DNA from: an uncultured Solibacteraceae bacterium
Lineage (GTDB): Bacteria > Acidobacteriota > Terriglobia > 20CM-2-55-15
Length of the DNA stretch: 52,668 nucleotides
Direction: 5' to 3'
Assembly: GCA_964584435.1 (NCBI GenBank)
Contig: CAZOZZ010000006.1
Coordinates: 1-52,668, forward strand
In this document: piece after piece, positions 1 to 52,668 of the stretch
Numbering within the stretch: position 1 is the stretch's first letter
How the letters are laid out: every line of letters starts with the position of its first letter
The notes under the pieces: generated by a model
Told to the model about the DNA's origin: nothing
The model's input: only the letters and a program-made list of their open reading frames with translations
The model's database searches: none
Position numbers and translations under genes: made by a program

Positions 1-196
1 TCGCTTTCCTAACAGACGCAACAGTCGCTCGTCGGTCATGAGGACCGAGATTAGGCTGATCACCAACAGTCGACCACGGGCTGTAGCACCGTATTTTGGC
101 CTTGACCATGCCCTCATGTCCGTCGAAGATGGGACGGATGTTGGTTCGCTGAAAAGCCTGTAGATCGGTGTTCTGGCGGTCTAGCGGACGCATCAC

Positions 197-487
197 ATGA
201 GGGATGTCCAGATGTACGTAATCGGCATATTAGGGTTGGTTCTCGGATCCATGGATGTCGACTACGTCTTTGCCCTGCCGGTCCTTGTTCTCATGATCGG
301 GCTGACCACGACTTATCGACTGATATTCGGAGGTGCGGACGATTCGAAATATCAACTTTACCTTGCGAACTTTGTGAAACGACAACCGCTACCACCTCGG
401 CCATGGATCGGCTACACGGCCGTGATGTTTATGTATGGCGCGGTGGTCGGCACTGTGACCTTTGCTCTTGGAAGTTTCTTTCTGTGA
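197..487 (+). CDS. hypothetical small integral membrane protein (96 aa)
   Basis: ATG-initiated ORF. The translation is mostly hydrophobic helices (YVIGILGLVLGS, ALPVLVLMIGLTTT, AVMFMYGAVVGTVTFALGSFFL). No family motif recognised. Confidence 0.35.
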   Translation: MRDVQMYVIGILGLVLGSMDVDYVFALPVLVLMIGLTTTYRLIFGGADDSKYQLYLANFVKRQPLPPRPWIGYTAVMFMYGAVVGTVTFALGSFFL

Positions 488-648
488 CGACATCTTCGCC
501 CAGGCACTCGGAGAGCAGAGGTTCCAACCAATCGACACCGGACTGGCGCAGTCAACGAGGTCAAGAACATCACCTAGCACCTTCTCAGGCCCCATCCCAG
601 ACCGTCGCATCATGTCCTTCCAAACCGTGGAAGGAGGCGTAGCGGTTC

Positions 649-888
649 GTGTTGAGTTTAATCCTCCTGCACCTGGCTTTGGCATTCGTCTGCTTCCTCA
701 TGGCCTTGAACGGATATCTTCGCGGATCGAAGCGGGATATTGTGGATGCGGTGCCAGGAATAGTGTGGATCGCAGGACTGGGAACCGTTTTTGTGTTTTT
801 CGGGCCAGTCGCCGGTCTGGCCGGTGTCGTCATGTCTCTGTTGTATATGATTGTGGCGATACCCATCGCCGCCAAGGTGGCTCGGTGA
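649..888 (+). CDS. hypothetical small integral membrane protein (79 aa)
   Basis: GTG start, with GGAGG about 12 nt upstream (about 632-636). Two to three strongly hydrophobic segments (LILLHLALAFVCFLMAL, IVWIAGLGTVFVFFGPVAGLAGVVMSLLYMIVAIPIA). No family motif recognised. Confidence 0.4.
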   Translation: MLSLILLHLALAFVCFLMALNGYLRGSKRDIVDAVPGIVWIAGLGTVFVFFGPVAGLAGVVMSLLYMIVAIPIAAKVAR

Positions 889-939
889 TTGCTTGGGTAC
901 TAGACGCCGTTTGAAACCTCTTCCGGCCCGCCACTTGAC

Positions 940-2439
940 TTGTCAGTCGAAGCCATATTCCAGCGTGGTGATGAGACAGAGCGGCGCATACGGGAGATTG
1001 CAGGAATGCCGGCTATTGCACGAGTTCTGGCGGCAAAGCAAAAGTCAGCAGAGGATCTGAGCGAGGAATCTTGGTTTCTGCAACGGGTCGGTGTTGGGGA
1101 TCTGGCCTGGGACATGCTGTCGAGGCCCAAGGAACTTGCAAGGCTGTTCGAGTTTACTGAGCGAAACCTGTCGCCTCTGGAAATCCTGTCGAGACTTGAG
1201 TCCGCTGGTGAGCAGTCCGCAGAGACAAAAAAACGGTCCCCAGACAAAGCCCGAAATCCGGAAGTCAAGAAGCGCGTCCAAGGGCGAATGGAGGGGGGGC
1301 AAGACGGTGTCTCGGAGATTCGCCACTTCGAAGGACACATTGGCGAGATCAAGGGCTGTGTCTTCACGCCAGACGGTCACCAGGTACTATCTTGTGCGAA
1401 CGACGGTACAATTCGACGCTGGGAATTGAAAAGTGGCGAGGAAGTCGCCCGCATCGAGTTGCTGTCCATGAGCCGCATCGTTGCCTTCTCTCCAGATGCC
1501 CGATTGGCAGCGTGGAGCAGCGGAGGCACAAACTACGTTGTCCTAGCTAAGACTGACGAAGTTGAGTGGCATAGCATGGAACATTTTCAGGGACACACTA
1601 AGGGCATCGGTTGTGTCGCCTTCTCGCCCGATGGCACGCATCTCCTCTCAGGGAGTGCGGATCGGTCTCTCCGACTGTGGACGGTCGATCAACAGAATGA
1701 AGTCTGTCGATTGTCCGGCCATACCAACCACGTCAAGTGTGTGGCTTTCTCGCCTGATGGCAATCGTGCAGTTTCAGGTGGCATCGACAAAACCGTTCGG
1801 GTGTGGGATTTGGAGCGAGGTACGGAGGTAGCCTGCTTCCGAGGGCACGACGACGCTGTCACCTCCGTGTCGGTTTCGCCTGACGGATCGCTTGTGGCAT
1901 CGGCAGGGATGGATTACTCGGTGCGGGTATGGGAACTCGCAACTGGACAAGAGATTCAACTTTTTCAGGAGCACTCCTTCTGGATCACGTGCGCCGTTTT
2001 TTCTCCAGATGGCGCAAAGATTCTTTCCGCCGGCCACGGTGTGATGGCTTTCAAGGATCCGGCGGGACAGAGAACGATCCAACGCGACGACATCCGTCTT
2101 TGGGAGGTGTCGACCGGAGAGGAGGTCTGGCATTTCAAGGCGAAAGTGAACCCGGTTACGGGTCTCGCGGTTGCACCAGATGGCCGCTCGTTTCTCGTCG
2201 GAGGAAGTGCTCACTGGTTGGAGTATCCCGACGACGATATCGACTCGGAAAAGCCAGTTAAGGAAATACGACACGCAAATCCAATCTCTACTTGTACAGA
2301 TTGGAGTAACAGTTGCCGCCGGGTCTGGCGAATCTGGGCGCGTATAAGGAACCTCTGCGTTTGCGTGAATCCTCCCCTGGACAAATTTCACTTCATGGCA
2401 GGACCTGAGCGATGGAACTGGAGTCCCGACCCCCTTTGA
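940..2439 (+). CDS. WD40-repeat protein with a charged helical N-terminal region of about 130 aa
   Basis: Repeated GH...(F/V)SPDG...(S/A)G..D.(T/S)(L/V)R(L/V)W(D/E/T) units, e.g. GHTKGIGCVAFSPDGTHLLSGSADRSLRLWTV, GHTNHVKCVAFSPDGNRAVSGGIDKTVRVWDL and GHDDAVTSVSVSPDGSLVASAGMDYSVRVWEL. The annotated start is TTG, so the true start is uncertain (in-frame ATG at residue 23). The last 70 aa or so look low-complexity. Confidence 0.8.
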   Translation: MSVEAIFQRGDETERRIREIAGMPAIARVLAAKQKSAEDLSEESWFLQRVGVGDLAWDMLSRPKELARLFEFTERNLSPLEILSRLESAGEQSAETKKRSPDKARNPEVKKRVQGRMEGGQDGVSEIRHFEGHIGEIKGCVFTPDGHQVLSCANDGTIRRWELKSGEEVARIELLSMSRIVAFSPDARLAAWSSGGTNYVVLAKTDEVEWHSMEHFQGHTKGIGCVAFSPDGTHLLSGSADRSLRLWTVDQQNEVCRLSGHTNHVKCVAFSPDGNRAVSGGIDKTVRVWDLERGTEVACFRGHDDAVTSVSVSPDGSLVASAGMDYSVRVWELATGQEIQLFQEHSFWITCAVFSPDGAKILSAGHGVMAFKDPAGQRTIQRDDIRLWEVSTGEEVWHFKAKVNPVTGLAVAPDGRSFLVGGSAHWLEYPDDDIDSEKPVKEIRHANPISTCTDWSNSCRRVWRIWARIRNLCVCVNPPLDKFHFMAGPERWNWSPDPL

Positions 2440-2546
2440 GGCGCTTCCCCTTTAACTGAACGAATCCCCTTCTGCTGTTGGCTACGCGGACTTCGCTCTC
2501 TTCTCAGTACTCCAGAACTGACGGTCGATCTGTGGGGGTTGATTGA

Positions 2547-2568
2547 GGGTACGCTGGCCAGCGTACCC
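2547..2568. terminator. 22-nt perfect palindrome (GGGTACGCTGG/CCAGCGTACCC) between convergent genes; possible bidirectional stem-loop
   Basis: Read directly: gggtacgctggccagcgtaccc. It lies in the 290-bp gap between the WD40 gene (ends 2439, +) and the GIY-YIG gene (ends 2730, -). There is no flanking U-tract, so intrinsic-terminator function is not established. Confidence 0.3.
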
Positions 2569-2729
2569 AAGTCGGGGGCGTGCCGGGATTGCCACTTCAG
2601 CAAATCCTTTCCCCCATCCTCAACCAGCGTCTCCTCAAGCACCAGCCCCCGGGCATCGTGGACACTCGCCGGTTCTGACAAATGATCCGTCGTCGCAGGG
2701 TCCAAGCCGTTTACCTTGGTCGAGCACCT

Positions 2730-3254
2730 TCACTCCTCGTCACGCAGTAGCCAAAGTTTCGTGAGCATTTCGGTCTCGGTTGGGCCGAGGCGTGGATCTC
2801 GAATCTGAATGAACTTCTTAGCATCCTTGCCAAACCTCCCCCCTTGTTTGTTCAGGGTCGGCTCCACAGCCGCAATCAACACAGCCTCGATATGGTTCAA
2901 GACCACGGAAAGTTTGGCTCCCGCCTTGGTGTTCTCTGTTGAGAGCTTTCCGGTCGTCAGTACTTTCCTCAGACCAAACCACGAGAACCGATTCCAACGA
3001 TTTGCAAGAAAGTCACTTCGGTGCGCCTTCAACCGCGCAAGCAACCGTTGATTGCCCGCACCAGTCTGTCCGACATAGATCATTTGATGCCCTGAGTAGA
3101 GCACATAGATTCCGATCTGCCTTCGAAAGTCCACCGGTTCCGACGATGTGGCCCTTGATGGAACGCCGAGAAGCTCTCCCTTCTGTTTTCCCCTTCCCCA
3201 GAACACGTGATCAATCGACCAAAACAGGCCGTAGGACTTAATGATACCTGCCAT
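2730..3254 (-). CDS. GIY-YIG nuclease-family protein (174 aa)
   Basis: GIY-YIG core read in the translation: IGIYVLYSGHQMIYVGQTGAGNQRLLARLKAHRSDFLANRWNRFSWFGL (GIY ... YVG ... R ... H). Confidence 0.7.
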   Translation of the reverse strand: MAGIIKSYGLFWSIDHVFWGRGKQKGELLGVPSRATSSEPVDFRRQIGIYVLYSGHQMIYVGQTGAGNQRLLARLKAHRSDFLANRWNRFSWFGLRKVLTTGKLSTENTKAGAKLSVVLNHIEAVLIAAVEPTLNKQGGRFGKDAKKFIQIRDPRLGPTETEMLTKLWLLRDEE

Positions 3255-3585
3255 ACTATTGCTCCGTATGATTACTAGTTCGCACCGGCAACTCCAATCA
3301 GACTTTGATCAACCCGCCAAGAACGAGGCTGGCTACAAAGGCGACGATGGGCTGGGCGTTCGACGAAACGCCGCGCCGACAGTCTGCCATTATCTCAGTT
3401 TCGAGTCATGGTTCGGAATGATCCCAGGAATCCTGAGCGGCAGCGATGAAAAAACTCTATGGCATTGACAGTCTGCAAGAATGGGCCGATTGTTGCCGCC
3501 GAGTGCTGTTGGGTATTCCGGGCATCGTGAACTCGTTGAATCGTGATCGTTGATCAAGAGTCGGAACGAGCAGCCAACAACGGCC

Positions 3586-3807
3586 TCACCACACAACCAG
3601 CGTCTCACCACTAATCTCTCCCCCGCAGTGTGGGCACCCCAGAGGCCCTTCCAAAATGTACCCCGCGATCGCCCTCGCAGTTCCCCCCACCCGGTCCAGA
3701 AATGCCAAGAGCGTAATCTCAGCGTCGTCTGAGCAGTTCTCGCAACCGCAAATTCGGTAGTGAACTTTGATGGTCCTGTGCGTCGTGATCGTCACGGTTA
3801 TGTCCAT
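3586..3807 (-). CDS. possible small Cys-rich (zinc-ribbon-like) protein, 73 aa
   Basis: This is the internal ATG-to-stop portion of track ORF 3586..4374. It is the only part not overlapping the metallopeptidase gene: MDITVTITTHRTIKVHYRICGCENCSDD...GPLGCPHCGGEISGETLVVW (CxC..C ... CxxC). It lies directly downstream of the peptidase gene on the same strand. Confidence 0.3.
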   Translation of the reverse strand: MDITVTITTHRTIKVHYRICGCENCSDDAEITLLAFLDRVGGTARAIAGYILEGPLGCPHCGGEISGETLVVW

Positions 3808-3934
3808 GCTGGGACTGATGCAGGTTGGAAGCCGATTGGGGCGGGCATTGGTTACAAGCGGTTGGCTGACTCGAACGGAAGGCTTATCGCGGAAAGTGCG
3901 GCTGGGAAGTCGCAGTTGGTGGACTATCCAAGTG

Positions 3935-5041
3935 CTATCGAACAGCGTGCCACGTTCCGGTGAGTTCGAGGATCGATCCGTCGGGCTGGTCTGAAGTACA
4001 CACCATCGAACCCGACAAGGCCATTCTGCTCTCGTCGTCGAATGATCCTTGGTAGCGACAGTTCGCAATGTTGAAGGACATGGCGGTTTCGGTGACTTGA
4101 CCCGTTGAGATCGGTGTTGCAGGAGCATCGTTGTCTGTAGGAACCCCAAAGTAGACACAGGAACCTTGTTGCTCCATGGTTCCAGAAAGGCTGTCCGATA
4201 ATTGCCACAACGTGAGCGCGCCAGACGCAGAGCACCTCGCCCGATCACCAGAATCAGACATAGACTCCATGAATCTCCACTGGCCTGTCGCGTTGCGTGA
4301 CGGACTGGCGAACGCTGCGGGGTTCTTGAGGTGCTCAATGAGCAGTCGTTCCCATGAAGATCGGAGCCTGTCAAACTCGCTCTGGCAGCGTTGCGCTCTT
4401 TGAGCGGGAAGACCCGAAGCCTTCACTACGTACCCCCTCGTCAGCGGATCAGAGCCATAGGTCCAGCAGGCGATGTTGAAGAACCGTTGCTCGTTCAGGT
4501 CATGAGCGTCTGCGAAGGCTTCCACCGTGATGGAAGGCACCCGACCAGCGTTGCTATTCCAGTAGTCCGCTGCCCACATTGCCATGAGGGGTTCGTCATT
4601 CAGCAACAGGACAGCGAGTTGATCGACTCCGTCCTCTTCCTGGCCAACGACTGGGAGGTCGAGAACGTCGACCAGCGCGTGCCCCACTTCGTGGAACAGG
4701 AAGAAGTAGAGTTGCGAAATGATCGCCACAACTCCCCCACGTTGTTGACCGTTCGCAACCAGGGATTCGATCAGTTCTACGCACAGCAGGATCTGAGCTT
4801 CTCCAGGGATGTAGAAGGCATTCGCCTGCTGACAGGCACCAGAGGTGAGACCAACCTCCTTCGGAAGTTCAAACGTAGCGTTCAAGATCGGTATGAACTG
4901 CTCGTAGATCCCCTCGACTAGTTCAATGTGTTGGTGCTGATTGAGAGGGGGAGTTGAGACAAACTGCGCCTGTCCAGATTGGGCCACTGCCAGGAGAACA
5001 CCACTGACCAATACAGCCATCAGATGGATTGGTTTGTGCAT
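3935..5041 (-). CDS. secreted zinc metallopeptidase-like protein (HEXXH; DUF4344-like)
   Basis: N-terminal signal peptide MHKPIHLMAVLVSGVLLAVAQSGQAQ. Motif block LFHEVGHALVDVLDLPVVGQEEDGVDQLAVLLL (HExGH followed by an acidic EED..D segment) resembles the putative-metallopeptidase DUF4344 family as I remember it. Confidence 0.7.
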   Translation of the reverse strand: MHKPIHLMAVLVSGVLLAVAQSGQAQFVSTPPLNQHQHIELVEGIYEQFIPILNATFELPKEVGLTSGACQQANAFYIPGEAQILLCVELIESLVANGQQRGGVVAIISQLYFFLFHEVGHALVDVLDLPVVGQEEDGVDQLAVLLLNDEPLMAMWAADYWNSNAGRVPSITVEAFADAHDLNEQRFFNIACWTYGSDPLTRGYVVKASGLPAQRAQRCQSEFDRLRSSWERLLIEHLKNPAAFASPSRNATGQWRFMESMSDSGDRARCSASGALTLWQLSDSLSGTMEQQGSCVYFGVPTDNDAPATPISTGQVTETAMSFNIANCRYQGSFDDESRMALSGSMVCTSDQPDGSILELTGTWHAVR

Positions 5042-5236
5042 ACCTTCCCTACTCTGTTCCTAGAGAGAGCGTGTCAGCGCCAGTCTACCACCACACCTGT
5101 CCCAGTCTGACCTCCCTCACCGACCTGTAGCGACTCGAGACCGCCTCGGTTCACTGTTGATTTCAGGGATGACTCGACGGGCTTGGTTAGAGCCTGTGAA
5201 TGGTGAGCGAATCGGGCCGAGGGATCGCCTCGCGTT

Positions 5237-5959
5237 TCAGTTCGCGTTATACCCGTGATCCCGCGTGAGCAACAACTCCTTCCATCGAGACTCCCGCTGC
5301 AGAACATCGTCATCGCTGGCATGTGTGTCAGCGATTTCCAGAACGCCGAACTGAAAGTTCTCGGCATAGGCTATTCCTTTGTCTCGCAACAATCGCCGAA
5401 GTTCCCGGTTGCCGCCATGACCAGTCTGCGAATATGCACACCAGCGACTCCAGATACCTTCATCTCCAGTTGCGCTACCGACGTATAGTTTGCCACTGGC
5501 TCTGTCCGCGATGACATAGACACCGGCCACATTGGCTAACGCCGCTTTCCACGAAGCAACCTGCTGCTGCACCACAATGTCGAGCCGTTGCTTGGTCAAC
5601 ATCACCCATGAGTAGCCGGGGAACTCCTCAATCGTCAACTTCTCGGGTCGAATCTCGCCAACCGTCATGGCGTCATCCCAGTTTTCACCGACACGGTACG
5701 ACGCGCGACCAGTACGATGAAAGTTCACCACAAGGCGTCCCTCCAACTCACTAGTCGACTCTCTCGCCCGCAAGTCGTAGATAACTCGCTCTGGGTGTCC
5801 TTTGTTCGGCTCTTCCCTGCAGCCAAGTGAGTCATATGCCCCGACAAACAACCATTGGTGTTTTTGGGGCAACTGGATCAACGACACCACAAATTTGCGT
5901 TCAAAGTTTCTGCGGTTCTGTGACGCCTGCCACTCCTCGAAGTTTCCGGCAAGATACAC
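5237..5959 (-). CDS. two-domain protein with a C-terminal GIY-YIG nuclease domain (240 aa as annotated)
   Basis: C-terminal AGVYVIADRASGKLYVGSATGDEGIWSRWCAYSQTGHGGNRELRRLL ... ESRWKELLLTRDHGYN (GIY-YIG-type core). The annotated start is GTG. The frame stays open about 90 nt further upstream (..CKIHLAVWNGVEDPLD-V-YLAG..) with no canonical start, so the 5' end may be truncated or mis-set. Confidence 0.7.
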   Translation of the reverse strand: MYLAGNFEEWQASQNRRNFERKFVVSLIQLPQKHQWLFVGAYDSLGCREEPNKGHPERVIYDLRARESTSELEGRLVVNFHRTGRASYRVGENWDDAMTVGEIRPEKLTIEEFPGYSWVMLTKQRLDIVVQQQVASWKAALANVAGVYVIADRASGKLYVGSATGDEGIWSRWCAYSQTGHGGNRELRRLLRDKGIAYAENFQFGVLEIADTHASDDDVLQRESRWKELLLTRDHGYNAN

Positions 5960-6023
5960 GTCGAGCGGATCTTCAACCCCATTCCAGACCGCGAGATGGA
6001 TTTTGCATTGTTCGGGAGTGAGT

Positions 6024-6670
6024 TCAGGTTCGACACTTTTGACAGGTGAACTTCACGCTTTTCGACGGGACGTACATCTTGGCGCTGTCACAGACTCCGC
6101 AAACGACCTTTCCGGCGAAGAGCCACATCGGACGCTTGGATGGCTTCTTGCGTCGCTTCTTCTCTTCGCCGAGGATCTGATTGCACCTATCCCATAACTC
6201 CGCAGAAATGATGGGTTCGACCTCGGTAAAGAACGACTAGCTATTTCAGCCCGTTCCCACTCCGCCATTGCCGCGAGCATTGTGTAGAACAAACGCCCAG
6301 CTGGACTCGAAGTGTCGATGCTTTCTCCAACGGAGATCAGATCTGCGTCAGCCTCACGAAAGAGGTCTGCAAAATCCAGGAGTTCTTTGGTACTGCGAGC
6401 GAGACGAGCAAGCTTCGAGAAGATCAGGCCTGTGATGTGACCCGACTTGATGTCTCCGAGCATCCGCTGAGCCTCGGGATACCCCATGGCAGTCTTGCCG
6501 CTTACACCTTCGAGGTGATAGACCTCGACGACATTCCATCCCTTTGATTCAGCGTAGTACCCAGCGCGTCGCTCATGGTGCTCAGGACTTTCTCCGAGAG
6601 CCTGATCTTCGGTACTGACGCGAATCCAGATTCCGACGCTCTTCTTAAAGGAAGCGTGGTCACGAGTCAT
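6024..6670 (-). pseudogene. large serine recombinase remnant (resolvase domain plus out-of-frame zinc-ribbon fragment; recombinase domain deleted)
   Basis: The N-terminal 150 aa or so form an intact-looking resolvase catalytic domain ([12 protein letters not shown]..., [59 protein letters not shown]), with an AAGGGGA SD 8 nt before the ATG. After about nt 6235 that frame becomes junk. An offset frame instead encodes [64 protein letters not shown], which is typical of the zinc-ribbon region of large serine recombinases. The intervening recombinase domain of about 100+ aa and the C-terminal coiled-coil are absent. Confidence 0.75.
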
Positions 6671-7019
6671 GTGAGGATCCCCTTAGCTCTGAAAGCACAC
6701 CTTTCGACACAAAGATACCTGAGGGGATTCTACTCCCCTGGAAGTAAATGATCCATGGCGACGCTCGGGGGAAAGCGAAGGCCGGACAGCAAGTAGGAAA
6801 TAGTCGATTCGGAGGCTGAAGGTCGGGCAGCCAGTTCCCAGCGTCCCGGCTCGTTGCCCGATGGCCCTGGCACCTCTTTGTCAGCTCAAGCGAGCCTACG
6901 CAAGTGCTTCAGTTTGTCAGACAAACGGTCTCATCGAGAATGGCTGGAGAATTGTTAAAACTGAACTCGTCAGTGGCGATGAAACCAGTGGTCCAGCCTA
7001 CGGACAGGACGGAGACTGA

Positions 7020-7427
7020 ACCCGCCTGCGGCTGGATCTCAACCGTCTTGATGGTCTCGGCCAGATTGAGTGGCGCAACTTCATCACCAAGAATATCTTC
7101 GAGGGAAGAAGGCCATCTGTCCCATTCCTGGGACGGTGGTAGTGGTCGTCGCGACGAACGATCCCTGCCTATCCATAAGAGAAATTCTGACTTCGTTCGG
7201 GCCAGGATTTGGGTTGGCTATGGCCAGCCCGGTCCCACGAGCAAACCTGGCCTTCACATGGAACATGGGTCAAGACGGCAGGAAGCGTCATCGCACGTCA
7301 ACGCCCCGGAACAGCCAAAGGCTTTGTTTTCCTGAGCCTGGAGGACGAGACCGGCATCGCGAACGCCATCTTCACACCCAACATGCTGGAACGAAACCGG
7401 GCCGTCGTTACCACCGATTTTTTCTGC
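7020..7427 (+). pseudogene. dnaE2: 3' remnant of an error-prone DNA polymerase III alpha (DnaE2/ImuC-like) gene
   Basis: One frame reads ..GRRPSVPFLGRW*WSSRRTIPAYP*EKF*LRSGQDL...GTWVKTAGSVIARQRPGTAKGFVFLSLEDETGIANAIFTPNMLERNRAVVTTDFF. The block VAG.VI.RQRPGTAKG..F.(S/T)LEDETG..N is the hallmark of the DnaE2 C-terminal OB-fold region. The core (about 7260-7425) is well supported. The 5' extension (7020-7190) is weak and has three in-frame stops (7140, 7176, 7188). Similarity stops about 20 nt before the PPTase stop codon. Confidence 0.5.
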
Positions 7428-7443
7428 CGCGCAGGCTCCCATG

Positions 7444-8238
7444 TCAGACCGCGGATTTGCCGGGCGGACGGAAGGGCGCGGAAGTTCGGACTGGAATCAC
7501 TCGTATCTCAGAACCATCGGTGCCGACAATCGCGGCGTCGAGCATTGGCGTGGTCCGCGGGTCGGTGGAAACTGCGACGGCTATGCGGCTTTCTTCTGAT
7601 AGCCTGATCAGCGCCAACCACCAATTTTCCGCGGTCTTCTCCGGTAAGGACGCTGAGATCGCCGACGGCGACCGAAGATCGAACGAGACTTGATCCAGCG
7701 CCACGGTGATTCCCACTCCGCACGCTTTCACGTATGCTTCCTTCAGCGTCCAGAGATCAAGGAAGCGCTGCGCTCGGGTCGAGGGAGCCGCAGCGGAGAT
7801 CTGCCGTTGCTCGTCAACGGAACAGACGCTTGGCATCAGCAAATCGACGTCCATTGTCCGCGAGCCGCATTCGGCATCGACTCCGACTTCAGCGTCACGG
7901 CTGACGACGCACGCCACGAGGCCATGCGTGTGGGACAGGCTGAAGCGAATTGGGGGATTCCCGGCTAGCGTGGCAGGCAGGTACGGTTTCCCGCCCGAAG
8001 TACGCTCGAACCGCCACTCCTCGGGCGGGATGTTCGGTGCGGCGGCCGTCAGCATCCGCCGAAGCAGTGCGTGTGCCGCGGCGTAATCCCGGCGATCCTC
8101 CGCAGCGCGGAAACGTCGAAGTTTGTTCGACCCTTCCGCGTCGAGCAGCGCGGCATCGCGCGCCACTTCGGCGTCCGTCATGCGTCGTGATGCAGCGCAG
8201 CGGAGACGCAAGAACGGGGATACGTTGCCATTCATCAT
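7444..8238 (-). CDS. Sfp-type 4'-phosphopantetheinyl transferase
   Basis: Motifs GGKPYL, FSLSHTHGLVACVV, GVDAE and WTLKEAYVKACGVGI (WxxKEAxxK). It lies 53 nt downstream of the TE-containing NRPS gene on the same strand. The start could be the internal Met at residue 20. Confidence 0.9.
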   Translation of the reverse strand: MMNGNVSPFLRLRCAASRRMTDAEVARDAALLDAEGSNKLRRFRAAEDRRDYAAAHALLRRMLTAAAPNIPPEEWRFERTSGGKPYLPATLAGNPPIRFSLSHTHGLVACVVSRDAEVGVDAECGSRTMDVDLLMPSVCSVDEQRQISAAAPSTRAQRFLDLWTLKEAYVKACGVGITVALDQVSFDLRSPSAISASLPEKTAENWWLALIRLSEESRIAVAVSTDPRTTPMLDAAIVGTDGSEIRVIPVRTSAPFRPPGKSAV

Positions 8239-8291
8239 ACGCGGAATTCCAGTCCAGGTTCTGCGGAGACCACACGGAGTGAACCTCCGCT

Positions 8292-11200
8292 TTAACGATA
8301 CTTGTCAGTTTCAGGCGTGAGGCCTCTTTTCGAAACGATCGTCACGATCAGGGAGGCATTCCGTTCGAGAAAAGGAGACGTCAGCATTCGGCGATGTTCA
8401 CCACTTCCCTGATGGAGGTGGAAGGCTCCCTTAGTCAAATCCGCCCAACGATCCAAAGAAGCCAGCATTCTGCCGTCTTCGCCCAGAACCGTCAGAGGCG
8501 AACCTTCAGCCCTGACCATGTGGATGTTCGCGTCGACACAGCCGGACTCGATACAGTCTCCCAGGAATTGCCGGTACTTCTCGATACGGACCAGGGCTTT
8601 TTCCCGCAATACACGACTGGATACCCCTTCAAGAAATTCCGCCGCCGCGTCGCGCATGTCCGCTTGCGAGAATTGAACCGGATAAAAATATCTTGCCGCA
8701 TCGAACAGAATCAGGTCCGAGACTCGAAGGCCCTCTTGCTCCAACTCCTGCGCAACCCGGAAAGCGAGCTTGCCGCCTGCAGAGAAACCGAACAGCACCA
8801 GCGGACTGCCATTCGACTTCTCGCGAATCAGCTTGACGTAGTCTTCAAGCCGCGAGTCGTGTTCGACAAAACTGAACCCATAGAAGGGACCCGGCAACAG
8901 CCTGGCCAGACTCTGGTATGCAAAGGGATACCCGGAACCGGGAGGGAACGCGAACAGCGCCGGCAGGTCCTTTCCCCGGTTAAACAAGACCATGGGCTGA
9001 TCGATCAAGTCACGGCCCAACCTGCTGGAATCGTCGATGTAAGCGGCAAGATCCCGCACGGTCTGAGCTCCCAAAATATCGGCGAGAGGAACCTCGACAC
9101 CGATTTCTTCTTGAATAGTTGAAATGAGTTTGACCGCCGTGAGGCTGTGGCCTCCGAGATCGAAGAAGTTATCCGTGGCACCGACGTCGGGCCGCCGCAG
9201 GAGGCGCTTCCAAATCTCGACCAACCGCGACTCCGTAACCGTCGCCGGAGGTTGGTGCGTTCCTTCGCGCCGACCCTCGAGAGGCGGCATGGGAAGCATG
9301 GCCCGATCGACCTTGCCGTTCACGTTCAACGTCAGCTCTTTCAGGATCACGAATTGAGAAGGCATCAGATAGTCGGACAGATGGACGCGAATATTCTCCC
9401 GTAGTTCCTCCACATCCAACTCATGCCCGGCGACAAACGCAATCAACTGGAAAACGCCATCACCCGGATCGCGTGCAACCGCTGCCGCGGCGGACACACG
9501 GGGGTGCCCAAGCAGCACGCTCTCCAGTTCCTCCAGCTCGATGCGGAAACCGCGGATTTTGACCTGGGTATCTATTCTTCCAAGAAAATCCAGCTCGCCG
9601 TCCCTCCGATGACGCACCAGATCGCCGGTCCGGTACAGCCGCTCACCCGCGATCGAAGGATGAGAAATGAACTTACGTCCTGTCAACTCATCGTCTTTCC
9701 AGTATCCGCGCGCGAGACCGTCGCCGCCAATGCAGAGCTCACCTGCCTCGCCGGGGAGCACTGGCTGAAGTTTGTCATCCAGCAGAATGGCCGTCGTGTT
9801 TGAGACGGGAATTCCAATCGGAACATCCGTTCCATGCGCGTGTGTGACGTCGTAGTACGTCGAAAATGTCGTGCCCTCGGTGGGGCCATACACGTGCTTC
9901 AGTTGAAGTTCGGGAAAAAGCGCGCGCACCGTGTTGAAATGATGCGCGGATGCCTTCTCGCCTCCGGTAAGAAGAAAGTGCAAGCCGGCGAACACACCCG
10001 CGCCTACTCCGGCCATTTGATTGAACAGACCGGTGGTGAGGAAGAGACCGGTGACGCCGTACTGCCGAATTAACCGGGTCAGCTCGACCGGACTGAGAAA
10101 AGATTTGCCTTCGGGCAGAACGACCGAGCCGCCGTTCAAAAGTGGTCCCCAGATTTCGAACGTTGAGGCATCGAAACTCAGCGCACCCGCCTGCAGAACA
10201 CGGTCCGCAGCATCAAGATCGATATAGTTCGTGTTGCGAACCAGGCGGACGATGGAACGGTGCTCGATCATGACGCCCTTTGGCCTGCCGGAGGTCCCCG
10301 ACGTGTACATCATATAAGCGAGCGATCCCGGTCCGGACCGATCGGATAAAGATTGAGCGTCCACTTTCTTGAGCGACGCACGATCGAACTGATAACGGTG
10401 GCGGTCCGATGGAGCAGGATGACTCCGTGTCTTGTCGATACGAATGAGCGCGTCATAGCCGAAACGAGAAAGCTCGCTCTCTGAGGATCCAATCATGGAG
10501 GAGAATTCGATTTCTGCTATCTCGGTAAAATCGAAACGGAGATCTTCCAAGAAGCTTTGGGAGATGAACAGCTCTTCGGTCCTGTCGAGCTTAGCGCGCC
10601 TGGCGCGTTCCGGATTCTGTCGTTTGAATTCGGCCAGAGACTTCAAAAACTCTTGTTTGAGATCCTGGTCCCATACGTTCCCAAGGAAGAGATAGCCTTC
10701 ACCCTTCAGCGACGCGATCGCTTTGCGGAGCACATCGCGGAAGTAGCCGTGACCGCGAAAGCATTCGATAACGCTGTTGATGACCACGACATCGAATCCG
10801 GTTTCGCCGGCTCGATCGATTTCATGCGCTGGAAGGGCGGCAAGCCGAATATTCGAAAGCTTCCGTCTTGCCACTTCCTGCTCTGCCCAACGCACAATCC
10901 CGGTCGAAAGGTCTGTTCCATAGTAGAAACCGACCAGCGGAGCAAGACGCCACATAGAAATTCCGGAAGCGCATCCGACTTCAAGCACCCTCGAAGAGTT
11001 ATCTAAATAGGGCGCCAGTTTCGTACGAATGTTCTCGCCGTACTCATCCATGACTTCCTGACTGAGCCATTCCCCTGTGTAACTACTGGTCCAACCGCCT
11101 CCTGAAATCTCATCGAAGGCTTGTTCGGCCACATACTCCCAAATGGCTGGATCCATGATGCCGCCGGACTCCTCGACTTCTGTTTTGACATCGTCGCTGT

Positions 11201-14200
11201 CGATACACATGAAATCTCGCAGGAGTGGGCATTCCCAGTGCAATTTGTGCGACAGCCCCAGATAGCGCTTCTCTGAAATGAGGACGCGCGCCTCCGTGTC
11301 GTCAAGCATCAGCCGCAAACGCTCGTGAGGCATGTCACCAGTAAGAGGGACGTAAGCCGCGCCCGACTTGAGAATGCCCAGGAGGGTGACGATCATCTCT
11401 GGCGAGCGGTCCAACAGAACGGCTACGAATTCCTCCTGGCGTACCCCTCTTTCCTGCAGAAACGCGGCCACTTCGTTCGACCTTCGATCCAACGCGCCGT
11501 ACGTCAATTCCGAGTGTCGGCAGATAACTGCCGTCCCAAGTGGCAACTTTTCCGCCTGCTCTGAGACGAGCGAGTGGACTGTTGAATACCGCGGATAGTC
11601 TGTTGCGGTCCGGATCAATTGATCGAGATCTTGCATGCGGAGCTTTTCGTCCACTGCGTTACGTGTCAGAGCACCTGCGGGTCTATCGTCCACTTCAGTC
11701 AACGCACGAGCGCCCTCTTCGATCGCCTTGAGAAGAGTTTCGGCAGTGGAAGGGAGAAAGAGACCCCCGTCGTATTCCAGCTCAAGCATCAGCCCCGAAT
11801 CTACCTCCGACACAAATAGGCACAGATCAAACTTTGAGGTTCGAGTGGGAACCTCGAATTCACGGGAATCGACGAAAGCCGACGACGCTTGTGCCAATTC
11901 CTCGCCCTCGAGACGGATATCCTGGAAACTCTGAAACCCGTAAATGACATTCAGTAGCGGCTGCCGATTTGCACAGCGCTCAGGATTCAGTTTCTCGATC
12001 ATCAGGTCGAATGGATATTCCTGATGGTCCAGGGCTTTGTTGCTGGATTGCACAACGCGAGCGACAATTTCGCTGAGCGGTGTGTCGGGTGCGATCCGAA
12101 TTCGGATGGGAAGCACGTTTACAAAGAAGCCAATGATGCGCTCTAACTCGCTACGATTACGATTCGCTGAACTCACGCCAATGCAGAAATCATCCTGACG
12201 CGACGTGGACCAGAGCGCCAGTGCGAACGATACCAGAATCACGTTCGACAGCGTCGCTCCCTTGTCGACGGCCAGTCTCGAAAGAGAGTCGAACAGCGAA
12301 GGATCAAACGTTAATCGAGCAGTCTCGCCGCGAAAGTCACGACGGTCCTCAGAAGGCCAGAAATCGCGAGGCAGTCGGATGCCTTCCGGCGCACCGGCCA
12401 GTGCTTCAAGCCAATACCCCTCGTCGGCCGAAAAATCGATGTGGTTCTGCCAAGCTGCAAAATCTTTGTAGTGAATGGGTACGGGCGGAAGCGGATCGGG
12501 GCGACGAGAACGGCTGGATTCGTACAACGCGAGCAGCTCGTTATACAAGACGATGAGCGACCAGCCGTCGCCGATAATGTGATGCATCGTCAGCAGCAAG
12601 ACATGTCTGGTGGGCGCAAGAGCCATCAGCGTGAAACGGAGGAGAGGCGCGGTCTCCAGATCGAACGGACTGGTCGCTTCGCGAACGGCCGCCGCGCGTG
12701 CCGCGTCTTCAGGCACCGCTTCGTGAGTCAGATCAAGTTCGACGAGAAGCGGTGCGACTTCGGGCGCAATGAACTGCTTCGGAGTCCCGTCTACGACCAC
12801 GAAGCTGGTTCGCAATGCTTCGTGTCGTCCCGCGAGCGCGACAATGGCTGTTCGTAACGAAACAACATCCAGCTCACCCTCGTAGATATGGGCTCTCGGC
12901 ATGTTGTAGGCGACCTGTCCGCCCATCTGGTGGAGAAGCCACAGTCGCCCCTGGGCATGCGACATGTCGTAGTGTGGCTGTGGCGAGACAGGTTCGATGC
13001 CCTCCACCGACGTTGGCTGTGCGGCTCGAATCAGTGCTGCCGTTTCTGCGACGGAGGACGCCGAGAGTAAGGACTCCGCCCGCAATGCAACTCCGAATTG
13101 CAGTTGAATGCGCGAGCGAACTTGCATGGCCTTCAGGCTGTGTCCACCCAACTCAAAGAAACTGACGCTGGGTCTCGGATTCTCTCCGAGGACTTCCGCC
13201 CAGATTCTGGCGACTTGTTCTTCGATGGGATCAGAAAACTCCCCCGAGTCGCTCTCCACTGCCCGCGCGAATACGGGCAGACGGGCGCGATCAATTTTGC
13301 CGTTCGTCGTTTGCGGTAACCTCGGAAGAAAAACGAATCGAGACGGGATCATGAAGTCAGGCAGCACCTGGTACAAGTGTTCCCGCATCTTCTGCGAATC
13401 GATATCGTTCGTGCTCTCGATGTAGGCGACCAGCAAGACCTCCGACCCCGCGTGGGCCCCAGTCGGAAGGCCCACAACAACCGACCGACTGACACCTGGA
13501 AGTGTCTCGATCGTCGCTTCGATCTCTGCGGGCTCTATCCGATACCCTCGGATTTTCACCTGGGCGTCGGCACGACCAAGATATTCCAGGACGCCTCCCG
13601 GCAGCCATCGCGCAAGATCACCGGTCTTGTAGATGCGCTCTCCAGGTCGATGTGGATCCGGAATAAATGACTTTTGGCTGAGATCGTCACGGTTCACGTA
13701 CCCCCGGGCGAGACCTGGACCTCCGACATGAAGCATTCCTGTAACGCCGACGGGCGACAGGCCGCACATCGCGTCCAGGACGTAGGCTCGGGCGTTGTCG
13801 ATGGGCCTGCCAATGGGGACGGTGGTCTGGCCGACCTTGGCCTCCTCCACCACGCAACCGACGGTTGCTTCAGTCGGACCATACTCGTTGAACACCCGCA
13901 TTTGCGGATTAAGACGATGCAGGATCCCAAGCTGTTTGGTAGAGAACGCCTCCCCACCGACGACAGCCAGACGAATCGGCGTCGAGGAGAGATCCAGATA
14001 CTCGATCAGAGAAACATGCGATGGCGTCAATTTGACACTGTCGATTCCGGCCCTTCCGCTGAAAACGTCTTCGAGAATGTCGGTCGTCTCCGCTTCCTGG
14101 GAAAAGACGACCAGTGTCTTGCCTCGCAACAACGGCAGAAATAGGCTGGTCACCGTCAGGTCGAACGACAGGGATGTGAATAATCCGAACGAGCCTCCTT

Positions 14201-16136
14201 CGGAGCCTTCGAAATAAAACCTGCGACTCCACTCGAGATAACCAAGCAACGAGGCATGTTCAATCTCGCAACCTTTGGGTTGTCCCGTGGACCCCGACGT
14301 ATACAGAACGTACGCCACATCATCCGGCCGCGCCCGGCTCTTCATCTGTTCGCGCGGATGCGTCTGAATGGGCAACTCCACAACGGCTGCACCTTGTGCG
14401 GGAAGCGCCTTCCTCGAACGGGCATCGGTGAGCACGAGCGTGCAACCACTGTCGGAGAGCATGTCCTTGACCCGGAGGCTGGGATAAGAAGGATCAATGG
14501 GAACATAGGCCGCGCCTGCCTTGAGGACGGCAAGAATCGCGACGATCAGTTGGTCGGACCGTCGAAGAGCAATTCCGATCCGTTGCTCCGACCCGACTCC
14601 CAGGTTTTCAGAAAGAAAGGCGGCGAGCGTGTTGATGCTCCGGCTCAGCTGTCGGTAGCTGATTTTCGTCTCTCCGAATTTGACGGCGATCGCATCCGGT
14701 ACGCGATCGGCCTGCGCCTCGAATTCCTCAACGATCGTGTGGGAACTGAGCGGGAGCTTCACGGAGCCTTGGGACCACGTCAGCAGCTCTCTCTGTTCCT
14801 CGGGCGTACAGACTTCGATGGCCGAGGCCGCTGCCTCGGGATTTGCGCGAACGTTACGCAACGCCATCTCGAAGTGACGCGCACATCTCTCGATGTCAAC
14901 ATCGTGATATGCGTTGCCGTCATATAGAAAGCTGATGCGCAGATTCTCCCCTGGAACGACAACCAGGCTGAATGAATAGTGATTGCGGTCGTAGGTGTCG
15001 ATGATCCGGAAGTCGAGATCGGAAGTCTCCGCAGAGGAGACCGCGTCCGAAACGGGATAGTTGTCGAACACGACGATGTGATCGAACAGGGCACTGCCAA
15101 GCGGATTCCCCGCTTGTATTTCCACGAGCGGGTGGTGGTGAAACGACAATCCTTCGACCATGCCCCTCTGCGTCCGTTGGGCCATCGCCGAGAAGCTCTC
15201 GCCAGGTTGGACACGCAACCGAACAGGAATCGTATTGATGAACAGGCCGACCATGCGCTCCACCCCATCGAGTTCCGCAGGACGGCCGGAGACGACGCTT
15301 CCGAAGACCACATCGGACGAATTGTTGTAGCGTGCGAGCAAGAGTGCCCACGCGGTTTGAATCAACACGTTCAGAGTGACGTGAAGCCGGTGGGCAAGCG
15401 ACGAAAGCCCCTCTGAAAGCTTGGAGTCAAGCACAAGATCCCAGGTCTGCGAATCGGAATCGCCGAGGCGCTCGGCGGTCCGATCCGCGAGCGACGGCAC
15501 GACCGCCGGGTTCTCGAACCCGTCCAGGTAGCGAGCCCAATAGGACTTCGCGTCGGCAGTGTCCAGTCCTCCCAGCCAGCGGATATAGTCGCCATAGGGC
15601 CGGGCTCGCGCAAGCGGAGGGTCCACGCCTTGAACCAACGCCTGATAAATCTCCAGAAATTCCTGTCTCAGGATCGCAAGACACCAGCCATCCAGTAGAA
15701 GATGATGGTAGGTCCACACCAACGTGTGCGCTCCCTCACCCCTGCGAAACACCCGGATTCGCATCAAGGCTCCGCGCTGCACGTCGAACGAGTGATGGCG
15801 ATCTCCCTCACGATACTCGTCTATGAAGCGTGCTTGCTCCGCCGGCGCGGCGGAGGTAAGGTCCTCCATGGAAAACTCCGGATAACGGCCCTTGATGACG
15901 ACCTGGACGGGCTTGGCTATGTCATCATGCACAAAAGCTGTCCGCAGAATCGCATGCCGGTCAAAGAGTCTCCTCCAACTCTCCTTGAACATCTCGAGGT
16001 CGAGTGCTCCCGTCAGCTCGAACGTCATCTGAACGAGGTAGGCTTGTGTTGGACGTTCTTCTGAAAGTGCGTGAAAGAGGAACCCTTCCTGCAGTGGAGA
16101 AAGGGAATAGATGTCCTCGATATCGCCTTCAATCAT
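8292..16136 (-). CDS. NRPS, modules 8-9: C-A-T-C-A(MT-interrupted)-T-TE (2,614 aa)
   Basis: C with a DCL-type N-terminus (IEDIYSLSPLQEGFLFH; HHLLLDGW aa 144-151). A (LKAGAAYVPID, YTSGSTGQPKG aa 612-622, NEYGPTE, NGKIDR; code DLTKVGEVGK). T (FFELGGHS, Ser1000). C (MHHIIGDGWS, HH 1185-1186). A with about 280 extra aa carrying SAM motif VLEVGCASG (aa 1717-1725), inserted between LKSGAAYVPL (aa 1589) and YTSGTSGRPKG (aa 1944); code DAFFLGVTFK. T (FFDLGGHS, Ser2331). TE (GFSAGG, Ser2452). Confidence 0.97.
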   Translation of the reverse strand: MIEGDIEDIYSLSPLQEGFLFHALSEERPTQAYLVQMTFELTGALDLEMFKESWRRLFDRHAILRTAFVHDDIAKPVQVVIKGRYPEFSMEDLTSAAPAEQARFIDEYREGDRHHSFDVQRGALMRIRVFRRGEGAHTLVWTYHHLLLDGWCLAILRQEFLEIYQALVQGVDPPLARARPYGDYIRWLGGLDTADAKSYWARYLDGFENPAVVPSLADRTAERLGDSDSQTWDLVLDSKLSEGLSSLAHRLHVTLNVLIQTAWALLLARYNNSSDVVFGSVVSGRPAELDGVERMVGLFINTIPVRLRVQPGESFSAMAQRTQRGMVEGLSFHHHPLVEIQAGNPLGSALFDHIVVFDNYPVSDAVSSAETSDLDFRIIDTYDRNHYSFSLVVVPGENLRISFLYDGNAYHDVDIERCARHFEMALRNVRANPEAAASAIEVCTPEEQRELLTWSQGSVKLPLSSHTIVEEFEAQADRVPDAIAVKFGETKISYRQLSRSINTLAAFLSENLGVGSEQRIGIALRRSDQLIVAILAVLKAGAAYVPIDPSYPSLRVKDMLSDSGCTLVLTDARSRKALPAQGAAVVELPIQTHPREQMKSRARPDDVAYVLYTSGSTGQPKGCEIEHASLLGYLEWSRRFYFEGSEGGSFGLFTSLSFDLTVTSLFLPLLRGKTLVVFSQEAETTDILEDVFSGRAGIDSVKLTPSHVSLIEYLDLSSTPIRLAVVGGEAFSTKQLGILHRLNPQMRVFNEYGPTEATVGCVVEEAKVGQTTVPIGRPIDNARAYVLDAMCGLSPVGVTGMLHVGGPGLARGYVNRDDLSQKSFIPDPHRPGERIYKTGDLARWLPGGVLEYLGRADAQVKIRGYRIEPAEIEATIETLPGVSRSVVVGLPTGAHAGSEVLLVAYIESTNDIDSQKMREHLYQVLPDFMIPSRFVFLPRLPQTTNGKIDRARLPVFARAVESDSGEFSDPIEEQVARIWAEVLGENPRPSVSFFELGGHSLKAMQVRSRIQLQFGVALRAESLLSASSVAETAALIRAAQPTSVEGIEPVSPQPHYDMSHAQGRLWLLHQMGGQVAYNMPRAHIYEGELDVVSLRTAIVALAGRHEALRTSFVVVDGTPKQFIAPEVAPLLVELDLTHEAVPEDAARAAAVREATSPFDLETAPLLRFTLMALAPTRHVLLLTMHHIIGDGWSLIVLYNELLALYESSRSRRPDPLPPVPIHYKDFAAWQNHIDFSADEGYWLEALAGAPEGIRLPRDFWPSEDRRDFRGETARLTFDPSLFDSLSRLAVDKGATLSNVILVSFALALWSTSRQDDFCIGVSSANRNRSELERIIGFFVNVLPIRIRIAPDTPLSEIVARVVQSSNKALDHQEYPFDLMIEKLNPERCANRQPLLNVIYGFQSFQDIRLEGEELAQASSAFVDSREFEVPTRTSKFDLCLFVSEVDSGLMLELEYDGGLFLPSTAETLLKAIEEGARALTEVDDRPAGALTRNAVDEKLRMQDLDQLIRTATDYPRYSTVHSLVSEQAEKLPLGTAVICRHSELTYGALDRRSNEVAAFLQERGVRQEEFVAVLLDRSPEMIVTLLGILKSGAAYVPLTGDMPHERLRLMLDDTEARVLISEKRYLGLSHKLHWECPLLRDFMCIDSDDVKTEVEESGGIMDPAIWEYVAEQAFDEISGGGWTSSYTGEWLSQEVMDEYGENIRTKLAPYLDNSSRVLEVGCASGISMWRLAPLVGFYYGTDLSTGIVRWAEQEVARRKLSNIRLAALPAHEIDRAGETGFDVVVINSVIECFRGHGYFRDVLRKAIASLKGEGYLFLGNVWDQDLKQEFLKSLAEFKRQNPERARRAKLDRTEELFISQSFLEDLRFDFTEIAEIEFSSMIGSSESELSRFGYDALIRIDKTRSHPAPSDRHRYQFDRASLKKVDAQSLSDRSGPGSLAYMMYTSGTSGRPKGVMIEHRSIVRLVRNTNYIDLDAADRVLQAGALSFDASTFEIWGPLLNGGSVVLPEGKSFLSPVELTRLIRQYGVTGLFLTTGLFNQMAGVGAGVFAGLHFLLTGGEKASAHHFNTVRALFPELQLKHVYGPTEGTTFSTYYDVTHAHGTDVPIGIPVSNTTAILLDDKLQPVLPGEAGELCIGGDGLARGYWKDDELTGRKFISHPSIAGERLYRTGDLVRHRRDGELDFLGRIDTQVKIRGFRIELEELESVLLGHPRVSAAAAVARDPGDGVFQLIAFVAGHELDVEELRENIRVHLSDYLMPSQFVILKELTLNVNGKVDRAMLPMPPLEGRREGTHQPPATVTESRLVEIWKRLLRRPDVGATDNFFDLGGHSLTAVKLISTIQEEIGVEVPLADILGAQTVRDLAAYIDDSSRLGRDLIDQPMVLFNRGKDLPALFAFPPGSGYPFAYQSLARLLPGPFYGFSFVEHDSRLEDYVKLIREKSNGSPLVLFGFSAGGKLAFRVAQELEQEGLRVSDLILFDAARYFYPVQFSQADMRDAAAEFLEGVSSRVLREKALVRIEKYRQFLGDCIESGCVDANIHMVRAEGSPLTVLGEDGRMLASLDRWADLTKGAFHLHQGSGEHRRMLTSPFLERNASLIVTIVSKRGLTPETDKYR
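10407..11219 (-). other. SAM-dependent methyltransferase insertion between A-domain motifs a2 and a3 (module 9)
   Basis: The a2-to-a3 spacing is 355 aa here, against 74 aa in module 8 of the same protein. Motif I VLEVGCASG is encoded at 10962-10988. Confidence 0.85.
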
Positions 16137-19100
16137 CGAATCTTCCTAAGAATAGTGTCGAGGTCGGCCTTTGACAGGCCGGTTGCGGCAGCCTTCTCTT
16201 CAGTGGATCCCAAAGCGGTAACTATCGCCAGAAGCTCTTGACGAAAATTGGCGGCAAGCCGCTCGATCGCCGACGCGCTGCACTGGGCGGAAGAATAGGT
16301 GATCGACAGGCCAAAGCGCTCCTCGATCACCGCTGCCGTGAACTCCAGGTCGCTCGCTCGCGATACCGATCCGCTGATAGGACCGGGGGCATCGCCTTTG
16401 AGCTGGAAGAAACCACCCGCACCAATGTCCGCGAACTCACCGAGATAGTTGAACGCCAGGCGAGGCAACTCGTACCGTCTCAGAACGTCTCGGGTGGACT
16501 CCGGCGCCAAGTGTCGCGCAACTCCGAACCCTACGCCACCACCCGGAATGTCTTCGAGACGCTGTCGAATGCCGTCCACCTGCGCTTTGGCGGTCGGCCC
16601 TTCCAAACGCAGGGCAAACGGGAAGAGTGCGGTAAACCATCCCGCCGTCCTATTCACCTCGATGTCGTCTTCCAGCATGTGACGACCGTGCCCCTCGAGC
16701 AAAATACGCGTGGCCGCGCCACCGTGCCACAATTGCAGCGCTCGTCCGAGTGCCGTCAGCAGAATGCTAAGAGTGTCCTTGCCGCGTCCCGAGGGCTGAC
16801 AAGCCAGCAGCGCCTTTGTCTCGGCACGCGAAAGTTCGATTTCTTTCGAGTGGCAGTCCGAGTAGCGGTTGACTGCGGAACGATCCACGAGCAGCTCCGA
16901 GGAGGGCTCGCGCAGGACAGCCTCCCAGTAAGCGACCTCCCGTTCGGACGTCTTGCTTTGGGCGTGTTGCGCAAGGTGGTTGGACCAATCTCGAAACGTG
17001 AAGTGAATCGGCGGCAGGTTGATCGACTGGCCCGAACGGGCTTGCTCATAGCAGACACCAAGATCGTCTAGAAGAATCCGACACGTCACTGCGTCGGCGA
17101 TCAGATGATGAAGCGTAATCATCAGAAGGTCCTTCTCCGATGATCGGAACAGCACGGCAGCCACGAGCGGCCCTTTGTCGAGTTGAAACTCCGCCTGGTG
17201 TCTACGGGCGGATTCGGCCGAAAATGCCCCCTCGATCGCGAGCGGTATTGCGCCGCCAGGGTCCACAATGCTTTGGTTGACGGAGGGAGCAACCCCCTCG
17301 AACACCATCCGCAGGGTGTCGTGATGCCGGTAGAGTCCGGCAAGCGCAGTGCGAAGGGCAGACTCCTCAACCGCCTCCCTGCACTCGAGCAGCATCGAGA
17401 TGTTGAAGTGATGGAGCTGTCCGGAGTGTTGTTCGAAGAACCAATGCTGCACCGGAGAAAGCGGGACGGGACCGAATCCGGGCGATCGTGACGGCAACGC
17501 GATCGACGGAGCCAGGCGCGGCGCAAGTTCGGAAATAGTCGGAAACTGGAACAAGTCAGCGACCTTCATCCGCCACCCGCGCTGCTTCAAACGATGCGCT
17601 ATCTGAATCGCTTTGATCGAGTCACCTCCAATCTCAAAGTACACCTCATCAACGGCGACCTGTTCCCTGTTGAGTACGGCGGCCCACACGCTTTCCAGAG
17701 CCGCCTCCCGCTCGCCGGAAGGCAATCCGCCACGAGATTCCCGGGCTTTCGGCAGACCGAGTGCTGCGCGATTGATCTTGCCGGTGTGCCCGACCGGCAT
17801 GGCTTCCAGCGCAACAAAGTGTGCCGGGATCATCCAGGCCGGAAGTGACTCGGCAAGAAACGATCGCAGGGCCTCGCGTACAAGAGGCTGGCTGGAAGTG
17901 TAGTAACCCGTCAGCTCTTGTGCGCCAACAACGTTCTGTGCTGCAACCACGATCGACTCCCCAACCAGCGGATGCCGTCGCATGTGCTGTTCGACCTCGC
18001 CTAACTCCACGCGGAAGCCCCGAACCTTTACCTGGGAATCGATCCGCCCGAGAAACTGAACGACACCATTTCGCAGCCAACGCCCGCGGTCTCCGGTCCT
18101 GTAAAGTCGGCCTCCAGGGCGGAACGGATCGGCGACAAAGACGCGGCGTGTCAAGTCATCGTCATTCAAGTAGCCTCGTGCGACTCCGTCTCCTCCGGTG
18201 AAGATCTCGCCGGGAGTGCCTAACGGAAGCGGCTCGAGATTCCTTCCGAGAACATAAATTGAGCTGTTGGAAATCGGCGATCCAATTGGAATATCGTGTT
18301 CGTGGTGGCTCGAAACCCGATAGAACGTACTGAAGGTCGTGTTCTCAGTCGGGCCGTAAACATGCAACAGTTCGACGCCGGGACACACAGACCGAAGAGT
18401 CATGAAATGCGCGGGCGAAACCCGTTCCCCCCCGCTCATGAGAATCCGGAGGCCGCGGAACATCGACACGTTCGATTCGACGAACTGGTTGAAGAGGCTG
18501 GTCGTGAGAAACAGAATGGTAACGGCTTGTTCCTTGAGAACCGCAGCAAACTCCAACGGGTCGGCCAACACGCTGCGCTTGGGAAACACTACAGCTGCAC
18601 CATTCAAGAGTGCGCCCCAAATTTCGAAAGTACAGGCGTCGAACGCGATCGATCCACCCTGCAGAATGCGATCTTGCGGCCGCACCGCCACATAGTTGGT
18701 GTTCCGCACGAGGCGGATCACGGACTTCTGCTCGATCAGCGAACCTTTCGGCCGGCCACTGGATCCCGAAGTGTAAATGACATATGCGAGACTCGATCCC
18801 GAACCGATCGGCTCCAGATCGCCGGCATCCTCCATATCGATACTCTCGATGTCGATAGCCTCGATTCCTGGGAGCCCGGGTTGGCGAGAAGACTCGTTCG
18901 TCAAGACATAACGACATCCGGTATCGCGAAGAATCAGTTCGGTCCGCGAGGCGGGAATGCTGGGATCGAGCGGCACATACGCTCCGCCCGCCTTCAGGAT
19001 CGCGAGCAACGCCACCGCGGTCCATTCCGAGGACTCGAGCAACACACCGACACGCTCCTCCGCCTGGATGGACAAGTCTCCGCGCAATCGGCGGCCGACG

Positions 19101-22100
19101 ATGTTGGCCGCAGCATTCAACGCGGCATAGGATAGCTCGACTCCGCCGCAGTAGACCGCAATCCTGTCCGGGGTCGAGCGAGCTTGTTCTTCGAACAAAG
19201 ATGCGATGGTCGACTCGCTTGGGTACGGACAGGTCGTTTCGTTAAAGGCCGTGATGGTCCGGTGTGCATCCGGTCCCAGGACCGCTTGCGTACTCAACTT
19301 GCCGGCAAAATCGGAGGCGAACCGCGATAGGATCCCAACATAGATTTCAACCAGATGGGTAATCTCTTCCTCGCTGTACACACTGTCGTCGAAGTAAATC
19401 GAAACACTGAAGTCGCCGAACGTTCCGCTGACGCTGAAATCGAAAGGCGTATTCGTATTTTCGTAACTCAGCGCCGCGCGTGCCGTCTTCCTGTTTCCGG
19501 CGCGAATTCCGCCGAGAACATGAAAATCAACGAAGTTGAACAGCACATCGAAGAGTGGATTGCCGGTCTCTGCCGACTCTCCCACAGCTTCGGCGATCTT
19601 CGGTGTCGACAGACGCGCATGCGGGCGAATCTTTTCGATCTGCTCATGCGTCGTGCGAAGAAGATCCAGCGGGGAGGCGCTGCCGTCCCACCCGAAGCGG
19701 AGAGGGACAGAATTCAGAAAGCATCCCAGCACACGATCGCCATCGACAACGCCAGGACGTCCGTGGGACACCAAACCAAACAAGACGTTGTCCTTGCCGC
19801 TCGTCAGGCCCAGCCAGTAAACGAATGCCGCGAGATATATCTCTTTAATGGGCATCTTACGGTCCCGGGCAAGCCCTTGAAGGCGCTCCCCCATGGCCGT
19901 ATCGATCAGGGTCACAAGCTTCCGCCGCAGTCCGGGAATTTCCGATGGAACCCTGCCCAGGGGGAGCGGGCTCCTTTCGAAGCCGTCCAGTTCTCCACTC
20001 CAGAACGCCCTCGTCTCTTCGGACTGTTCGATGCAGAGCTGATCGGCAACGAAGTCGCGATAAGAAGATGGCAGAGGATTCAGCGCATACGACGGGTCCT
20101 GCTTCAAGTGAAAGTAGGTCTTGAGCAATTCCGTCAGGAAGCTCGCATTACTCCAACCGTCGAGGATCGCATGATGAAAACTCCAAATCAGCACGAACCG
20201 TTTCGGGCTGAGTCGAACCAACCGGGCGCGCCACAGGCCGGGACTGGATATATTGAACGGTACCTGGCGGTCCGCCTGCAGGATTTCTTCAATCCGGCGC
20301 TCCTCGCCTTGGGGATCGTAGGACGACTGGAAGCCTTCGCTGTTGACCTCCAGGTAGTCGAGATCGACCCGCATTTCGCGATGGACCACTTGAATCGGGT
20401 CCGACGCGATGTGAAAGCTTGTGCGCAGGATAGGATGTTTGCCGACCATCAGTTTGAGGGCATTGTGAAAAATCGCCCTCGAGAAAGAATCGTCTTCGAG
20501 TTCATGGACAAACTGATCGTGGTAGACGGCACCCGCGGGATCGCGGAGACTGTGAAACACCATGCCTTTCTCGATGTCGCTCATCGGATAGACGTCTTCG
20601 CAATCCTCCAGAACCACACCGTCGGCCGGGTCGGCGGAAAAGGATCGTCGCCAGTCGTCCAACCGGCGTTCTCGCTCCTCGTGCTCGGCGTCGGACCCGG
20701 CAAAATCGACTTGGCGAATGTGACCCGCCAATTCCGCGACTGTCGAATGTCCGTAGAATTCACGAAACGCGATGCGAACTCCAAGCTCCGCCGCGATTGC
20801 ATTGAGCAGTCGGATGATGTTGATGGAATCCCCGCCTAGATCGCCAAAGTCGTCCTCAATCGAAATGCCGCTGACGGCAAGGACGCGTTCCCAGATCGCT
20901 ACAAGTGCGATTTCAAGGCGATCGCGCGGCGCGACCGTCGAGCGCTCGTCAGGCCGCACGACCGGTTCAGGCAACACCTTCAAATCGATCTTCCCATTTG
21001 ATGTCAGCCTGAACGCGTCGACCGGGACAAGGTGCGCCGGCATCATGTAGGCTGGCAGGCTCGTTCGCAACCGTTGCCGTAGCTCTCCTACATCGATTGG
21101 CTCGCGACTCGTGTAGTAGGCAACGATGTTCTGTACGTCATCCGCAGTGTCGCGAGCTATCGCAATCGCATTTTCGATTGATGGATGAGACTGCAGCGTC
21201 CCTTCGATCTCCCGCAACTCCACGCGGAACCCGCGAATCTGCACCTGATTATCGTTTCGCCCGAAGTGCTCCAGCGTACCCGCTGCCGACCAGCGTCCGA
21301 TGTCTCCGCTCTTATACAGGCGCTGGGACGCATCCCAGGGCGCGGAAACGAAACGTTCTGAAGTCAGAGACGGCCGGTTCAGGTAGCCCCGACTCACGCC
21401 CGATCCGCCAACATACAACTCTCCGGACACGCCTGGGGGTTGCAGTTGTAAATCGGAGTTCAGCACATAAACGGTCGTTTCCGGAAGAGGAACGCCGATC
21501 GGACTTCGACCCGGCGCACCAAGGACCTCCGCCTCGGACAAGGGACCGTATGTGACATGGACCGTCGTCTCCGTGATCCCGAACATGTTGACCATGCGTA
21601 TCTTGTTGAGAGGGTACCAACCGGCCCATTCACGCAAGCGCGCCGGCTCGAGCCGATCGCCGCCGAAAATCACATATCGCAGATGCGAATCGAGATCGTG
21701 TGTTGTCGCCAGTTGCTCCTGTGAAATGAAGTTATAGAACGATCCAGGAGTCTGATTCAGAACGGTCACGCCATGGAACTTGACGAGCCGCCAGAACTGC
21801 TCGACATCACGAACATCCTCCCGAGCCGGAACGACCAGAGTTCCGCCGTACAACAACGCCCCATACATTTCCCAGACCGAAAAATCGAACGCAAACGAAT
21901 GCGCAACGATCCATGTGTCATCTTCGCTGAATTCAAAAGGAAAGCGCTCGGTCTTCAGCAACCGGATGATGTTCCGCTGTTCCACGCAACAACCTTTCGG
22001 AATTCCTGTCGAACCAGACGTGTAAATGACATAGGCGAGGCTGTCGAGTGAGCCAGTGCTTGGGCCATTCATTTCGGGGCCGTTCATCGAGCGGACATCC

Positions 22101-23968
22101 ACGACCTCCGGGGAGTTCTCGAACGAGGCCACTTCGCTGGCCAGAGCCTGGCCGCCCTCACCGGTCAGAAGCAATTGCGCTCGGGAATCCCGGAGGATGA
22201 GCCGCAGCCGCTCCGGAGGGTGGGCCGGGTCCAGGGGAACGTAGGCACAGCCGGCCTTAAGGATTCCAATTAAAGTGGCTACGGTCCATTCGGAGGGTCC
22301 GAGCAATACACCGACCAGAGTTTCCAGCGTATCGGGAAAGCGGGACCGCAAAGCTGCTGCAATCCGGTTCGCGCACGAATTGAGCTCCTGATACGTCCAG
22401 GTCGCGCCCGGTCCGACGACCGCGACCTTATGAGGAAGCCGGGTGACCTCGGTTTCAAACAGTTCGGCAATGGTTTGGGTCGGGTAAACGGCGCGGGTGT
22501 TGTTGAACTCGCCCATGAGCTGCCTCTTCTCCTCGGGCGTTACAATCTCCAACTGCCCAACCGGAGCATCCGGGTCCCGCACGATCGCCTGGGCAAGCTG
22601 CTGGAAATGGCCGGCCATGCGGGAGATTGTGTCCGCCCGAAACAGGGCCTTCGCATAGTTCAGAACCACTCGAAAACCCTGTGGACCTGGACCGAAGTAG
22701 AAACTCAGGTCGAACTTTGCGGTGGTGAATCCAAAATCGACTGGAGCGACACGAAGCTCACCGATACCCGATGACACAACCCGTCTGTCCACGCCACCTT
22801 CCTGATAGATCACGGCCACACTGAACAGCGGTGAACGGTCCAGAGAAAGCGGCGCCTTGAGATCGGACAGGAGCGCATCAAACGGATACTCCGCATGTTC
22901 GTACGCTTGCTCGGCTGTCGACTTCACCTGGGAAAGAAGTTCCCGGAAGCTATCAGAGCTCGAAACGCGATCTCGCAAGACCAGCGTGTTCACAAAATAC
23001 CCGATCTGATTCTCCAGATCCCGATCACCTCTCCCGGCCTCGGGAGCGCCGACGGTGATGTCATCCGAATCGGTGTATCGATGAAGCAGAACCTTTACGA
23101 CCGTCGTTAGCGTCTGAAACCACGTCGCGTGGGCCTGCAGGCGCAGCCGGTCGAGACCACCAGTCACTTCCTCATCAAGTTCGAAAATGACGTTCTCACC
23201 AACAGGGTCGAATTCCGCAGGACGAAAATTGTCGTGCGGCATTTCGAGGGGCGTGACGCCCGCCAGCTGGTTCGACCAATACGCCCGTTGACGCGCGTGA
23301 GCGGGTTCCGCGCGGGACCGGACCTGCCTCGCCGCGTAATCACGATACTGAATCGGCAGTGAGGGAGACGTCGGCTCTCTGCCGAGCGAATACGTGGAAT
23401 AGCCTTCGAAGAGATCGGAAAGCAACACATTCTGCGACCATTCGTCGCAGAACGCATGGTGGATATTGCAATAGAAAATGTGCCGTTGGGGGGCCGTCCG
23501 TAACAGCATCGCCCGAAGGGGAGGTCCCTGCTCCAGGTCGAAGGACAAGGCAGCATCCTCTCGCAGAAGCTGGCGGGCCTTTTTGTCCGGTTCGGCGTGA
23601 TCGGTCAGGTCGACAAATCGAACCCGAGGCGCATCTTCCTGAATGAACTGGCGTAGTTGATCCAAAGCCATTCGAACGACCGTGCGTAGCGACTCATGCC
23701 GTTCGGTGAGCGCGTCGAATGACTTGAAGAACATGTCCCTGTCGAGCGGACCCTCCAGTTGGACCGCGGACGGCATGTTGTAGGCGGCCGAATTCGGAAA
23801 GAGCCGCTGCAGAAGCCACATCCTCTGCTGTCCGCTTGAAACCGGATAGCCAGAGACAGACCGGGCCTTGCCAAAGTAGCCCGCATCACGCAACTGTCGA
23901 ATTGCTTCGGGATCGCCTTTCCGGGCACGTCGCTTGAGTGTCGCCAGATCCATGGGGTCCTCACTCAT
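16133..23968 (-). CDS. NRPS, modules 6-7: C-A-T-C-A-T-E (2,611 aa)
   Basis: N-terminal helix of about 35 aa. C (SSGQQRMWLLQ; HHAFCDEW aa 170-177). A (YTSGSTGIPKG, FDFSVWE, NMFGITETTVH; code DFWNIGMVHK). T (LGGDS, Ser1048). C (YPMSDIEKGMVFHS; FHHAILDGWS, HH 1265-1266). A (YTSGSSGRPKG, FDACTFE, HVYGPTENTTF; code DAFFMGVTFK). T (IGGDSIKAIQ, Ser2117). E (PLSPVQHWFFEQ; HHLIADAVT, HH 2287-2288). Confidence 0.97.
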   Translation of the reverse strand: MSEDPMDLATLKRRARKGDPEAIRQLRDAGYFGKARSVSGYPVSSGQQRMWLLQRLFPNSAAYNMPSAVQLEGPLDRDMFFKSFDALTERHESLRTVVRMALDQLRQFIQEDAPRVRFVDLTDHAEPDKKARQLLREDAALSFDLEQGPPLRAMLLRTAPQRHIFYCNIHHAFCDEWSQNVLLSDLFEGYSTYSLGREPTSPSLPIQYRDYAARQVRSRAEPAHARQRAYWSNQLAGVTPLEMPHDNFRPAEFDPVGENVIFELDEEVTGGLDRLRLQAHATWFQTLTTVVKVLLHRYTDSDDITVGAPEAGRGDRDLENQIGYFVNTLVLRDRVSSSDSFRELLSQVKSTAEQAYEHAEYPFDALLSDLKAPLSLDRSPLFSVAVIYQEGGVDRRVVSSGIGELRVAPVDFGFTTAKFDLSFYFGPGPQGFRVVLNYAKALFRADTISRMAGHFQQLAQAIVRDPDAPVGQLEIVTPEEKRQLMGEFNNTRAVYPTQTIAELFETEVTRLPHKVAVVGPGATWTYQELNSCANRIAAALRSRFPDTLETLVGVLLGPSEWTVATLIGILKAGCAYVPLDPAHPPERLRLILRDSRAQLLLTGEGGQALASEVASFENSPEVVDVRSMNGPEMNGPSTGSLDSLAYVIYTSGSTGIPKGCCVEQRNIIRLLKTERFPFEFSEDDTWIVAHSFAFDFSVWEMYGALLYGGTLVVPAREDVRDVEQFWRLVKFHGVTVLNQTPGSFYNFISQEQLATTHDLDSHLRYVIFGGDRLEPARLREWAGWYPLNKIRMVNMFGITETTVHVTYGPLSEAEVLGAPGRSPIGVPLPETTVYVLNSDLQLQPPGVSGELYVGGSGVSRGYLNRPSLTSERFVSAPWDASQRLYKSGDIGRWSAAGTLEHFGRNDNQVQIRGFRVELREIEGTLQSHPSIENAIAIARDTADDVQNIVAYYTSREPIDVGELRQRLRTSLPAYMMPAHLVPVDAFRLTSNGKIDLKVLPEPVVRPDERSTVAPRDRLEIALVAIWERVLAVSGISIEDDFGDLGGDSINIIRLLNAIAAELGVRIAFREFYGHSTVAELAGHIRQVDFAGSDAEHEERERRLDDWRRSFSADPADGVVLEDCEDVYPMSDIEKGMVFHSLRDPAGAVYHDQFVHELEDDSFSRAIFHNALKLMVGKHPILRTSFHIASDPIQVVHREMRVDLDYLEVNSEGFQSSYDPQGEERRIEEILQADRQVPFNISSPGLWRARLVRLSPKRFVLIWSFHHAILDGWSNASFLTELLKTYFHLKQDPSYALNPLPSSYRDFVADQLCIEQSEETRAFWSGELDGFERSPLPLGRVPSEIPGLRRKLVTLIDTAMGERLQGLARDRKMPIKEIYLAAFVYWLGLTSGKDNVLFGLVSHGRPGVVDGDRVLGCFLNSVPLRFGWDGSASPLDLLRTTHEQIEKIRPHARLSTPKIAEAVGESAETGNPLFDVLFNFVDFHVLGGIRAGNRKTARAALSYENTNTPFDFSVSGTFGDFSVSIYFDDSVYSEEEITHLVEIYVGILSRFASDFAGKLSTQAVLGPDAHRTITAFNETTCPYPSESTIASLFEEQARSTPDRIAVYCGGVELSYAALNAAANIVGRRLRGDLSIQAEERVGVLLESSEWTAVALLAILKAGGAYVPLDPSIPASRTELILRDTGCRYVLTNESSRQPGLPGIEAIDIESIDMEDAGDLEPIGSGSSLAYVIYTSGSSGRPKGSLIEQKSVIRLVRNTNYVAVRPQDRILQGGSIAFDACTFEIWGALLNGAAVVFPKRSVLADPLEFAAVLKEQAVTILFLTTSLFNQFVESNVSMFRGLRILMSGGERVSPAHFMTLRSVCPGVELLHVYGPTENTTFSTFYRVSSHHEHDIPIGSPISNSSIYVLGRNLEPLPLGTPGEIFTGGDGVARGYLNDDDLTRRVFVADPFRPGGRLYRTGDRGRWLRNGVVQFLGRIDSQVKVRGFRVELGEVEQHMRRHPLVGESIVVAAQNVVGAQELTGYYTSSQPLVREALRSFLAESLPAWMIPAHFVALEAMPVGHTGKINRAALGLPKARESRGGLPSGEREAALESVWAAVLNREQVAVDEVYFEIGGDSIKAIQIAHRLKQRGWRMKVADLFQFPTISELAPRLAPSIALPSRSPGFGPVPLSPVQHWFFEQHSGQLHHFNISMLLECREAVEESALRTALAGLYRHHDTLRMVFEGVAPSVNQSIVDPGGAIPLAIEGAFSAESARRHQAEFQLDKGPLVAAVLFRSSEKDLLMITLHHLIADAVTCRILLDDLGVCYEQARSGQSINLPPIHFTFRDWSNHLAQHAQSKTSEREVAYWEAVLREPSSELLVDRSAVNRYSDCHSKEIELSRAETKALLACQPSGRGKDTLSILLTALGRALQLWHGGAATRILLEGHGRHMLEDDIEVNRTAGWFTALFPFALRLEGPTAKAQVDGIRQRLEDIPGGGVGFGVARHLAPESTRDVLRRYELPRLAFNYLGEFADIGAGGFFQLKGDAPGPISGSVSRASDLEFTAAVIEERFGLSITYSSAQCSASAIERLAANFRQELLAIVTALGSTEEKAAATGLSKADLDTILRKIR

Positions 23969-26900
23969 CGAAGCGCAACAACTCCAGTTCGTCCGGTGTC
24001 AGAGATACCGGATCCGCATGATCGGAGGATCCACTCGCGGCAGTCGCGATCTCCGTTGACCGGGGTCGCGCTCGGAGTAACGATGCCAGCGACGCAATCG
24101 TGGGATTACGGAACAGCTCCATCATCGTGACCGGTACATTCAGTTCCTTTTGCAATCGGAAAACCGCTCTCGTCGCCGCAAGGCTGTGTCCTCCGCTACG
24201 AAAGAAATCATCATGGATGCTGATGGGGCGAACGTCCAACACTTGCTCCCAGACTGTCCCTATAGCCACCTCCATCGCGTCACGAGGCTCCTCAAAAGCC
24301 GCCTCGCTCGAAAACGCGGACGGCTCCGGCAAAGCCGAACGGTCCACCTTTCCGTTGGCAGCCAAGGGCAAGGCATCCAAAGTGACGAACGCGGACGGCG
24401 TCATGTATGCCGGCAACAGCATTTTCAAATGCGACCGCAGCGCGGACGCTTCGACGGTCCCGAAGGCGACGATGTACGCCGCCAGAGCCGTTTCACCCTC
24501 ATCGTTGGACACGCATACGACCGCGGCTTCCTGGACGCTTTCGTGGCGACAAAGGGCAGCTTCCACTTCACCGGTTTCAACGCGATGTCCCCGCACTTTG
24601 ACTTGATGGTCCGTCCTTCCCAGGAACTCCAGCAAGCCGGTCGAATCGAAACGTACGACGTCGCCAGTGCGATACAGGCGTCGACCGTCACCGTCGGTGA
24701 TGAATCGCTCCCGGGTCCGCATCTTCTGCCCACGGTATCCGCGAGCGAGTCCCACGCCTCCAATGAACAGCTCCCCGGGAACGCCGAGGGCCGACGGTTG
24801 GAGCCATCGATCAAGGACGTAGACCGAGGTATTGTGTATCGCCTTTCCAATACTGACCACGGGAGGCGCGCCTTCCGCAACATGATTGGAATCAATGCGG
24901 CAGGCCGTGCTCCAGATCGTGCTTTCAGTCGGCCCGTAAACGTTCCAGAAGCGACCGCACCGTGCAAACAGGCTGGATGCCAGTCCCCGATGCAGCGCTT
25001 CTCCGCCGCAAAGGATCGTAAGCTCCGGACTTCCCTTCCAACCCGCTGCCAGCAACATCCGCCACGTACTGGGAGTCCCCTGCATCAACGTGATGTCCCC
25101 TCGCGCCAAACGCTTGCCGATCGCTTCGCCATCCACGGCCATCGCACTTGAAGCAATGACGGTGAGTCCTCCGGAAATCAGAGGCAGATAGAGCTCCAGG
25201 CCGGCGATATCGAACGACACCGTGGTCAAGGACAGAAAGGCATCCTTGTCGGTCATCCCGATCATTTCCTTGAAAGAAAGCAGGAGGTTGGCGAGGGCGC
25301 CATGCTCGACCTCAACACCCTTCGGAACTCCAGTGGACCCAGACGTATAGAGCACGTAGGCAAGTTGCGAGGCCCCCACTTTCGGGAGAGGACGCGGATT
25401 ATCTGTCTCTATGCTCTTATGAAGCGGCAAAATCCGGCTCTTCGTCTCCTCTGAACCAATCAACTCCTCGACACGCCCTTCCGTGTCCGCATCGACCAGC
25501 ACGACGCTTGCCCCAGAGTCCTGGAGCATCTGAATGCAGCGATGATCTGGATACGCGGGATCAATAGGAACGTAGGCGAAACCCGCTTTGAGAATTCCAA
25601 GTAGCGCAGCGAGAAGGTCCATTGACCGCTCCAGACATACCGCGGCGACCGTCTCCGCCGCCTCGCTCCGGCTCATGAGATATGCCGCAATCTCGGTGGA
25701 CCGGCTGTCCACCTCCTGATAAGTCCAGGTTCGGTCTTCGAAGGATACGGCCGCATTGTGAGGAGTCTTCCGAACATGCTCTTCAAGAAGATCGAGCAAC
25801 GTCACTTCGTTGGCCAGGGGCAGAGTAGCTCCCTGAAATGACGTCATTAGCTTGCTTCGTTCGGTGCCGGGAACGATGTTCAGTTTCCCGCAAGCAACCT
25901 CCGGGTTCGTGATCGCATGGTCGGCAAGCTCAAAAAAATGGGCCGCCATGCGCTCGATGCGCTCGCGGGAGAACAGGTCGGTCCTGTACCGCAACCCCAA
26001 AAGCAAGTCGTCTCCCTCGGCTGCGAAGTCAAACGACAGATCGTACTTCGCAGTTTTGTTTGGAATCGCGACCGCCTCAACGGCGATTCCATCCAACTTC
26101 AAATCCACGGCTCCTGCATTCTGCAAACTGATCAGAACGTCAAAAAGCGGCGAATGGCTGAGATCCCGGGTCGAGGTGTCCCGATCAACCACGTCATCAA
26201 AAGGATGGGATTCGTTCTCATACGCATCCAGGCATGTGGCGCGAACCTGGCGCAGGAATTCGGCGAACGAGACGTCAGGATCGATCCTCGAACGCAAGAC
26301 AATCGTATTCAGATAGAAACCGATCTGGTCCTCCAGATCCGGATGAGACCTGCCTGCCACAGGGGTGCCGACCACGACATCCATCGAACCCGAATAACGA
26401 TGGAGCAGCACGACCAGCACGGAGTAAAGCGCCATGAACGGCGTGGCCCGATGTGCTGTGGCAAATGCCTCGATTCTCGCGCGGAAATTCGAGCCCAGCG
26501 CAAGGGTCAGCATATCCCCTTCAAAACTGGGAGTTGAAGGCCGAGGAAAGTCGGCAGGCAGGTCGAGGACGGGCAATTCGCCGGCAAGTTGCCGGTCCCA
26601 GTAACTTGCGGACCTCGATGCCTCGTCGGATTCCAGGAAACGGTTTTGCCAATATGAAAAATCCCGGTATTGCAAACGGAGCGATGGCAAATCGGGCGAT
26701 GTGCCACCCCGAAACGCGTTGTACGCGACCCGGAGTTCACGGCTGAGAATGCTCAGGCTCCAGCCATCCGCCACAATGTGATGCAAGACGAGATGTAATT
26801 CATGGCGTTTGGGTGCAAGCCGGATCAGTTGGGCTCTCATCAGGGGAGCCCGATCCAACGCGAAAGGCAGTCCAGAGAAACGCTTCGCCTCGCAAACGGA

Positions 26901-29900
26901 CGCTGATTCAGCGTCATCAGCGGACGAGAGATCGGAAAATGGCATCTCCCACGAGATGTCGGACAAAACCTCTTGTACCGGGTCCTCGCCATTCGAAACG
27001 AAACGGGTGCGCAGCGATTCGTGGCGACCAATAATCGTGGTAAATGCCCGGGCTAATGCGGCTCGATCGAGGTCTCCATCCAGGCGCACCACCAGAGGAA
27101 TGTGGTAAGCCCTCGAACCTTCCTCAAACTGGCACAGCAGCCACAGACGTCTCTGGGCTCGGGACAACGTATACCTGTCCTGATCTGGAGCCCGGGGAAT
27201 CCGGCTACCGACGGATTCGGTTTCACCTCGAATTTTTTGAGCAAGGCCCAGGATCGTCGGGCTTTCGAACAAGCTCTTGAGTGGCAGCGTCGAACCGAAC
27301 ATGCTGTTGAGCCGTGTGATCATGCGGCTTCCCAAAAGAGAGTCTCCCCGTAGTTCGAAAAAGCTCTCCTGGTTGCCGATGTGCTCGGTTCCCAACATTT
27401 CCTTCCAGAGTGCAACCAAACGACCCTCGATGCTTCCATCCTGGGGAGCCTGTGTACCCGGCTCATCCTGCTGGCCTGATTGTTCGGTCTTGTCTCCCGT
27501 TCGATTCTCGCTGACGTCCTTCCAACGGTCGAGTCGGGAGAACAAGTCGTGGCTGGAAACAACGACACCTCCCGTTGGGGCGCCGACGACAATCGAGAAA
27601 GCCATCTCGCTTTCCTCGAGTGTCATCTCCATGCGGTCCATTGCTGTCGCTTGCGACGAATCGATTCGCTCGCGGCGAAGCGTCGGCCAGCCGTCCCATG
27701 CGGAAGTGATCCAGCGCGTGACGCCACGCCGATTCTGCACCAACGCGAACGCATCCATGGCACAGTTGGCAGCTGCATATGCGGCGAGACCGAGACCTCC
27801 CAGGACAGTGGCATTCGACGAGATCAGAAGGACAAAGTCGAGGTCCACACCCTCCAGAGCTTTAGCCAGGGCGCGCGCCCCTCCGAGCTTGGGCTCCGAC
27901 TGCTCGACAAAGTGACTTTCCTCAAGTTCCTCAAACGGCGTGAAGATCGACGAACCGCTGGTCGTGCCGGCAGCGTGAATAACGCCATCGAAGTCACCAT
28001 ATCTGGTCCGGGTGCGCTGGACTGCCGCGAACACGTCGTCAGGGCGCGAAACATCTCCCGACAGCAGGAGCGCCTCGCCGCCAAGACGCTCGATCTCCTC
28101 GGCGAGCCCAACACCGCTCGTTTCCGCATGACGAGAAAACAAGACCAGTCGAGCGCGTTGGGTTCTCGCCAGGTAGCGAGCCAGAATTGCCCCGACGCCC
28201 CCGGTGCCCCCGGTAATCAAGTACACGCCGTGCTTCCGCAGTCGCCCAGCCCCGACAGGGATCCGCAGAGGCTCATGGGCGAGCGTCCATCGATGGGCGT
28301 GTCGGAAGGCAACAAACATGTCGGGCTGCGACGAAAGGATCTCGTTTCCGAGAAGTTCCGTCAGCCTGGGCTCCCCAGCCACTTCGGGACCGACATCGAT
28401 GGAACGGCAGGTGATGTAAGCGTTCTCCTGCCCGATCACAACGACTGGCCCACGAACTGCTCCTTGCAGTGGGTCGATCGCTTCGTCGCCAGTCACGTCA
28501 TGGGCACAGCACGTGATCTCTGTAATCAGAATCGGACGATTCGGCGCAAGATCTTTCCAGGCAGTAGCAATGCGGTTCAGCCTGACAGCGGACCCGGAAA
28601 AATCGATGATGCGATCCGGGAGACAACCCGACTTCGCGCGATCGGCTAGTAGAGAAGCGACGTCCGGATGTTCGACAAGGTCTACCTCGTGACCTTCGCG
28701 ACCTAGTCTTTCCGCCAATCCGGACGCAACTGCGCCTCCGTCTGAAAGGATCAACCAACTCCGGGTCGAATCCGCTTCCGTTACCGGAGGCATCGCCCGG
28801 CGCCACGCTGACGTGTAAAACCAATCGTCCACATGAGCGCGTTTCACGGTCGATCCACGACCAGCGTCGTCTCCGGCCCGCCGGGGCTCGATCCAGAGTC
28901 GTTTACGATTAAAAGAAAGACCCGGCAATGGAACACGCGCCGGCTCCTGCCCGGAGTAAAACGCCTTCCAGTCCACGGGCACACCCTCGATCCAAAGTCT
29001 GCCCAGCCCAGTTAAGACCGTCGCGACCGAGGACTGCCCCTCCTCCAGCGCGTGGGGCAGCGTAGGGAAGACGCTCTGCCCGCCGGACATGTGCGGATGC
29101 TGGCGGACGACTGACGTCAAAGCGCTGCCTGGCCCAACTTCCACAAGGACCCGCAGCGGATCGTCGAACAGGCTCCTTACCCCTTCCGCAAAGCGAACGG
29201 TCTGACGAAGCTGATTCGTCCAATATGCCGGGTCCTGCGCTTCTCGATCCGTGATCCATGTGCCCGTAGTGTTCGAAAGGAACGGAATCTGCGGGACGCC
29301 AAGCGTCAATGTCTCCAGGAATTCTCGAAACGACCGAAGGATCGGCTCTACAAGTCTCGAGTGCGCCGCGACGGAAATATGAAGTCGGTGGCTTTCGACT
29401 CCATGAGATTCAAACAACGCTCTCGCATTCTCGATTGCCTCAGTCGTGCCCGAAATAACACAGGACCCCGGAAGGTTGACAGCCGCAATGTCGCACGAAT
29501 CATCAAGTAGCGTTCGGACCCGTTCTTCGACGAGCTGGACGCTCAGCATGGCGCCGGGCGCGACCTTCTCGAACAAACGGCCTCGGAACGCAACAATGCG
29601 CAGGGCATCTTTCAAGTCCAACACTTCTGCCAGGCAGGCCGCAGCGTACTCCCCCAGGCTATGTCCGATCATCGCGCCCGGTTGGATACCCCAGGACATG
29701 AGCAACTTCGCCAACGAGTACTCCGTAATAAACAGCGCCGGCAGACCCAGTGATGGGGAAAGGAGCTTCGCGGCCGCTGCGGTCTCTTCGCCTGCCGGCG
29801 GATACATCACCGAACGAAAGCTGCCGCCCAATTCGGACGCTAAGACATCGCAACAGTGATCGACCTGCTCGCGAAAGTACGGTTCGCTGTTGTAGAGATC

Positions 29901-32900
29901 GCGCCCCATATTGATGTATTGGGCACCGCCCCCTGGAAAGAGAAAGGCCACAGAGGTGCCGGACCGCGCCGCGGCGGCGAACGAGTGAGGCGAATGTGTA
30001 TTGGCGAGCGCTCCGCTCGCATGGCTCACATCCGGTGAAACAACAATTCGGCGATGCTCAAACACGCGCCGTCCGGTTGCAAGCGTGTAGGCCACATCCC
30101 CCAGACCACTGTTCGGCCGCGCCGCGAGATGGTTCGATAGGTGCCCGGCGACCTCTTCCAGCTGATCGCCGGACGGCGCGGATAGCGGCAGCAATTGATA
30201 GGTCCTCGCGGCCACACCGACAGGACGGTACGGTGCCTCTTCCAGCACGGCATGGGCATTCGTGCCGCCAAGTCCGAACGAACTCACCGCCGCTCGACGG
30301 GGAGAGTCCGATGCGTCCCAATCCCGCAACTTGCAGTTGACAAAAAAAGGACTGTTCTTGAAATCGACTGCAGGGTTTGGAGAGACGAAGTTGAGGCTCG
30401 GTGGAATCTGTTTTCGATCGAGCGAAAGCACCGTTTTTATCAAACCTGCAACGCCTGCGGCGGCATCCAGATGGCCGATGTTTGTTTTGACAGAGCCAAT
30501 TGCACAATAACCAGTCCGTGCAGTCCCGGCACCGAAGACCCCGGTGAGGGCAGCAAGCTCGATGGGATCGCCCAGGCTCGTTCCCGTGCCATGGGCTTCG
30601 ACGAGGGAAATCGTGTCCGGGTCAACACCCGCCAGGCTCTGAGCATCGGCGATCGCGGCGGCCTGTCCTCCGACGCTCGGTGCCGTGTATCCGACTTTCG
30701 CCGATCCGTCGTTGCTGACCGCGATGCCTTTGATGACGGCCGCAATGTGATCCCCGTCGTGTAGGGCTTCGGACAGGCGCTTCAACACAACAATTCCGGC
30801 CCCGCTCCCGCTGACGGTTCCCCGCGCGCTGGCGTCGAAGGCGCGGCAATGGCCGTCCGGCGACAGGATGCCTCCTTCGTCATAAAGGTATCCTTCGACC
30901 TGGGGCACTTTCACCGATACTCCACCGGCCAGCGCAATGCTGCACTGGCTGTTGAGCAGCGCCTGACAGGCCAACTGCACGGCAACCATGGAGCTGGAGC
31001 ATGCGGTACCTACCGCGACGCCCGGACCTGTAAGATTGAGCTTGTAACACACCCGCGTCGCGATGAAATCTCGTTCGTTTCCGATCAGGACAGGATAGAC
31101 CCCGATCGACTCGATGAGATCCTGATTGCTATACAGGTTGTTCAGTAAGTACGAATTGAGACTCGCGCCGGCATACACTCCGATCCTGCCGTCATACTGT
31201 TCCGGCACATAGCCCGCATTCTCCAGGGCCTCCCAGGCACACTCGAGAAACAACCGGTGCTGGGGATCCATCACTGCGGCTTCGCGGTCGGGTATGCCGA
31301 AGAACTCGGCATCGAAGTATTCGATGGAATCCAACAAGGGCTTGCTCTTCACGTAGCGCGGGTTCCGAATCAGGGACTCGGATACGCCGGCAGCCAACAG
31401 CTCTTCATCACTCAAGTCCCGCACGGATTCGACGCCGTTTTTCAGATTGCTCCAGAACTCTTCAGTATTGCTCGCTCCGGGAAACCGCCCCGCCATGCCA
31501 ATGACCGCCACATCCATTGTCCGCGCCTCGAGCGGACGGACCTCGGCAGCGGTGACTATTGGGCCAGGCTGGCTCTCGTCGGTCTCCAGAAATTGCGCCA
31601 GCGCACCAATAGTCGGATAGGAAAACAGATCGACGAGAGCGATTTCGCGTTCATAAAGGATCTGCAGTTGACGATGGACCTCGATGAGCAACAGTGAATG
31701 GCCGCCCAGATCGAAAAAATTATCATCTGGACCGACATCACTGCGCCGGAGGACGCCACGCCATATTGCCGCAAGAGGCTCCTCCCGGGCGACAAGGTTC
31801 GCATGGGAAGAAGGCGGTGAACTGTCTGGAGAGGGCAACGTGGCGTAGTTCGTCTTTCCGTTGCCGGTCAACGGAACCGAAGGGATGTCGACGATCCGCG
31901 ATGGAACCATGTAATCCGGCAACGTGGCCTTCAAGTGCGCGCTCACCTCCCTTTTCCATTCTTCAGGCGCACCCGGCTCCAGCACCACGTAGGCCACGAT
32001 TCGCTTGTCGACGTCCCGAAGATCATCGGAAGGCTGCCAGAGGGTCACCACGGCCTCGCGGACAGCGGAAGACGAGGCAAGAGCACTTTGGACTTCGCCA
32101 AGCTCCACCCGATGTCCCCGAATCTGCACTTGCCTGTCGTTCCGGCCCACGTATTCGAGCGAGCCATCGGAAAGCCACCGGCCAAGATCACCCGTTCGAT
32201 AAAGCCGTTCGCCTGCTTCGAAGGGGCTACTGATAAATCGTTCCGCATTCAGATCGGGACGGTTCAGGTAACCCCGGCATACTCCCGTTCCTCCGACGAA
32301 CAATTCGCCCGTGACACCGACAGGCTGAAGATTCATCTCGTCATCGCAGACGTAAACGCGGGTTTCGGGAAGCGGTACACCTATCGGGCTGATTGACCCA
32401 CCGCCTTGTATGTGCTCCTGACAGAGTGGCCCGTACGTGACATGGACGGTCGTCTCGGTGATTCCGTACATGTTGATCAAACGCACCTGCTCCAGGGGAT
32501 ATATCGAGACCCAATCACGTAACTCCTCAGGAGAGAGGCGATCTCCACCGAAGATTACATAACGCAGGCTCTGCTCCAGATCGTGCTCGGAGACGCCCCG
32601 CTCGACTTCGATCATCCCGTAAAATGCCGCGGGAGTCTGATTGAGAACGGTGACTCGATGCTCTCGAATCAGTTCTCGAAGAGCAGCGGGGTTGCGGGCG
32701 GCGCTTCGAGACGCGATGACCGCTCGTCCGCCATAGAGAAGCGCACCGTACAATTCCCACACGGAAAAGTCGAACGCGAACGAGTGGGCAACAATCCAGG
32801 TGTCAGTCTCATTGAAATCGAACGGAAAATGCTCGTTCTTCATCAACCGGACAACATTCCGATGAGTGACGGCACACCCCTTTGGCTGCCCGGTCGAGCC

Positions 32901-35900
32901 CGACGTATAAATGACGTACGCCACATCATCGGACGACACGTGCGGGAGAACAGTGTCTTCACTCTCGGAGACTGTCGGGGAGATATCGAGGACTTCCCCG
33001 CCGAACAACCCGCGTAGCGACTCCAGGTGGGCGGTCTCGCTGAGAGCTAACGCCGCCCCGCAATCTTCCAGGATGAACCGGACTCTCGAAGCCGGATAAG
33101 AAGTATCGATCGGCACATACGCCGCGCCGGCTTTGAGAATCGCGAGAAACACGACCGGCATCTGCTCGGACCGCTCGATGAAGACGGCCACATAACGTTG
33201 ATTGGTCGGTTTACCGGCCAAGCGCACCGTCACCTGTCGTGCCAGGAGATCGGCACGCAAATTCAATTCATCGTAGCTGAGGCGGTTTTCCTCGAAAATC
33301 ACCGCATCGGAGCCAGCGCGCAATGCGGCCCGCTCTTCGAAGAGAGAAACAATCGTGCTGTCGCTCGGATAGTCGCTGTCTGTCCGATTGGCCGATTGGA
33401 TAATCTCGGACTCGGCAGGTGGAACAAATTCAATAGCACCGCATCGCTGGGAAGGATCTCGAACGACTTCATTCGCCGCGTGCTGCAACTGCCCCGTCAT
33501 TCTTCGGATCCGGGCCCGACTGAAGAGGGCTTCGCTGTACTCGATATAGCCTTCGATTGATCCGGCACGCTCCTCAAAAACAAAATTGAGATCAAACTTG
33601 CTTGTTTGCTTCGGATCCGTGAAGGGCAGGATCTCGAGACCCGGAAGACTCAGTTCGGAGCCCTCGACATTCTGTAACGTGATCGCAACCTCGAACAGAG
33701 GAGACCGGCTCACGTCTCGCACCAGGTCCAACTCCGACACAAGTAGATCGAACGGATAATCCTGGTGTGCATAAGCGTCGAGCGCAGTCTGTCTGACGGA
33801 CCCCAGAAGCCCCGAGAAGGTCATCTTGCCGTCCACGCGATCTCGCAACGGCAGCACGTTGACATAAAAGCCCACTTGGTTTTCCAGATCGGCGTGCTGC
33901 CGGCCGCTAACCGGACATCCGACCGTCAGGTCGCTTTGCCCGCTGAGACGGAACAGCAGGAACTTGACGATCGCGGACAGCGTCATATACAGGGTCGCGT
34001 TCGCCGATCGGCTCAACGCATGGAGTCCTGTCGCCAGCTCGGAGTCGTATTCGAAGTGTTCCCGGCCTCCAGAATAGGTCTTGACGGGGGGCCTCGGAAA
34101 ATCCGCAGGGAGATCCAGAACGGCGAGGGGACCGGCAAGCTTCGTGCGCCAGTAGTCGCGATCCGGTATGGTCTTCTCTTCATGAAGAAGAGCGGCCTGC
34201 CAGTGGGCATAGTCCTTGTAATGGATTCTAAGCGGCGAGAGTGCCGTCTGGTCGCCGCGCGCCCTCGCCTCATAGAAACGGGCGAACTCCCGAATCAAGA
34301 TTCCAAGACTCCACGCGTCCGAAACAATGTGATGCACATTGAAGCACAGGACCACCCGATCGTCCCCCACCTTCAGGAGGGCCACACGAAGCAACGGCCC
34401 TGCTTCCAGATCGAATTCGGCCTCTGTATCTGCAGCAGCCCACTCCAACGCGGACTGTGACGGATTCAGTTCGCTACGACAGTCCACGTGGTTGAGGGAA
34501 ACACTCAAATCGGCATGGATACGCTGCCAGAGACCTCCATCAACTGCCACAAAGGTCGTCCGTAAGGCCTCGTGCCGCCGAATCACGTCCGACAAAGCTT
34601 CCTCGAAGCAATGGACCCGCAGCTCGCCTTCCAGCAGAACCAACCTCTGCATGTTGTACGCTGTCGACGCTCCCAAACGAGCGAGCGTCCAGAGGCGGCG
34701 CTGGGCGTGCGACGCCAGATACAACTCGGCTACGGGAGCAGGCGTGATCGGAGTGGATCTCCTCGGCGTCGCCGCTCGAACCCAGTTGGAAAGGTCCCGG
34801 AGCCGTGGAAAGCGGAATAGCTCGCGCACACCGATGGGAATCCCGAACTCCCGGTCGATCCGGTTGGCCACTTGAATGGCTTTCAGGCTGTGTCCGCCAA
34901 GCAGAAAGAAATCGTCTCCCGCTCCGATAGGAGCACGGTTGAGGACCTCGGTCCACATGCCCGCAATCCTGCTTTCGACATCGTCCAACGGACCAACGAT
35001 CTCATTCGAACGATCATCCTTTGCTCCGAGCGCCTCAAGGGCGGCACGATCGATCTTCCCATTCCTCGTCAATGGAAGCGTTTCAACAATATGGATCCTT
35101 GAAGGAAGGAGGTATCTCGGCAGCCTCTCGGCCAAAAAAGCCTGGACCTGATGGACGGAAGCATCGGCTACGGCGAAAGCCACCAGTTCCGTCTCCGTGT
35201 CTTCATCGCGAACAACGACGGCGCACTGCCGCACCTCCGGATGCTCTTCGACCGCGGCCTCGACCTCCAGCGGATCGACCCGGAACCCCCGGACCTTGAC
35301 ATGGCTGGCGACGCGTGCAACGAACTCGACACTGCCATCCGCGCCATATCGGCCGAGATCACCGCTGCGATACATCCGATCTCTCACATTCGCCATCGGC
35401 TCGCAGTCCTGGAAACGATCCCGCGTGAGCTGCTCCGCGTCCAGATAACCTTCGCAAAGCAGAGGCGTGCGGATCCAGATCTCAGCCAACTCTCCGACGC
35501 CTGCAAGCCTTCGCTGTTCGTTTAACAACAGCAGTTGGACCGAGTCGATCGGATGGCCCAGAGGCACCGGGGCACCCGACAAACCGTCGTCCAGCTCAGG
35601 GGACCTCAATAGCCGCCACGCCATCGCCTGCGGTGTTTCCGTGGCGCCATAGAAATTAACAAAGGAGCATCCTGGCGCCCATGCGTGAAGACGCTGCGCG
35701 TCGCCGTAGAGCAAACGGTCGCCTCCGAAGAAGACGAAGCGCAGAGCAGACAGATCAGCCGCTGCCGCCTCCCGGGGGGGGATGATCTGCGCCAGGGGCG
35801 GCGTCAGGTGAGCAACCGTGATTCCCTCTTCTCTAAGCCAAGCCAGCAGGCGCTCTCCATTTCCCTTCGCGATTACGGGGGGAATATGGAGGGACGCGCC

Positions 35901-38900
35901 GATCGCGAGGGGTGTAAAGAGATCTCGCAATGCAGGGTCGTGTGCGATTCCCGAAAGAAGGCTGAAGTGGTCCTTGGCCTCCAGGCCGAAAGTGCGGGTG
36001 TGCCATTCCAGAAAATGGGTCACCGGACCGTGAGTTCCGACAACACCCAGAGGACCTCCCGTTGTGCCCGAAGTGAAGGCAACGTACGCGAATGCCTCTT
36101 CCGATACCGCCACCGGCAGGATCCCGTCGGGACACGGTTCAAGATTTGCGGTCACCTCTGCCGCTGAGGCGCCCTGCAGTTTCTCCAACACTACTTGGTT
36201 AGAAGCCAACGCCTCAAATTCATCGGTATTACCGGCCTCGTCCAACACGATAATTGCCGCGGGAGATGCTATTTCAGCAATCGACCAGAGTCTCTGCGGC
36301 AAGTTGTCCGAATCGAGAATCGAGAAAGCGCAGCCTGATTTCAGGACAGCCAACACCGCACAGACAAGCGATGCCGATGGCGCCGCATAGATGGCAACCG
36401 TCTCGCCCGACTGCACCCCGATCTGCCGAAGGCGATACGCGAGCCGGGTACTTGCTTCGTTCAGCTCGCCATAGCTCCACGATCCGCTCTCGCCGACAAC
36501 AGCTAAACGATCCGGATGCAGCACAGCCCGATTCATGAATAATTCATGAATCGCGCCGCATTGTTTGGCTTTGAGCGGGACACTCACATCCGGCAACGCC
36601 CGGTGGTCCTGCGGCCGAATCAAAGAATACTCGCCGATTGGGATTCGAGGGCTTTCCACGATCTGCTCGATCAACAGCGTCATGTGATCAAGAATGCGTT
36701 CGACCGATTCCGGTCGATAAAGACGCGCATTGTAGACCAACTCAAAGTGGATTCGGCCCATCTCGTGTTGCGCGTACAATGTGATATCGAAGCGATTGGG
36801 GAGCTCCTCGACCGCATACGGGCTGACTTCCAGGCCGGATAGTTCCAGGTCCGCTTTCCGCAAGTTGAGAACGTTGAGGAAGATCTGAAAGATCGGGTTG
36901 TACGCCAGGTCACGGGATGGCTGCAGCGCCTCGACGATTTTCTCGAATGGGAACTGTTGATTCGCAAACGCGCCAAGCGCAGTGTCGCGGACACGGGCAA
37001 GCAAGTTGAGAAACGATGGATTTCCACTGACATCAGTCCGCAGCGCAAGAGTATTCACGAAACAACCGATGACAGCTTCGAGCTCTTGCCGATCGCGGTT
37101 CGCGGTCGGCGTGCCGATGACAACGTCATTCTGGCCGGAATAACGGAATACCAGAAGTTTCAACACTGCGAGCAGGAACATGTAGAAAGTCACGCCCTCG
37201 CGCTTTGTCAGAGCCTGGACGGCTGGAGAAAGCTCCCGCGGGAGTGTTCGCTTCGCCATGCCGGCTTCCCACTCCACTCCGTTGAGACGCGGAAAGTCGG
37301 TTGGAATCACCGAGAGAGGTGGCGCACCCTCCAGCTTCGTCTTCCAATAGCCGAGCCCCTCATCAAAAGCTTCACCTGCCAGCCACTTCCGCTGCCACAC
37401 CGCATAGTCTGCGTATTGCAGTGCAAGCTCCGGCAAGGGCGACGGCCGTCCGTCGAGAATCGCCTCGTAGAGCGTTCCGAGCTCCTCAAAAAACACGCCG
37501 CGCGACCAGCCGTCCGTAATGATGTGGTGAATCGTCAGGAGCAGCACGTGCTCGCTCGCTCCAAGCCGGATCAATGCCACCCGCAAGAGCGGCCCCTCCG
37601 TCAAGTCGAACGGCTCACCGTTGATTCGTGTCGCGAAAGCCTGAATCTCTCCGGGCCAACTATCGGAGCTCACGTTCTCGAGATCACATTCCAACAACGG
37701 GAGTTCGAACGGCCCCCGAATGACCTGCCGTAGTTCACCGTCACGGCTGAAGAACGACGTCCGTAAGCTTTCATGCCGCCGGACCAGTTCGTTCAAACCG
37801 GCACGAAGGACGCCGATGTCCAATGCTCCACGCAATCGCAACGCGCCTTGCGCGTGATACGCCACGCTTCCGGGCTCCAGCTGATCGAGGAACCAGAGTC
37901 TCTGCTGAGAGAACGACACCGGCAGGTCCGACGCTCTTTCGACCCTGGGAATTTTCTCGCTCCGGTCGGGTTCATGTTTCGAGGGCGAGGCCACTTCGGA
38001 CGCGAGCCTCTCCAGCAAAGCCTGAGCTTCGGATGGCGCTATTCGAGTTTCATCGTACAGGGCCTGAATTCGCAGGGTCGCCGTATCGATAACGAGCCGG
38101 AAGGGCGCATCGACGTTTGGGTCTATGTATGACGCGGCATCGGGGTCCAAAGCGAAGGCGGTGCGACCAAGCGCGGGCCAGTCACCGGTCAGCGTGAGAG
38201 TGCTGTCAACAGTGCTGGAATCCGAACCCGTGTTCGCGAAGAGACCGAGGACGGATTCCGACCCGGCTACCGATGGAGGACGGCCCGGGATCACAAGCCC
38301 GAATGACGAATCTCCGGACACGGACGCCCAGAGGTCGCGGAACATACCCACGAGTCCCGATTTGTGTCGAAAGGCCTCGGTGCGCAGCACCTCTACGGAA
38401 GTATCTGGCAGGGTGACGTCGGTTCTACGGAAACCGCGCAAGCTGGAGGCAGCATGGTGTGGCTGAACGTGAGCCTCAATGTGTGACTTTGAAGCAAGAA
38501 GCACCTGTCTGTAGTGATTGACTGCACCTGTATCGACCGTACGTTCGGCAAACAGACGGTCGTAGCTCGAAATCAGGTTCCTTAAGAGAAGAAATACAGC
38601 CCATCGGTCCAGCAGCGCACGGTGATAGGTGACAACGAGCCGCATCGGGCCGGTTGGGGGCTGAAGCAGGCAGAAGCGGACCAATGGTGCTGTGCCGAGC
38701 TCAAACGGTTGTGAAGCATCCCGCTTCAGGAAATCCGGTAAAGCGGCGATGTCAGTTGAAACGATAGCCCCGAGGCTGACTCGCGAGACGATCTGAACCG
38801 GCGCCTCCTCCTCTTGACAGAGGAGAGAAGTTCGCAGAACTGCCTGAGTTCGAAAAAGATGCTCCACCGACTGACGCAGCAGAGCGATGTCTATCGCTCC

Positions 38901-39029
38901 GTCGATAGACGCGACGAACTGTTCCATCTCGAAACCGGGCTTTGGGGTCGCCCGAACACAGGCGAGGACTTCCACCTGAAATGGTGAGAGCGAATAAATC
39001 GCCTCGATGTCTTGACGGATGCCGCTCAT
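23961..39029 (-). CDS. hybrid NRPS-PKS, modules 3-5 plus one PKS module: C*-C-A*-T-C-A-T-KS-AT-KR-ACP-C-A-T (5,022 aa)
   Basis: aa 1-348: shortened C-like domain (DIEAIYSLSPFQ; YHRALLDRW in place of HHxxxDG). C (SFSQQRLWFLDQ; HHIITDGWS, HH 501-502). Divergent A (aa about 820-1331). T (LGGHS, Ser1381). C (HHIVSDAWS). A (DFWNIGMVHK). T (Ser2445). KS (GTACSSS Cys2677, EAHGTGT, NIGH). AT (GHSLGE Ser3124; VAAHS). KR (ITGGTGGVG aa about 3604; Ser3737/Tyr3750). ACP (RGDSL, Ser3897). C (HHIVADGWS). A (DILQLGVIWK). T (GGHS, Ser4949). My residue count closes exactly on 5,022. Confidence 0.97.
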   Translation of the reverse strand: MSGIRQDIEAIYSLSPFQVEVLACVRATPKPGFEMEQFVASIDGAIDIALLRQSVEHLFRTQAVLRTSLLCQEEEAPVQIVSRVSLGAIVSTDIAALPDFLKRDASQPFELGTAPLVRFCLLQPPTGPMRLVVTYHRALLDRWAVFLLLRNLISSYDRLFAERTVDTGAVNHYRQVLLASKSHIEAHVQPHHAASSLRGFRRTDVTLPDTSVEVLRTEAFRHKSGLVGMFRDLWASVSGDSSFGLVIPGRPPSVAGSESVLGLFANTGSDSSTVDSTLTLTGDWPALGRTAFALDPDAASYIDPNVDAPFRLVIDTATLRIQALYDETRIAPSEAQALLERLASEVASPSKHEPDRSEKIPRVERASDLPVSFSQQRLWFLDQLEPGSVAYHAQGALRLRGALDIGVLRAGLNELVRRHESLRTSFFSRDGELRQVIRGPFELPLLECDLENVSSDSWPGEIQAFATRINGEPFDLTEGPLLRVALIRLGASEHVLLLTIHHIITDGWSRGVFFEELGTLYEAILDGRPSPLPELALQYADYAVWQRKWLAGEAFDEGLGYWKTKLEGAPPLSVIPTDFPRLNGVEWEAGMAKRTLPRELSPAVQALTKREGVTFYMFLLAVLKLLVFRYSGQNDVVIGTPTANRDRQELEAVIGCFVNTLALRTDVSGNPSFLNLLARVRDTALGAFANQQFPFEKIVEALQPSRDLAYNPIFQIFLNVLNLRKADLELSGLEVSPYAVEELPNRFDITLYAQHEMGRIHFELVYNARLYRPESVERILDHMTLLIEQIVESPRIPIGEYSLIRPQDHRALPDVSVPLKAKQCGAIHELFMNRAVLHPDRLAVVGESGSWSYGELNEASTRLAYRLRQIGVQSGETVAIYAAPSASLVCAVLAVLKSGCAFSILDSDNLPQRLWSIAEIASPAAIIVLDEAGNTDEFEALASNQVVLEKLQGASAAEVTANLEPCPDGILPVAVSEEAFAYVAFTSGTTGGPLGVVGTHGPVTHFLEWHTRTFGLEAKDHFSLLSGIAHDPALRDLFTPLAIGASLHIPPVIAKGNGERLLAWLREEGITVAHLTPPLAQIIPPREAAAADLSALRFVFFGGDRLLYGDAQRLHAWAPGCSFVNFYGATETPQAMAWRLLRSPELDDGLSGAPVPLGHPIDSVQLLLLNEQRRLAGVGELAEIWIRTPLLCEGYLDAEQLTRDRFQDCEPMANVRDRMYRSGDLGRYGADGSVEFVARVASHVKVRGFRVDPLEVEAAVEEHPEVRQCAVVVRDEDTETELVAFAVADASVHQVQAFLAERLPRYLLPSRIHIVETLPLTRNGKIDRAALEALGAKDDRSNEIVGPLDDVESRIAGMWTEVLNRAPIGAGDDFFLLGGHSLKAIQVANRIDREFGIPIGVRELFRFPRLRDLSNWVRAATPRRSTPITPAPVAELYLASHAQRRLWTLARLGASTAYNMQRLVLLEGELRVHCFEEALSDVIRRHEALRTTFVAVDGGLWQRIHADLSVSLNHVDCRSELNPSQSALEWAAADTEAEFDLEAGPLLRVALLKVGDDRVVLCFNVHHIVSDAWSLGILIREFARFYEARARGDQTALSPLRIHYKDYAHWQAALLHEEKTIPDRDYWRTKLAGPLAVLDLPADFPRPPVKTYSGGREHFEYDSELATGLHALSRSANATLYMTLSAIVKFLLFRLSGQSDLTVGCPVSGRQHADLENQVGFYVNVLPLRDRVDGKMTFSGLLGSVRQTALDAYAHQDYPFDLLVSELDLVRDVSRSPLFEVAITLQNVEGSELSLPGLEILPFTDPKQTSKFDLNFVFEERAGSIEGYIEYSEALFSRARIRRMTGQLQHAANEVVRDPSQRCGAIEFVPPAESEIIQSANRTDSDYPSDSTIVSLFEERAALRAGSDAVIFEENRLSYDELNLRADLLARQVTVRLAGKPTNQRYVAVFIERSEQMPVVFLAILKAGAAYVPIDTSYPASRVRFILEDCGAALALSETAHLESLRGLFGGEVLDISPTVSESEDTVLPHVSSDDVAYVIYTSGSTGQPKGCAVTHRNVVRLMKNEHFPFDFNETDTWIVAHSFAFDFSVWELYGALLYGGRAVIASRSAARNPAALRELIREHRVTVLNQTPAAFYGMIEVERGVSEHDLEQSLRYVIFGGDRLSPEELRDWVSIYPLEQVRLINMYGITETTVHVTYGPLCQEHIQGGGSISPIGVPLPETRVYVCDDEMNLQPVGVTGELFVGGTGVCRGYLNRPDLNAERFISSPFEAGERLYRTGDLGRWLSDGSLEYVGRNDRQVQIRGHRVELGEVQSALASSSAVREAVVTLWQPSDDLRDVDKRIVAYVVLEPGAPEEWKREVSAHLKATLPDYMVPSRIVDIPSVPLTGNGKTNYATLPSPDSSPPSSHANLVAREEPLAAIWRGVLRRSDVGPDDNFFDLGGHSLLLIEVHRQLQILYEREIALVDLFSYPTIGALAQFLETDESQPGPIVTAAEVRPLEARTMDVAVIGMAGRFPGASNTEEFWSNLKNGVESVRDLSDEELLAAGVSESLIRNPRYVKSKPLLDSIEYFDAEFFGIPDREAAVMDPQHRLFLECAWEALENAGYVPEQYDGRIGVYAGASLNSYLLNNLYSNQDLIESIGVYPVLIGNERDFIATRVCYKLNLTGPGVAVGTACSSSMVAVQLACQALLNSQCSIALAGGVSVKVPQVEGYLYDEGGILSPDGHCRAFDASARGTVSGSGAGIVVLKRLSEALHDGDHIAAVIKGIAVSNDGSAKVGYTAPSVGGQAAAIADAQSLAGVDPDTISLVEAHGTGTSLGDPIELAALTGVFGAGTARTGYCAIGSVKTNIGHLDAAAGVAGLIKTVLSLDRKQIPPSLNFVSPNPAVDFKNSPFFVNCKLRDWDASDSPRRAAVSSFGLGGTNAHAVLEEAPYRPVGVAARTYQLLPLSAPSGDQLEEVAGHLSNHLAARPNSGLGDVAYTLATGRRVFEHRRIVVSPDVSHASGALANTHSPHSFAAAARSGTSVAFLFPGGGAQYINMGRDLYNSEPYFREQVDHCCDVLASELGGSFRSVMYPPAGEETAAAAKLLSPSLGLPALFITEYSLAKLLMSWGIQPGAMIGHSLGEYAAACLAEVLDLKDALRIVAFRGRLFEKVAPGAMLSVQLVEERVRTLLDDSCDIAAVNLPGSCVISGTTEAIENARALFESHGVESHRLHISVAAHSRLVEPILRSFREFLETLTLGVPQIPFLSNTTGTWITDREAQDPAYWTNQLRQTVRFAEGVRSLFDDPLRVLVEVGPGSALTSVVRQHPHMSGGQSVFPTLPHALEEGQSSVATVLTGLGRLWIEGVPVDWKAFYSGQEPARVPLPGLSFNRKRLWIEPRRAGDDAGRGSTVKRAHVDDWFYTSAWRRAMPPVTEADSTRSWLILSDGGAVASGLAERLGREGHEVDLVEHPDVASLLADRAKSGCLPDRIIDFSGSAVRLNRIATAWKDLAPNRPILITEITCCAHDVTGDEAIDPLQGAVRGPVVVIGQENAYITCRSIDVGPEVAGEPRLTELLGNEILSSQPDMFVAFRHAHRWTLAHEPLRIPVGAGRLRKHGVYLITGGTGGVGAILARYLARTQRARLVLFSRHAETSGVGLAEEIERLGGEALLLSGDVSRPDDVFAAVQRTRTRYGDFDGVIHAAGTTSGSSIFTPFEELEESHFVEQSEPKLGGARALAKALEGVDLDFVLLISSNATVLGGLGLAAYAAANCAMDAFALVQNRRGVTRWITSAWDGWPTLRRERIDSSQATAMDRMEMTLEESEMAFSIVVGAPTGGVVVSSHDLFSRLDRWKDVSENRTGDKTEQSGQQDEPGTQAPQDGSIEGRLVALWKEMLGTEHIGNQESFFELRGDSLLGSRMITRLNSMFGSTLPLKSLFESPTILGLAQKIRGETESVGSRIPRAPDQDRYTLSRAQRRLWLLCQFEEGSRAYHIPLVVRLDGDLDRAALARAFTTIIGRHESLRTRFVSNGEDPVQEVLSDISWEMPFSDLSSADDAESASVCEAKRFSGLPFALDRAPLMRAQLIRLAPKRHELHLVLHHIVADGWSLSILSRELRVAYNAFRGGTSPDLPSLRLQYRDFSYWQNRFLESDEASRSASYWDRQLAGELPVLDLPADFPRPSTPSFEGDMLTLALGSNFRARIEAFATAHRATPFMALYSVLVVLLHRYSGSMDVVVGTPVAGRSHPDLEDQIGFYLNTIVLRSRIDPDVSFAEFLRQVRATCLDAYENESHPFDDVVDRDTSTRDLSHSPLFDVLISLQNAGAVDLKLDGIAVEAVAIPNKTAKYDLSFDFAAEGDDLLLGLRYRTDLFSRERIERMAAHFFELADHAITNPEVACGKLNIVPGTERSKLMTSFQGATLPLANEVTLLDLLEEHVRKTPHNAAVSFEDRTWTYQEVDSRSTEIAAYLMSRSEAAETVAAVCLERSMDLLAALLGILKAGFAYVPIDPAYPDHRCIQMLQDSGASVVLVDADTEGRVEELIGSEETKSRILPLHKSIETDNPRPLPKVGASQLAYVLYTSGSTGVPKGVEVEHGALANLLLSFKEMIGMTDKDAFLSLTTVSFDIAGLELYLPLISGGLTVIASSAMAVDGEAIGKRLARGDITLMQGTPSTWRMLLAAGWKGSPELTILCGGEALHRGLASSLFARCGRFWNVYGPTESTIWSTACRIDSNHVAEGAPPVVSIGKAIHNTSVYVLDRWLQPSALGVPGELFIGGVGLARGYRGQKMRTRERFITDGDGRRLYRTGDVVRFDSTGLLEFLGRTDHQVKVRGHRVETGEVEAALCRHESVQEAAVVCVSNDEGETALAAYIVAFGTVEASALRSHLKMLLPAYMTPSAFVTLDALPLAANGKVDRSALPEPSAFSSEAAFEEPRDAMEVAIGTVWEQVLDVRPISIHDDFFRSGGHSLAATRAVFRLQKELNVPVTMMELFRNPTIASLASLLRARPRSTEIATAASGSSDHADPVSLTPDELELLRFDE
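27225..31520 (-). other. KS-AT-KR-ACP PKS module embedded in the 5,022-aa protein
   Basis: KS Cys codon verified at 30999-31001 (gca on the plus strand). See the parent CDS for the AT, KR and ACP motifs. Confidence 0.9.
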
Positions 39030-42000
39030 CCTTCAGATCCGCTCCCTCTGTCAGGGCCGATCGACTGCAAGACACGCCGCAATCCAACCTCACTCAAATC
39101 GGTTTCCGGTTCTAAAGCGGACTCGGTAACAGGCTGACACAGTTCCCGGAGCGAAGACTCAAAGGAATTCGCCAAAGCCTGAATGGTTTCGTCCCGATAC
39201 ATAGCGGAGCTAAAGGCAAAGTCCACCAGGAGACGACCGTCTAGAATCCACGAGTTGATTTCGATACGATGAGAAGAGCGATTCGCGAGGCTCCGCTCAT
39301 GCGCCCTATCGCCTTCATCGATGCCGACAACCAGACTTCCCCCGGCCACTTGATCGAACTGTCCAAGATAATTGAACAGGATTTCGGTTCGCGCGACGCC
39401 CAACTCTTTCCGGACAGCCGGATCGTCGCCGAGGTACTTCAAGACGGAAAAGCCAAGTCCGTGCCGCGGTACCCGACTCCGTGTCTCTTGTATCTCGCGG
39501 ATGGTTTCCCCAAGCGGGCGCCCTCCGTGAATCTTTAGAAGAAACGGATAGATGCTGGTGAACCAGCCAATCGTTCGCGTCGGGTCGACGCGGCCCAACG
39601 TCTCACGCCCGTGAGCTTCGAGATCGACCAAAAGCTTACAATCTCCAAGCCAGACCGCGAGTGCCTGAGTCAGACACCCAAGCAACGCATCGTCCATTCT
39701 GATACGCCCCGACTTTGAGAGGCTCCCTAGAACCAGCTTCGTCGGATCTCGGTCCAGAGCGAGGGTGGCATGTGCCTCGGTCGCAACGGTATTGCTGTCA
39801 GGTGAGGCATTCAGGTCGAGCGGCAAGGAGGCCGTTTTGACGGTGACGATCTCCCGCCAATATGGAAGCTCCTTGACGAAACCTCCGGACTGGACCTCGT
39901 GGTCGAGTTGGGCGATCCATGCTTCCACGGGATTTGTCGGCAACAGTAGGACCGGACTCCCACTTTGAAGTTGTTGGTAGGCGGTTTCGAGATCCTCCGT
40001 AAGAATGCGGCAGGACACGCCGTCCGAGATCAGGTGATGAAGCACCAACAGGAGCCGACCGGGGTTGCCTTCGGAAGATTCGAATAATGCGGCTCGAACC
40101 AGCGGAGGCTCGGAAAGGGTCAGGCTCTCTTGAAGTCGCCGCGCTATCGAGTCAAAAGAGGTAGACCCATCGGGGTACACTTCAAGGGGGATCGAACCAC
40201 CCTTAGGGTCGACATGGCGAATCCAGCCATCGGAATCCTTTTCGAACCAGGAACGCAGGGCGGGGTGATGTGCGGCAACACGATCCAGGGCCTGCCCGAG
40301 CAACTCGGACGAAGTGCCGGGAGCGATGTCCAGATGCAGGGACATATTGTGGTGATCCGGGTTGGGTTGATTCTGATCAAAGAACCACCGCTGCGCAGGA
40401 AGTAGTCGCGACTCCGACGCAACCGCAGCAATTTCGGGAGTTGAACCCGCAGAGACCGAGTCCGGCACGAGAGCTAACTCGGCAACGGTTGGGAAACGGT
40501 GCACATCGCGGATGCTGATTGGCAGGCCAGCGGCGCGGGCGCGCGAAACGACCTGCATGGCGATTATGGAATCCCCGCCCAACTCGAAAAAATTATCGAA
40601 AATACCAACCTGCCGCAGTCCAAGCACCTCCGCCCAGATGGAAGCCAGGCCGGATTCCACGGTGTCTCGGGGAGCGGCATACGCCTCGAGCACTTCGGCG
40701 GAACCGTCACGAGGCGTCGGCAAAGCCGCCCGATCGAGCTTTCCGTTCCGTGTCAGGGGAATCCGATCAATCGCCAAGAAGAAGGTCGGGACCATATGAC
40801 CCGGTAGTCGCCCTGCGCAGAACTCCCGTAACTCCGTGGTTGCAGCAGGGGAGGAACCATCACGGAATACGATGTAGGCGACCAGGTGGGTGTTCGCGTC
40901 GGAATCCTGTGTCTTTCGCGCGTTGACCACCACGTCTTCGATCTCGGAGTGCGCGCGAAGGGCTGCTTCAATTTCGCCGGGCTCGATGCGAAAGCCATGA
41001 AGTTTGAGTTGATTGTCCGCGCGACCCCGGTATTCGATGTCGCCATCGGGCAGCAATCGCGCAAGGTCGCCGGTGCGATAAAGCCGGTCTCCTGGCCGGA
41101 ACGGACTCGCAATGAAGCGCTCTCGCGTCAGTTCAGGACGGTTCAGGTATCCCCGGGCGACTCCAGCACCACCCACAAACACCTCGCCGACGACGCCCAT
41201 GGGACTTGGCATCAGTTCGGAAGTCAGAACGTAGAACGACAAATCTGGGATCGGCCTGCCGATCCGTCTGGATCCGATCAGCTTCGCATCCCCGGAGGTC
41301 AGAGGCCGATACGTCACATGCACCGTCGTCTCTGTGATGCCGTACATATTCACAAGCTCTGGCAAACGATCGCCATGACGCTCGAACCACGGACCCAGAG
41401 TTTCCAGGTCCAGGGCCTCACCCCCGAAAATGATCAGGCGCAACTTCGGATCACGCGACGAGTCCGCGTCGGCTCTCATAAACTCCCGGAATGCCGAAGG
41501 CGTCTGATTGAGCACGGTGACAGCTTCGTCACACACAAGCCGGTGGAAGGCGGACGCATCGCGCCGAATCCAGTAAGGTGCGATGACCAGCCTGCCGCCA
41601 TACGTCAAGGCACCGAAAATCTCCCAAACCGAGAAGTCGAACGCGCAAGAATGAAAAAGAGTCCAGACGTCCCGATTGTTAAACTCGAACGATGGCTGCG
41701 TTGCAGAAAACAGGCGTGCCAGCTGGCTGTGCTGAACCAGGACGCCCTTCGGTTTTCCAGTCGACCCCGACGTATAAATGACGTAGGCGAGACTCTCCGG
41801 TTGAAGCTTCGAAACCGGGTTCTCGGCGGAGCACCGCGTAATCTGCGGATCGTCCGCATCCAGAAGAATCGCCTCGAGAGCATCACGGTCACCCAGAAGC
41901 TCACCGACTCTGGACGTGGTAATCAAGATTGGCGCGCGGCAATCATCCAGTATCAGCGAGAGCCGCTCGACCGGATATGACGGATCGAGTGGCACGTATG

Positions 42001-45000
42001 CCGCGCCGGACTTCAGTACAGCGAGAATGCTGACGATCAAGTCCAGCGACGGATCGAGGCAAACCGCAACCATGCTCTCCGTCCCGATTCCTTTCGAGAG
42101 GAGATAATGCGCGAGTCGGTTCGCCTTGTCGTTCAACTCCCGGTACGTCAGTCGGTCTTTCTCACAAACGATGGCGATGCCTTCCGGACTTCGTTCCGCC
42201 CACTCTGCGATCACATCGGGTACCGAGGTGGAAACCGTGAAGTCTCGTTCGGCCTCGTGTAGCCGCAGCAGCCTCGCTTGCTCGCTTGGTGTCGACAGTG
42301 ACAACTTGCAGATCGGCTGGCTTGTGACGGTCGCGAGCGATTCGATGAGGTTTCCGTAGCTCGCCAGCAAACGCTCAGCGTCGTCGGATGAGTAGCGATC
42401 AATGCTGTAGTCGCAATCGAGGATCAGCTCTTCGCCGGTGTCGATCACGTTCAGCATCAATTCGAAATCTGAAAAGTGGACCGGATGCGGGAACAACCGA
42501 AGCGTCAGGTCTCCGGTGTCCGCCAGCTTTCCGGGCGTATCCAGGTTGAAGGTCGCCGATATCAACGGTGACCGGCTGAGGTCGCGGCGAGGATCGACAC
42601 TCTTGAGCAACGCGGCGAAGGGATAATCTGAATTCGTATACGCGTCGCCCAACACACGCCGAATGGTCGCGACATGTTCGGCAACCGTTGAATCGGGATC
42701 CACTTCGACGGGAACCGGCAGAATATGAGTGCAATAGCCAACAAGGGCGTCACTGTTCTCGAGACCTCGCCCAGCCACGGAAATACCGATCGATAACTCG
42801 CGCTGCCCCGTCAAGCCATGCATTAGAGCTGTGTAAACCGCATAGAGTCCAATGAACGGCGTGCACTTGAGTTCCGAACAGCAGGCGAACAAGTCTCTCC
42901 GCGCTGCGGACGATAGCGTCAACGTTGCCCGGCGGCTCTGGTAGGTTCGTTCCGCGGAGGGGATCGTGTCGGAAGGAAGGGCCAGGGGGGTCATTCGGCC
43001 GGAACATTTTTCCGTCCAGTAACGCTCCTGAGCTGCATAGGAGCTGGTTGCTGAAAACCGCTCCTGCCACTCGACATATTCCCGATATTGCATGGCCGGA
43101 CCGAGTTCCGGATTCAAGCCGCGACAGGCCAAAGAGTACAAGGAAAGCAGTTCCCCCATCATATTAGTCATGGACCATCCATCCGTAACGATATGGTGGG
43201 CTGTCATTACCAGGACGTGTTCATCGGCATCGAGACGAAGCAAGTCGCAATAGAACAGTGGGCCGGTGTCCAGCGCCATTGGGGTATGGTTCTTCTCTTC
43301 AAACCACCGCTCGATTGCCTGCTCTCTTTCCGAGCCGGCGACGGACGTAAAATCGACAATGCCAAGCTCTCTGGCCTCGTCTGGCAACACCCGCTGAAAT
43401 TCGCCCTGGAGATCGAATACGGTCCGAAGCGCTTCGTGGCGCTCGACAAGATGGCGCACGGACGCGTTGAGCTTCGCGCTGTCGATTGGGCCCCGTAACT
43501 TCAAGCTCAGGCCGGTTTGATAAGCGAGCGAGCCAGAAGGGTGTATCTGGGACATCAGCAGCAACTGACGCTGCGCTTCGGTTAGAGGAAAGGTGTCCTG
43601 CGGAGAAGACGAACCAGCCTGTGCGCCTGGAGCAATGAAACCGCCCGAGCGCAATTCGTCGATCGCAGACTCTGCGGAGCGTACGACGTGATCCAGGTCG
43701 TCTTCCGTGTGCGCCGTCGACAGGAAACATCCCCTCCACTCCCACACGTAAACGCCTTTTTCGATCAGGTGGTAAAAAAACAGGTCCAGGTTGCCGGTAA
43801 ACTGAATACGGAAAGCGGATCCAAAATTTACAGCGTGCAGCGGCGCGTTACGCTCGTCGAAAGCTCGATTCAGACGGACGGCCAGTTCCTCGGTGCGCCG
43901 ATTCAGGCCCTCTTGCAGTGCGGGCCCCTGCCGTTTCAACTCGTTCAGAGTCGCCACTGCCGCGACCATGGTCAGCGGATGCTGACAAAATGTTCCACCG
44001 AAGAACGTTCGTTCCGCACCGGGCAACGAATCATCCCCATAGTTCCAGGCTCCGCCGTCGATCCCATCGAGAAACTCCCGCTTCCCCGCGACCACTCCGA
44101 TCGGCATGCCTCCACCGATCACCTTCCCGTAAGTGACGATGTCCGCATCGATACCGAAATAGGCCTGCGCACCTCTTGGGTGCAGCCGGAAGCCGGAGAT
44201 CATCTCGTCGAAGATCAAAGCCACTCCACCGTCACGCGTGACGTTGCGTAAGTCGCGAAGAAACTCGACGGGCTGAAAATCGAGACTGAGGTTTTGGACG
44301 GGTTCTACCAGAACGGCGGCGATTTCGTCCTGGTGCTTGCGAATGTAGTCCAGCGCATCCGACGATCCATATTCGAGGACGATCGTTGCGGCAATAGACT
44401 CCGGTGGAATTCCGGGCGCCATGGCCTCGCTTGCCGGCACGCCCTCGATCTCGGCCGGCAGAACCAGCGTCTGGTCGGAATGGCCGTGATAGCTACCCGC
44501 GAACACGACCAGAAGCCGCCTCCTGGTGGACGTCCGGGCCAGGCGGATGGCGGCCATCACCGCTTCAGTTCCGGAGTTACAGAAAGACGCGCGCTCACTG
44601 CCGGTCAAATCACAAATGAGCGCTGCAGCCTCGCCCGCCAGTTCCGAGCGCGGGCCCAGGAGTATTTCCTGACCAGCATGCTCTCGAAAGGCATTCGTCA
44701 AGAACTCCGGGTGATGTCCGAACAGGGTGACGCCAAACCCATTGGTGATGTCGATGTATTCATTTCCGTCCAGGTCCCAGAACCGCGAACCTGCCGCACG
44801 AGCGCCGACGATAGGATAGAGAATCTCCTTGAGTGGAAGCCGGAATCCGACACTTGCCCGGCTGTCCGCCAAAACGTCACGGTATTGTGCAGCATGATGC
44901 TTGGACTTTGCCGTCCGCCTTGTATATCTCTTAATCAAGGCTGTAACGTGACGCTGTTGCTGTGGGGTGAACGATACGCCGAAACGATCGCCGCGGCTGG

Positions 45001-48000
45001 ACACATGTCGTGTCTTTCCCCTCTTCGAAGGTTTCGACGCCTGCGCCGCAGGAGCTTCCGCTACGGCCCGGGGCACCACAGCCTTGCCGTCAACTTCACG
45101 CAACATCTCAAGCTGCCGCCGCATGATCTCGAGTTGGTCGTTGACGATCTGATGAAGACTTCCGGCAGTTGCATCCGCAGGGATCATTGCGCCCGGAACA
45201 ACCGGCAAGTCGTCCGTGGACGGTGGAGTTGCCCGATCCAGCAGAAGATCCGCCTCGGGAGGAACTGTCTCGTCCGCAATGTGTCGCGCCAAGGCGCCCA
45301 CCTCGGACAATGCATCGAGCAGATCTGCAAGCTGGATCGTCAACCCGAATCGTTGCTTCACCAACCGATTAACCTTAATCAGTGCCAGTGAATCCAGACC
45401 GAGTTGGAAAAAGGAATCCGCACCGTTGATCTTCCCCTGCGGTATTCCAGACACCTCGGAAACGGTCTCGAGAACTCCCGCAAGCACTCGATTGAAGTGG
45501 TTATCGTCTTTCACCGTGATTGTCGATGCTGTAGGTGTTGGATTTGAAACGTCAGTTTGACCGGAAACGTCTGCTTCCGCAAGACGATGCCGCGCAATCC
45601 AGAAGCTCTCGCGCTCGAAGGGATAGGGAGGCAGCCGGACCCGCCTTCGCTGCTCGAATGCATAGAATCCGCTCCAGTCGACTGCGGCCCCGGAGACCCA
45701 AAGCCGCCCGAGCGTCTCCAGAAGCAGTTCGGAATCCGCCCGCTCAACCTGTGGATGGCGCAAGGAAGTCAGCACGAGCGGCGCTTCCGCCCCAGCGCAA
45801 TTCTGGATCGTCAACGTCGCAAGTGTCCGGCCAGGCCCAACTTCCAGAAGGATCCGGCTTGAATCTTGCGTCAGTGTCTGTATGGCCGTCGAAAAACGCA
45901 CGGGTTGCCGCATGTGACGGACCCAGTATGCAGGATCCATCGACTCCTCGGGCGTGATCCATGTTCCGGTCAGATTGGAAACCCAGGGAATCTGGGGCTG
46001 CGAAAACGAGAGGGCTTCCAGGAATCGGCTGAACTCGTCCAGAACCGATTCCACTTCCCGGGAGTGGGCGGGTGCAGAAAAATGAAGGTCGGCAAACTCC
46101 ACATCAGCGGAACTCAACTTCGACTTGAGATCGGAGATTTTGTCTGCCGGACCTGAAACCACGCACGATTCAGGAGCATTGACGGCAGCGAGCGAAAGCC
46201 CTTCATTCAGGTAAGGCGCCAAGTCGCCTTCGGACAGGCACACACTGAACATTCGCCCCTTCGGAAGTCCCTCAAGTAATCGTCCCCGCAGAACAACGAG
46301 TGACAGAGCATCGTCCAGACTGAAGACACCCGAAATGCAGGCAGCGACGTATTCACCGAGGCTGTGTCCGATCATAGCCGCTGGTCGAATTCCCCAGGAG
46401 ATCCACAACTGCGCCAGTGCGTACTCGGTAGTGAATAGTGCAGGTAGCAATAACGAAGCGGAATCCATGCAATCCCCAACTGTGCCGCTTCCGAAAATCA
46501 CGTCCCGGATGTCCACACCCAGAGGGGTCTCTAATTTTTCAGCACAAGAATCCAGATGCTGCCTGTACGCAGGCTCGGAACGATATAATCCCTCCCCCAT
46601 TCCGACGTATTGCGACCCTCCGCCGGGAAACAAAAAAGCTATACTCCGGGCTTCGGTCGCAATCTCGCCAACATCAGAGACCGGTTCGCGTTCCGAGGCG
46701 ACCGCCGAATCGGTCGCGTAGAGATAGAACTGCCGAGCTGAAAACTCCCGACGTCCGCATGCCAGAGTAAAAGCCGCGTCCTCCAACGAGACTTCGGCGT
46801 TCTCACGAAGAAATTTGACCAGCTCCGCGCCAGTCCGGGTTAACGCACTCGCGGTCTTTGCAGAAGCCACCAGCAGTTGATGAGGCCGTGTCGAAACGGT
46901 GACGGGTTCCGTTGCCGGAGCCTCTTCCAAGACCACGTGAGCGTTGGTTCCCCCAAGACCGAATGAGCTCACGGCAGCCCGCCGGGGCTGCCCCTGGGTC
47001 GCCCCCCACTCCGTAAGCCTCGTATTGACAAAGAAAGGTGTGCGGGCGAAGTCGATCTCCGGGTTAGGATCCTCAAAATGCAGGGTAGGTGGAATCTGCT
47101 TATGATGAAGCGACAGCGCCGCCTTGATCAGGCCGACCACGCCGGCCGCGGTGTCCAAATGCCCGATGTTGGATTTAACGGAGCCAATGGCACACCTGCG
47201 GACTCCATCGCCTCGGGCACCGCCATACGCCCGGCTTAGCGCCGCGACCTCCAGGGGGTCGCCAACCAAAGTGCCGGTTCCATGCGCCTCCACGTATCCG
47301 ATCGATCCCGGGTCGACCCCAGCAACGGATAAAGCTTCCAGAATGACCTGGGTTTGACCCTGCACACTCGGCGCGGTGAAACCCGCCTTCACATCTCCAT
47401 CATTGTTGACGGCGGAGCCACGAATGACGGCGTGAATGTGATCGCGGTCCGAGAGCGCCTCCGGTAGCCGCTTCAGCACGACGATCGCGACGCCGCTTCC
47501 AGCCGAAATTCCTCCTGCCTTCGCGTCAAAGGGGCGGCAGCGTCCGTCCTTCGATAGAATTCCTCCTTCGACGTACAAGAAGCCTTCATCCTGAGGAACG
47601 GGGATGCTGGCCCCGCCCGCGAGCGCAATTTCGCACTCGCCACTCAGAATGCTCTGGATGGCCAAATGAACGGCCACCATTGAAGTAGAGCATGCTGTGG
47701 CAACGGTGACACTTGGCCCCTCGAGTCCGAGCTTGTAGGAAACGCGACTTGCCAGAAAGTCCTTTTCGCTTGCCGTGAGGAGTTCGTGGTAATCGGTCTG
47801 CTGCATCAGCGCCGGATCGCTCGCGAGATTGTGCAGCAGGTATGTGTTCATGCCACAGCCGGCAAACACCGCGACGCGGTCGTGCGGACGGCCGTGAATG
47901 TAGCCGCAACCTTCCAGGGCATGCCACGACGATTCGAGAAACAGCCGCTGTTGCGGATCCATCAACTCCGCCTGCCGGGGCGTGTAGCCAAAGAATGCGG

Positions 48001-48241
48001 CATCGAAGAGGTCTGCCCCGTCGATGACTGCTCGACTCCGGACATACTTCGGATCGTTGAAGAGAGCACTATCTACGCCGGCACGCCGTAGAGTCTCCTC
48101 AGGAATCTCTCTTACGGAATCGACGCCGTGGCATAGATTGCTCCAAAACTCCTTCGCGTCTCGCGCGCCCGGCACGCGACACTCGATTCCGATGATCGCA
48201 ATGGAACTGTCCGGGTCTATGCCGATCTCGGGAGAGACCAT
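39026..48241 (-). CDS. hybrid PKS-NRPS: KS-AT-ACP-AMT-C-A-T-E (3,071 aa)
   Basis: KS (ATACSTS Cys184, EAHGTGT, SNIGH). AT (IAFLFPGGGSQ aa 534; GHSLGE; APAHS). ACP (LGLDSL, Ser951). Class-III (GSA-type) aminotransferase domain, aa about 1085-1535 (LDGNEYIDITNGFG, CNSGTEAVMAAIRLAR, IFDEMISGFR, TYGKVIGGGMPIG with putative PLP Lys1373). C (AHHIVTDGWS). A (YTSGSTGKPKG from Tyr2153; code DFWNIGMVHK). T (LGGDSIIAM, Ser2558). E (LLPAQRWFFDQ; HHLISDGVS). Confidence 0.97.
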   Translation of the reverse strand: MVSPEIGIDPDSSIAIIGIECRVPGARDAKEFWSNLCHGVDSVREIPEETLRRAGVDSALFNDPKYVRSRAVIDGADLFDAAFFGYTPRQAELMDPQQRLFLESSWHALEGCGYIHGRPHDRVAVFAGCGMNTYLLHNLASDPALMQQTDYHELLTASEKDFLASRVSYKLGLEGPSVTVATACSTSMVAVHLAIQSILSGECEIALAGGASIPVPQDEGFLYVEGGILSKDGRCRPFDAKAGGISAGSGVAIVVLKRLPEALSDRDHIHAVIRGSAVNNDGDVKAGFTAPSVQGQTQVILEALSVAGVDPGSIGYVEAHGTGTLVGDPLEVAALSRAYGGARGDGVRRCAIGSVKSNIGHLDTAAGVVGLIKAALSLHHKQIPPTLHFEDPNPEIDFARTPFFVNTRLTEWGATQGQPRRAAVSSFGLGGTNAHVVLEEAPATEPVTVSTRPHQLLVASAKTASALTRTGAELVKFLRENAEVSLEDAAFTLACGRREFSARQFYLYATDSAVASEREPVSDVGEIATEARSIAFLFPGGGSQYVGMGEGLYRSEPAYRQHLDSCAEKLETPLGVDIRDVIFGSGTVGDCMDSASLLLPALFTTEYALAQLWISWGIRPAAMIGHSLGEYVAACISGVFSLDDALSLVVLRGRLLEGLPKGRMFSVCLSEGDLAPYLNEGLSLAAVNAPESCVVSGPADKISDLKSKLSSADVEFADLHFSAPAHSREVESVLDEFSRFLEALSFSQPQIPWVSNLTGTWITPEESMDPAYWVRHMRQPVRFSTAIQTLTQDSSRILLEVGPGRTLATLTIQNCAGAEAPLVLTSLRHPQVERADSELLLETLGRLWVSGAAVDWSGFYAFEQRRRVRLPPYPFERESFWIARHRLAEADVSGQTDVSNPTPTASTITVKDDNHFNRVLAGVLETVSEVSGIPQGKINGADSFFQLGLDSLALIKVNRLVKQRFGLTIQLADLLDALSEVGALARHIADETVPPEADLLLDRATPPSTDDLPVVPGAMIPADATAGSLHQIVNDQLEIMRRQLEMLREVDGKAVVPRAVAEAPAAQASKPSKRGKTRHVSSRGDRFGVSFTPQQQRHVTALIKRYTRRTAKSKHHAAQYRDVLADSRASVGFRLPLKEILYPIVGARAAGSRFWDLDGNEYIDITNGFGVTLFGHHPEFLTNAFREHAGQEILLGPRSELAGEAAALICDLTGSERASFCNSGTEAVMAAIRLARTSTRRRLLVVFAGSYHGHSDQTLVLPAEIEGVPASEAMAPGIPPESIAATIVLEYGSSDALDYIRKHQDEIAAVLVEPVQNLSLDFQPVEFLRDLRNVTRDGGVALIFDEMISGFRLHPRGAQAYFGIDADIVTYGKVIGGGMPIGVVAGKREFLDGIDGGAWNYGDDSLPGAERTFFGGTFCQHPLTMVAAVATLNELKRQGPALQEGLNRRTEELAVRLNRAFDERNAPLHAVNFGSAFRIQFTGNLDLFFYHLIEKGVYVWEWRGCFLSTAHTEDDLDHVVRSAESAIDELRSGGFIAPGAQAGSSSPQDTFPLTEAQRQLLLMSQIHPSGSLAYQTGLSLKLRGPIDSAKLNASVRHLVERHEALRTVFDLQGEFQRVLPDEARELGIVDFTSVAGSEREQAIERWFEEKNHTPMALDTGPLFYCDLLRLDADEHVLVMTAHHIVTDGWSMTNMMGELLSLYSLACRGLNPELGPAMQYREYVEWQERFSATSSYAAQERYWTEKCSGRMTPLALPSDTIPSAERTYQSRRATLTLSSAARRDLFACCSELKCTPFIGLYAVYTALMHGLTGQRELSIGISVAGRGLENSDALVGYCTHILPVPVEVDPDSTVAEHVATIRRVLGDAYTNSDYPFAALLKSVDPRRDLSRSPLISATFNLDTPGKLADTGDLTLRLFPHPVHFSDFELMLNVIDTGEELILDCDYSIDRYSSDDAERLLASYGNLIESLATVTSQPICKLSLSTPSEQARLLRLHEAERDFTVSTSVPDVIAEWAERSPEGIAIVCEKDRLTYRELNDKANRLAHYLLSKGIGTESMVAVCLDPSLDLIVSILAVLKSGAAYVPLDPSYPVERLSLILDDCRAPILITTSRVGELLGDRDALEAILLDADDPQITRCSAENPVSKLQPESLAYVIYTSGSTGKPKGVLVQHSQLARLFSATQPSFEFNNRDVWTLFHSCAFDFSVWEIFGALTYGGRLVIAPYWIRRDASAFHRLVCDEAVTVLNQTPSAFREFMRADADSSRDPKLRLIIFGGEALDLETLGPWFERHGDRLPELVNMYGITETTVHVTYRPLTSGDAKLIGSRRIGRPIPDLSFYVLTSELMPSPMGVVGEVFVGGAGVARGYLNRPELTRERFIASPFRPGDRLYRTGDLARLLPDGDIEYRGRADNQLKLHGFRIEPGEIEAALRAHSEIEDVVVNARKTQDSDANTHLVAYIVFRDGSSPAATTELREFCAGRLPGHMVPTFFLAIDRIPLTRNGKLDRAALPTPRDGSAEVLEAYAAPRDTVESGLASIWAEVLGLRQVGIFDNFFELGGDSIIAMQVVSRARAAGLPISIRDVHRFPTVAELALVPDSVSAGSTPEIAAVASESRLLPAQRWFFDQNQPNPDHHNMSLHLDIAPGTSSELLGQALDRVAAHHPALRSWFEKDSDGWIRHVDPKGGSIPLEVYPDGSTSFDSIARRLQESLTLSEPPLVRAALFESSEGNPGRLLLVLHHLISDGVSCRILTEDLETAYQQLQSGSPVLLLPTNPVEAWIAQLDHEVQSGGFVKELPYWREIVTVKTASLPLDLNASPDSNTVATEAHATLALDRDPTKLVLGSLSKSGRIRMDDALLGCLTQALAVWLGDCKLLVDLEAHGRETLGRVDPTRTIGWFTSIYPFLLKIHGGRPLGETIREIQETRSRVPRHGLGFSVLKYLGDDPAVRKELGVARTEILFNYLGQFDQVAGGSLVVGIDEGDRAHERSLANRSSHRIEINSWILDGRLLVDFAFSSAMYRDETIQALANSFESSLRELCQPVTESALEPETDLSEVGLRRVLQSIGPDRGSGSEG
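43640..44975 (-). other. aminotransferase (AMT) domain inside the 3,071-aa PKS-NRPS
   Basis: See the parent CDS. Putative PLP lysine codon at about 44123-44125 (TYGKVIGGG). Confidence 0.85.
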
Positions 48242-48244
48242 GGA

Positions 48245-51200
48245 CTATTCGCCTCCCTCGCTGGTGCTGCCGGCACGGCTGGCTTTGCGGGCACTCCTTT
48301 GCTGTGCGCGGTTAGTCCGTCGCACTTCCGGTACGACTGTCCGTGTCAGCCCGGAGAATCCAGCATCGCCGGTATGTGAGATAGCCCCGGCTAACATGTG
48401 GATCGTCGGGTACTCGAACATCTCCCTCATCGAAGGCAACCGGCCGAATGAGGCCTCGCCGATCCGACGTCTTACACGAACCATCACCAACGAATCTCCA
48501 CCCAGATCAAAAAAATTGTCGTGTATACCCACCTGGTCGATCCGCAGCTCTTCCGCCCAGATGGCCGCGATGCTGGCCTCGACGTGATTCAACGGTTGGG
48601 CGAGTTCTTCGGAGAGCTTCGGCCGTCTCTCCCCCGGCGACGGCAAAGCGCGAAGGTCGATCTTTCCGTTCGCCGTGAGTGGAAACGACGCCAGGGTCAT
48701 GAACGAAGACGGCAGCATATAGTCGGGAAGAGTCTGCTGCAGGAAAGCACGCAACTCGGACACGGAAGGCGGATCGGCCGGATCTGCAGCAATCACATAA
48801 GCTCGCAACTCGGCGTCACCGGAAAGACCTGCCCGTTCGGGAAAGTGAGCTGTGACTACGCAATCGTGCACTTTGGGATGCCTCGCGACGCTCGCCTTGA
48901 TCTCTTCGGTCTCGACTCGATATCCCCGTATTTTGACTTGACCGTCTTTCCGTCCCAGAAACTCGATATCTCCGTCGGAAAGATACCTGGCGAGATCCCC
49001 GCTACGATAGACACGTGCGCCCGGCTCGTCGCGGAACGGATCGGCCAGGAATCGTTCTGCGTTTAAATCAGGTCGGTTCAGATAGCCCGCCGCCACGCCG
49101 GCACCGCCGACATAGATCTCCCCCGCGACGCCGACTGGTACTGGTTTGCCGACCGAATCGAGGATGTAGATCCACATGTCCTCCATTGCTGGACCAATGA
49201 CGCTTCGGCCCACTGCCACGTCGGCCTTCACCAGCCGACGATACGTGGTATGGACCGTTGTTTCAGTAATGCCATACATGTTCATGACGCGAGGGCTTTC
49301 ATCACCGTGCCGTTCGAACCATCCGGCAAGATCCTTGACTGCAACTTCTTCGCCCCCCAGGATGACCCAGCGGAGCCTGAGCCGCAGCTCGGCATCACGC
49401 TGTTCTTCCGCCTTCATCAGCTGCTTGAAAGCGGAGGGTGTCTGAGTGAGCATCGTCACCTTGTGTTCGCTGAGCCATCTATAATAATCGTCGGGTGAGC
49501 GACTGACCCAATAAGGAATGATCACCAGTTTTCCGCCGTGCCCGAGACATGCGAATATCTCCCAAACCGAAAGATCGAAAGCGAAGGAATGAAACAGGGT
49601 CCAGATGTCCTGGGGGCCGAACTCGTAAAGAGAGGAAGTCGATTGAAGCAGCCTCACTACATTGTAATGAGTGATGATCGTCCCTTTGGGCCTTCCGGTC
49701 GATCCGGACGTGTAGATCAGGTATGCGGGATCGGATGGCGACGGACGCCTTGCTGAAGTAGGGTTACTCGCGGACTGGCTGAAATCGAGCGAGTCCATGG
49801 ACACGAATTCGACGCCGTCCGCGGAAACCGCCATCGGGTCCGTCCCGACCACAACACGTACTCCAGAATCCGTAAGCAGCAATTCCTGACGTTCCACCGG
49901 GTAGGCCGGATCGATAGGCACGTACGCACCACCTGCCTTCAGTATCCCCACAATCCCGGTCACGAGATCCGACGATCGTTCCATACAAATCCCAACAAAA
50001 GCACCCGGTCGGATACCTTGCACGGTAAGATGCGCAGCGACGATGTTCGCCCGGCGATTCAGTTCGCTGTAGGTCAGCGGGACTCCCTCAAAAGAGATCG
50101 CTTCTGCGTCCGGGGAGCGTTCCACTTGTTCCTCGATCAGGTCTACCAGCGTTTTGCAAGGAGCATGGGTCACGCGGTCGGGGTGAAAGCCAGTCAACAC
50201 AAGTTCTCGTTCGTCCGGAGGAAGGATGGCCAGATCTCGGATCGCCGTGTCTGGGTGACTCACAATCTCTTCAAACAGGAACAAGAGCTCCCGCTTCAAG
50301 AACTCGATCGCCTCAACCGAAAACGCCGTAAGGCTGTGGTCGATGTTCATCCGAACGTCCAGCTCTTCGTTGTATTCGCTGACCTCGATCGCCAAAGGCG
50401 TCTTCTCCGACCCGTGGCGCATGCTCACTTGCTCCACCTGAATCCCATCAAATTCAACAGCATAGTTGTGTTTTTGATAGGTCAGAACGATGTCGTAGAG
50501 CTGCGGACGCCCTTCCTTGTGCAGGCCCACGCGCCGGTTGATCTCGTGCAACGGGCAACGCTGGTGACGGTAGTCTTTTCGCAGCTCCCTACCGATCGCT
50601 TTCAGTAGCTCGACGACGCTCAGATCCAGGCCAAGGCGGAACCACGAAGGCGTAACGCTGGTGAACAGGCCCACCGTCCTCTTGAGAACGGCATTGCTAC
50701 GGTTGAGCGTTGGAAGTCCAATGATGAAGTCCTCTCGCCCCTCCGGCTGAGCAAATCGAATGTAGAGCGCTGCCAGGATCAAATGGAAGGTGGAAACGCC
50801 GTGTGACGAGGCAAAAGACTGCATCCGATCGTACAATTGCCTCGAAATCATCAGGACCGACCGTCGACTTCGTATTTCCGTGCCAAACCCCTGGCGCTCG
50901 ATCATCGCGGCCGGTATGGACTGAAATCGTTCCTCCCAATATCGAAGGTCTTCGGCCAATCGCCTGGAGTGCGCCACATCCGTTTCTTTCAGGACGTAAT
51001 CGGCGAACGATCCGCGTGGAATGGGATCCCCCGCATCTCCTGACACAAGCGAGCTATAGATCACGGCCAAATGTTGAACCAACAAGGAATGCCCGTAGGC
51101 GTCGATGATCAGATGGTGGTAAACGTGAAACCAGGAGTATTCGTCGTCGGAAAGCCGAGCGAAGGCAAAATAAAAGAGGGGCTCACCAAACATCGTGAAC

Positions 51201-51529
51201 GGAACGTCGATGCGATGGCTCATCCAGGCGGCCCATTCCTCACGGGCCCCAGCCTTCGAAGAAAGGTCAAAGTAATCAAGCGCAGGTCGGAAATGCGGCA
51301 GGACTTCCTGTTCAGGCACATCCCCGGCTTCACGCAAGACGATCCGAAGCGCGTCGTTCTCCTCGATCAAGATTCCGATGGCACGCTCAAACAGGTCGCG
51401 GTCTATCGGGCCCCGAAACCGAAGGTGCCCGCCCATATTGTAAAAGGGCTTGTCCTGGTGCACCATCTGGTCGAACCAGATACCATTCTGACAAGCTGTC
51501 AGCGGCAACGTCCCCTTGGTGCTACTCAT
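48245..51529 (-). CDS. NRPS loading module: C(starter-like)-A-T (1,094 aa)
   Basis: N-terminal C domain (LPLTACQNGIWFDQ...; YHHLIIDAYG, HH 138-139). A (LKAGGAYVPID, YTSGSTGRPKG aa 606-616, FDLSVWE, NMYGITETTVH, NGKIDL; code DLWTIGMVHK). T (LGGDSL, Ser1013). Basic C-terminal tail of about 40 aa. AGGGAGGA lies 5 nt upstream of the ATG. Confidence 0.95.
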   Translation of the reverse strand: MSSTKGTLPLTACQNGIWFDQMVHQDKPFYNMGGHLRFRGPIDRDLFERAIGILIEENDALRIVLREAGDVPEQEVLPHFRPALDYFDLSSKAGAREEWAAWMSHRIDVPFTMFGEPLFYFAFARLSDDEYSWFHVYHHLIIDAYGHSLLVQHLAVIYSSLVSGDAGDPIPRGSFADYVLKETDVAHSRRLAEDLRYWEERFQSIPAAMIERQGFGTEIRSRRSVLMISRQLYDRMQSFASSHGVSTFHLILAALYIRFAQPEGREDFIIGLPTLNRSNAVLKRTVGLFTSVTPSWFRLGLDLSVVELLKAIGRELRKDYRHQRCPLHEINRRVGLHKEGRPQLYDIVLTYQKHNYAVEFDGIQVEQVSMRHGSEKTPLAIEVSEYNEELDVRMNIDHSLTAFSVEAIEFLKRELLFLFEEIVSHPDTAIRDLAILPPDERELVLTGFHPDRVTHAPCKTLVDLIEEQVERSPDAEAISFEGVPLTYSELNRRANIVAAHLTVQGIRPGAFVGICMERSSDLVTGIVGILKAGGAYVPIDPAYPVERQELLLTDSGVRVVVGTDPMAVSADGVEFVSMDSLDFSQSASNPTSARRPSPSDPAYLIYTSGSTGRPKGTIITHYNVVRLLQSTSSLYEFGPQDIWTLFHSFAFDLSVWEIFACLGHGGKLVIIPYWVSRSPDDYYRWLSEHKVTMLTQTPSAFKQLMKAEEQRDAELRLRLRWVILGGEEVAVKDLAGWFERHGDESPRVMNMYGITETTVHTTYRRLVKADVAVGRSVIGPAMEDMWIYILDSVGKPVPVGVAGEIYVGGAGVAAGYLNRPDLNAERFLADPFRDEPGARVYRSGDLARYLSDGDIEFLGRKDGQVKIRGYRVETEEIKASVARHPKVHDCVVTAHFPERAGLSGDAELRAYVIAADPADPPSVSELRAFLQQTLPDYMLPSSFMTLASFPLTANGKIDLRALPSPGERRPKLSEELAQPLNHVEASIAAIWAEELRIDQVGIHDNFFDLGGDSLVMVRVRRRIGEASFGRLPSMREMFEYPTIHMLAGAISHTGDAGFSGLTRTVVPEVRRTNRAQQRSARKASRAGSTSEGGE

Positions 51530-52250
51530 CTCGATCCTCCCTGAGATGTGTGTCGCTCAGAGGAGGTGATCCAAACGCCAGCCGGGTCGCAATAAACGTT
51601 GAAACTTCAGCAGCACACTCCGAAAGGAAAAAGTGGCCGCCCGAAAACCAGACAACCTCGATCGGGTGACTCGTTTGGAGCTGCCACTGACGCGCTTCGT
51701 TTTCAGAGACATCGTCTCGATCGCCCACCATGACAGTGATCGGCACATCCAGGGCACGACCGGGCCTGTAGACATATTCGTCGACGAGGCGAAAATCCGC
51801 TCTCAATATCGGTTCAAATATCTCCATCAATTCATCGCTATTCAGGACATCATCGGAACAACCGAGGGCGCGCAAGATGGTCGCGAATTGATCGTTTGGC
51901 AGGTTCCATCGAACTTTGTCGCGGTCCAGGCCCGGAGCGCAGCGACCCGATACGAAGAGACGGGAAGGGAGATTCAATCCCGACGCCTGCAGCCTCCGAA
52001 CCAGTTCAAAGGCAATCAGGGCGCCCATGCTATGTCCGAGGATCGCGAATGGGCTCTCGTTCCTGCGCGCAATTTCGGGTAAGACGTCGTCGACAGCCCT
52101 TCGGAGGTCGGTCAACAAGGGTTCGTCGGATCGTCGTCCTCTTCCAGGCAATTCGGACGTTAAGAGTCGCACCTCATCGGAGAGCGAGGAACTGAGTTCG
52201 CGATAACACCAGGCGTCTCCACCTGCAAACGGTAAGGCGAATAGTTGCAT
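51522..52250 (-). CDS. type II (editing) thioesterase
   Basis: MQLFALPFAGGDAWCYREL N-terminus, GHSMGALIAFE nucleophile elbow, 242 aa. Its stop overlaps the start of the loading NRPS by 8 nt. Confidence 0.9.
   Translation of the reverse strand: MQLFALPFAGGDAWCYRELSSSLSDEVRLLTSELPGRGRRSDEPLLTDLRRAVDDVLPEIARRNESPFAILGHSMGALIAFELVRRLQASGLNLPSRLFVSGRCAPGLDRDKVRWNLPNDQFATILRALGCSDDVLNSDELMEIFEPILRADFRLVDEYVYRPGRALDVPITVMVGDRDDVSENEARQWQLQTSHPIEVVWFSGGHFFLSECAAEVSTFIATRLAFGSPPLSDTHLREDRDE
51535..51542 (-). promoter_or_regulatory. Shine-Dalgarno-like AGGGAGGA for the loading NRPS gene (inside the TEII 3' end)
   Basis: The minus strand reads ctcAGGGAGGAtcgagATG. Confidence 0.5.
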
Positions 52251-52344
52251 TAGATCGCATCGGTGACGTGGGAATCATGGTCGAACTCAGGATCACTACT
52301 TGCACCTATCATCACCGCTCTCGAACTCGCTTGGGATTCCGCAC

Positions 52345-52515
52345 CTACCGAGAAGGAACGCTCTTACGATCAGACGCCAACACCAACAGCAATCCCATGA
52401 GCGGCGTAAGGAATACCGAACACAAGAAGTAGCCCCAGAAACCTAATTTGCGATCACGTCCAAAACTCGCTATGAGACCACCAACACCGATGTAGACCAA
52501 AGCCTGCAAAAGCAT
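52345..52515 (-). CDS. small membrane protein, 56 aa (below the ORF-track size cut-off)
   Basis: Hand translation: MLLQALVYIGVGGLIASFGRDRKLGFWGYFLCSVFLTPLMGLLLVLASDRKSVPSR*. Two hydrophobic helices. GGAGG (52525-52529) lies 9 nt upstream of the ATG. Confidence 0.45.
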   Translation of the reverse strand: MLLQALVYIGVGGLIASFGRDRKLGFWGYFLCSVFLTPLMGLLLVLASDRKSVPSR

Positions 52516-52668
52516 GATCAAACACCTCCACTACTATTGTTACACCTACCGAAACGCTGGCAGGTAAGCCATCAAGCAACGGACCTTCAAGATCGCCTTC
52601 ACGTAACGTCGCAGGGGCTCTCAAACAATCCTTCTTCCGTCAATTAGATTCATCACTGCACTAGTCCG

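Follow-up and report, generated by a model that had tools for sequence, protein, structure and literature searches.

Two described groups of assembly lines are among the closest to the locus analysed here, and both carry an in-line aminotransferase (AMT) within a polyketide synthase (PKS) module. In MycA of the iturin/mycosubtilin group the AMT acts on a beta-keto thioester and is followed by a dedicated 'hybrid C' condensation domain, and this logic and the order KS-AT-ACP-AMT then C-A-T recur in our cluster, in which a free beta-amine is the candidate macrocyclisation nucleophile. Iturin is, however, primed through a fatty-acyl-AMP ligase and an ACP loading region that precede the KS, whereas here a C-A-T module loads an amino acid as primer; and iturin holds seven amino acids and no further PKS, whereas here there are nine, with eight further nonribosomal peptide synthetase (NRPS) modules and a second, ketoreductase (KR)-bearing PKS module downstream of the AMT. 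The predicted dehydrating C domain and the N-methyltransferase of this cluster are not iturin-like either.

The other group is microcystin synthetase, whose McyE (Microcystis/Planktothrix) has the same KS-AT-ACP-AMT-C-A-T order as our gene 3, and whose gamma-Glu-activating domain we take to have a code that begins with DPRH, as does that of our A3. The McyE DPRH domain directly follows the AMT, whereas ours comes two modules later; and the microcystin AMT module receives a phenylacetate-derived polyketide, ours an (acyl-)aminoacyl thioester handed on by an NRPS module. McyA also contributes the closest solved relative of our C7, a C domain that follows a Ser/Thr module giving Mdha/Dhb, but the two systems have low overall identity and make peptides of different length and composition. 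For chain initiation the nearest described case is the starter C domain of rhizomide RzmA (7C1H), a distant match to our C1 (123 bits); both domains open the first module of their assembly line, and neither is accompanied by a dedicated acyl-activating gene.

Operon layout, specificity codes and proposed pathway

The window, by which we mean the whole 52,668-nt stretch of contig CAZOZZ010000006.1, from an uncultured bacterium, that was analysed, carries at 7444-52250 seven open reading frames (ORFs) encoding a type II thioesterase (TEII), five megasynthases and an Sfp-type phosphopantetheinyl transferase (PPTase), all on the minus strand, as are all features below, and matching the seven co-directional genes of an initial annotation. 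From TEII to PPTase the intergenic gaps are -8, +3, -4, -8, -4 and +53 nt and the genes are translationally coupled, with ~45 kb of reading frame free of stop codons and frameshifts and with start-stop overlaps kept. All domain kinds were confirmed with Pfam and NCBIfam profiles, and iterative HMM mapping gave C-A-T for gene 2, KS-AT-ACP-AMT-C-A-T-E for gene 3, (decayed C)-C-A-T-C-A-T-KS-AT-KR-ACP-C-A-T for gene 4, C-A-T-C-A-T-E for gene 5 and C-A-T-C-A(MT)-T-TE for gene 6. This bears out the nine NRPS and two PKS modules first counted, collinear from an initial C-A-T to a final TE, and every domain then reported, and adds one that had been overlooked, the decayed C domain ahead of C3 in gene 4.

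Nine A domains, 11 Ser-bearing carrier domains, nine intact C domains and two E domains are present, and the domain matches, at E-values of 1e-40 to 1e-250, exclude chance. Across the repeated C-A-T modules the HHxxxD and A core motifs and the carrier serines are intact, the PKS modules hold the KS Cys/His/His active-site set and the AT GHSxG motif, and the AMT Lys, KR Tyr/Asn and TE/TEII/PPTase motifs are in place alongside the carrier Ser and KS Cys. In one, apparently intact, operon the locus encodes a collinear hybrid NRPS/type I cis-AT PKS assembly line together with a PPTase and an editing TE of its own, and its components are wholly known enzyme types. No MbtH-like motif was found in any reading frame, the operon is not interrupted by any other gene (as first reported for MbtH-like, transporter, regulator and acyl-activating genes), and no acyl ligase or acyl-loading ACP is encoded in the window. 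A resolvase gene and a GIY-YIG-like gene adjoin the cluster.

Ten-residue specificity codes were extracted by MAFFT alignment of the nine A domains to a sequence that we take to be GrsA; it yields DAWTIAAICK at positions 235-517, which serves as a check on the reference. The alignment reproduced each of the nine codes previously read by hand exactly. The Thr code DFWNIGMVHK is carried by A2 (40661-42265), A4 (31785-33407) and A6 (20918-22516), and the Gly code DILQLGVIWK by A5 (24276-25811), this code or near-identical ones being common in relatives. For A8 (13227-14780; DLTKVGEVGK) the initial annotation had allowed Asn or Asp, and we retain Asn and drop Asp, because position 322 is a Glu, which we take to mark Asn rather than Asp codes. 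Full-text search found no paper carrying the codes of A1, A3, A7 or A8. That of A7 (17708-19258; DAFFMGVTFK, Ile/Val-like) is one substitution away from the DAFFLGVTFK of A9 (9234-11624; Ile, with Val as minor substrate), which incorporates Ile/Val in Planktothrix OciB/OciC (PMC2533009).

Domain identities, domain order, active-site integrity and specificity codes are the observed part of our reading, and the pathway that we propose from them is, taken as a whole, likely. C1 would N-acylate the first residue with an acyl-CoA drawn from primary metabolism, A1 would load Thr or a close analogue, KS1-AT1-ACP1 would add one malonyl unit, and the AMT would turn the 3-keto group into an amine, giving an N-acyl-3,4-diamino-5-hydroxyhexanoyl unit that the 'hybrid C' domain C2 would couple to Thr2, with E2 converting the latter to D-allo-Thr2. 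Module 3 would then insert, as its leading candidate, a Glu- or aminoadipate-like acid through the distal carboxyl, and Thr4 with KS2-AT2-KR-ACP2 would yield a statine-like 4-amino-3,5-dihydroxyhexanoyl unit. After addition of Gly5 and Thr6, C7 would condense and dehydrate to leave dehydrobutyrine at position 6, E7 would epimerise Ile/Val7 and the DCL domain C8 would accept the epimerised residue, followed by Asn8 and by N-methyl-Ile/Val9, the latter predicted to be methylated on the carrier protein by an embedded type V M domain. For release by the terminal TE we tentatively put first, by analogy with iturin, macrolactamisation onto the free 3-amino group, with a Thr-OH lactone or simple hydrolysis as alternative routes. 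The product should be a threonine-rich peptide-polyketide hybrid with a core of ~1.0 kDa, to which the acyl group adds. The initially proposed AMT and KR logic is supported, and the E domains proposed then are real by TIGR01720, but their products would be D-allo-Thr, and D-allo-Ile or D-Val, and not the D-Thr first written.

Tailoring domains of genes 5 and 6

Gene 5 (16133-23968; 2611 aa; C6-A6-T6-C7-A7-T7-E7) contains a domain that alters the predicted peptide. C7 (19337-20599; HHAILDGWS intact) is a 'modified-AA'-like C domain, a clade described together with the 'hybrid C' clade in the NaPDoS paper (PMC3315503). Ranking against solved structures placed the McyA C domain first (8JBR, 193.6 bits) and AmbE at 132.5 bits (7R9X), with typical DCL domains at 87-97 bits and a typical LCL domain at 69 bits. 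Comparison with fetched relatives, a set obtained with Thr-module queries and holding eight informative cases, revealed C7-like domains after 8 of 38 Ser/Thr modules vs 0 of 219 other modules (Fisher p = 1.2e-7), such that all 8 C7-like relatives with an upstream A domain follow a Ser/Thr module. Since C7 is modified-AA-like and its relatives follow Ser/Thr modules only, we favour a dehydrating role and, in place of the Thr first assigned to position 6, a probable dehydrobutyrine. An ordinary or dual epimerisation/condensation activity, which would leave L-Thr or D-allo-Thr at position 6, gains from the 170 bits that C7 scores against PvdL's first C domain and the 137-138 bits against the DCL-type domains of McyB/BacC, but we regard it as rather unlikely: McyA remains the best match, AmbE ranks above TycB/SrfA-C, the opposite of what C8, a bona fide DCL domain, shows, and C8-like domains without an E domain, unlike C7-like ones, follow Pro, Leu, Thr and other modules.

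Downstream of this putative dehydrating domain, E7 (16139-17464) has the epimerisation motifs and scores 74.4 bits to TIGR01720 against a cut-off of 74.2, and C8 (14781-16118), the first domain of gene 6 (8292-16136; 2614 aa; C8-A8-T8-C9-A9(MT)-T9-TE), is of DCL type, with BacC, SrfA-C, McyB and TycB at 294-354 bits in the PDB ranking, as is consistent with an E domain upstream.

A9 is a family 4 interrupted A domain, with a type V backbone N-methyltransferase (10377-11234) inserted between core motif A2, at gene 6 residue 1589, and core motif A3, at about residue 1944. Its motifs GGWTSSY, VLEVGCASG, FYYGTDLS, DVVVINSVIECFRGHGYF and SELSRFGY match the type V table of PMC8341866, such that mb-i, ii, iii, iv and vi are all present, with V in motif ii vs the consensus I/L. 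The insert measures ~286 aa between alignment breakpoints, compared with a published type V size of 270 +/- 6, and the domain agrees in size with that class, whose M domains are of ~270 aa and lack the C-terminal ~120 aa of type I. It also carries the Asn of NSV(V/I)(Q/E), the SAM-binding residue that separates N-methylating from S-methylating domains (PMC8341866), and its sole PDB match is the TioS M domain 5WMM. TtbB-type family 4 A domains share the insertion site and all five type V motifs (PMC8341866), and differ in that the TtbB code is for Tyr and ours for Ile/Val. Together these features make it very likely that the domain N-methylates the backbone of residue 9. Gene 6 ends in a type I thioesterase (8367-8966; PF00975 6e-20) with the GFSAG Ser and the Asp and His, and gene 7 (7444-8238) encodes the 4'-phosphopantetheinyl transferase (PF01648, PF22624 and a HetI-like model; motifs GVDAE and WTLKEAYVK).

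Chain initiation and the AMT module

At the upstream end, the editing TEII of gene 1 (51522-52250; 242 aa; PF00975 2.6e-41; motifs GHSMG and GGH) precedes gene 2 (48245-51529; 1094 aa), the loading module C1-A1-T1. C1 (50204-51514; active site HHLIIDA), which opens the first module, resembles starter-type C domains: its joint best matches among solved structures, at 1.6e-34 and 123 bits, are 7C1H, 7C1K and 7C1P, which we take to be the starter C domain of RzmA, although it scores equally to a bacitracin synthetase C domain, and lower to the starter domains of CDA (CDA-C1) and surfactin. No dedicated ligase is required by RzmA-Cs and similar starter C domains, which take acyl-CoA directly. In the fetched relatives, C1-like domains are N-terminal in 11/11 proteins. 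We thus think it somewhat more probable that C1 is starter-like, of the kind described as Cstart domains (PMC8949500), and that the chain is N-acylated, which would imply an N-acyl-aminoacyl start and not a free aminoacyl one. The aminoacyl rather than fatty-acyl starter of the initial annotation accordingly holds for loading by C-A-T, with probable N-acylation to be added.

Alternatively, C1 might not initiate with a lipid: either the amine at the start of the chain would be free or modified in another way, or C1 would receive its donor from an upstream NRPS past the contig edge, in which case the cluster would be incomplete in the window. On every public contig with the TEII gene, about 280-420 bp separate this gene from the upstream contig end, which leaves the 'self-contained' operon of the initial annotation unproven; this, the lack of an acyl-activating gene and the moderate similarity to starter C domains in the PDB all speak for such a start. 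We nevertheless consider it unlikely, because C1-like domains are always N-terminal, starter C domains need no ligase of their own, and what lies ahead of the C-A-T gene in two relatives is TEII, PPTase or small ORFs rather than an NRPS gene. In the one relative with readable flanks (L040; JGI 3300063339, Ga0599171_0000504), ABC transporter and regulator-like genes lie upstream.

Beyond the favoured N-acylating C1, the code of A1 (48590-50185; DLWTIGMVHK, Thr-like at 8/10 positions) was unique among 518 fetched A domains, which makes its substrate uncertain; its two closest homologues have the canonical DFWNIGMVHK. Gene 3 (39026-48241; 3071 aa; KS1-AT1-ACP1-AMT-C2-A2-T2-E2) encodes a class III PLP aminotransferase domain (43742-44821; PF00202 3.4e-46; hemL-type model 262 bits) whose PLP lysine lies within YGKVIGGG. 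It is followed by the 'hybrid C'-type C2 (42266-43600), and C2-like domains in fetched loci are found in AMT-bearing loci with no NRPS A domain immediately upstream. E2 (39029-40441) has the motifs HHLISDG, EAHGRE and FNYLGQ and scores 90.4 bits to TIGR01720 (cut-off 74.2). The GHSLGE motif and a match to the FabD model in both AT domains of the cluster make malonyl extender units likely, with fingerprint residues APAHS and VAAHS rather than the textbook HAFH.

Gene 4 and the relatives of the cluster

Gene 4 (23961-39029; 5022 aa; Cx-C3-A3-T3-C4-A4-T4-KS2-AT2-KR-ACP2-C5-A5-T5) includes the second PKS module (27228-31517), with a TACSSS Cys in KS2, GHSLGE in AT2, ACP2, and GGTGGVG and YAAAN in a KR in which the LDD motif is absent. 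It opens with Cx (37926-39029), a DCL-type C domain with YHRALLDRW at the active site instead of HHxxxDG and with internal C-lobe deletions; with its catalytic His and parts of the C-lobe lost, Cx is, as judged from its sequence, catalytically dead. L040 has an intact DCL domain (HHHILLDGW) where Cx stands. The next domain, C3 (36594-37925), is LCL-like in spite of the E domain that comes before it, with Txo1/Txo2, 5U89 and TycC6 at 246-357 bits in the PDB ranking and SrfA-C at only 111 bits. A dead C domain at the E2/C3 junction combined with an LCL-like C3 leaves the D configuration of residue 2 insecure, and the stereochemical logic of the junction appears inconsistent, which could mean partial decay. 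Were gene 3 to gene 4 transfer impaired, the assembly line might yield nothing, yield only a truncated shunt product or need to skip modules, a reading for which the adjoining resolvase and GIY-YIG-like genes also speak. We judge such decay improbable given the ~45 kb of uninterrupted frame, the integrity of every other catalytic motif and the preserved start-stop overlaps, and since Cx, still in frame, could dock the E2 C-terminus.

For a working assembly line, the residue added by A3 (34983-36554; DPRHFGFQAK), which the initial annotation had called unassignable, can be narrowed. Of the NCBIfam models it fits TIGR03443 best (338 bits, profile positions 237-750; 163 bits for the control domain A4), making it a Lys2-type A domain. 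We rejected Lys2/alpha-aminoadipate reductase itself, as A3 sits within a C-A-T elongation module without a terminal reductase (A-T-R); its 338 bits are far under the whole-protein cut-off of 1030 bits. DPRH-type codes related to that of A3 recur in environmental NRPSs, and no characterised DPRH domain was retrieved. From a presumed likeness to Lys2 and McyE codes, module 3 may add an acidic, Glu- or aminoadipate-like, residue via its distal carboxyl, an assignment that we make with some doubt.

Scans of 185,579 GTDB species genomes found no near relative, with 40-50% identity at best in the best aligned segment, and the same range holds for the gene 3 protein when the JGI metagenome scan is included. 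The closest loading-module proteins are three anonymous metagenome sequences (49-54% identical), which with this locus seem to mark a small family; in one relative (P0002) a TEII gene lies upstream of the loading-module gene, the only neighbour visible. L040 shares TEII, PPTase, starter-C-A(Thr)-T and then KS-AT-ACP-AMT-C-A(Thr)-T-E, with its front end 52% and 50% identical over full lengths, and conservation at ~50% argues for a functional pathway family. It differs in that its next gene encodes the intact DCL and then a T domain (an A-less module), and in that PPTase and TEII are both upstream, with the ABC transporter. No close relative of the cluster is characterised, as the collections searched held no known cluster at high identity, and it is very improbable that the locus copies an already characterised one when none of the relatives from the GTDB/JGI scans has this module order or these codes, the nearest loading modules are anonymous, and a plasmid search gave spurious short matches only.

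The best genome matches are clusters in Pyrinomonadaceae/Acidobacteriota MAGs (L001-L015), which have the same NRPS-then-PKS(AMT)-then-NRPS order and an AMT 59-61% identical to ours. They carry other codes (DVENVGAVTK, DYVSRASLMK, then Ile) and have neither a C1-like loading module nor a DPRH module, and they are, on these sequence features, a different cluster family. The pairing of AMT logic with an aminoacyl starter that the initial annotation had singled out is present, but an AMT fed by a chain other than a fatty-acyl one is not confined to this locus, since McyE-type modules and many Acidobacteriota loci are likewise ordered NRPS, PKS(AMT), NRPS.

Architecture of the megasynthase operon

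Seven co-directional genes occupy 7444-52250 as the initial annotation had stated, with all ORFs on the minus strand and the limits exact. Between the TEII gene (51522-52250, 242 aa) and the PPTase gene (7444-8238, 264 aa) lie five megasynthase genes, namely g2 (48245-51529, 1094 aa; C1-A1-T1), g3 (39026-48241, 3071 aa; KS1-AT1-ACP1-AMT-C2-A2-T2-E2), g4 (23961-39029, 5022 aa; Cx-C3-A3-T3-C4-A4-T4-KS2-AT2-KR-ACP2-C5-A5-T5), g5 (16133-23968, 2611 aa; C6-A6-T6-C7-A7-T7-E7) and g6 (8292-16136, 2614 aa; C8-A8-T8-C9-A9(MT)-T9-TE). Intergenic distances from TEII to PPTase are -8, +3, -4, -8, -4 and +53 nt, the overlapping or abutting arrangement expected of a translationally coupled operon.

Domain mapping by iterative HMM searches, with the domains of the window itself as seeds, reproduced the domain string proposed earlier, each class of which was confirmed by Pfam and NCBIfam, and added one element missing from it, an extra C domain (Cx) at the start of g4. 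The operon had also been described as uninterrupted by any MbtH-like, transporter or regulator gene, and we found none of these within it or among the small flanking ORFs. Catalytic residues are retained throughout: the Ser of all 11 carrier domains, the Cys and His/His of KS1 and KS2, the PLP lysine of the AMT (YGKVIGGG), the Rossmann motif and Tyr/Asn of the KR, and the catalytic motifs of TE, TEII and PPTase. The epimerisation-associated model NCBIfam TIGR01720 was passed by E2 and E7 and failed by C7 and Cx. Recent module duplication was ruled out, with A domains at most 48% identical pairwise and DNA repeats confined to conserved-motif stretches of 60-77% identity, and the modules are old and divergent, without recent repeats.

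Substrates, extender units and methylation

The nine A domains, one in each NRPS module (M1-M9 in chain order), were aligned to GrsA, with the numbering validated by DAWTIAAICK at positions 235-517, and the resulting codes were letter for letter those read by hand beforehand; on ORFs, domains and codes, the overall observation of a hybrid NRPS/PKS operon was judged accurate. M2, M4 and M6 share DFWNIGMVHK and M5 carries DILQLGVIWK. The M1 code, DLWTIGMVHK, has no second instance among 518 A domains from fetched relatives, but the nearest code is the canonical Thr code and the two closest homologues of the loading module carry DFWNIGMVHK, which makes Thr or a close analogue our best guess for this substrate. 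The M8 code, DLTKVGEVGK, has Glu at position 322, where Glu marks Asn codes and His marks Asp codes.

M3, previously considered unassignable, can now be assigned as to kind, since its top NCBIfam model is TIGR03443 (Lys2 alpha-aminoadipate reductase), with 338 bits over profile positions 237-750 against 327 for the generic adenylation model, whereas the control domain A4 gave 163 and 430 bits, respectively. Its code, DPRHFGFQAK, resembles those of yeast Lys2 (DPRHFVMRAV) and of the gamma-Glu-activating McyE domain (DPRHSGVVGK), and by this analogy we infer that M3 would activate the distal carboxyl of an acidic amino acid. DPRHFGFQAK, DPRHFAFQAK, DPRHFVLRSK and DPRHFVYRAK are recurrent code types in anonymous environmental NRPSs. 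Among fetched environmental proteins (P0121-P0226), a family of NRPS modules with such Lys2-like codes (DPRHFVLRSK, DPRHFVYRAK, DPRHFGFQAK) has an apparently uncharacterised substrate, and DPRNFVFRAK occurs in proteins that also bear a TauD-type dioxygenase domain.

M7 carries DAFFMGVTFK and M9 DAFFLGVTFK; in Planktothrix, two cyanopeptolin domains with the M9 code incorporate Ile and, as a minor variant, Val (PMC2533009). DAFFLGVTFK alone was matched in a full-text search for six distinctive codes, and the prefixes DPRH, DLWTIG, DAFFMG and DLTKVGEV returned no relevant paper in the literature search.

Both AT domains (45782-46651 and 29097-29954, minus strand) contain GHSLGE and match the FabD model, and because their motifs APAHS and VAAHS are also FabD-like, malonyl extender units are likely for both, a call less certain than usual because these motifs replace the textbook specificity motif (HAFH or YASH). 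In the KR the LDD motif is absent, which by the usual rule would make it A-type. The M9 methyltransferase is inserted in g6 between the A2 (residue 1589) and A3 (about residue 1944) core motifs, a site occupied either by type IV domains, which methylate S, or by type V domains, which methylate the backbone N (PMC8341866). The insert has the full set of five type V motifs (GGWTSSY, VLEVGCASG, FYYGTDLS, DVVVINSVIECFRGHGYF and SELSRFGY); the SAM-binding Asn of the DVVVINSVIECFRGHGYF motif is replaced by Ala in type IV (PMC8341866). Insertion site and complete motif set together support N-Me-Ile/Val for M9, and side-chain methylation by this domain was ruled out since the motifs are those of a backbone N-methyltransferase.

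Condensation domains and the predicted product

The condensation domains separated into several subtypes. C1 ranks beside PDB entries 7C1H, 7C1K and 7C1P, which we take to be the rhizomide RzmA starter C domain, with a bacitracin synthetase C domain scoring equally. C1-like domains in the fetched relatives are N-terminal in 11 of 11 cases, and in two relatives the loading-module gene is preceded by TEII, PPTase or small ORFs and not by an NRPS gene. C1 would thus fit the lipo-initiating Cstart domains that have been described (PMC8949500). C2 is one of a group of 24 domains from fetched AMT-bearing loci with no NRPS A domain immediately upstream, a group corresponding to the 'hybrid C' clade in which NaPDoS places the domains of microcystin, iturin and mycosubtilin (PMC3315503). 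C8 ranks with SrfA-C, TycB, McyB and BacC (294-354 bits), which indicates a DCL-type domain in agreement with E7 upstream.

C7 directly follows the Thr module 6 with no intervening E domain, and it scores highest against 8JBR, a C domain of McyA (193.6 bits), and also matches AmbE 7R9X (132.5 bits), as against 97.5 for TycB, 87.5 for SrfA-C and 69 for the LCL-type Txo1. NaPDoS assigns the microcystin domain to its 'modified AA' clade, which is associated with the formation of dehydroalanine from Ser by dehydration (PMC3315503). Among 257 classified C domains from fetched proteins and loci, each right after an A-T pair, C7-like domains made up 8/38 of those after Ser/Thr modules and 0/219 of those after other modules (Fisher p = 1.2e-7), in a set biased by members fetched with a Thr-module query. 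The zero after non-Ser/Thr modules is still informative despite this bias, especially because C8-like domains without an E domain do occur in the fetched set after Pro, Leu and other residues. Structural ranking and context test together indicate that position 6 is probably dehydrobutyrine.

The extra domain Cx (37926-39029, minus strand; g4 residues 1-368) lies in frame between E2 and C3. Its C-profile match is confined to the N-lobe (E = 4e-43, profile positions 3-179), the HHxxxDG site reads YHRALLDRW with the catalytic His replaced, and the C-lobe has several deletions; when g4 residues 1-1420 were used as query, the 120 best database homologues all left this region uncovered. The homologous gene on JGI metagenome contig Ga0599171_0000504 (L040) begins with an intact DCL domain (HHHILLDGW), then a T domain and then C-A, and because that DCL sits at the matching position, we favour reading Cx as what remains of a DCL domain that formerly took the D-configured chain from E2. 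It may be kept solely as a docking partner for the E2 C-terminus. C3 ranks as LCL-type (Txo1/Txo2, 5U89 and TycC6 at 246-357 bits versus 111 for SrfA-C) and, judged by its sequence, is functional and LCL-like although it stands downstream of E2 and Cx.

Under the proposed assembly, acyl-CoA would be joined to X1 (Thr-like), and malonyl extension and transamination would give an N-acyl-3,4-diamino-5-hydroxyhexanoyl unit to which D-allo-Thr is added. An acidic residue linked via its distal carboxyl would come next, then a 4-amino-3,5-dihydroxyhexanoyl unit formed from Thr by extension and reduction, then Gly and Dhb, then D-allo-Ile or D-Val and Asn, and lastly N-Me-Ile or N-Me-Val, with the chain released by the TE. 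By analogy with the iturins, the free 3-amine would be the most attractive macrocyclisation nucleophile. Adding up residue masses by hand, with Glu3, Dhb6, Ile7 and Ile9 assumed and the acyl group left out, puts the core at about 1014 Da if cyclic or 1032 Da if linear.

Related clusters, novelty and genomic surroundings

Scans of GTDB species genomes and JGI metagenomes found no relative of the g3 protein that exceeds about 50% identity in its best segment or that shares the module order, and megablast against plasmids gave two short spurious matches only. The top g3 matches came from MAGs of Pyrinomonadaceae and other Acidobacteriota; the AMT domains there are 59-61% identical, and the clusters differ from that of the window in codes and layout. 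Ten of these MAG loci (L001-L005, L009, L011, L013-L015) hold a recurrent, distinct cluster type ordered A(DVENVGAVTK, an Ahp-like code), A(DYVSRASLMK), PKS with AMT and C-A(DAFFLGVTFK). The closest loading modules to that of g2 are in anonymous metagenome proteins at 49-54% identity. The 55.8-kb L040 contig, which encodes one of these proteins, carries an ABC transporter, Band7, TEII, PPTase, C-A(Thr)-T and KS-AT-ACP-AMT-C-A(Thr)-T-E, and since this front end is 52% identical to g2 and 50% to g3 over full lengths, a small family of related orphan clusters exists. Between TEII/PPTase and the loading module (8323-9925), L040 also encodes a Glu/Pro-rich membrane protein of 147 aa and has two small ORFs, of 68 and 78 aa, that are paralogues of each other; none of the three has a counterpart in the window.

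All parts of the cluster would fall in described classes: Cstart, an AMT module with hybrid C of the McyE/MycA type, a modified-AA C domain, a Lys2-type A domain, a type V interrupted A domain, an E/DCL pair, TEII and an Sfp-type PPTase. Iturin-family membership was ruled out by the missing acyl-ligase loading region, the second PKS module and the nine residues. The novelty lies in how the parts are combined and in the source, probably an uncultured soil-type bacterium. Like very many other NRPS/PKS clusters it is an orphan, with no close characterised relative in the genome and metagenome scans on which this judgement rests.

Tentatively, the cluster and L040, perhaps with P0002 and P0005 (metagenome homologues of the g2 loading module), could represent an undescribed N-acylated peptide-polyketide family from uncultured, possibly Acidobacteriota hosts, with a vicinal 3,4-diamino acid made by an amino-acid-primed KS-AT-ACP-AMT as its hallmark, to which the window member would add a Thr-derived statine-like unit, an iso-linked acid, dehydrobutyrine and a C-terminal N-methyl residue. 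If so, the scaffold would have plausible protease-inhibitor or membrane activity. Expression of the cluster would add to the output of an uncultured lineage a new scaffold, about 1.0-1.2 kDa in mass, with two unusual amino-acid-derived polyketide units (3,4-diamino acid and statine-like). The product is by now predicted in enough detail to guide synthesis (syn-BNP) or heterologous work. For NRPS enzymology, the cluster offers three small natural experiments, namely a Lys2-type A domain within an elongation module, a dehydrating-type C domain beyond cyanobacteria and a decayed C domain kept with an E domain before it and an LCL-like C domain after it, none of which overturns current understanding.

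In the left flank, a serine resolvase (6053-6670, minus) and a weak GIY-YIG-like ORF (5237-5959, minus) directly adjoin the operon at its PPTase end, and farther out lie a DUF4344 metallopeptidase (3935-5041, minus) and a WD40 beta-propeller protein (940-2439, plus; 499 aa, at least 5 repeats). Resolvase, GIY-YIG-like ORF and the GC difference (about 0.553 in the left flank, 0.57-0.60 in the cluster) hint that the cluster borders or belongs to a mobile region. The DUF4344 neighbourhood is not conserved with the cluster, since homologues 69-72% identical on two long contigs (L041, L042) have transposase/integrase genes alongside, no NRPS nearby and no synteny with any BGC. The 418-bp right flank (52251-52668) contains solely a 56-aa membrane ORF (52345-52515), which the other assemblies annotate as a gene; the tblastn alignment shows one mismatch. 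The contigs with the TEII gene (the window and, among the matches listed, public contigs L037, L038 and L039) end about 280-420 bp upstream of it, which suggests a repeat or strain-variable region there that breaks assemblies.

Follow-up and report, generated by a model that had tools for sequence, protein, structure and literature searches.

The nine-module synthetase and its third adenylation domain

We analyzed a 52,668-nucleotide stretch of an uncultured Solibacteraceae genome (GCA_964584435.1, contig CAZOZZ010000006.1), hereafter the window. An open reading frame on its minus strand (23961..39029) encodes a nine-module NRPS-PKS protein of 5022 amino acids. The adenylation (A) domain of the third module, A3, comprises residues 820–1331 and is free of stops in translation (Table 1); domains are named in capitals (A3) and core motifs in lower case (a3). 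The order around A3 is C-A-T-C, and the motifs HHIITDGWS, GGHSL and HHIVSDAWS of the neighboring domains are all intact. No reductase was found within the 5022-residue protein, where A3 is followed by a T and then a C domain. The earlier description of a normal C-A-T elongation module without a reductase hence holds.

The protein starts with a C-like domain that has internal deletions and is not followed by a T domain. At the same position, three homologous metagenome clusters (L039, L040 and L041) carry the motif HHILLDGW and a T domain with GGHSL. Judging from this comparison, the N-terminal domain is what is left of a C-T module lacking an A domain, which the three homologous clusters have kept intact.

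Table 1. Features in and around A3 (positions in the window)
Feature	Position	Strand	Basis
A3 adenylation domain, Lys2-like clade	35037..36572	-	PF00501, PF13193, TIGR03443, tree, AF2 model
A3 P-loop FTSGTTGGPLG, Leu994 replacing the phosphate-binding Lys	36045..36077	-	Translation; codon 36050-36048
a4 region SGIAHDPALRDLFTPL, code positions D235, P236, R239	35907..35954	-	HDPxxRD invariant in a 19-sequence clade alignment
a5 region NFYGATETPQAMAW, code positions F322, Q330, A331 and Mg-binding Glu	35616..35657	-	Clade alignment
a8 hinge motif ARVASHVKVRG	35286..35318	-	Arg, Lys and Arg-Gly pair kept
a10 motif NGKIDR, catalytic Lys retained	35046..35063	-	Sequence
Condensation domain C2 (HHIITDGWS), directly upstream of A3	36594..37925	-	Motif; co-inherited with A3
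Carrier domain T3 (GGHSL, Ser1381), expected acceptor for the A3 product	34770..34997	-	Ser motif conserved in orthologues
Condensation domain C3 (HHIVSDAWS), downstream of T3	33405..34727	-	Motif
Decayed C-like domain (YHRALLDRW), protein N-terminus	37980..39029	-	Comparison with L039, L040, L041

Departures of A3 from ordinary adenylation domains

A3 deviates from the eight other A domains of the protein, as the sequence-only reading had stated: it shares 28–31% identity with each of these siblings, which share 33–49% among themselves. The siblings have canonical specificity codes, i.e., DFWNIGMVHK (three times), DLWTIGMVHK, DILQLGVIWK, DAFFMGVTFK, DAFFLGVTFK and DLTKVGEVGK. Re-derivation of the A3 code against these eight domains gave the same ten residues as before, DPRHFGFQAK, which to our knowledge match no known specificity. 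The motif variants named earlier were likewise found in the translation: a P-loop FTSGTTGGPLG with Leu, encoded by CTG, the a4 region LSGIAHDPALRDLFTPL, the a5 motif NFYGATE within its longer conserved region, a hinge motif ARVASHVKVRG in which the hinge residue is Ala (GCC at 35309-35307), and the retained a7 (YRSGD) and a10 (NGKIDR) motifs. The CTG codon of Leu994 is two base changes away from AAG or AAA.

The Lys of the a3 motif, (S/T)(S/T)G(S/T)TGxPK, binds nucleotide phosphates, and the defining pattern of a8 is Rx(D/K)xxxxxxG (PMC10510592). A3 reads TSGTTGGPLG at the former, with Leu at the Lys position, and RVASHVKVRG at the latter, which retains the Arg and the terminal Gly and has Ala as the hinge residue. 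The a5 Glu (YGATE), the (S/T)GD of a7 and the catalytic Lys of a10 are present. We compared both altered positions in 836 A domains, each longer than 400 amino acids, from 150 large NRPS representatives and the window. The P-loop residue was K in 828 and the hinge residue D in 830 of them, and Leu and Ala, respectively, occurred only in the window's A3. These substitutions are far from chance variation; the absence of both the P-loop Lys and the hinge Asp or Lys is a combination unique to the window's A3 among about 960 A domains examined.

By profile, A3 is an ANL-type NRPS A domain (PF00501, 200 bits, cut-off 29.9; PF13193, 62 bits, cut-off 24.5), and it scores 326.9 bits with TIGR01733, above the cut-off of 317.4. 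The AF2 model (pLDDT 85, pTM 0.80) has a predicted fold that superposes on EntF and LgrA with TM scores of 0.83–0.87. A3 thus resembles canonical A domains (TIGR01733; PheA/GrsA, LgrA, EntF) in its a5, a7, a9 and a10 motifs and its fold, but differs from them by HDP in place of FDxS in a4, by the P-loop devoid of Lys and by the hinge devoid of Asp or Lys.

Relationship of A3 to Lys2

The best NCBIfam match of A3 is TIGR03443 (Lys2 or alpha-aminoadipate reductase, AAR, the fungal A-T-R enzyme) with 341 bits versus 327 bits for the generic TIGR01733, which bears out the Lys2 resemblance that had been noted at the a4 motif. Two relatives of A3 likewise scored higher with TIGR03443 than with TIGR01733 (425 versus 388 and 492 versus 359 bits), unlike two sibling A domains, for which the order was reversed (207 versus 444 and 141 versus 399 bits). 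Whole-protein equivalence with Lys2 is not indicated: the score lies below the equivalog cut-off of 1030 bits, and in place of an A-T-R architecture with a terminal reductase, A3 is part of a C-A-T elongation module in a nine-module NRPS-PKS. Lys2 has an a4 region of the SGIAHDPxxRDxFTPL type, and its first five code positions, DPRHF, are the same as in A3; code positions 6–9 are VMRA in Lys2 versus GFQA in A3. Lys2 keeps the P-loop Lys and the hinge Asp, both of which are replaced in A3.

In a tree, the A domains bearing AHDPxxRD and TETPQA were monophyletic and separate from the siblings (SH-aLRT 100% for 46 rows), as a sister group to generic amino-acid A domains. A3 is 39–51% identical to members of this Lys2-like clade, versus the lower values for its siblings given above. 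The clade conserves SGxxHDPxxRDxFTPL, NFYGxTETPQAMAW and the code DPRHFGFQAK or near variants of it, which A3 also carries; TPQAM is the commonest form at a5 (55/98). The a4 and a5 peculiarities are features of the whole clade, and A3 is not a one-off divergent copy. A C domain was present upstream for all 30 clade A domains inspected, and its best match was the window's C2 in 29 of 29 cases, with a median of 361 bits versus 249 bits for other A domains. Some clade relatives are A-T proteins with fused acyltransferase or hexapeptide-repeat domains and no C domains (cf. PMC2823734).

Within the clade, the hinge is D in 128 of 132 members. Non-basic P-loop residues were found in 11 of the 132 members versus 5 of 836 generic A domains; in the clade they have at least 5–7 independent origins, with the other motifs intact. 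Homologue and structure comparisons turned up no characterised or structure-solved homologue of A3 or clade member. On the basis of profiles and tree, A3 belongs to a large and widespread bacterial clade of NRPS A domains, uncharacterised so far and nearer to the A domain of fungal Lys2 than to ordinary amino-acid A domains. A grouping of bacterial A domains as sister to fungal AARs was noted by Bushley and Turgeon (PMC2823734). Uncultured soil phyla (Acidobacteriota, Gemmatimonadota, Nitrosospira and others) commonly carry members of this clade. It defeats substrate prediction for NRPS clusters, and an assay of one member would yield annotation for hundreds of modules.

Orthologues, constraint and probable function of A3

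The window's proteins have syntenic counterparts in four metagenome clusters, L038 to L041 (identities of 69% for AMT and about 68–70% for KS). Their A4 cores are 57–61% and their A3 cores 48–51% identical to those of the window, and the A3 domains of the window and L039–L041 form one clade with 99% support. All five orthologues have PLG in the P-loop; moreover, Arg65 is lost in all four that can be read there (those of the window and of three metagenome loci), and the a6 Gly is replaced by Ala in four of five. From their distribution, these three changes are comparatively old and were inherited within a single orthologous group. A3 had been suspected to be crippled; a freshly crippled copy does not fit the presence of the P-loop Leu in all four syntenic orthologues. 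Since this Leu is inherited and conserved in four related clusters, it has the look of a variant under maintenance rather than of a broken part.

The hinge residue in the five orthologues is D, D, G, G and Ala, with Ala in the window only, and these three different residues look like relaxed constraint at a catalytic position. Changes private to the window are Gly to Ala, hinge Asp to Ala and Gln to His in a8, and two further substitutions. The window and L039–L041 have all ten code residues in common at about 50% overall identity; the L038 gene fragment covers nine of them, all the same, and ends before the a10 Lys. The a5 Glu, a7 Asp, a8 Arg and Lys, and a10 Lys are kept in A3. Close homologues with the same variants and a documented substrate had been named as a finding that would speak against an unusual domain; the homologues exist, and none has a documented substrate.

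Between L039 and L041, dN/dS was 0.28 for the A3 core and 0.29 for its subdomain, compared with 0.12–0.24 for other domains, i.e., A3 had the highest value among ten domains, with dS near saturation and all values rough. The ratio of window-to-orthologue over orthologue-to-orthologue distance was 1.28 and 1.19 for A3 and 1.32–1.46 for all other domains. A3 hence lacks the marks of a pseudo-domain: dN/dS is not close to 1, it does not evolve faster than its neighbors, and the a10 Lys and the pocket residues are not lost. Recent decay disagrees with this purifying selection and the absence of window-specific acceleration. Of 57 columns invariant in the clade, the window's A3 keeps 50; its seven deviations are the most in its group (clade 90th percentile, 3).

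We consider it probable, at roughly 0.6, that A3 is an intact, maintained and working non-canonical A domain, which probably loads an acidic amino acid, possibly via its distal carboxyl group. Maintenance is suggested by the kept code residues, purifying selection without acceleration, the 50 conserved columns and the confident fold. That A3 still works is suggested by the P-loop variants tolerated in clade members with otherwise intact motifs, by the intact C2, T3 and C3, and by the lack of an alternative loader: in the 94%-complete genome, we found no stand-alone NRPS-type A domain or MbtH-like protein, and the only other ANL enzyme adjoins an acetyl-CoA synthetase and a hydroxyisobutyrate dehydrogenase. 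The conserved pocket would bind the substrate, and the acyl-adenylate would form with the Thr/Ser/Gly part of the P-loop, the a5 Glu-Mg, the a7 Asp and the a10 Lys. A3 would then swing about its small-residue hinge and thioesterify Ser1381 of T3, and C2 would join the upstream chain, ending in D-Thr, to the amino group of the substrate. The substrate may be acidic, an amino acid like Glu or 2-aminoadipate, and its tethering is possibly via the distal carboxyl as in Lys2. Two Thr residues would then flank an iso-linked residue whose alpha-carboxylate is free.

Alternatively, A3 may be a catalytically dead domain that lost adenylation in the common ancestor of the cluster family, when the P-loop Lys gave way to Leu, Arg65 disappeared and the a6 Gly became Ala. 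It would then be kept only for the C-A-T fold, while T3 is loaded by another A domain of the cluster or the module is skipped. We regard this as unlikely, though with real weight. Several normally invariant residues of the catalytic core were lost together, only in the window's orthologue group; its hinge varies (D, G, A in five sequences versus D in 830/836 generic and 128/132 clade domains), and the window has the most invariant-column deviations and A3 the highest dN/dS. Three orthologous clusters also carry an A-less C-T module beside A3, so that some carrier domain in this family must be loaded by an A domain from elsewhere than its own module. However, a scaffold would need none of the ten pocket residues, which are identical in the window and L039–L041 (as are the nine covered in L038), and it would not account for the retained a5 Glu, a7 Asp, a8 Arg, Lys and Gly, and a10 Lys, for a dN/dS far under 1 and for a window rate without acceleration. 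P-loop variants also recur in clade members that are otherwise intact, and the genome search described above offers no other loader. There are documented cases of A domains that are inactive and defective in the a3 motif. One is the first tandem A domain of PyrG (pyridomycin), which shares the defective phosphate-binding motif with A3 (PMC10510592). This domain, however, lacks the catalytic a10 Lys as well and has a working A domain alongside, whereas A3 conserves the a10 Lys and pocket, has no second A domain in its module and carries a variant under purifying selection in the orthologues. Loading in trans or skipping, as entertained in the sequence-only reading, survives as a minority view, against which purifying selection and the kept pocket speak.

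It is quite improbable that A3 is active on a substrate other than an acidic amino acid, i.e., a beta- or omega-amino acid, or a dicarboxylic or other non-alpha-amino acid. Ebony and AASDH are Lys2 relatives that act on beta- or omega-amino acids. The A3 code matches no assigned specificity beside eight canonical sibling codes, the clade is sister to generic amino-acid A domains, and its A-T relatives have acyltransferase or hexapeptide-repeat fusions replacing C domains (cf. PMC2823734). Yet A3 is placed between two ordinary C domains that require an amine nucleophile, and no substrate-biosynthesis genes were found in the window or flanking the homologous clusters. Moreover, Asp235 and the a10 Lys are both invariant; in ordinary A domains, these residues hold the alpha-amino and the carboxyl group. 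It is highly improbable that the deviations stem from errors in sequencing or assembly or from very recent decay of this single genome: the genome is a draft of 227 contigs, but the two base changes from Lys to Leu, the same Leu in four independent assemblies, the frame open across 5022 codons and the lack of window-specific acceleration all argue against them.

If A3 works, the orthologue group may, more tentatively, represent a class of working A domains without the P-loop lysine (5/5) and without an acidic or basic hinge residue (3/5), in which the holding of ATP and the switching between adenylation and thiolation are altered. Such a domain might serve two carrier domains in the three relatives with an A-less C-T module, and distal-carboxyl loading of an acidic amino acid might lead to iso-peptide links in an unknown acidobacterial-type lipopeptide-like family. 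A domains are routinely declared "inactive" on the strength of the P-loop lysine and the hinge residue. A3 replaces both, yet the comparative evidence is that it is maintained; either the inactivity rule is unsafe for this clade, or a conserved scaffold-only A-domain family exists, and either outcome is of interest to NRPS enzymologists and engineers. Products with iso-linked acidic residues, if the distal-carboxyl proposal is true, would be relevant to structure prediction.

The proposal of an acidic amino acid is made with low confidence, by analogy to the codes of Lys2, ACV synthetase module 1 and McyE, in which a Pro236-Arg239 pair accompanies delta- or gamma-carboxyl activation. The likeness of A3 to such side-chain-carboxyl-activating domains (ACV synthetase module 1, McyE; VinN/AfcQ type) is a proposed functional one. 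In AfcQ and VinN, the beta-carboxyl of Asp is activated because an Arg binds its alpha-carboxylate (PMC12186527). VinN-type enzymes are stand-alone and of a different lineage from A3. PvdL loads a gamma-linked Glu; its best-matching A domain, not necessarily the Glu one (PDB description E2-C3-A3-PCP3), scored 134 bits against A3 and is not close to it.

Motifs of the A3 adenylation domain and their rarity

The adenylation domain A3 stands in a 5022-aa protein between the condensation domain C2 and the carrier and condensation domains T3 and C3, and the catalytic motifs of these three neighbours are intact. It translates without stops into a 512-aa A domain and is recognized by Pfam as AMP-binding (200 bits) and AMP-binding_C (62 bits). 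We aligned it with the eight other A domains of the cluster (siblings), to which it is 28–31% identical, compared with 33–49% among the siblings themselves. The motifs that the sequence-only reading had quoted were all present in this alignment, i.e., TSGTTGGPLG, SGIAHDPALRDLFTPL, NFYGATETPQAMAW, ARVASHVKVRG, YRSGD and NGKIDR, and the leucine codon was found in the P-loop as claimed. Re-derivation also returned the specificity code given there, DPRHFGFQAK.

Sibling codes look canonical: three times DFWNIGMVHK, which we take to be Thr, as well as DLWTIGMVHK (presumably Thr-like), DILQLGVIWK (Gly), DLTKVGEVGK (Asn-like), DAFFMGVTFK and DAFFLGVTFK (both presumably Ile/Val), the last from a domain interrupted by a methyltransferase. 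The literature searched gave no usable match to the codes DPRHFGFQAK, DPRHFVMRAK, DPRHSGVVGK and EPRNIVEFVK or to the motif SGIAHDP, and the PARAS supplement gave none either.

Location of features in the window and of the corresponding sites on syntenic metagenome contigs
Feature	Location	Strand	Remark
GIY-YIG-like ORF	5237-5959		weak similarity
Resolvase	6053-6670		
PPTase gene	7444-8238		cluster end
Span of sibling A domains	8292-51529	minus	
5022-aa ORF	23961..39029	minus	contains A3
A3	35037-36572	minus	
Hinge Ala codon of A3	35309-35307		GCC, Ala1241
P-loop Leu codon of A3	36050-36048		CTG, Leu994
C-like domain opening the 5022-aa protein	37980-39029	minus	decayed; YHRALLDRW, internal deletions
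C and carrier pair, L039	18816-20400		both intact; HHILLDGW, GGHSL
C and carrier pair, L040	18814-20450		both intact; HHILLDGW, GGHSL
C and carrier pair, L041	17602-19200		both intact; HHILLDGW, GGHSL

The window and 150 large NRPS representatives together supplied 836 A domains longer than 400 aa, which we aligned to judge these deviations. The underlying library search was dominated by giant multi-A proteins through their summed scores and served here as an A-domain sample only. The P-loop residue was lysine in 828/836 domains and leucine in A3 alone; non-basic residues occurred in five of these generic domains. At the hinge, Asp was found in 830 and Lys in five, with Ala in A3 alone, and the A8 glutamine was present in 827, with His again confined to A3. 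By published definition the core motif A3, which binds the phosphates of the nucleotide, reads (S/T)(S/T)G(S/T)TGxPK, and the hinge motif of A8 reads Rx(D/K)xxxxxxG (PMC10510592). From these counts and motif definitions we therefore conclude that the deviation of the A3 domain is real and non-trivial.

A bacterial clade of Lys2-like A domains

The Lys2 resemblance that had been noticed by eye was borne out by profile comparison. The Lys2 model TIGR03443 was the top NCBIfam match to A3 with 341 bits, slightly above the 327 bits of TIGR01733, the generic model for A domains. Two siblings reversed this order (207 and 141 bits versus 444 and 399), and two A3 relatives from other organisms repeated it (425/388 and 492/359 bits); hence the likeness of A3 to Lys2 is a specific one. 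A scan of a genome collection yielded 16 loci with 39–45% identity to A3, spread over Acidobacteriota, Thermoanaerobaculia, Nitrosospira, Longimicrobiaceae, Burkholderiales and Micromonospora. Domains of this kind were also present, once or twice each, in 25 of the 150 large NRPS representatives, and a word-indexed search added about 100 further fragments, annotated solely as "amino acid adenylation domain-containing protein".

These domains share SGLxHDPLLRDxFTPL, NFYG(A/T)TETPQAMAW and the code DPRHFGFQAK, and form a clade that is monophyletic with respect to the window's other A domains (100% SH-aLRT). A profile search of solved structures ranked generic A domains alone, with no member of the clade among them. 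Every clade domain examined has a C domain upstream. In 29/29 cases this C domain was most like C2 of the window, with a median of 361 bits compared with 249 bits for C domains before other A domains, and we therefore conclude that the C-A unit travels together. Among the large NRPS representatives (P0003-P0152), A-T followed by the protein end was seen for 8/30 clade domains and 51/819 other A domains, and none of the 30 clade domains started a protein.

Stand-alone A-T proteins with a fused hexapeptide-repeat (PF00132) or acyltransferase_3 (PF01757) domain also belong to the Lys2-like family in its wider sense (P0241, P0246, P0249, P0256, P0257 and P0262-P0264). Bushley and Turgeon described bacterial A domains sister to fungal aminoadipate reductases that are A-acyltransferase proteins (PMC2823734); the fusions found here have the same architecture.

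Orthologues of A3 and evidence for maintenance of the domain

An initial sample of 45 clade members had Lys or Arg in the P-loop and Asp at the hinge throughout. Of 62 near-invariant columns, 10 were altered in A3, more than in any other member. This had suggested recent decay, a picture that was altered by a larger sample with recurrent P-loop variants. About one in ten clade members carries a non-basic P-loop residue (L, N, A, S, Q or T) with the other motifs intact, and on a tree of 132 sequences such residues arose at least 5–7 times.

The closest relative of A3, a leucine-bearing fragment of 51% identity (P0244), lies within a syntenic cluster on the metagenome contig L038. Three further contigs with such clusters, L039-L041, were retrieved when the aminotransferase domain of the protein ahead of the 5022-aa one was used as query. 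All four carry the same thioesterase, C-A-T protein and KS-AT-ACP-AMT-C-A-T-E protein as well as a homologue of the 5022-aa protein, with domains 45–70% identical to those of the window; on L039-L041, DUF697, ABC-transporter and Band_7 genes precede the cluster. Orthologues were thus found on metagenome contigs, and none, nor any cluster of this kind, in 40 genomes related to that of the window.

Residues of A3 and its orthologues at deviating positions
Position	Window	L038	L039	L040	L041
P-loop	PLG	PLG	PLG	PLG	PLG
Arg65 position	P	not read	A	S	P
A6 (normally Gly)	Ala	Gly	Ala	Ala	Ala
Hinge	Ala	Asp	Gly	Asp	Gly

The window and L039-L041 group with 99% local support, and the L038 assembly is full of frameshifts and was compared in parts only. 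As the P-loop PLG is common to all five, we conclude that its leucine is an old, fixed character of the orthologous group. At the Arg65 position, 115 of the 122 remaining clade members have Arg. The A8 changes alone are private to the window's A3. A relocated compensating basic residue was looked for in the orthologue group and none was found. All ten code residues are identical in the window and L039-L041, as are the nine covered by the 300-aa L038 fragment, which ends before the A10 lysine.

Rates of change were compared with the neighbouring domains. For the A3 core and the A3 subdomain, NG86 dN/dS between L039 and L041 was 0.28 and 0.29, respectively, compared with 0.12–0.24 for C2, T3, C3, A4, T4, KS and AT; with dS of 0.8–1.0, i.e., near saturation, all these values are rough. 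In a tree built without orthologues the terminal branch of the window's A3 had appeared long (0.98, median 0.46), and this apparent acceleration was removed by relating window-to-orthologue to orthologue-to-orthologue distances for each domain. The ratios for A3 (1.28 and 1.19) lie below those of every other domain (1.32–1.46), hence A3 of the window is not accelerated relative to its neighbours. Together with the shared leucine, this speaks against a freshly crippled domain. Of 57 columns conserved to at least 95% in the 122 remaining clade members, seven are altered in the window and three to five in the orthologues (clade median 1, 90th percentile 3). The orthologue group is therefore somewhat eroded at invariant positions, the window most, which still keeps 50/57.

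We favour, with a probability of about 0.6, the reading that A3 would be an active, non-canonical A domain. It is suggested by the signs that the domain is maintained, namely by a pocket kept in every readable orthologue at about 50% overall identity, by the conservation of A5 Glu, A7 Asp, A8 Arg/Lys/Gly and A10 Lys, by purifying selection in the L039/L041 pair, by the lack of window-specific acceleration and by P-loop variants recurring in otherwise intact clade members. The main alternative is a dead scaffold that the module keeps for its architecture; T3 would then receive its substrate from a different A domain, or the module would be skipped. The joint loss of several core residues in the orthologue group alone and the drift of the hinge among D, G and A support this alternative. 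The perfectly conserved pocket weakens it, and we consider it less likely. What is new here is a set of orthologues in which a P-loop without lysine is fixed and the hinge varies, together with the evidence for its maintenance.

An AlphaFold2 model of A3 built with 19 clade sequences was confident (pLDDT 85, pTM 0.80) and superposed best on thiolation-state EntF, LgrA and PltF (TM 0.82–0.87). For EntF (5ja1/5t3d) and LgrA (6mg0), TM was 0.85–0.87 with an rmsd of 3.1–3.5 Å, compared with 0.73 and 10.7 Å for adenylation-state PheA (1amu). The model (m3d505e8a0721) places the C-terminal subdomain in a predicted thioester-forming orientation, a conformation that we give no weight.

The genome, 94% complete in 227 contigs, contains as A-domain-type proteins the nine cluster domains and one 483-aa ANL enzyme on contig 8; no MbtH-like gene was found in it. 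The ANL enzyme adjoins an acetyl-CoA-synthetase-like gene, a glyoxalase and a hydroxyisobutyrate dehydrogenase. It is an acyl-CoA ligase of primary metabolism and was therefore rejected as a candidate trans-loader of T3.

Putative substrate and cluster layout

Lys2, ACV synthetase module 1 and McyE have a Pro-Arg pair in common and activate a distal carboxyl group. This pair, the Lys2 affinity of A3 and the start of its code (Pro236-Arg239-His278) suggest, as a lead, that A3 may use an acidic amino acid tethered via its side-chain carboxyl. This residue would stand at position 3 of the product, flanked by the D-Thr of module 2 and the Thr of module 4. A distal-carboxyl tether would be expected never to be followed by an E domain; none followed 22 clade modules, which at a background of 7% is not significant. 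Two microcystin papers examined did not contain the McyE code, and the aminotransferase-domain search returned no McyE-like protein with an AHDP A domain. In VinN/AfcQ an arginine binds the α-carboxylate and thereby forces side-chain activation (PMC12186527). This type is unrelated to A3, and the likeness would be one of functional analogy.

In minus-strand order the cluster encodes a type II thioesterase, a C-A-T protein, KS-AT-ACP-aminotransferase-C-A-T-E, the 5022-aa protein (decayed C, C, A3, T, C, A, T, KS, AT, KR, ACP, C, A, T), C-A-T-C-A-T-E, C-A-T-C-A(MT)-T-TE and a PPTase. At the place of the decayed C domain, L039-L041 have an A-less C-T module ahead of C2-A3-T3. In the window its carrier domain is deleted and its C domain eroded, and L038 is without both; the window's cluster probably makes a product with one residue fewer than those of L039-L041 have. 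The resolvase and GIY-YIG-like ORFs just past the PPTase gene fit a mobile or recently inserted cluster.

Follow-up and report, generated by a model that had tools for sequence, protein, structure and literature searches.

The window, i.e. the whole stretch of 52,668 nt that was analysed, carries on its minus strand an ORF for a 5,022-aa NRPS/PKS protein (23961-39029) which starts with MSGIRQDIEAIYSLSPFQVEVL. The start codon overlaps the stop codon of the preceding gene in the sequence ATGA (39026-39029, minus strand), pointing to translational coupling, and an AGGGAG motif is located 12-17 nt upstream of it. Codon 346 is an internal GTG preceded by GGAGAGG, from which a protein without its first domain, called C* hereafter, could in principle arise.

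The preceding gene encodes a 3,071-aa protein with the architecture KS-AT-ACP-aminotransferase-C-A(Thr)-T-E, for which exact-sequence look-up returned no record. Its closing E domain (aa 2604-3035; 39137..40432, minus strand) was recognised by a Pfam Condensation match, displays the E1-E7 motifs (LPAQRWFF, HHLISDGVS, EAHGRE, RTIGWFTSIYP, FNYLGQF) and clusters with E-position domains in the tree; its lineage rate is not raised in comparison with its orthologues. The 30-aa tail behind the E domain (ALEPETDLSEVGLRRVLQSIGPDRGSGSEG; 39029..39118, minus strand) contains DLSEVGLRRVLQSI and has the pattern of a COM-donor-like amphipathic stretch, in which the canonical TPSD motif is absent. A similar pattern is found in the tail of the cluster's other E-terminated subunit, TGLSKADLDTILRKIR. 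Compared to those of the orthologues P0376, P0377 and P0379, the tail is approximately 20-33 aa longer. From its sequence we infer a docking role for this tail.

C* (aa 1-348; 37986..39029, minus strand) had been described in the first-pass annotation as a DCL-type start of about 348 aa following a protein that ends with an E domain, which was confirmed by the ORF and by Pfam. The Pfam Condensation profile (PF00668) matched residues 9-182 only, corresponding to profile positions 2-184 of 456, i.e. the N-lobe and not the full length, and with 348 aa the domain does not reach the complete two-lobe size (~430-450 aa). Together with its DCL relatives, this points to a vestigial condensation domain of the DCL type. 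The N-terminal C1/COM-acceptor junction motif DIEAIYSLSPFQ (aa 7-18; 38976..39011, minus strand) is kept. Within it, SLSPFQ (aa 13-18) corresponds to the L(T/S)P(M/L)Q segment of the L(T/S)P(M/L)QEG-type fusion motif known for COM acceptors (PMC11546977), while the following EG is lost (QVE). C* thus displays a COM-acceptor-type motif, minus the EG, in the first domain of a subunit whose upstream partner ends with E.

The active-site motif of C* is degenerate, with HRALLDRW (H136-W143; 38601..38624, minus strand) replacing HHxxxDGW. Alignments with DCL domains set H136-R137-x-x-x-D141-R142-W143 against H-H-x-x-x-D-G-W. The first His is therefore kept, the second (catalytic) His is replaced by R137 (CGT) and the Gly by R142 (CGA). 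The first-pass annotation had located YHRALLDRW correctly at codons 38601-38627, with a motif register that was off by one. It had also correctly noted about 80 aa behind the C5-like block VLGLFANTGSD (aa 260-270; 38220..38252, minus strand), but these residues are not a stump. Both the AF2 model and the orthologue alignment indicate that the last hairpin and the last helix of the C fold are kept (aa 309-348; 37986..38105, minus strand), the strands 310-315 and 320-326 and the helix 332-347 being modelled with a pLDDT of 84-93. What is absent downstream of the C5-like block are 47 residues (after aa 282 and aa 290) comprising two helices and the FENYP strand, which correspond to H315-328, H337-342 and E353-357 in the control model. 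In total, C* is 81 residues shorter than its positional orthologues, in frame, the C4 region being gone along with the two C-lobe helices and the FENYP strand. The shortening is thus the result of internal in-frame deletions, the C-terminal end itself being present.

AF2 modelling of C* gave a C fold in which the N-lobe is solid and the C-lobe trimmed, at a pLDDT of 79.9 and a pTM of 0.78 as opposed to 93.2 and 0.91 for the intact DCL domain of the cluster modelled with the same alignment set. The C-lobe suspected to be missing in the first-pass annotation is therefore trimmed and not absent. The N-lobe is better kept than the C-lobe, both by profile score and by AF2 confidence (84-94). The profile score per column reaches 0.22-0.34 of normal in the N-lobe and approximately 0 in the C-lobe, and every segment, N-lobe included, lies below the range of functional DCL domains. 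Only 44 of 87 conserved DCL columns (51%) are kept, whereas functional DCL domains keep at least 69%, with a median of 91%. Several full-length DCL domains in a normal E-C-A context read HQxxxDGW, and loss of the second His alone is therefore no proof of inactivity. This tolerance of some DCL domains for a changed second His, the C fold that is still predicted and the precedent of functional tandem C domains in icosalide synthetase (PMC10510592) would be in favour of C* as a working catalyst with a variant motif that shares its carrier with the following C domain (C2), as in that synthetase. Such a reading is highly improbable, since in C* Arg has replaced the second His as well as the Gly, the 81 deleted residues take in the C4 region and, in the C-lobe, two helices plus the FENYP strand, only 51% of the conserved columns are kept, its own acceptor carrier is deleted and its rate is raised (see below). 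What defines a working DCL domain, namely HHxxxDG with the second His, full length and an own acceptor carrier downstream, is lacking in C*.

The closest database relatives of C* are DCL domains with at most 33% identity. Among 1.8 billion representatives, the best matches were DCL domains with about 30% identity over aa 5-285, and no homologue above 33% identity was found in these representatives, in 5.8 billion proteins or in 41 related genomes. C* is thus a sequence singleton, with no conserved C*-like family in those searches. The nearest PDB sequences are McyB, SrfA-C and TycB1, and the top Foldseek matches of the model are SrfA-C and TycB1 (TM 0.75-0.78). In the tree, C* falls inside the DCL clade with a terminal branch of 2.54 (median 0.66). 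Both sequence and fold consequently group it with C domains which follow E domains. Profile scans of the genome contigs gave nothing with a two-sequence alignment and 80 generic DCL loci with a 13-row alignment; these loci served only as AF2 alignment and reference set. A recent duplication or gene conversion from the cluster's other E/DCL junction was rejected, as the DCL domains of the two junctions are 30% and their E domains 34% identical; the N-terminal motif common to both junctions differs at half of its synonymous sites. A foreign origin was rejected on the basis of composition, the GC3 of C* (0.626) being within the range of the gene.

The first-pass annotation had considered that C* could have been repurposed in the manner of the X domain known from glycopeptide NRPSs (Tcp12, 4TX2), which has a C fold without catalytic activity, carries the motif HRxxxDD and recruits P450s (PMC11546977, PMC10510592). 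Both domains are non-catalytic C folds with an Arg at the second His, and the H-R pair of HRxxxDR agrees with the first two residues of the X-domain motif (HRxxxDD/E), the last position being different. The X domain, unlike C*, is of full length, LCL-related, located between the last T and TE, conserved as a family and provided with P450 partners. C* did not match 4TX2 or 6M7L at E <= 0.01, whereas C2 matched them at 1e-45 to 1e-47 (3.9e-47 for 4TX2), and no X domain was present among the 50 best fold matches of C*. A second candidate model is the interface (I) domain of beta-hydroxy-Asp/His siderophore NRPSs (Reitz et al. 2019, cited in PMC12230676), which in that citing account is histidine-less, heads a subunit, precedes an A domain and has a TauD-type hydroxylase as partner. 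C* precedes a C domain, and no TauD-family gene (PF02668) was found in the 94%-complete genome. Moreover, no P450, oxygenase or other tailoring gene is located in the window (the end of the contig is reached 420 nt past the TEII gene), C* heads a subunit before another C domain instead of lying between T and TE, no conserved C*-like family was found, and its intact orthologues (see below) show that the ancestor was an ordinary DCL domain. Recruitment of a trans-acting enzyme by C*, in the manner of either the X or the interface domain, is thus very unlikely, and of the scaffold idea put forward in the first-pass annotation only a putative docking function of C* survives.

The second complete C domain noticed in the first pass was also recovered. 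C2 (aa 372-816; 36582..37916, minus strand) matches the full Pfam profile at 368-812 and harbours the intact motif HHIITDGWS (aa 501-509, at 37503-37529). Tree placement puts it within the after-A-T clade (support 0.98). Of its 60 closest relatives, 57 are located after A-T and none after E, and none of 67 metagenome relatives is placed after a C-like domain. Its best PDB matches are Txo1/2, DhbF and TycC6. Judged by tree and context, C2 is an LCL-type domain. The A domain of its module (aa 831-1330; 35040..36539, minus strand) is Lys2-like, with the approximate code DPRHFGFQAK as read by hand from the alignment, and is followed by the carrier Ser motif LGGHSL (aa 1377-1382; 34884..34901, minus strand), the sole acceptor carrier downstream of C* and C2. 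The first-pass annotation had left unclear which domain reads the D-configured donor. By elimination, this must be C2, and the bond with the donor of the upstream subunit must likewise be formed by C2.

Related clusters were reached by an indirect route. A search with C2-A-T was flooded by multi-module proteins, the query itself being ranked about 100th, and a metagenome scan with C2 returned generic LCL domains only. A chance collinear match, P0200, prompted the use of the upstream protein's rare aminotransferase segment as query, which yielded the orthologues. In a phylum-wide genome search, this segment gave other aminotransferase hybrids, none of them collinear at the E junction. P0376, P0377 and P0379 are 49-50% identical to the upstream protein over approximately 3,030 aa, and the gene order common to the three contigs is TEII, C-A-T, KS-AT-ACP-AmT-C-A-T-E, followed by a gene starting with C-T-C-A-T. 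These three collinear sister clusters (L184, L185 and L186, on the metagenome contigs Ga0455910_0000062, ERZ1700618 contig 101291 and Ga0599171_0000504) display an intact DCL domain (THHILLDGW, ~420-445 aa) after the E-terminated subunit, then a T domain (GGHS) and then C2-A-T. From its domain order, the DCL-T unit between E and C2 is a C-T module that lacks an A domain. The flanking domains are collinear with those of the window at about 50% identity, and the sister DCL domains are kept between clusters about as well as C2, whereas C* is 26-29.5% identical to its positional orthologues. In the fourth relative, P0200, which is also collinear (48-49% identity), the whole DCL-T unit is gone and E is fused to C2.

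Alignment with the orthologues revealed how C* and C2 are joined. The linker (aa 349-371; 37917..37985, minus strand) is a fusion of PSKHEPDRSEKIPRV with ERASDLPV and contains a deletion scar between V363 and E364 (nt 37941/37940), at the former site of the carrier (T) domain. In L185, MRSRAIPRV is followed by 101 residues including FFDLGGHSLL and then by ERRDRFPPSFQQERLWF; in the window, DRSEKIPRV is directly followed by ERASDLPVSFSQQRLWF. The T domain has thus been lost through a 101-residue in-frame deletion that brought the C-T and T-C linkers together, and both stumps are still recognisable, matching the orthologues residue for residue. As NRPS repeats are prone to mis-assembly and the genome is a draft of 227 contigs, a chimeric join of repeated NRPS sequence during assembly or binning of the MAG was considered as well. 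This is barely credible, given that two further database assemblies contain the 5,022-aa protein, differing by 1-2 substitutions that all lie outside aa 1-348, that C* is at most 30% identical to any other domain in the window, that the linker stumps match the orthologues and that the composition is continuous across the region. The scar which the first-pass annotation had proposed as one option is real in so far as the sister clusters hold the intact DCL and T domains, but it is the trace of a module loss and not of a recombination junction inside a C domain.

Three-point branch lengths to the window amounted to 1.40 for C*, 0.50 for C2 and 0.74 for E, while the orthologue lineages showed 0.26-0.48 for all three domains. 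On the lineage of the window, C* thus evolved approximately 2.8 times faster than C2. C* is not grouped with its positional orthologues in the tree, where it sits on a long branch. Its orthology is therefore based on synteny and linker stumps and not on phylogeny. With four related clusters and an unrooted tree, the order of events given below is a parsimony argument.

Taken together, the data argue strongly for C* being a vestigial, catalytically dead DCL-type domain, the fossil of a lost module. By parsimony, an adenylation-less DCL-T module was ancestrally located between E and C2. An in-frame deletion of 101 residues took away its T domain, joining the C-T and T-C linkers (KIPRV to ERASDLPVSFSQQRLWF). 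Left without acceptor carrier, the DCL domain acquired the HRxxxDRW motif and lost 81 more residues in frame. The chain from the Thr-T-E module would be handed straight to C2, whose original donor was presumably the lost module, and the product would in consequence have one residue fewer than that of the sister clusters. The architecture of P0200 indicates that the E-to-C2 handover also takes place there, in cis. The persistence of C* may be due to the translationally coupled start codon which it carries.

The subunit-heading DCL domains of SrfA-C (2VSQ/8F7F), TycB1 (9BFD) and McyB (8HLK), the closest to C* in sequence and fold, share with it the post-E position and the N-terminal IExIYxLSPxQ motif. 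C* differs from them by HRxxxDRW, by 81 residues fewer and by the lack of an acceptor carrier, and is not a working member of the group. The DCL-T module of L184, L185 and L186 is its positional orthologue, with the same flanking genes and matching linker motifs, C* being decayed and its carrier gone. Shortened, motif-less N-terminal relatives of C domains with a retained non-catalytic role have been described in ACV synthetase (also named C*) and as the ADA domain of Lys2-type reductases (PMC7884236). These consist of the C-lobe only, lie against an A domain and occur family-wide, whereas C* of the window is mainly an N-lobe, precedes a C domain and is a singleton.

A remaining function of C* was considered on top of its vestigial nature. 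Its better-kept N-lobe may act as a COM-acceptor docking head that receives the tail of the E-terminated subunit, the chances for and against being about even. With the balance slightly against it, C* could further be an exapted adaptor, in which the N-lobe binds the E-tail and a 23-residue tether presents the carrier to C2. The working model for this role is BN of TomB, the tomaymycin NRPS, a degenerate PCP-like adaptor on a flexible linker which brings the upstream carrier to the C domain (PMC11186497); BN has a carrier fold and a demonstrated function, whereas C* has a C fold and its function would be that suggested by analogy. C* as a pure scar without any residual role, an explanation that competes with docking only and leaves the vestigial core untouched, is plausible although rather improbable. 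C* would then persist as a frameshift or a stop would kill the downstream protein and a clean in-frame excision has yet to occur, and the subunits would dock via other contacts, for instance of E or T directly with C2. In favour of this, the raised rate is as expected under relaxed constraint, the composition of C* is unremarkable, all its segments including the N-lobe score below the functional DCL range, and P0200 dropped the unit entirely. P0200 did so, however, only alongside gene fusion, where docking is unnecessary and C* is not needed. A branch of 1.4 substitutions per site is also, by our estimate, less than expected if the entire lineage had evolved fully neutrally, preservation is clearly better in the N-lobe than in the C-lobe (profile score, AF2 84-94), and lineage-specific extensions are present on the partner termini. 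On the other side of the docking proposal, the N-lobe scores below that of every functional DCL domain, the C1 motif is no better kept than the domain average and docking in the three orthologues is achieved by shorter tails.

Degenerate C domains frequently receive the label "C*, probably inactive" in annotations, and their origin is left unexplained. The related clusters represent successive states, namely an intact C-T unit, a carrier that is gone with the C domain decaying (the window), and the deletion of the whole unit with fusion of the genes. This series gives a residue-level picture of an assembly line shedding a step, and indicates positions which tolerate cuts: the C-T linker, the T-C linker and the E-to-C junction. 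It further indicates that a C domain of the LCL type may come to lie immediately behind an E domain, as is the case in two lineages. All three aspects are of relevance for NRPS engineering and for the prediction of product and stereochemistry from sequence. If the adaptor role is true, C* would be the C-fold counterpart of the PCP-like adaptor of TomB, and the locus a natural case of an E-terminated subunit being rewired to an LCL-type C domain which is not its cognate partner and did not evolve for E docking. For annotation, one module fewer than suggested by a naive domain count is to be counted in the cluster of the window.

From domain annotation of the window, the cluster reads on the minus strand, in order, as a TEII gene, a C-A-T protein, a KS-AT-ACP-aminotransferase-C-A-T-E protein (3,071 aa), a C*-C2-A-T-C-A-T-KS-AT-KR-ACP-C-A-T protein (5,022 aa), a C-A-T-C-A-T-E protein, a DCL-A-T-C-A(MT)-T-TE protein and a PPTase gene. 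C* denotes the first condensation-like domain of the 5,022-aa protein (residues 1–348, 37986–39029, minus strand) and C2 the condensation (C) domain behind it (residues 372–816, 36582–37916, minus strand). The 5,022-aa ORF (23961–39029, minus strand; N-terminus MSGIRQDIEAIYSLSPFQVEVL) shares an ATGA overlap, start codon with stop codon, with the upstream 3,071-aa ORF (39026–48241), whose product ends in the order A-T-E. With this overlap and no ATG start in the vicinity of C2, translation of the protein begins with C*. The GTG codon 346 (37992–37994), with GGAGAGG 13–19 nt upstream, is a possible internal start, whose product would begin at the C*-C2 linker and lack C*. Just past the PPTase gene, a resolvase-family recombinase and a GIY-YIG-like ORF (5237–6670, minus strand) suggest a mobile-element neighbourhood at the cluster end.

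The best matches of C* were ordinary DCL domains, many of them N-terminal in their proteins (about 30% identity over residues 5–285; 17,043 significant matches among 1.8 billion representative proteins), and among 5.8 billion proteins searched by word index no relative exceeded 33% identity. The solved structures nearest in sequence (McyB, SrfA-C, TycB1) are all DCL domains behind an epimerization (E) domain. A tree built from 197 context-labelled C-superfamily domains puts C* within the DCL clade, with a terminal branch of 2.54 substitutions per site, against a DCL median of 0.66 and maximum of 1.15. Among columns at least 80% conserved in 70 DCL domains, C* retains 44 of 87 (51%); the corresponding figures for functional DCLs are 91% (median) and 69% (minimum). 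Scored per column against the profile, C* reaches 22–34% of normal across its N-lobe and close to zero across its C-lobe. The repurposing along the lines of an X domain that the first-pass annotation offered as one possibility is not supported: PDB sequence comparison gave no match to X-domain structures, 4TX2 included, C* is wrongly placed for an X domain, and it lacks a P450 partner in the window. No oxygenase or P450 gene lies within the window, the contig stopping 420 nt past the TEII gene. An interface domain is also disfavoured, as no TauD gene was found in the 94%-complete genome and C* precedes a C domain, not an adenylation (A) domain.

The coordinates and strings of the first-pass annotation were all correct on re-reading, and its short C-like domain followed by a complete C domain was borne out by Pfam: PF00668 matched only the N-lobe part of C* (residues 9–182, profile positions 2–184 of 456), not a full-length domain, and then in full at residues 368–812. 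The active-site motif is indeed changed, but its register had to be corrected, as alignment with DCL domains gives H136-R137-A-L-L-D141-R142-W; the first His is retained, the catalytic second His has become Arg and the Gly has become Arg. The tail behind the C5 block is short as described, but no C-terminal end was lost: the hairpin and helix that close a genuine C domain are present, and the shortening is therefore internal. An AlphaFold2 model from a 72-row alignment predicted a C fold (pLDDT 79.9, pTM 0.78); the suspected missing C-lobe appeared as a low-confidence one (50–84), with residues 11–160 of the N-lobe mostly at 84–94 and the last hairpin and helix kept (84–93). An intact DCL domain of the same cluster, modelled with the same reference rows, reached pLDDT 93.2 and pTM 0.91. 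Foldseek placed the C* model nearest to SrfA-C and TycB1 (TM 0.75–0.78).

The four related clusters found have arrangements other than the C*-C2 tandem: C-T-C2 in three sister clusters and E-C2 without C* in a fourth relative. The sisters, found with a rare aminotransferase segment of the upstream protein, share the gene order of the window and encode full-length upstream-protein orthologues (49–50% identity over about 3,030 aa), all E-terminated. In all three, an intact DCL domain (T(T/H)HHILLDGW) opens the next gene, followed by a carrier (FFDLGGHSL) and C2-A-T; an adenylation-less C-T module thus separates E from C2 in the sister clusters (L184, 18816–20600; L185, 17602–19400; L186, 18814–20600). 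HHILLDGW and GGHS are intact in these modules, which are about as conserved as the neighbouring C2. Their carrier has to receive its substrate in trans, and the 10 kb upstream of them contain no stand-alone A gene. Among 255 large synthetases, 15 C-T-C arrangements were counted. Residue-level alignment showed that 101 residues are absent from the window precisely at the carrier position: the L185 junction reads MRSRAIPRV-[carrier]-ERRDRFPPSFQQERLWF and that of the window DRSEKIPRV-ERASDLPVSFSQQRLWF. A further 81 residues are missing inside C*, in runs of 2, 18, 4, 2, 24, 23, 4 and 4, which take the C4 region and, behind C5, two helices and the FENYP strand.

The fourth relative (P0200, 7,160 aa), a hit of the word-indexed search, is collinear with both window proteins: residues 835–3036 of the upstream protein align to its residues 499–2637 (47.9% identity) and residues 370–4997 of the 5,022-aa protein to 2642–7158 (49.2%). 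At the junction, E runs straight into C2 (...LSELTRGPAPPASYGQERLWFL), with neither C* nor a gene boundary. P0200 also has no counterpart of the AT region of the first PKS module (45739–46728, residues 505–834 of the 3,071-aa protein), its KS alignment running to residue 483 and resuming at 499; that module may be trans-AT or carry a deletion.

Sister DCL domains share 50–66% identity and sister C2 domains 56–72%; both are therefore under similar constraint there. C* has 26–29.5% identity with the orthologous DCLs, against 49–51% for C2 with its orthologues. By three-point estimates C* alone is accelerated, about 2.8-fold relative to C2, because the branch to the window is 1.40 for C*, 0.50 for C2 and 0.74 for E; branches of the L184 and L186 lineages are 0.26–0.48 for all three positions alike. 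No such acceleration is seen in the E domain, which is probably still active. All seven E motifs are present in this domain. A further tree did not recover C* with its positional orthologues, so that orthology rests on synteny and the linker stumps. Among the four related clusters found, and with the tree unrooted, a four-point comparison on C2 joined the window and P0200 against the three intact clusters (internal branch 0.18), which allows one carrier loss ahead of their split. Close variants of the window's protein differ by one or two residues, none within residues 1–348.

C2 falls within a clade of C domains directly behind A-T (support 0.98, 197-domain tree). The 60 relatives closest to it, from 117 large synthetases, lie behind A-T (57) or N-terminally (3), none behind E, and no C-like domain stands upstream in any of 67 metagenome relatives. 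In the PDB it matches the LCL domains Txo1/2, DhbF and TycC6 best. On these contexts and matches, C2 is classed as LCL-type by descent. The A domain behind it (35040–36539, minus strand) is Lys2-like, with an AHDP motif, Leu replacing Lys in the P-loop FTSGTTGGPLG and the hand-derived code DPRHFGFQAK.

The A domain of the E-containing module has the threonine code DFWNIGMVHK, hand-read from the alignment. Three A domains share it (3,071-aa protein, residues 2011–2506; 5,022-aa protein, 1897–2397; 2,611-aa protein, 504–998), and the near-variant DLWTIGMVHK occurs in the loading module; these codes predict a product with an unusually high share of Thr-derived residues. In the 2,611-aa protein, the second C domain (19241–20608, minus strand) comes after a Thr module that has no E, yet the LCL clade does not include it. 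Among solved structures it is closest to the C domain of McyA2, C3 of PvdL and CmodAA of AmbE, the last a dehydrating domain, and it may convert Thr to dehydrobutyrine.

Loss of the second His is by itself no proof of inactivity, since some full-length DCL domains in ordinary E-C-A context (P0010, P0021, P0042, P0048, P0072) read HQxxxDGW; this subgroup apparently does without the catalytic His or has it replaced. Taken jointly, the motif changes, deletions, carrier loss and raised rate lead to the sequence-based verdict that C* is catalytically inactive. The functional tandem C domains of icosalide synthetase (PMC10510592) are a poor model given these deletions, and the remnants called C* in ACV synthetases and ADA in Lys2-type reductases (PMC7884236), a C-lobe only adjoining an A domain, are its mirror image.

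There is an even chance that the tail of the E-terminated subunit still docks onto the N-lobe of C*. This lobe is the better preserved half and retains the L-S-P-x-Q acceptor motif (PMC11546977); the sole relative without C*, P0200, has the two genes fused, and both partner termini are extended in the window lineage (tail 20–33 aa longer, six extra N-terminal residues). However, the N-lobe profile score is also below the functional DCL range. The tails of the two E-terminated subunits (39029–39118; 16136–16200 region) are related and amphipathic (DLSEVGLRRVLQSI and LSKADLDTILRKI), and the two heads behind them have DIExIYSLSPxQ in common. Its Ser is unusual, most DCLs carrying Pro there (YSL[ST]P 14 vs YPL[ST]P 186 occurrences in the sample). 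The nearest working analogy for the putative docking role of C* would be the TomB adaptor BN (PMC11186497), a degenerate carrier fold tethered ahead of a C domain.

Today C* lacks an acceptor carrier, its motif is disabled and its C-lobe is trimmed. The upstream subunit would pass the chain from its Thr-peptidyl carrier straight to C2; the window product would thus be one residue shorter than those of the sister clusters. C2 would receive whatever E presents; it may pick out the L-epimer, or its donor selectivity may be relaxed.

Follow-up and report, generated by a model that had tools for sequence, protein, structure and literature searches.

A probably NRPS-fed KS-AT-ACP-aminotransferase module predicted to build a vicinal-diamine unit

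The window (the whole stretch of DNA that was analysed, 52,668 nucleotides) holds what its open reading frames delineate as a co-linear, translationally coupled NRPS-PKS operon for a giant, antibiotic-type assembly line: a type II thioesterase gene (TEII), A_1094, B_3071, C_5022, D_2611, E_2614, and a phosphopantetheinyl transferase gene (Table 1). The TEII and A_1094 genes share an 8 nt overlap; the A_1094 stop codon lies 3 nt from the B_3071 ATG, and a ribosome-binding site, GAGGGAGG, is located just ahead of that ATG. Only 418 nt of contig lie beyond TEII on its upstream side, and all five exact-match contigs break off at the same point, so the upstream genes of the source organism are unseen. 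No genes for extender-unit biosynthesis are visible in the window. Two related loci, L007 (a Blastocatellia MAG) and L095, recur throughout this analysis; together with the window, which probably comes from a soil member, they probably represent the Acidobacteriota. (In L007, a TEII gene likewise precedes the C-A-T gene.)

Table 1. Genes of the operon, and domains of the first two synthetase proteins, with their positions in the window
Feature	Position	Strand	Content and basis
TEII, first gene of the operon (242 aa)	51522..52250	-	Type II thioesterase; Pfam Thioesterase, 2.6e-41
A_1094, loading-module gene	48245..51529	-	C-A-T; Pfam domains, A-domain code
A_1094 parts			C aa 6-443 (HHLIIDAYG), A aa 466-956, T aa 987-1050 (GGDSL), tail aa 1051-1094
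B_3071, 3,071-aa ORF	39026-48241	-	KS-AT-ACP-AMT-C-A-T-E; Pfam
B_3071 KS, aa 12-505	46727..48208	-	Elongating, NRPS-accepting (hybrid) type
B_3071 AT, aa 536-815	45797..46636	-	Pfam Acyl_transf_1, 3.2e-45
B_3071 ACP, aa 923-988	45278..45475	-	Pfam PP-binding; GLDSL with Ser intact
B_3071 AMT, aa 1086-1535	43637..44986	-	Class-III PLP aminotransferase; Pfam Aminotran_3 aa 1144-1499, 3.4e-46
B_3071 C-A-T-E part	39026..43600	-	C (HHIVTDG), A (DFWNIGMVHK, Thr), T, E; domains, motifs, A-domain code
C_5022	23961..39029	-	Degenerate half C, then C-A-T, C-A(Thr)-T, KS-AT-KR-ACP, C-A(Gly)-T; domains, A-domain codes
D_2611	16133..23968	-	C-A(Thr)-T-C-A(Ile/Val-like)-T-E; domains, A-domain codes
E_2614, terminating module	8292..16136	-	C-A(Asn)-T-C-A(Ile/Val-like, methyltransferase embedded)-T-TE; domains, A-domain codes
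Sfp-type phosphopantetheinyl transferase, last gene of the cluster	7444..8238	-	Pfam ACPS + AASDHPPT_N

An earlier sequence-only reading had assigned B_3071 the order KS-AT-ACP-AMT-C-A-T-E, and Pfam recovers it in full. The stretch singled out by that reading, positions 43640-48208, corresponds to aa 12-1534, from the KS through the AMT. In the KS, Pfam places ketoacyl-synt at aa 12-262 (3.6e-69) and Ketoacyl-synt_C at aa 270-390, and the Cys/His/His residues are intact within the motifs TACSTS, EAHGTGT, and KSNIGH. A class-III (GSA-like) AMT is fused directly after the ACP of this KS-containing module. Beyond the AMT, Pfam identifies Condensation at aa 1548-1992, AMP-binding at aa 2012-2366, a second PP-binding domain, and a second Condensation-type stretch, the E domain.

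The AMT had been described as MycA-like, with its PLP lysine preserved, and both statements hold. Along its entire length, the domain can be aligned with the solved MycA AMT, 6KFM, at E 1.6e-141, and K1373 (codon 44123-44125), in VTYGKVIGGG, aligns with the lysine in VTYGKIIGGG of that structure. The catalytic Lys and Asp are conserved: in an alignment of 11 AMT sequences (A1), K289 and D261 (domain numbering) are invariant. The Pfam search also finds Aminotran_3 where the reading expected it (Table 1). As a comparison of sequences, the match to the solved MycA domain is decisive for the predicted fold and active site. The B_3071 AMT scores 718 bits against a profile of PKS/FAAL-primed AMTs versus 653 bits against a profile of AMTs from the hybrid family, described below. 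The C domain that follows has as its closest relatives the post-AMT C domains of classical modules.

What primes this module? The sequence-only reading had held that the KS is fed by a peptide module, and the KS indeed types as elongating and NRPS-accepting. Phylogenetic trees were made by neighbour-joining, with KS classes labelled by genomic context and in-cis fusions rather than from characterised enzymes. In the first, the B_3071 KS and that of L007 are sisters (bootstrap 94). The clade around them has 34 members and bootstrap 100; it includes all 29 KSs following C-A-T and none from a PKS or genuine FAAL context. In a larger tree of 208 KSs, the clade grows to 124 members, again with bootstrap 100, and takes in all eight fused proteins considered below. 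Profiles made without window sequences agree: the B_3071 KS scores 670.6 bits against the NRPS-context profile, 503.5 against the PKS-context profile, and 471.8 against the FAAL-context profile, a margin of 167 bits for NRPS over PKS context. KSs from PKS and FAAL contexts are 37-45% identical to it (FAAL-context maximum, 45.5%) and fall outside its clade. By these measures, the KS groups with elongating hybrid KSs, not with the fatty-acyl- or polyketide-accepting type usual in AMT modules, and is not of the kind primed by a FAAL-ACP fatty acyl group or a polyketide chain. (The cluster has a second KS, in C_5022; that the B_3071 KS might be a recent copy of it was considered and rejected, the two being just 55% identical.)

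Gene order was also rejected as a sole criterion. Loci L032 and L058 both have a C-A-T gene before KS-AT-AT / ACP-AMT, yet their KSs type as PKS/FAAL-like; gene order alone can therefore mislead.

The candidate feeding module is A_1094, the C-A-T protein with a Thr-like code that had been noted upstream; Pfam confirms its domains. Its code, DLWTIGMVHK, equals the Thr code DFWNIGMVHK at 8 of 10 positions, and four further A domains in the cluster have the exact Thr code. Among the proteins that end in a T domain, A_1094 alone has no C partner downstream. Its tail (aa 1051-1094) is basic and Gln-rich, RRTNRAQQRSARKASR, and resembles the basic linkers between T and KS in the fused proteins. When GTDB species genomes were scanned with A_1094, no real relative emerged; a match over 35 residues in a Roseburia MAG was spurious.

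The C domain of A_1094 is N-terminal in the first module, and in the window, L007, and L095 alike no T domain precedes it in the operon. It is full length with HHxxxD intact (HHxxxDAYGHS is found also in P0250), and it is an outlier: none of 115 elongation C domains exceeds 25% identity to it, whereas its L007 orthologue reaches 55%. Its best single-stretch PDB match is 7C1H (E 1.6e-34, 122.7 bits), which we take to be the RzmA starter C domain; identity, at 25.6%, is too low for this match to count as strong evidence of starter function. In NCBIfam, the whole A_1094 protein matches best to the PvdL C-A-T region, to MxcG, and to EntF, each time below the cut-off; the first C domains of these three accept acyl or aryl donors. 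Taken together, the sequence features make the A_1094 C domain probably starter-like, so that the "(N-acyl)" written into the sequence-only reading is reasonable.

The junction recurs elsewhere. L007 encodes TEII, C-A(Thr)-T, and KS-AT-ACP-AMT-C-A(Thr), with a KS about 63-65% identical to that of the window, the value varying with the alignment used, and neither FAAL nor ACP lies in the 6 kb upstream. L095 encodes A(Thr)-T, PhyH, an alpha/beta-hydrolase, C-T, and KS-ACP-AMT-C-A(Thr)-T-E; identity to the window is 60% for the KS, 63% for the AMT, and 50% for the starter C. Across both loci, no FAAL or ACP was seen within 6-10 kb upstream, and both place a C-(A)-T of starter type ahead of KS-(AT)-ACP-AMT-C-A(Thr)-T. 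In other lineages, the two modules are joined in one chain, either as C-A-T-KS-AT-ACP-AMT (P0184, P0203, P0213, and P0217) or as A-T-KS-AT-ACP-AMT (P0182, P0196, P0225, and P0231). The A domains of all eight are of genuine NRPS type, which constitutes Rosetta-stone evidence for the junction, and three further hybrid-clade KS-AMT genes each directly follow an NRPS A-T end. Thus KS clade, profiles, synteny with L007 and L095, and fused proteins all lend in silico support to feeding of this KS by an (N-acyl)aminoacyl thioester.

On one point the sequence-only reading needs correction: the arrangement is not rare. Hybrid-KS AMT modules are common in sequence space, with at least 90 distinct proteins whose feeding modules are of Pro, Val, Gly, or Thr type; this abundance suggests that many environmental bacteria use NRPS-fed AMT logic. 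One minimal example is L093, with A(Val)-T, KS-AT-ACP-AMT-C-A-T, and C-A-T-TE. At least 88 such modules form a separate family, so that amino-acid-derived beta-keto substrates appear to be paired routinely with AMT domains. (With the AMT alone as query, a homology search gave chiefly short AMT proteins, either stand-alone or fragmentary, that were of little help on architecture; a query spanning KS to AMT was informative.)

Judged by the affinities of its parts, the window module is a mosaic, with a KS and an AT of hybrid type and an AMT and next C of iturin/microcystin type. Three diverged loci (window, L007, and L095) retain this mosaic at AMT identities of 63-68%, and such retention argues for purifying selection.

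The AT itself is less conventional. It has GHSLGE, but APAH replaces the HAFH/YASH specificity motif (AAAH in the L007 AT), and B_3071 thus lacks the combination of GHSxG and HAFH that marks a malonyl-CoA-specific AT. In the PDB, it is closest to 5YDA and to the AT of ZmaA, 4QBU, at 249 bits each, followed by CurL at 213 bits. Because APAH is non-canonical, the extender unit is uncertain.

These features suggest a model, which we consider probable, in which an A_1094-fed KS-AT-ACP-AMT module builds a vicinal-diamine unit. A_1094 would activate a threonine-like amino acid and load it on its own T domain, where the starter-type C domain probably N-acylates the residue with an acyl group delivered in trans. 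The T domain would then pass the (N-acyl)aminoacyl thioester to the B_3071 KS by way of the basic C-terminal tail. Condensation with a malonyl-type unit from the cis AT would leave the ACP with a gamma-(acyl)amino-beta-keto thioester, and the MycA-type PLP AMT would turn the beta-ketone into a beta-amine. The predicted ACP product is 3-amino-4-(acyl)amino-5-hydroxyhexanoyl, a vicinal diamine that amounts to a statine unit in amino form. The post-AMT C domain would take this beta-aminoacyl-ACP as donor and hand the unit to D-Thr, formed by the E domain through epimerisation of Thr; about seven more residues and one KS-AT-KR-ACP unit would join before TE release.

The sequence shows the domain order, intact catalytic residues, a KS of NRPS-accepting type, and a junction that is conserved in relatives and fused in other lineages. 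N-acylation, extender identity, amination of the B_3071 substrate, and what becomes of the new amine are inferences. Formation of the vicinal diamine is a reasonable inference; putatively, the 3-amine could also serve as the nucleophile for macrolactamisation by the TE, as the sequence-only reading had proposed. Acceptance of a gamma-acylamino-beta-keto substrate is an assumption, because the lineage of this AMT and post-AMT C normally serves modules primed by fatty acyl or polyketide chains.

That lineage invites a more familiar explanation, in which a FAAL/ACP beyond the contig end supplies a fatty acyl group as in MycA, the product is an ordinary beta-amino fatty acid, and A_1094 acts elsewhere or is redundant. 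Sampled AMT modules are in fact mostly PKS- or FAAL-primed (32 PKS-context and 6 FAAL-context cases); AMT and post-AMT C of B_3071 are of classical descent; and the organism's sequence upstream of TEII is absent beyond 418 nt, leaving room for such a gene. However, the KS is strongly NRPS-accepting by trees and by profiles, with no FAAL-context KS above 45.5% identity, and the corresponding 6-10 kb in L007 and L095 contain neither FAAL nor ACP. KS typing and relatives together make a FAAL just outside the window unlikely. Fatty-acyl priming moreover would strand A_1094 without a downstream partner, despite the 3 nt between its stop and the B_3071 start. This route is highly improbable. Mosaic construction could alternatively mean that the AMT is a leftover of a recombined module, bypassed or inactive on the B_3071 substrate, so that a beta-keto or tetramate-like unit results: KS and AT are hybrid, AMT and C classical. 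Such a relic would hardly be expected to be complete in length with catalytic Lys and Asp conserved, nor to persist in three diverged loci at 63-68% AMT identity, and the hybrid-KS AMT modules, at least 88 of them in a family of their own, also count against it; we regard it as quite improbable.

It is somewhat easier to imagine that the junction is real and the free vicinal diamine is not kept, because the Thr alpha-amine goes unacylated or because the new beta-amine reacts on-line. It might close to a gamma-lactam, form an imidazoline with the N-acyl carbonyl, or take part in acyl migration, leading to a heterocycle or a differently acylated residue. 1,2-Diamines beside amides and thioesters are reactive; similarity of the A_1094 C domain to starter domains is weak (25.6% to 7C1H, and NCBIfam matches below cut-offs); and many relatives have no full C ahead of A-T-KS-AT-ACP-AMT. 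Against this, A_1094 has a full-length C domain that keeps HHxxxD and is 50-55% identical in L007 and L095, and a dedicated C domain related to those of iturin-type lines, in which the beta-amine persists to the end, follows the AMT. Loss of the free diamine is thus unlikely. The vicinal-diamine model outlined above remains the best explanation.

Comparison with known systems places that model between two traditions. MycA and ItuA (mycosubtilin and iturin, from Bacillus) share the KS-ACP-AMT-C-A-T core. In MycA, an in-cis acyl ligase and ACP supply the KS with a fatty acyl chain, no cis AT is present, and the AMT converts beta-ketoacyl-ACP to beta-aminoacyl-ACP. In contrast, the window KS is NRPS-accepting and follows a C-A(Thr-like)-T module, a cis AT is present, and a beta,gamma-diamino acid is predicted in place of a beta-amino fatty acid. 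(L095, like MycA, is without a cis AT.) McyE and NdaF (microcystin and nodularin) and cyanobacterial FAAL-PKS-AMT lipopeptide lines of the puwainaphycin type carry KS-AT-ACP-AMT-C-A-T in one protein. The window AMT and post-AMT C group with AMT modules that follow PKS/FAAL units in metagenomes. In the McyE, NdaF, and puwainaphycin systems, the KS receives a polyketide or fatty chain, and KSs from such contexts lie outside the window KS clade.

The other tradition is that of statine-type modules, in which C-A-T is followed by KS-AT-KR-ACP, as in ZmaA of zwittermicin and the PKS module of C_5022 (KS 55% identical to that of B_3071). These share the KS clade and AT lineage of the window module, and in both designs one ketide unit extends an amino acid. 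There, a ketoreductase yields a beta-hydroxyl; here, a PLP aminotransferase is predicted to yield a beta-amine, and hence an "amino-statine". A chemical parallel comes from BioF/BioA of biotin synthesis, where 8-amino-7-oxononanoate becomes 7,8-diaminononanoate and an aminotransferase of the class-III PLP fold makes a vicinal diamine from a ketone adjacent to a carbon that bears an amine. These enzymes are free-standing and act on a free acid, with no carrier protein or assembly line, so BioF/BioA offers an analogy only and no close sequence relative.

Considered jointly, these strands allow a broader reading, to which we give about an even chance: a widespread logic of amino acid, ketide, and transamination, not known to have been characterised, leads to beta,gamma-diamino residues, and the window lineage represents an independent recombination of an NRPS-accepting KS(-AT) with an ACP-AMT-C block of iturin/microcystin type. 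The N-acyl-Thr-derived 3,4-diamino-5-hydroxyhexanoate would then head a lipopeptide of roughly nine residues, its amine a possible handle for macrocyclisation.

To our knowledge, assembly-line AMT domains are known only for beta-amino fatty and polyketide acids (iturins, microcystins, and puwainaphycins), and we know of no characterised AMT module fed by a threonine-loading peptide module. If the model is true, the NRPS-to-PKS junction gains a new processing outcome, an amine instead of a hydroxyl, and a new class of building block in peptide natural products is predicted: beta,gamma-diamino acids. No principle is overturned, because the module is an expected recombination of known parts. The mosaic origin would provide a natural example of KS-AT recombined with ACP-AMT-C, of interest for engineering. 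Moreover, the same NRPS-fed AMT logic is carried by the minimal three-gene clusters L093 and L094, which should be easy to reconstitute.

The best-supported reading of this cluster, judged from sequence comparisons, is that the KS-AT-ACP-AMT module of B_3071 is NRPS-primed, with the beta-ketone on its ACP transaminated by its own aminotransferase (AMT) domain, a class-III PLP enzyme. The cluster genes form a single tightly packed operon on the minus strand, with neighbours 3 nt apart or overlapping by 4 or 8 nt. GC content is uniform across the window (55-60%). Architectures were assigned from Pfam and domain-to-domain searches; A-domain codes come from an A4/A5-anchored alignment, and amino acids were assigned by the Stachelhaus codes.

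Features of the window, with domain orders and A-domain codes (NRPS/PKS proteins are named by length in aa)
Feature	Coordinates	Strand	Domains or remarks	A-domain codes
Hydrophobic ORF	52345-52515	minus	56 aa
Type II thioesterase	51522-52250	minus
A_1094	48245-51529	minus	C-A-T	DLWTIGMVHK
B_3071	39026-48241	minus	KS-AT-ACP-AMT-C-A-T-E	DFWNIGMVHK (Thr)
B_3071, KS through AMT	43640-48208		aa 12-1534
B_3071, mosaic segment	43637-48208
B_3071, AT	45797-46636
C_5022	23961-39029	minus	half C, then C-A-T-C-A-T-KS-AT-KR-ACP-C-A-T	DPRHFGFQAK, DFWNIGMVHK, DILQLGVIWK (Gly)
C_5022, half C	37980-39029	minus	aa 1-~350
C_5022, second PKS module	~27150-31520	minus	KS-AT-KR-ACP, aa ~2500-3940
C_5022, AT	~29100-29950
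D_2611	16133-23968	minus	C-A-T-C-A-T-E	DFWNIGMVHK, DAFFMGVTFK
D_2611, second C	19200-20600	minus
E_2614	8292-16136	minus	C-A-T-C-A(methyltransferase insert)-T-TE	DLTKVGEVGK (Asn), DAFFLGVTFK
E_2614, methyltransferase	10317-11336	minus	aa ~1600-1940
Sfp-type PPTase	7444-8238	minus
Serine resolvase	6053-6670		directly beyond the PPTase gene
GIY-YIG protein	5237-5959		weak match
DUF4344 metallopeptidase	3935-5041
WD40-repeat protein	940-2439	plus

The sequence-only reading placed KS-AT-ACP-AMT before C-A-T-E in one 3,071-aa protein, and the searches confirmed this order, the stretch it had singled out running exactly from KS through AMT. The KS triad is intact (Cys in TACSTS, His in EAHGTGT, and His in KSNIGH), as are the carrier motifs of the B_3071 ACP (GLDSL) and the A_1094 T domain (GGDSL). 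The PLP lysine that it had picked out, K1373 in VTYGKVIGGG, is in register with that of the MycA AMT. The domain aligns end to end with the sequence of crystal structure 6KFM, the aminotransferase domain of mycosubtilin synthase MycA (E 1.6e-141, 475 bits); matches to glutamate-semialdehyde aminomutases are far weaker (E 1e-55 or worse). The code of A_1094, the upstream C-A-T protein, justifies the label "Thr-like".

What primes the KS? An alignment of AMT domains was used to retrieve 80 AMT-containing metagenome loci, annotated with profiles from the window's own domains. Here most KS-AT-ACP-AMT modules come after either a PKS module (32 cases) or an A-like domain whose score is as low as is typical of fatty-acyl-AMP ligases (FAALs; 6 cases). 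For comparison, the same loci yielded 29 KSs from modules that lack an AMT and come after a genuine C-A-T. Gene order alone is no proof of NRPS priming: in two loci (L032 and L058) a C-A-T gene lies directly upstream of KS-AT-AT / ACP-AMT, a ~400-aa insert, and then C-A-T, and yet their KSs type as PKS/FAAL-like (about 620 bits versus 395).

The KS itself points to an NRPS donor. A neighbour-joining tree of 117 KS domains pairs the B_3071 KS with that of its closest relative (bootstrap 94), both within a 34-member clade (bootstrap 100) that holds all 29 NRPS-context KSs and none from a PKS or genuine FAAL context. (One member carries an automatic FAAL label but follows a frameshifted NRPS A-T.) Enlarging the tree by 91 KSs from a protein search expanded the clade to 124 members, with bootstrap still at 100. 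Identity is 44-55% to NRPS-context KSs versus 37-45% to KSs of other AMT modules. Profiles made solely from KSs outside the window score the B_3071 KS at 670.6 bits for NRPS context, 503.5 for PKS context, and 471.8 for FAAL context. Clade and profiles thus uphold the earlier expectation of an NRPS-accepting rather than fatty-acyl-accepting KS. The KS of C_5022 provides an internal example of the NRPS-accepting type.

The same junction recurs in diverged relatives. The best homologue of the KS-to-AMT region, P0121 from a Blastocatellia MAG, is 55% identical across the entire region. Its locus, L007, encodes an ABC transporter, Band_7, a periplasmic binding protein, an unknown protein, DUF481, a type II thioesterase, C-A-T (1,105 aa, canonical Thr code), and KS-AT-ACP-AMT-C-A(Thr), arranged as in the window; the 6 kb upstream contain neither an acyl ligase nor an ACP. 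Searches with the A_1094 C domain retrieved C-T didomain proteins, 49-53% identical, that share the motif HHxxxDAYGHS. One of these, P0250, belongs to a cluster in locus L095 (6048-21698): a free-standing A(Thr)-T; a PhyH-type oxygenase; an alpha/beta-hydrolase; C-T, without an A domain; and KS-ACP-AMT-C-A(Thr)-T-E. Relative to the window, the KS is 60%, the AMT 63%, the post-AMT C 48%, and the starter C 50% identical. This locus looks like a shuttle in the style of SyrB1/SyrC of the syringomycin system, which would move a modified Thr onto its C-T protein, and like MycA it lacks a cis AT. In all three loci, therefore, KS-(AT)-ACP-AMT is preceded by a starter-type C-(A)-T and followed by C-A(Thr)-T(-E). 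The best homologues carry the names Blastocatellia, Pyrinomonadaceae, and Thermoanaerobaculia; judged by these names, the window probably comes from an Acidobacterium.

Elsewhere the junction lies within a single chain. Among the 120 best matches to the KS-to-AMT region are eight such proteins: four C-A-T-KS-AT-ACP-AMT (P0184, P0203, P0213, and P0217) and four A-T-KS-AT-ACP-AMT (P0182, P0196, P0225, and P0231). Their A domains have NRPS-typical scores (435-508); FAAL-like domains score ~100. Another 82 proteins that start with KS fall in the same hybrid KS clade. The family with an NRPS-type KS fused to AT-ACP-AMT has at least 90 members after clustering at 90% identity (P0121-P0240; loci L089-L094), and we know of no characterised one. 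All three KS-first genes that were looked up directly follow NRPS ends: C-A(Gly)-T in L092, a free-standing A(Val)-T in L093, and a frameshifted C-A(Pro)-T in L094. L093 is a minimal cluster (A(Val)-T, KS-AT-ACP-AMT-C-A-T, and C-A-T-TE), and L094 likewise. Modules feeding these KSs have A codes for Pro (7), Val (3), Gly, Gln-like, and Thr. The fused proteins join T to KS through short, basic, Gln-rich linkers, and the 44-residue tail of A_1094 (…RRTNRAQQRSARKASR…) shares this character with its counterparts in L007 and L095. A_1094 and B_3071 are coupled by the 3-nt gap and an RBS-like GAGGGAGG.

The module looks like a mosaic. The B_3071 AMT is 68.5% identical to that of L007; the next closest (56-60%) belong to PKS- or FAAL-primed modules, against a mean of only 50% for AMTs from the large hybrid-KS family. 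For the AMTs of all three loci (window, L007, and L095), a "classical" profile outscores the one built for the hybrid family by 65-72 bits. Similarly, the post-AMT C domain groups with classical post-AMT C domains, whereas the AT groups with hybrid-module ATs. An NRPS-accepting KS(-AT) thus appears to have been joined to an ACP-AMT-C block of the iturin/microcystin type, seemingly independently of the larger hybrid-KS family. That the same mosaic occurs in all three loci suggests one old recombination event.

The first C domain is full length (HHLIIDAYG). Against 115 elongation and post-AMT C domains its identity never exceeds 25%, but it reaches 55% with the L007 orthologue. The best PDB match over a single stretch is 7C1H (E 1.6e-34, identity only 25.6%), which we take to be the RzmA starter C domain, followed by the first C domain of PvdL. 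At the whole-protein level, the best-matching NCBIfam models, all below cut-offs, describe the part of PvdL that follows its acyl-ligase/T unit, as well as MxcG, SolG, and EntF. In PvdL, MxcG, and EntF, the first C domain uses an acyl or aryl donor. N-acylation by A_1094 is probable rather than established, because these similarities are weak. No acyl-donor gene was found in the window or in the L007 and L095 flanks.

These comparisons suggest a general scheme, in which A_1094 would pass an (acyl-)Thr-like thioester from its T domain to the B_3071 KS. One malonyl-type unit would be added, and the MycA-type AMT would transaminate the beta-ketone on the ACP. The resulting 3-amino-4-(acyl)amino-5-hydroxyhexanoyl unit would be condensed onto Thr, which would then be epimerised. 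The rest of the line would add X, Thr plus KS-AT-KR (statine-like), Gly, Thr, a D-Ile/Val-like residue, Asn, and a methylated Ile/Val-like residue before the TE. The second PKS module, in cis after a Thr module, predicts the statine-like gamma-amino-beta-hydroxy unit; the methyltransferase inside the last A domain of E_2614 (Methyltransf_12, 1.1e-11) predicts the methylated C-terminal residue. By analogy with iturins, the TE might cyclise through the new amine, with four Thr hydroxyls and the KR-derived hydroxyl equally available as nucleophiles.

The extender unit is by default malonyl or methylmalonyl, leaving the C-2 substituent of the new residue uncertain. The B_3071 AT contains GHSLGE, with a non-canonical APAH in place of the malonyl-AT HAFH; this motif is AAAH in L007, VAAH in C_5022, and HAFH or RAFH in other hybrid-clade ATs. 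Its best PDB matches, ahead of malonyl-specific ATs, are 5YDA, presumably the broad-specificity SpnD AT, and the AT of ZmaA, whose substrate is hydroxymalonyl-ACP (249 bits each); CurL follows (213 bits). The genes annotated at the window and L007 include none for an unusual extender unit.

The AMT step of the module thus resembles that of MycA, ItuA, and McyE, and its priming that of statine-type NRPS-to-PKS modules. The nature of its chain donor sets it outside the MycA/McyE group. To our knowledge, no characterised assembly line has an AMT acting on an amino-acid-derived beta-keto thioester. Although a predictable recombination of known parts, the module predicts a new type of residue, and the putatively NRPS-primed arrangement turns out to be widespread.

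Two other C domains are unusual. The N-terminus of C_5022 is a truncated, degenerate condensation-like domain that covers only Pfam profile positions 2-184 and has HRALLDR for HHxxxDG; it lies right after the B_3071 E domain, with an intact C domain directly next. The second C domain of D_2611 begins with a motif typical of post-E C domains (…DVYPMSDIEKGMVFHS), yet the preceding module lacks an E domain, so it may be a dual E/C domain.

At one end, the genes beyond the PPTase (serine resolvase, GIY-YIG, DUF4344 peptidase, and WD40 protein) place the cluster boundary at the PPTase gene; region 940-6670 may be a mobile-element boundary. At the other, five public metagenome contigs encode an identical A_1094 protein, and none reaches beyond the window end, so that at most 418 nt of sequence precede the thioesterase gene. 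The hydrophobic ORF just upstream of that gene has no Pfam match, though gene calling reports it on four of these five contigs (L001-L004).
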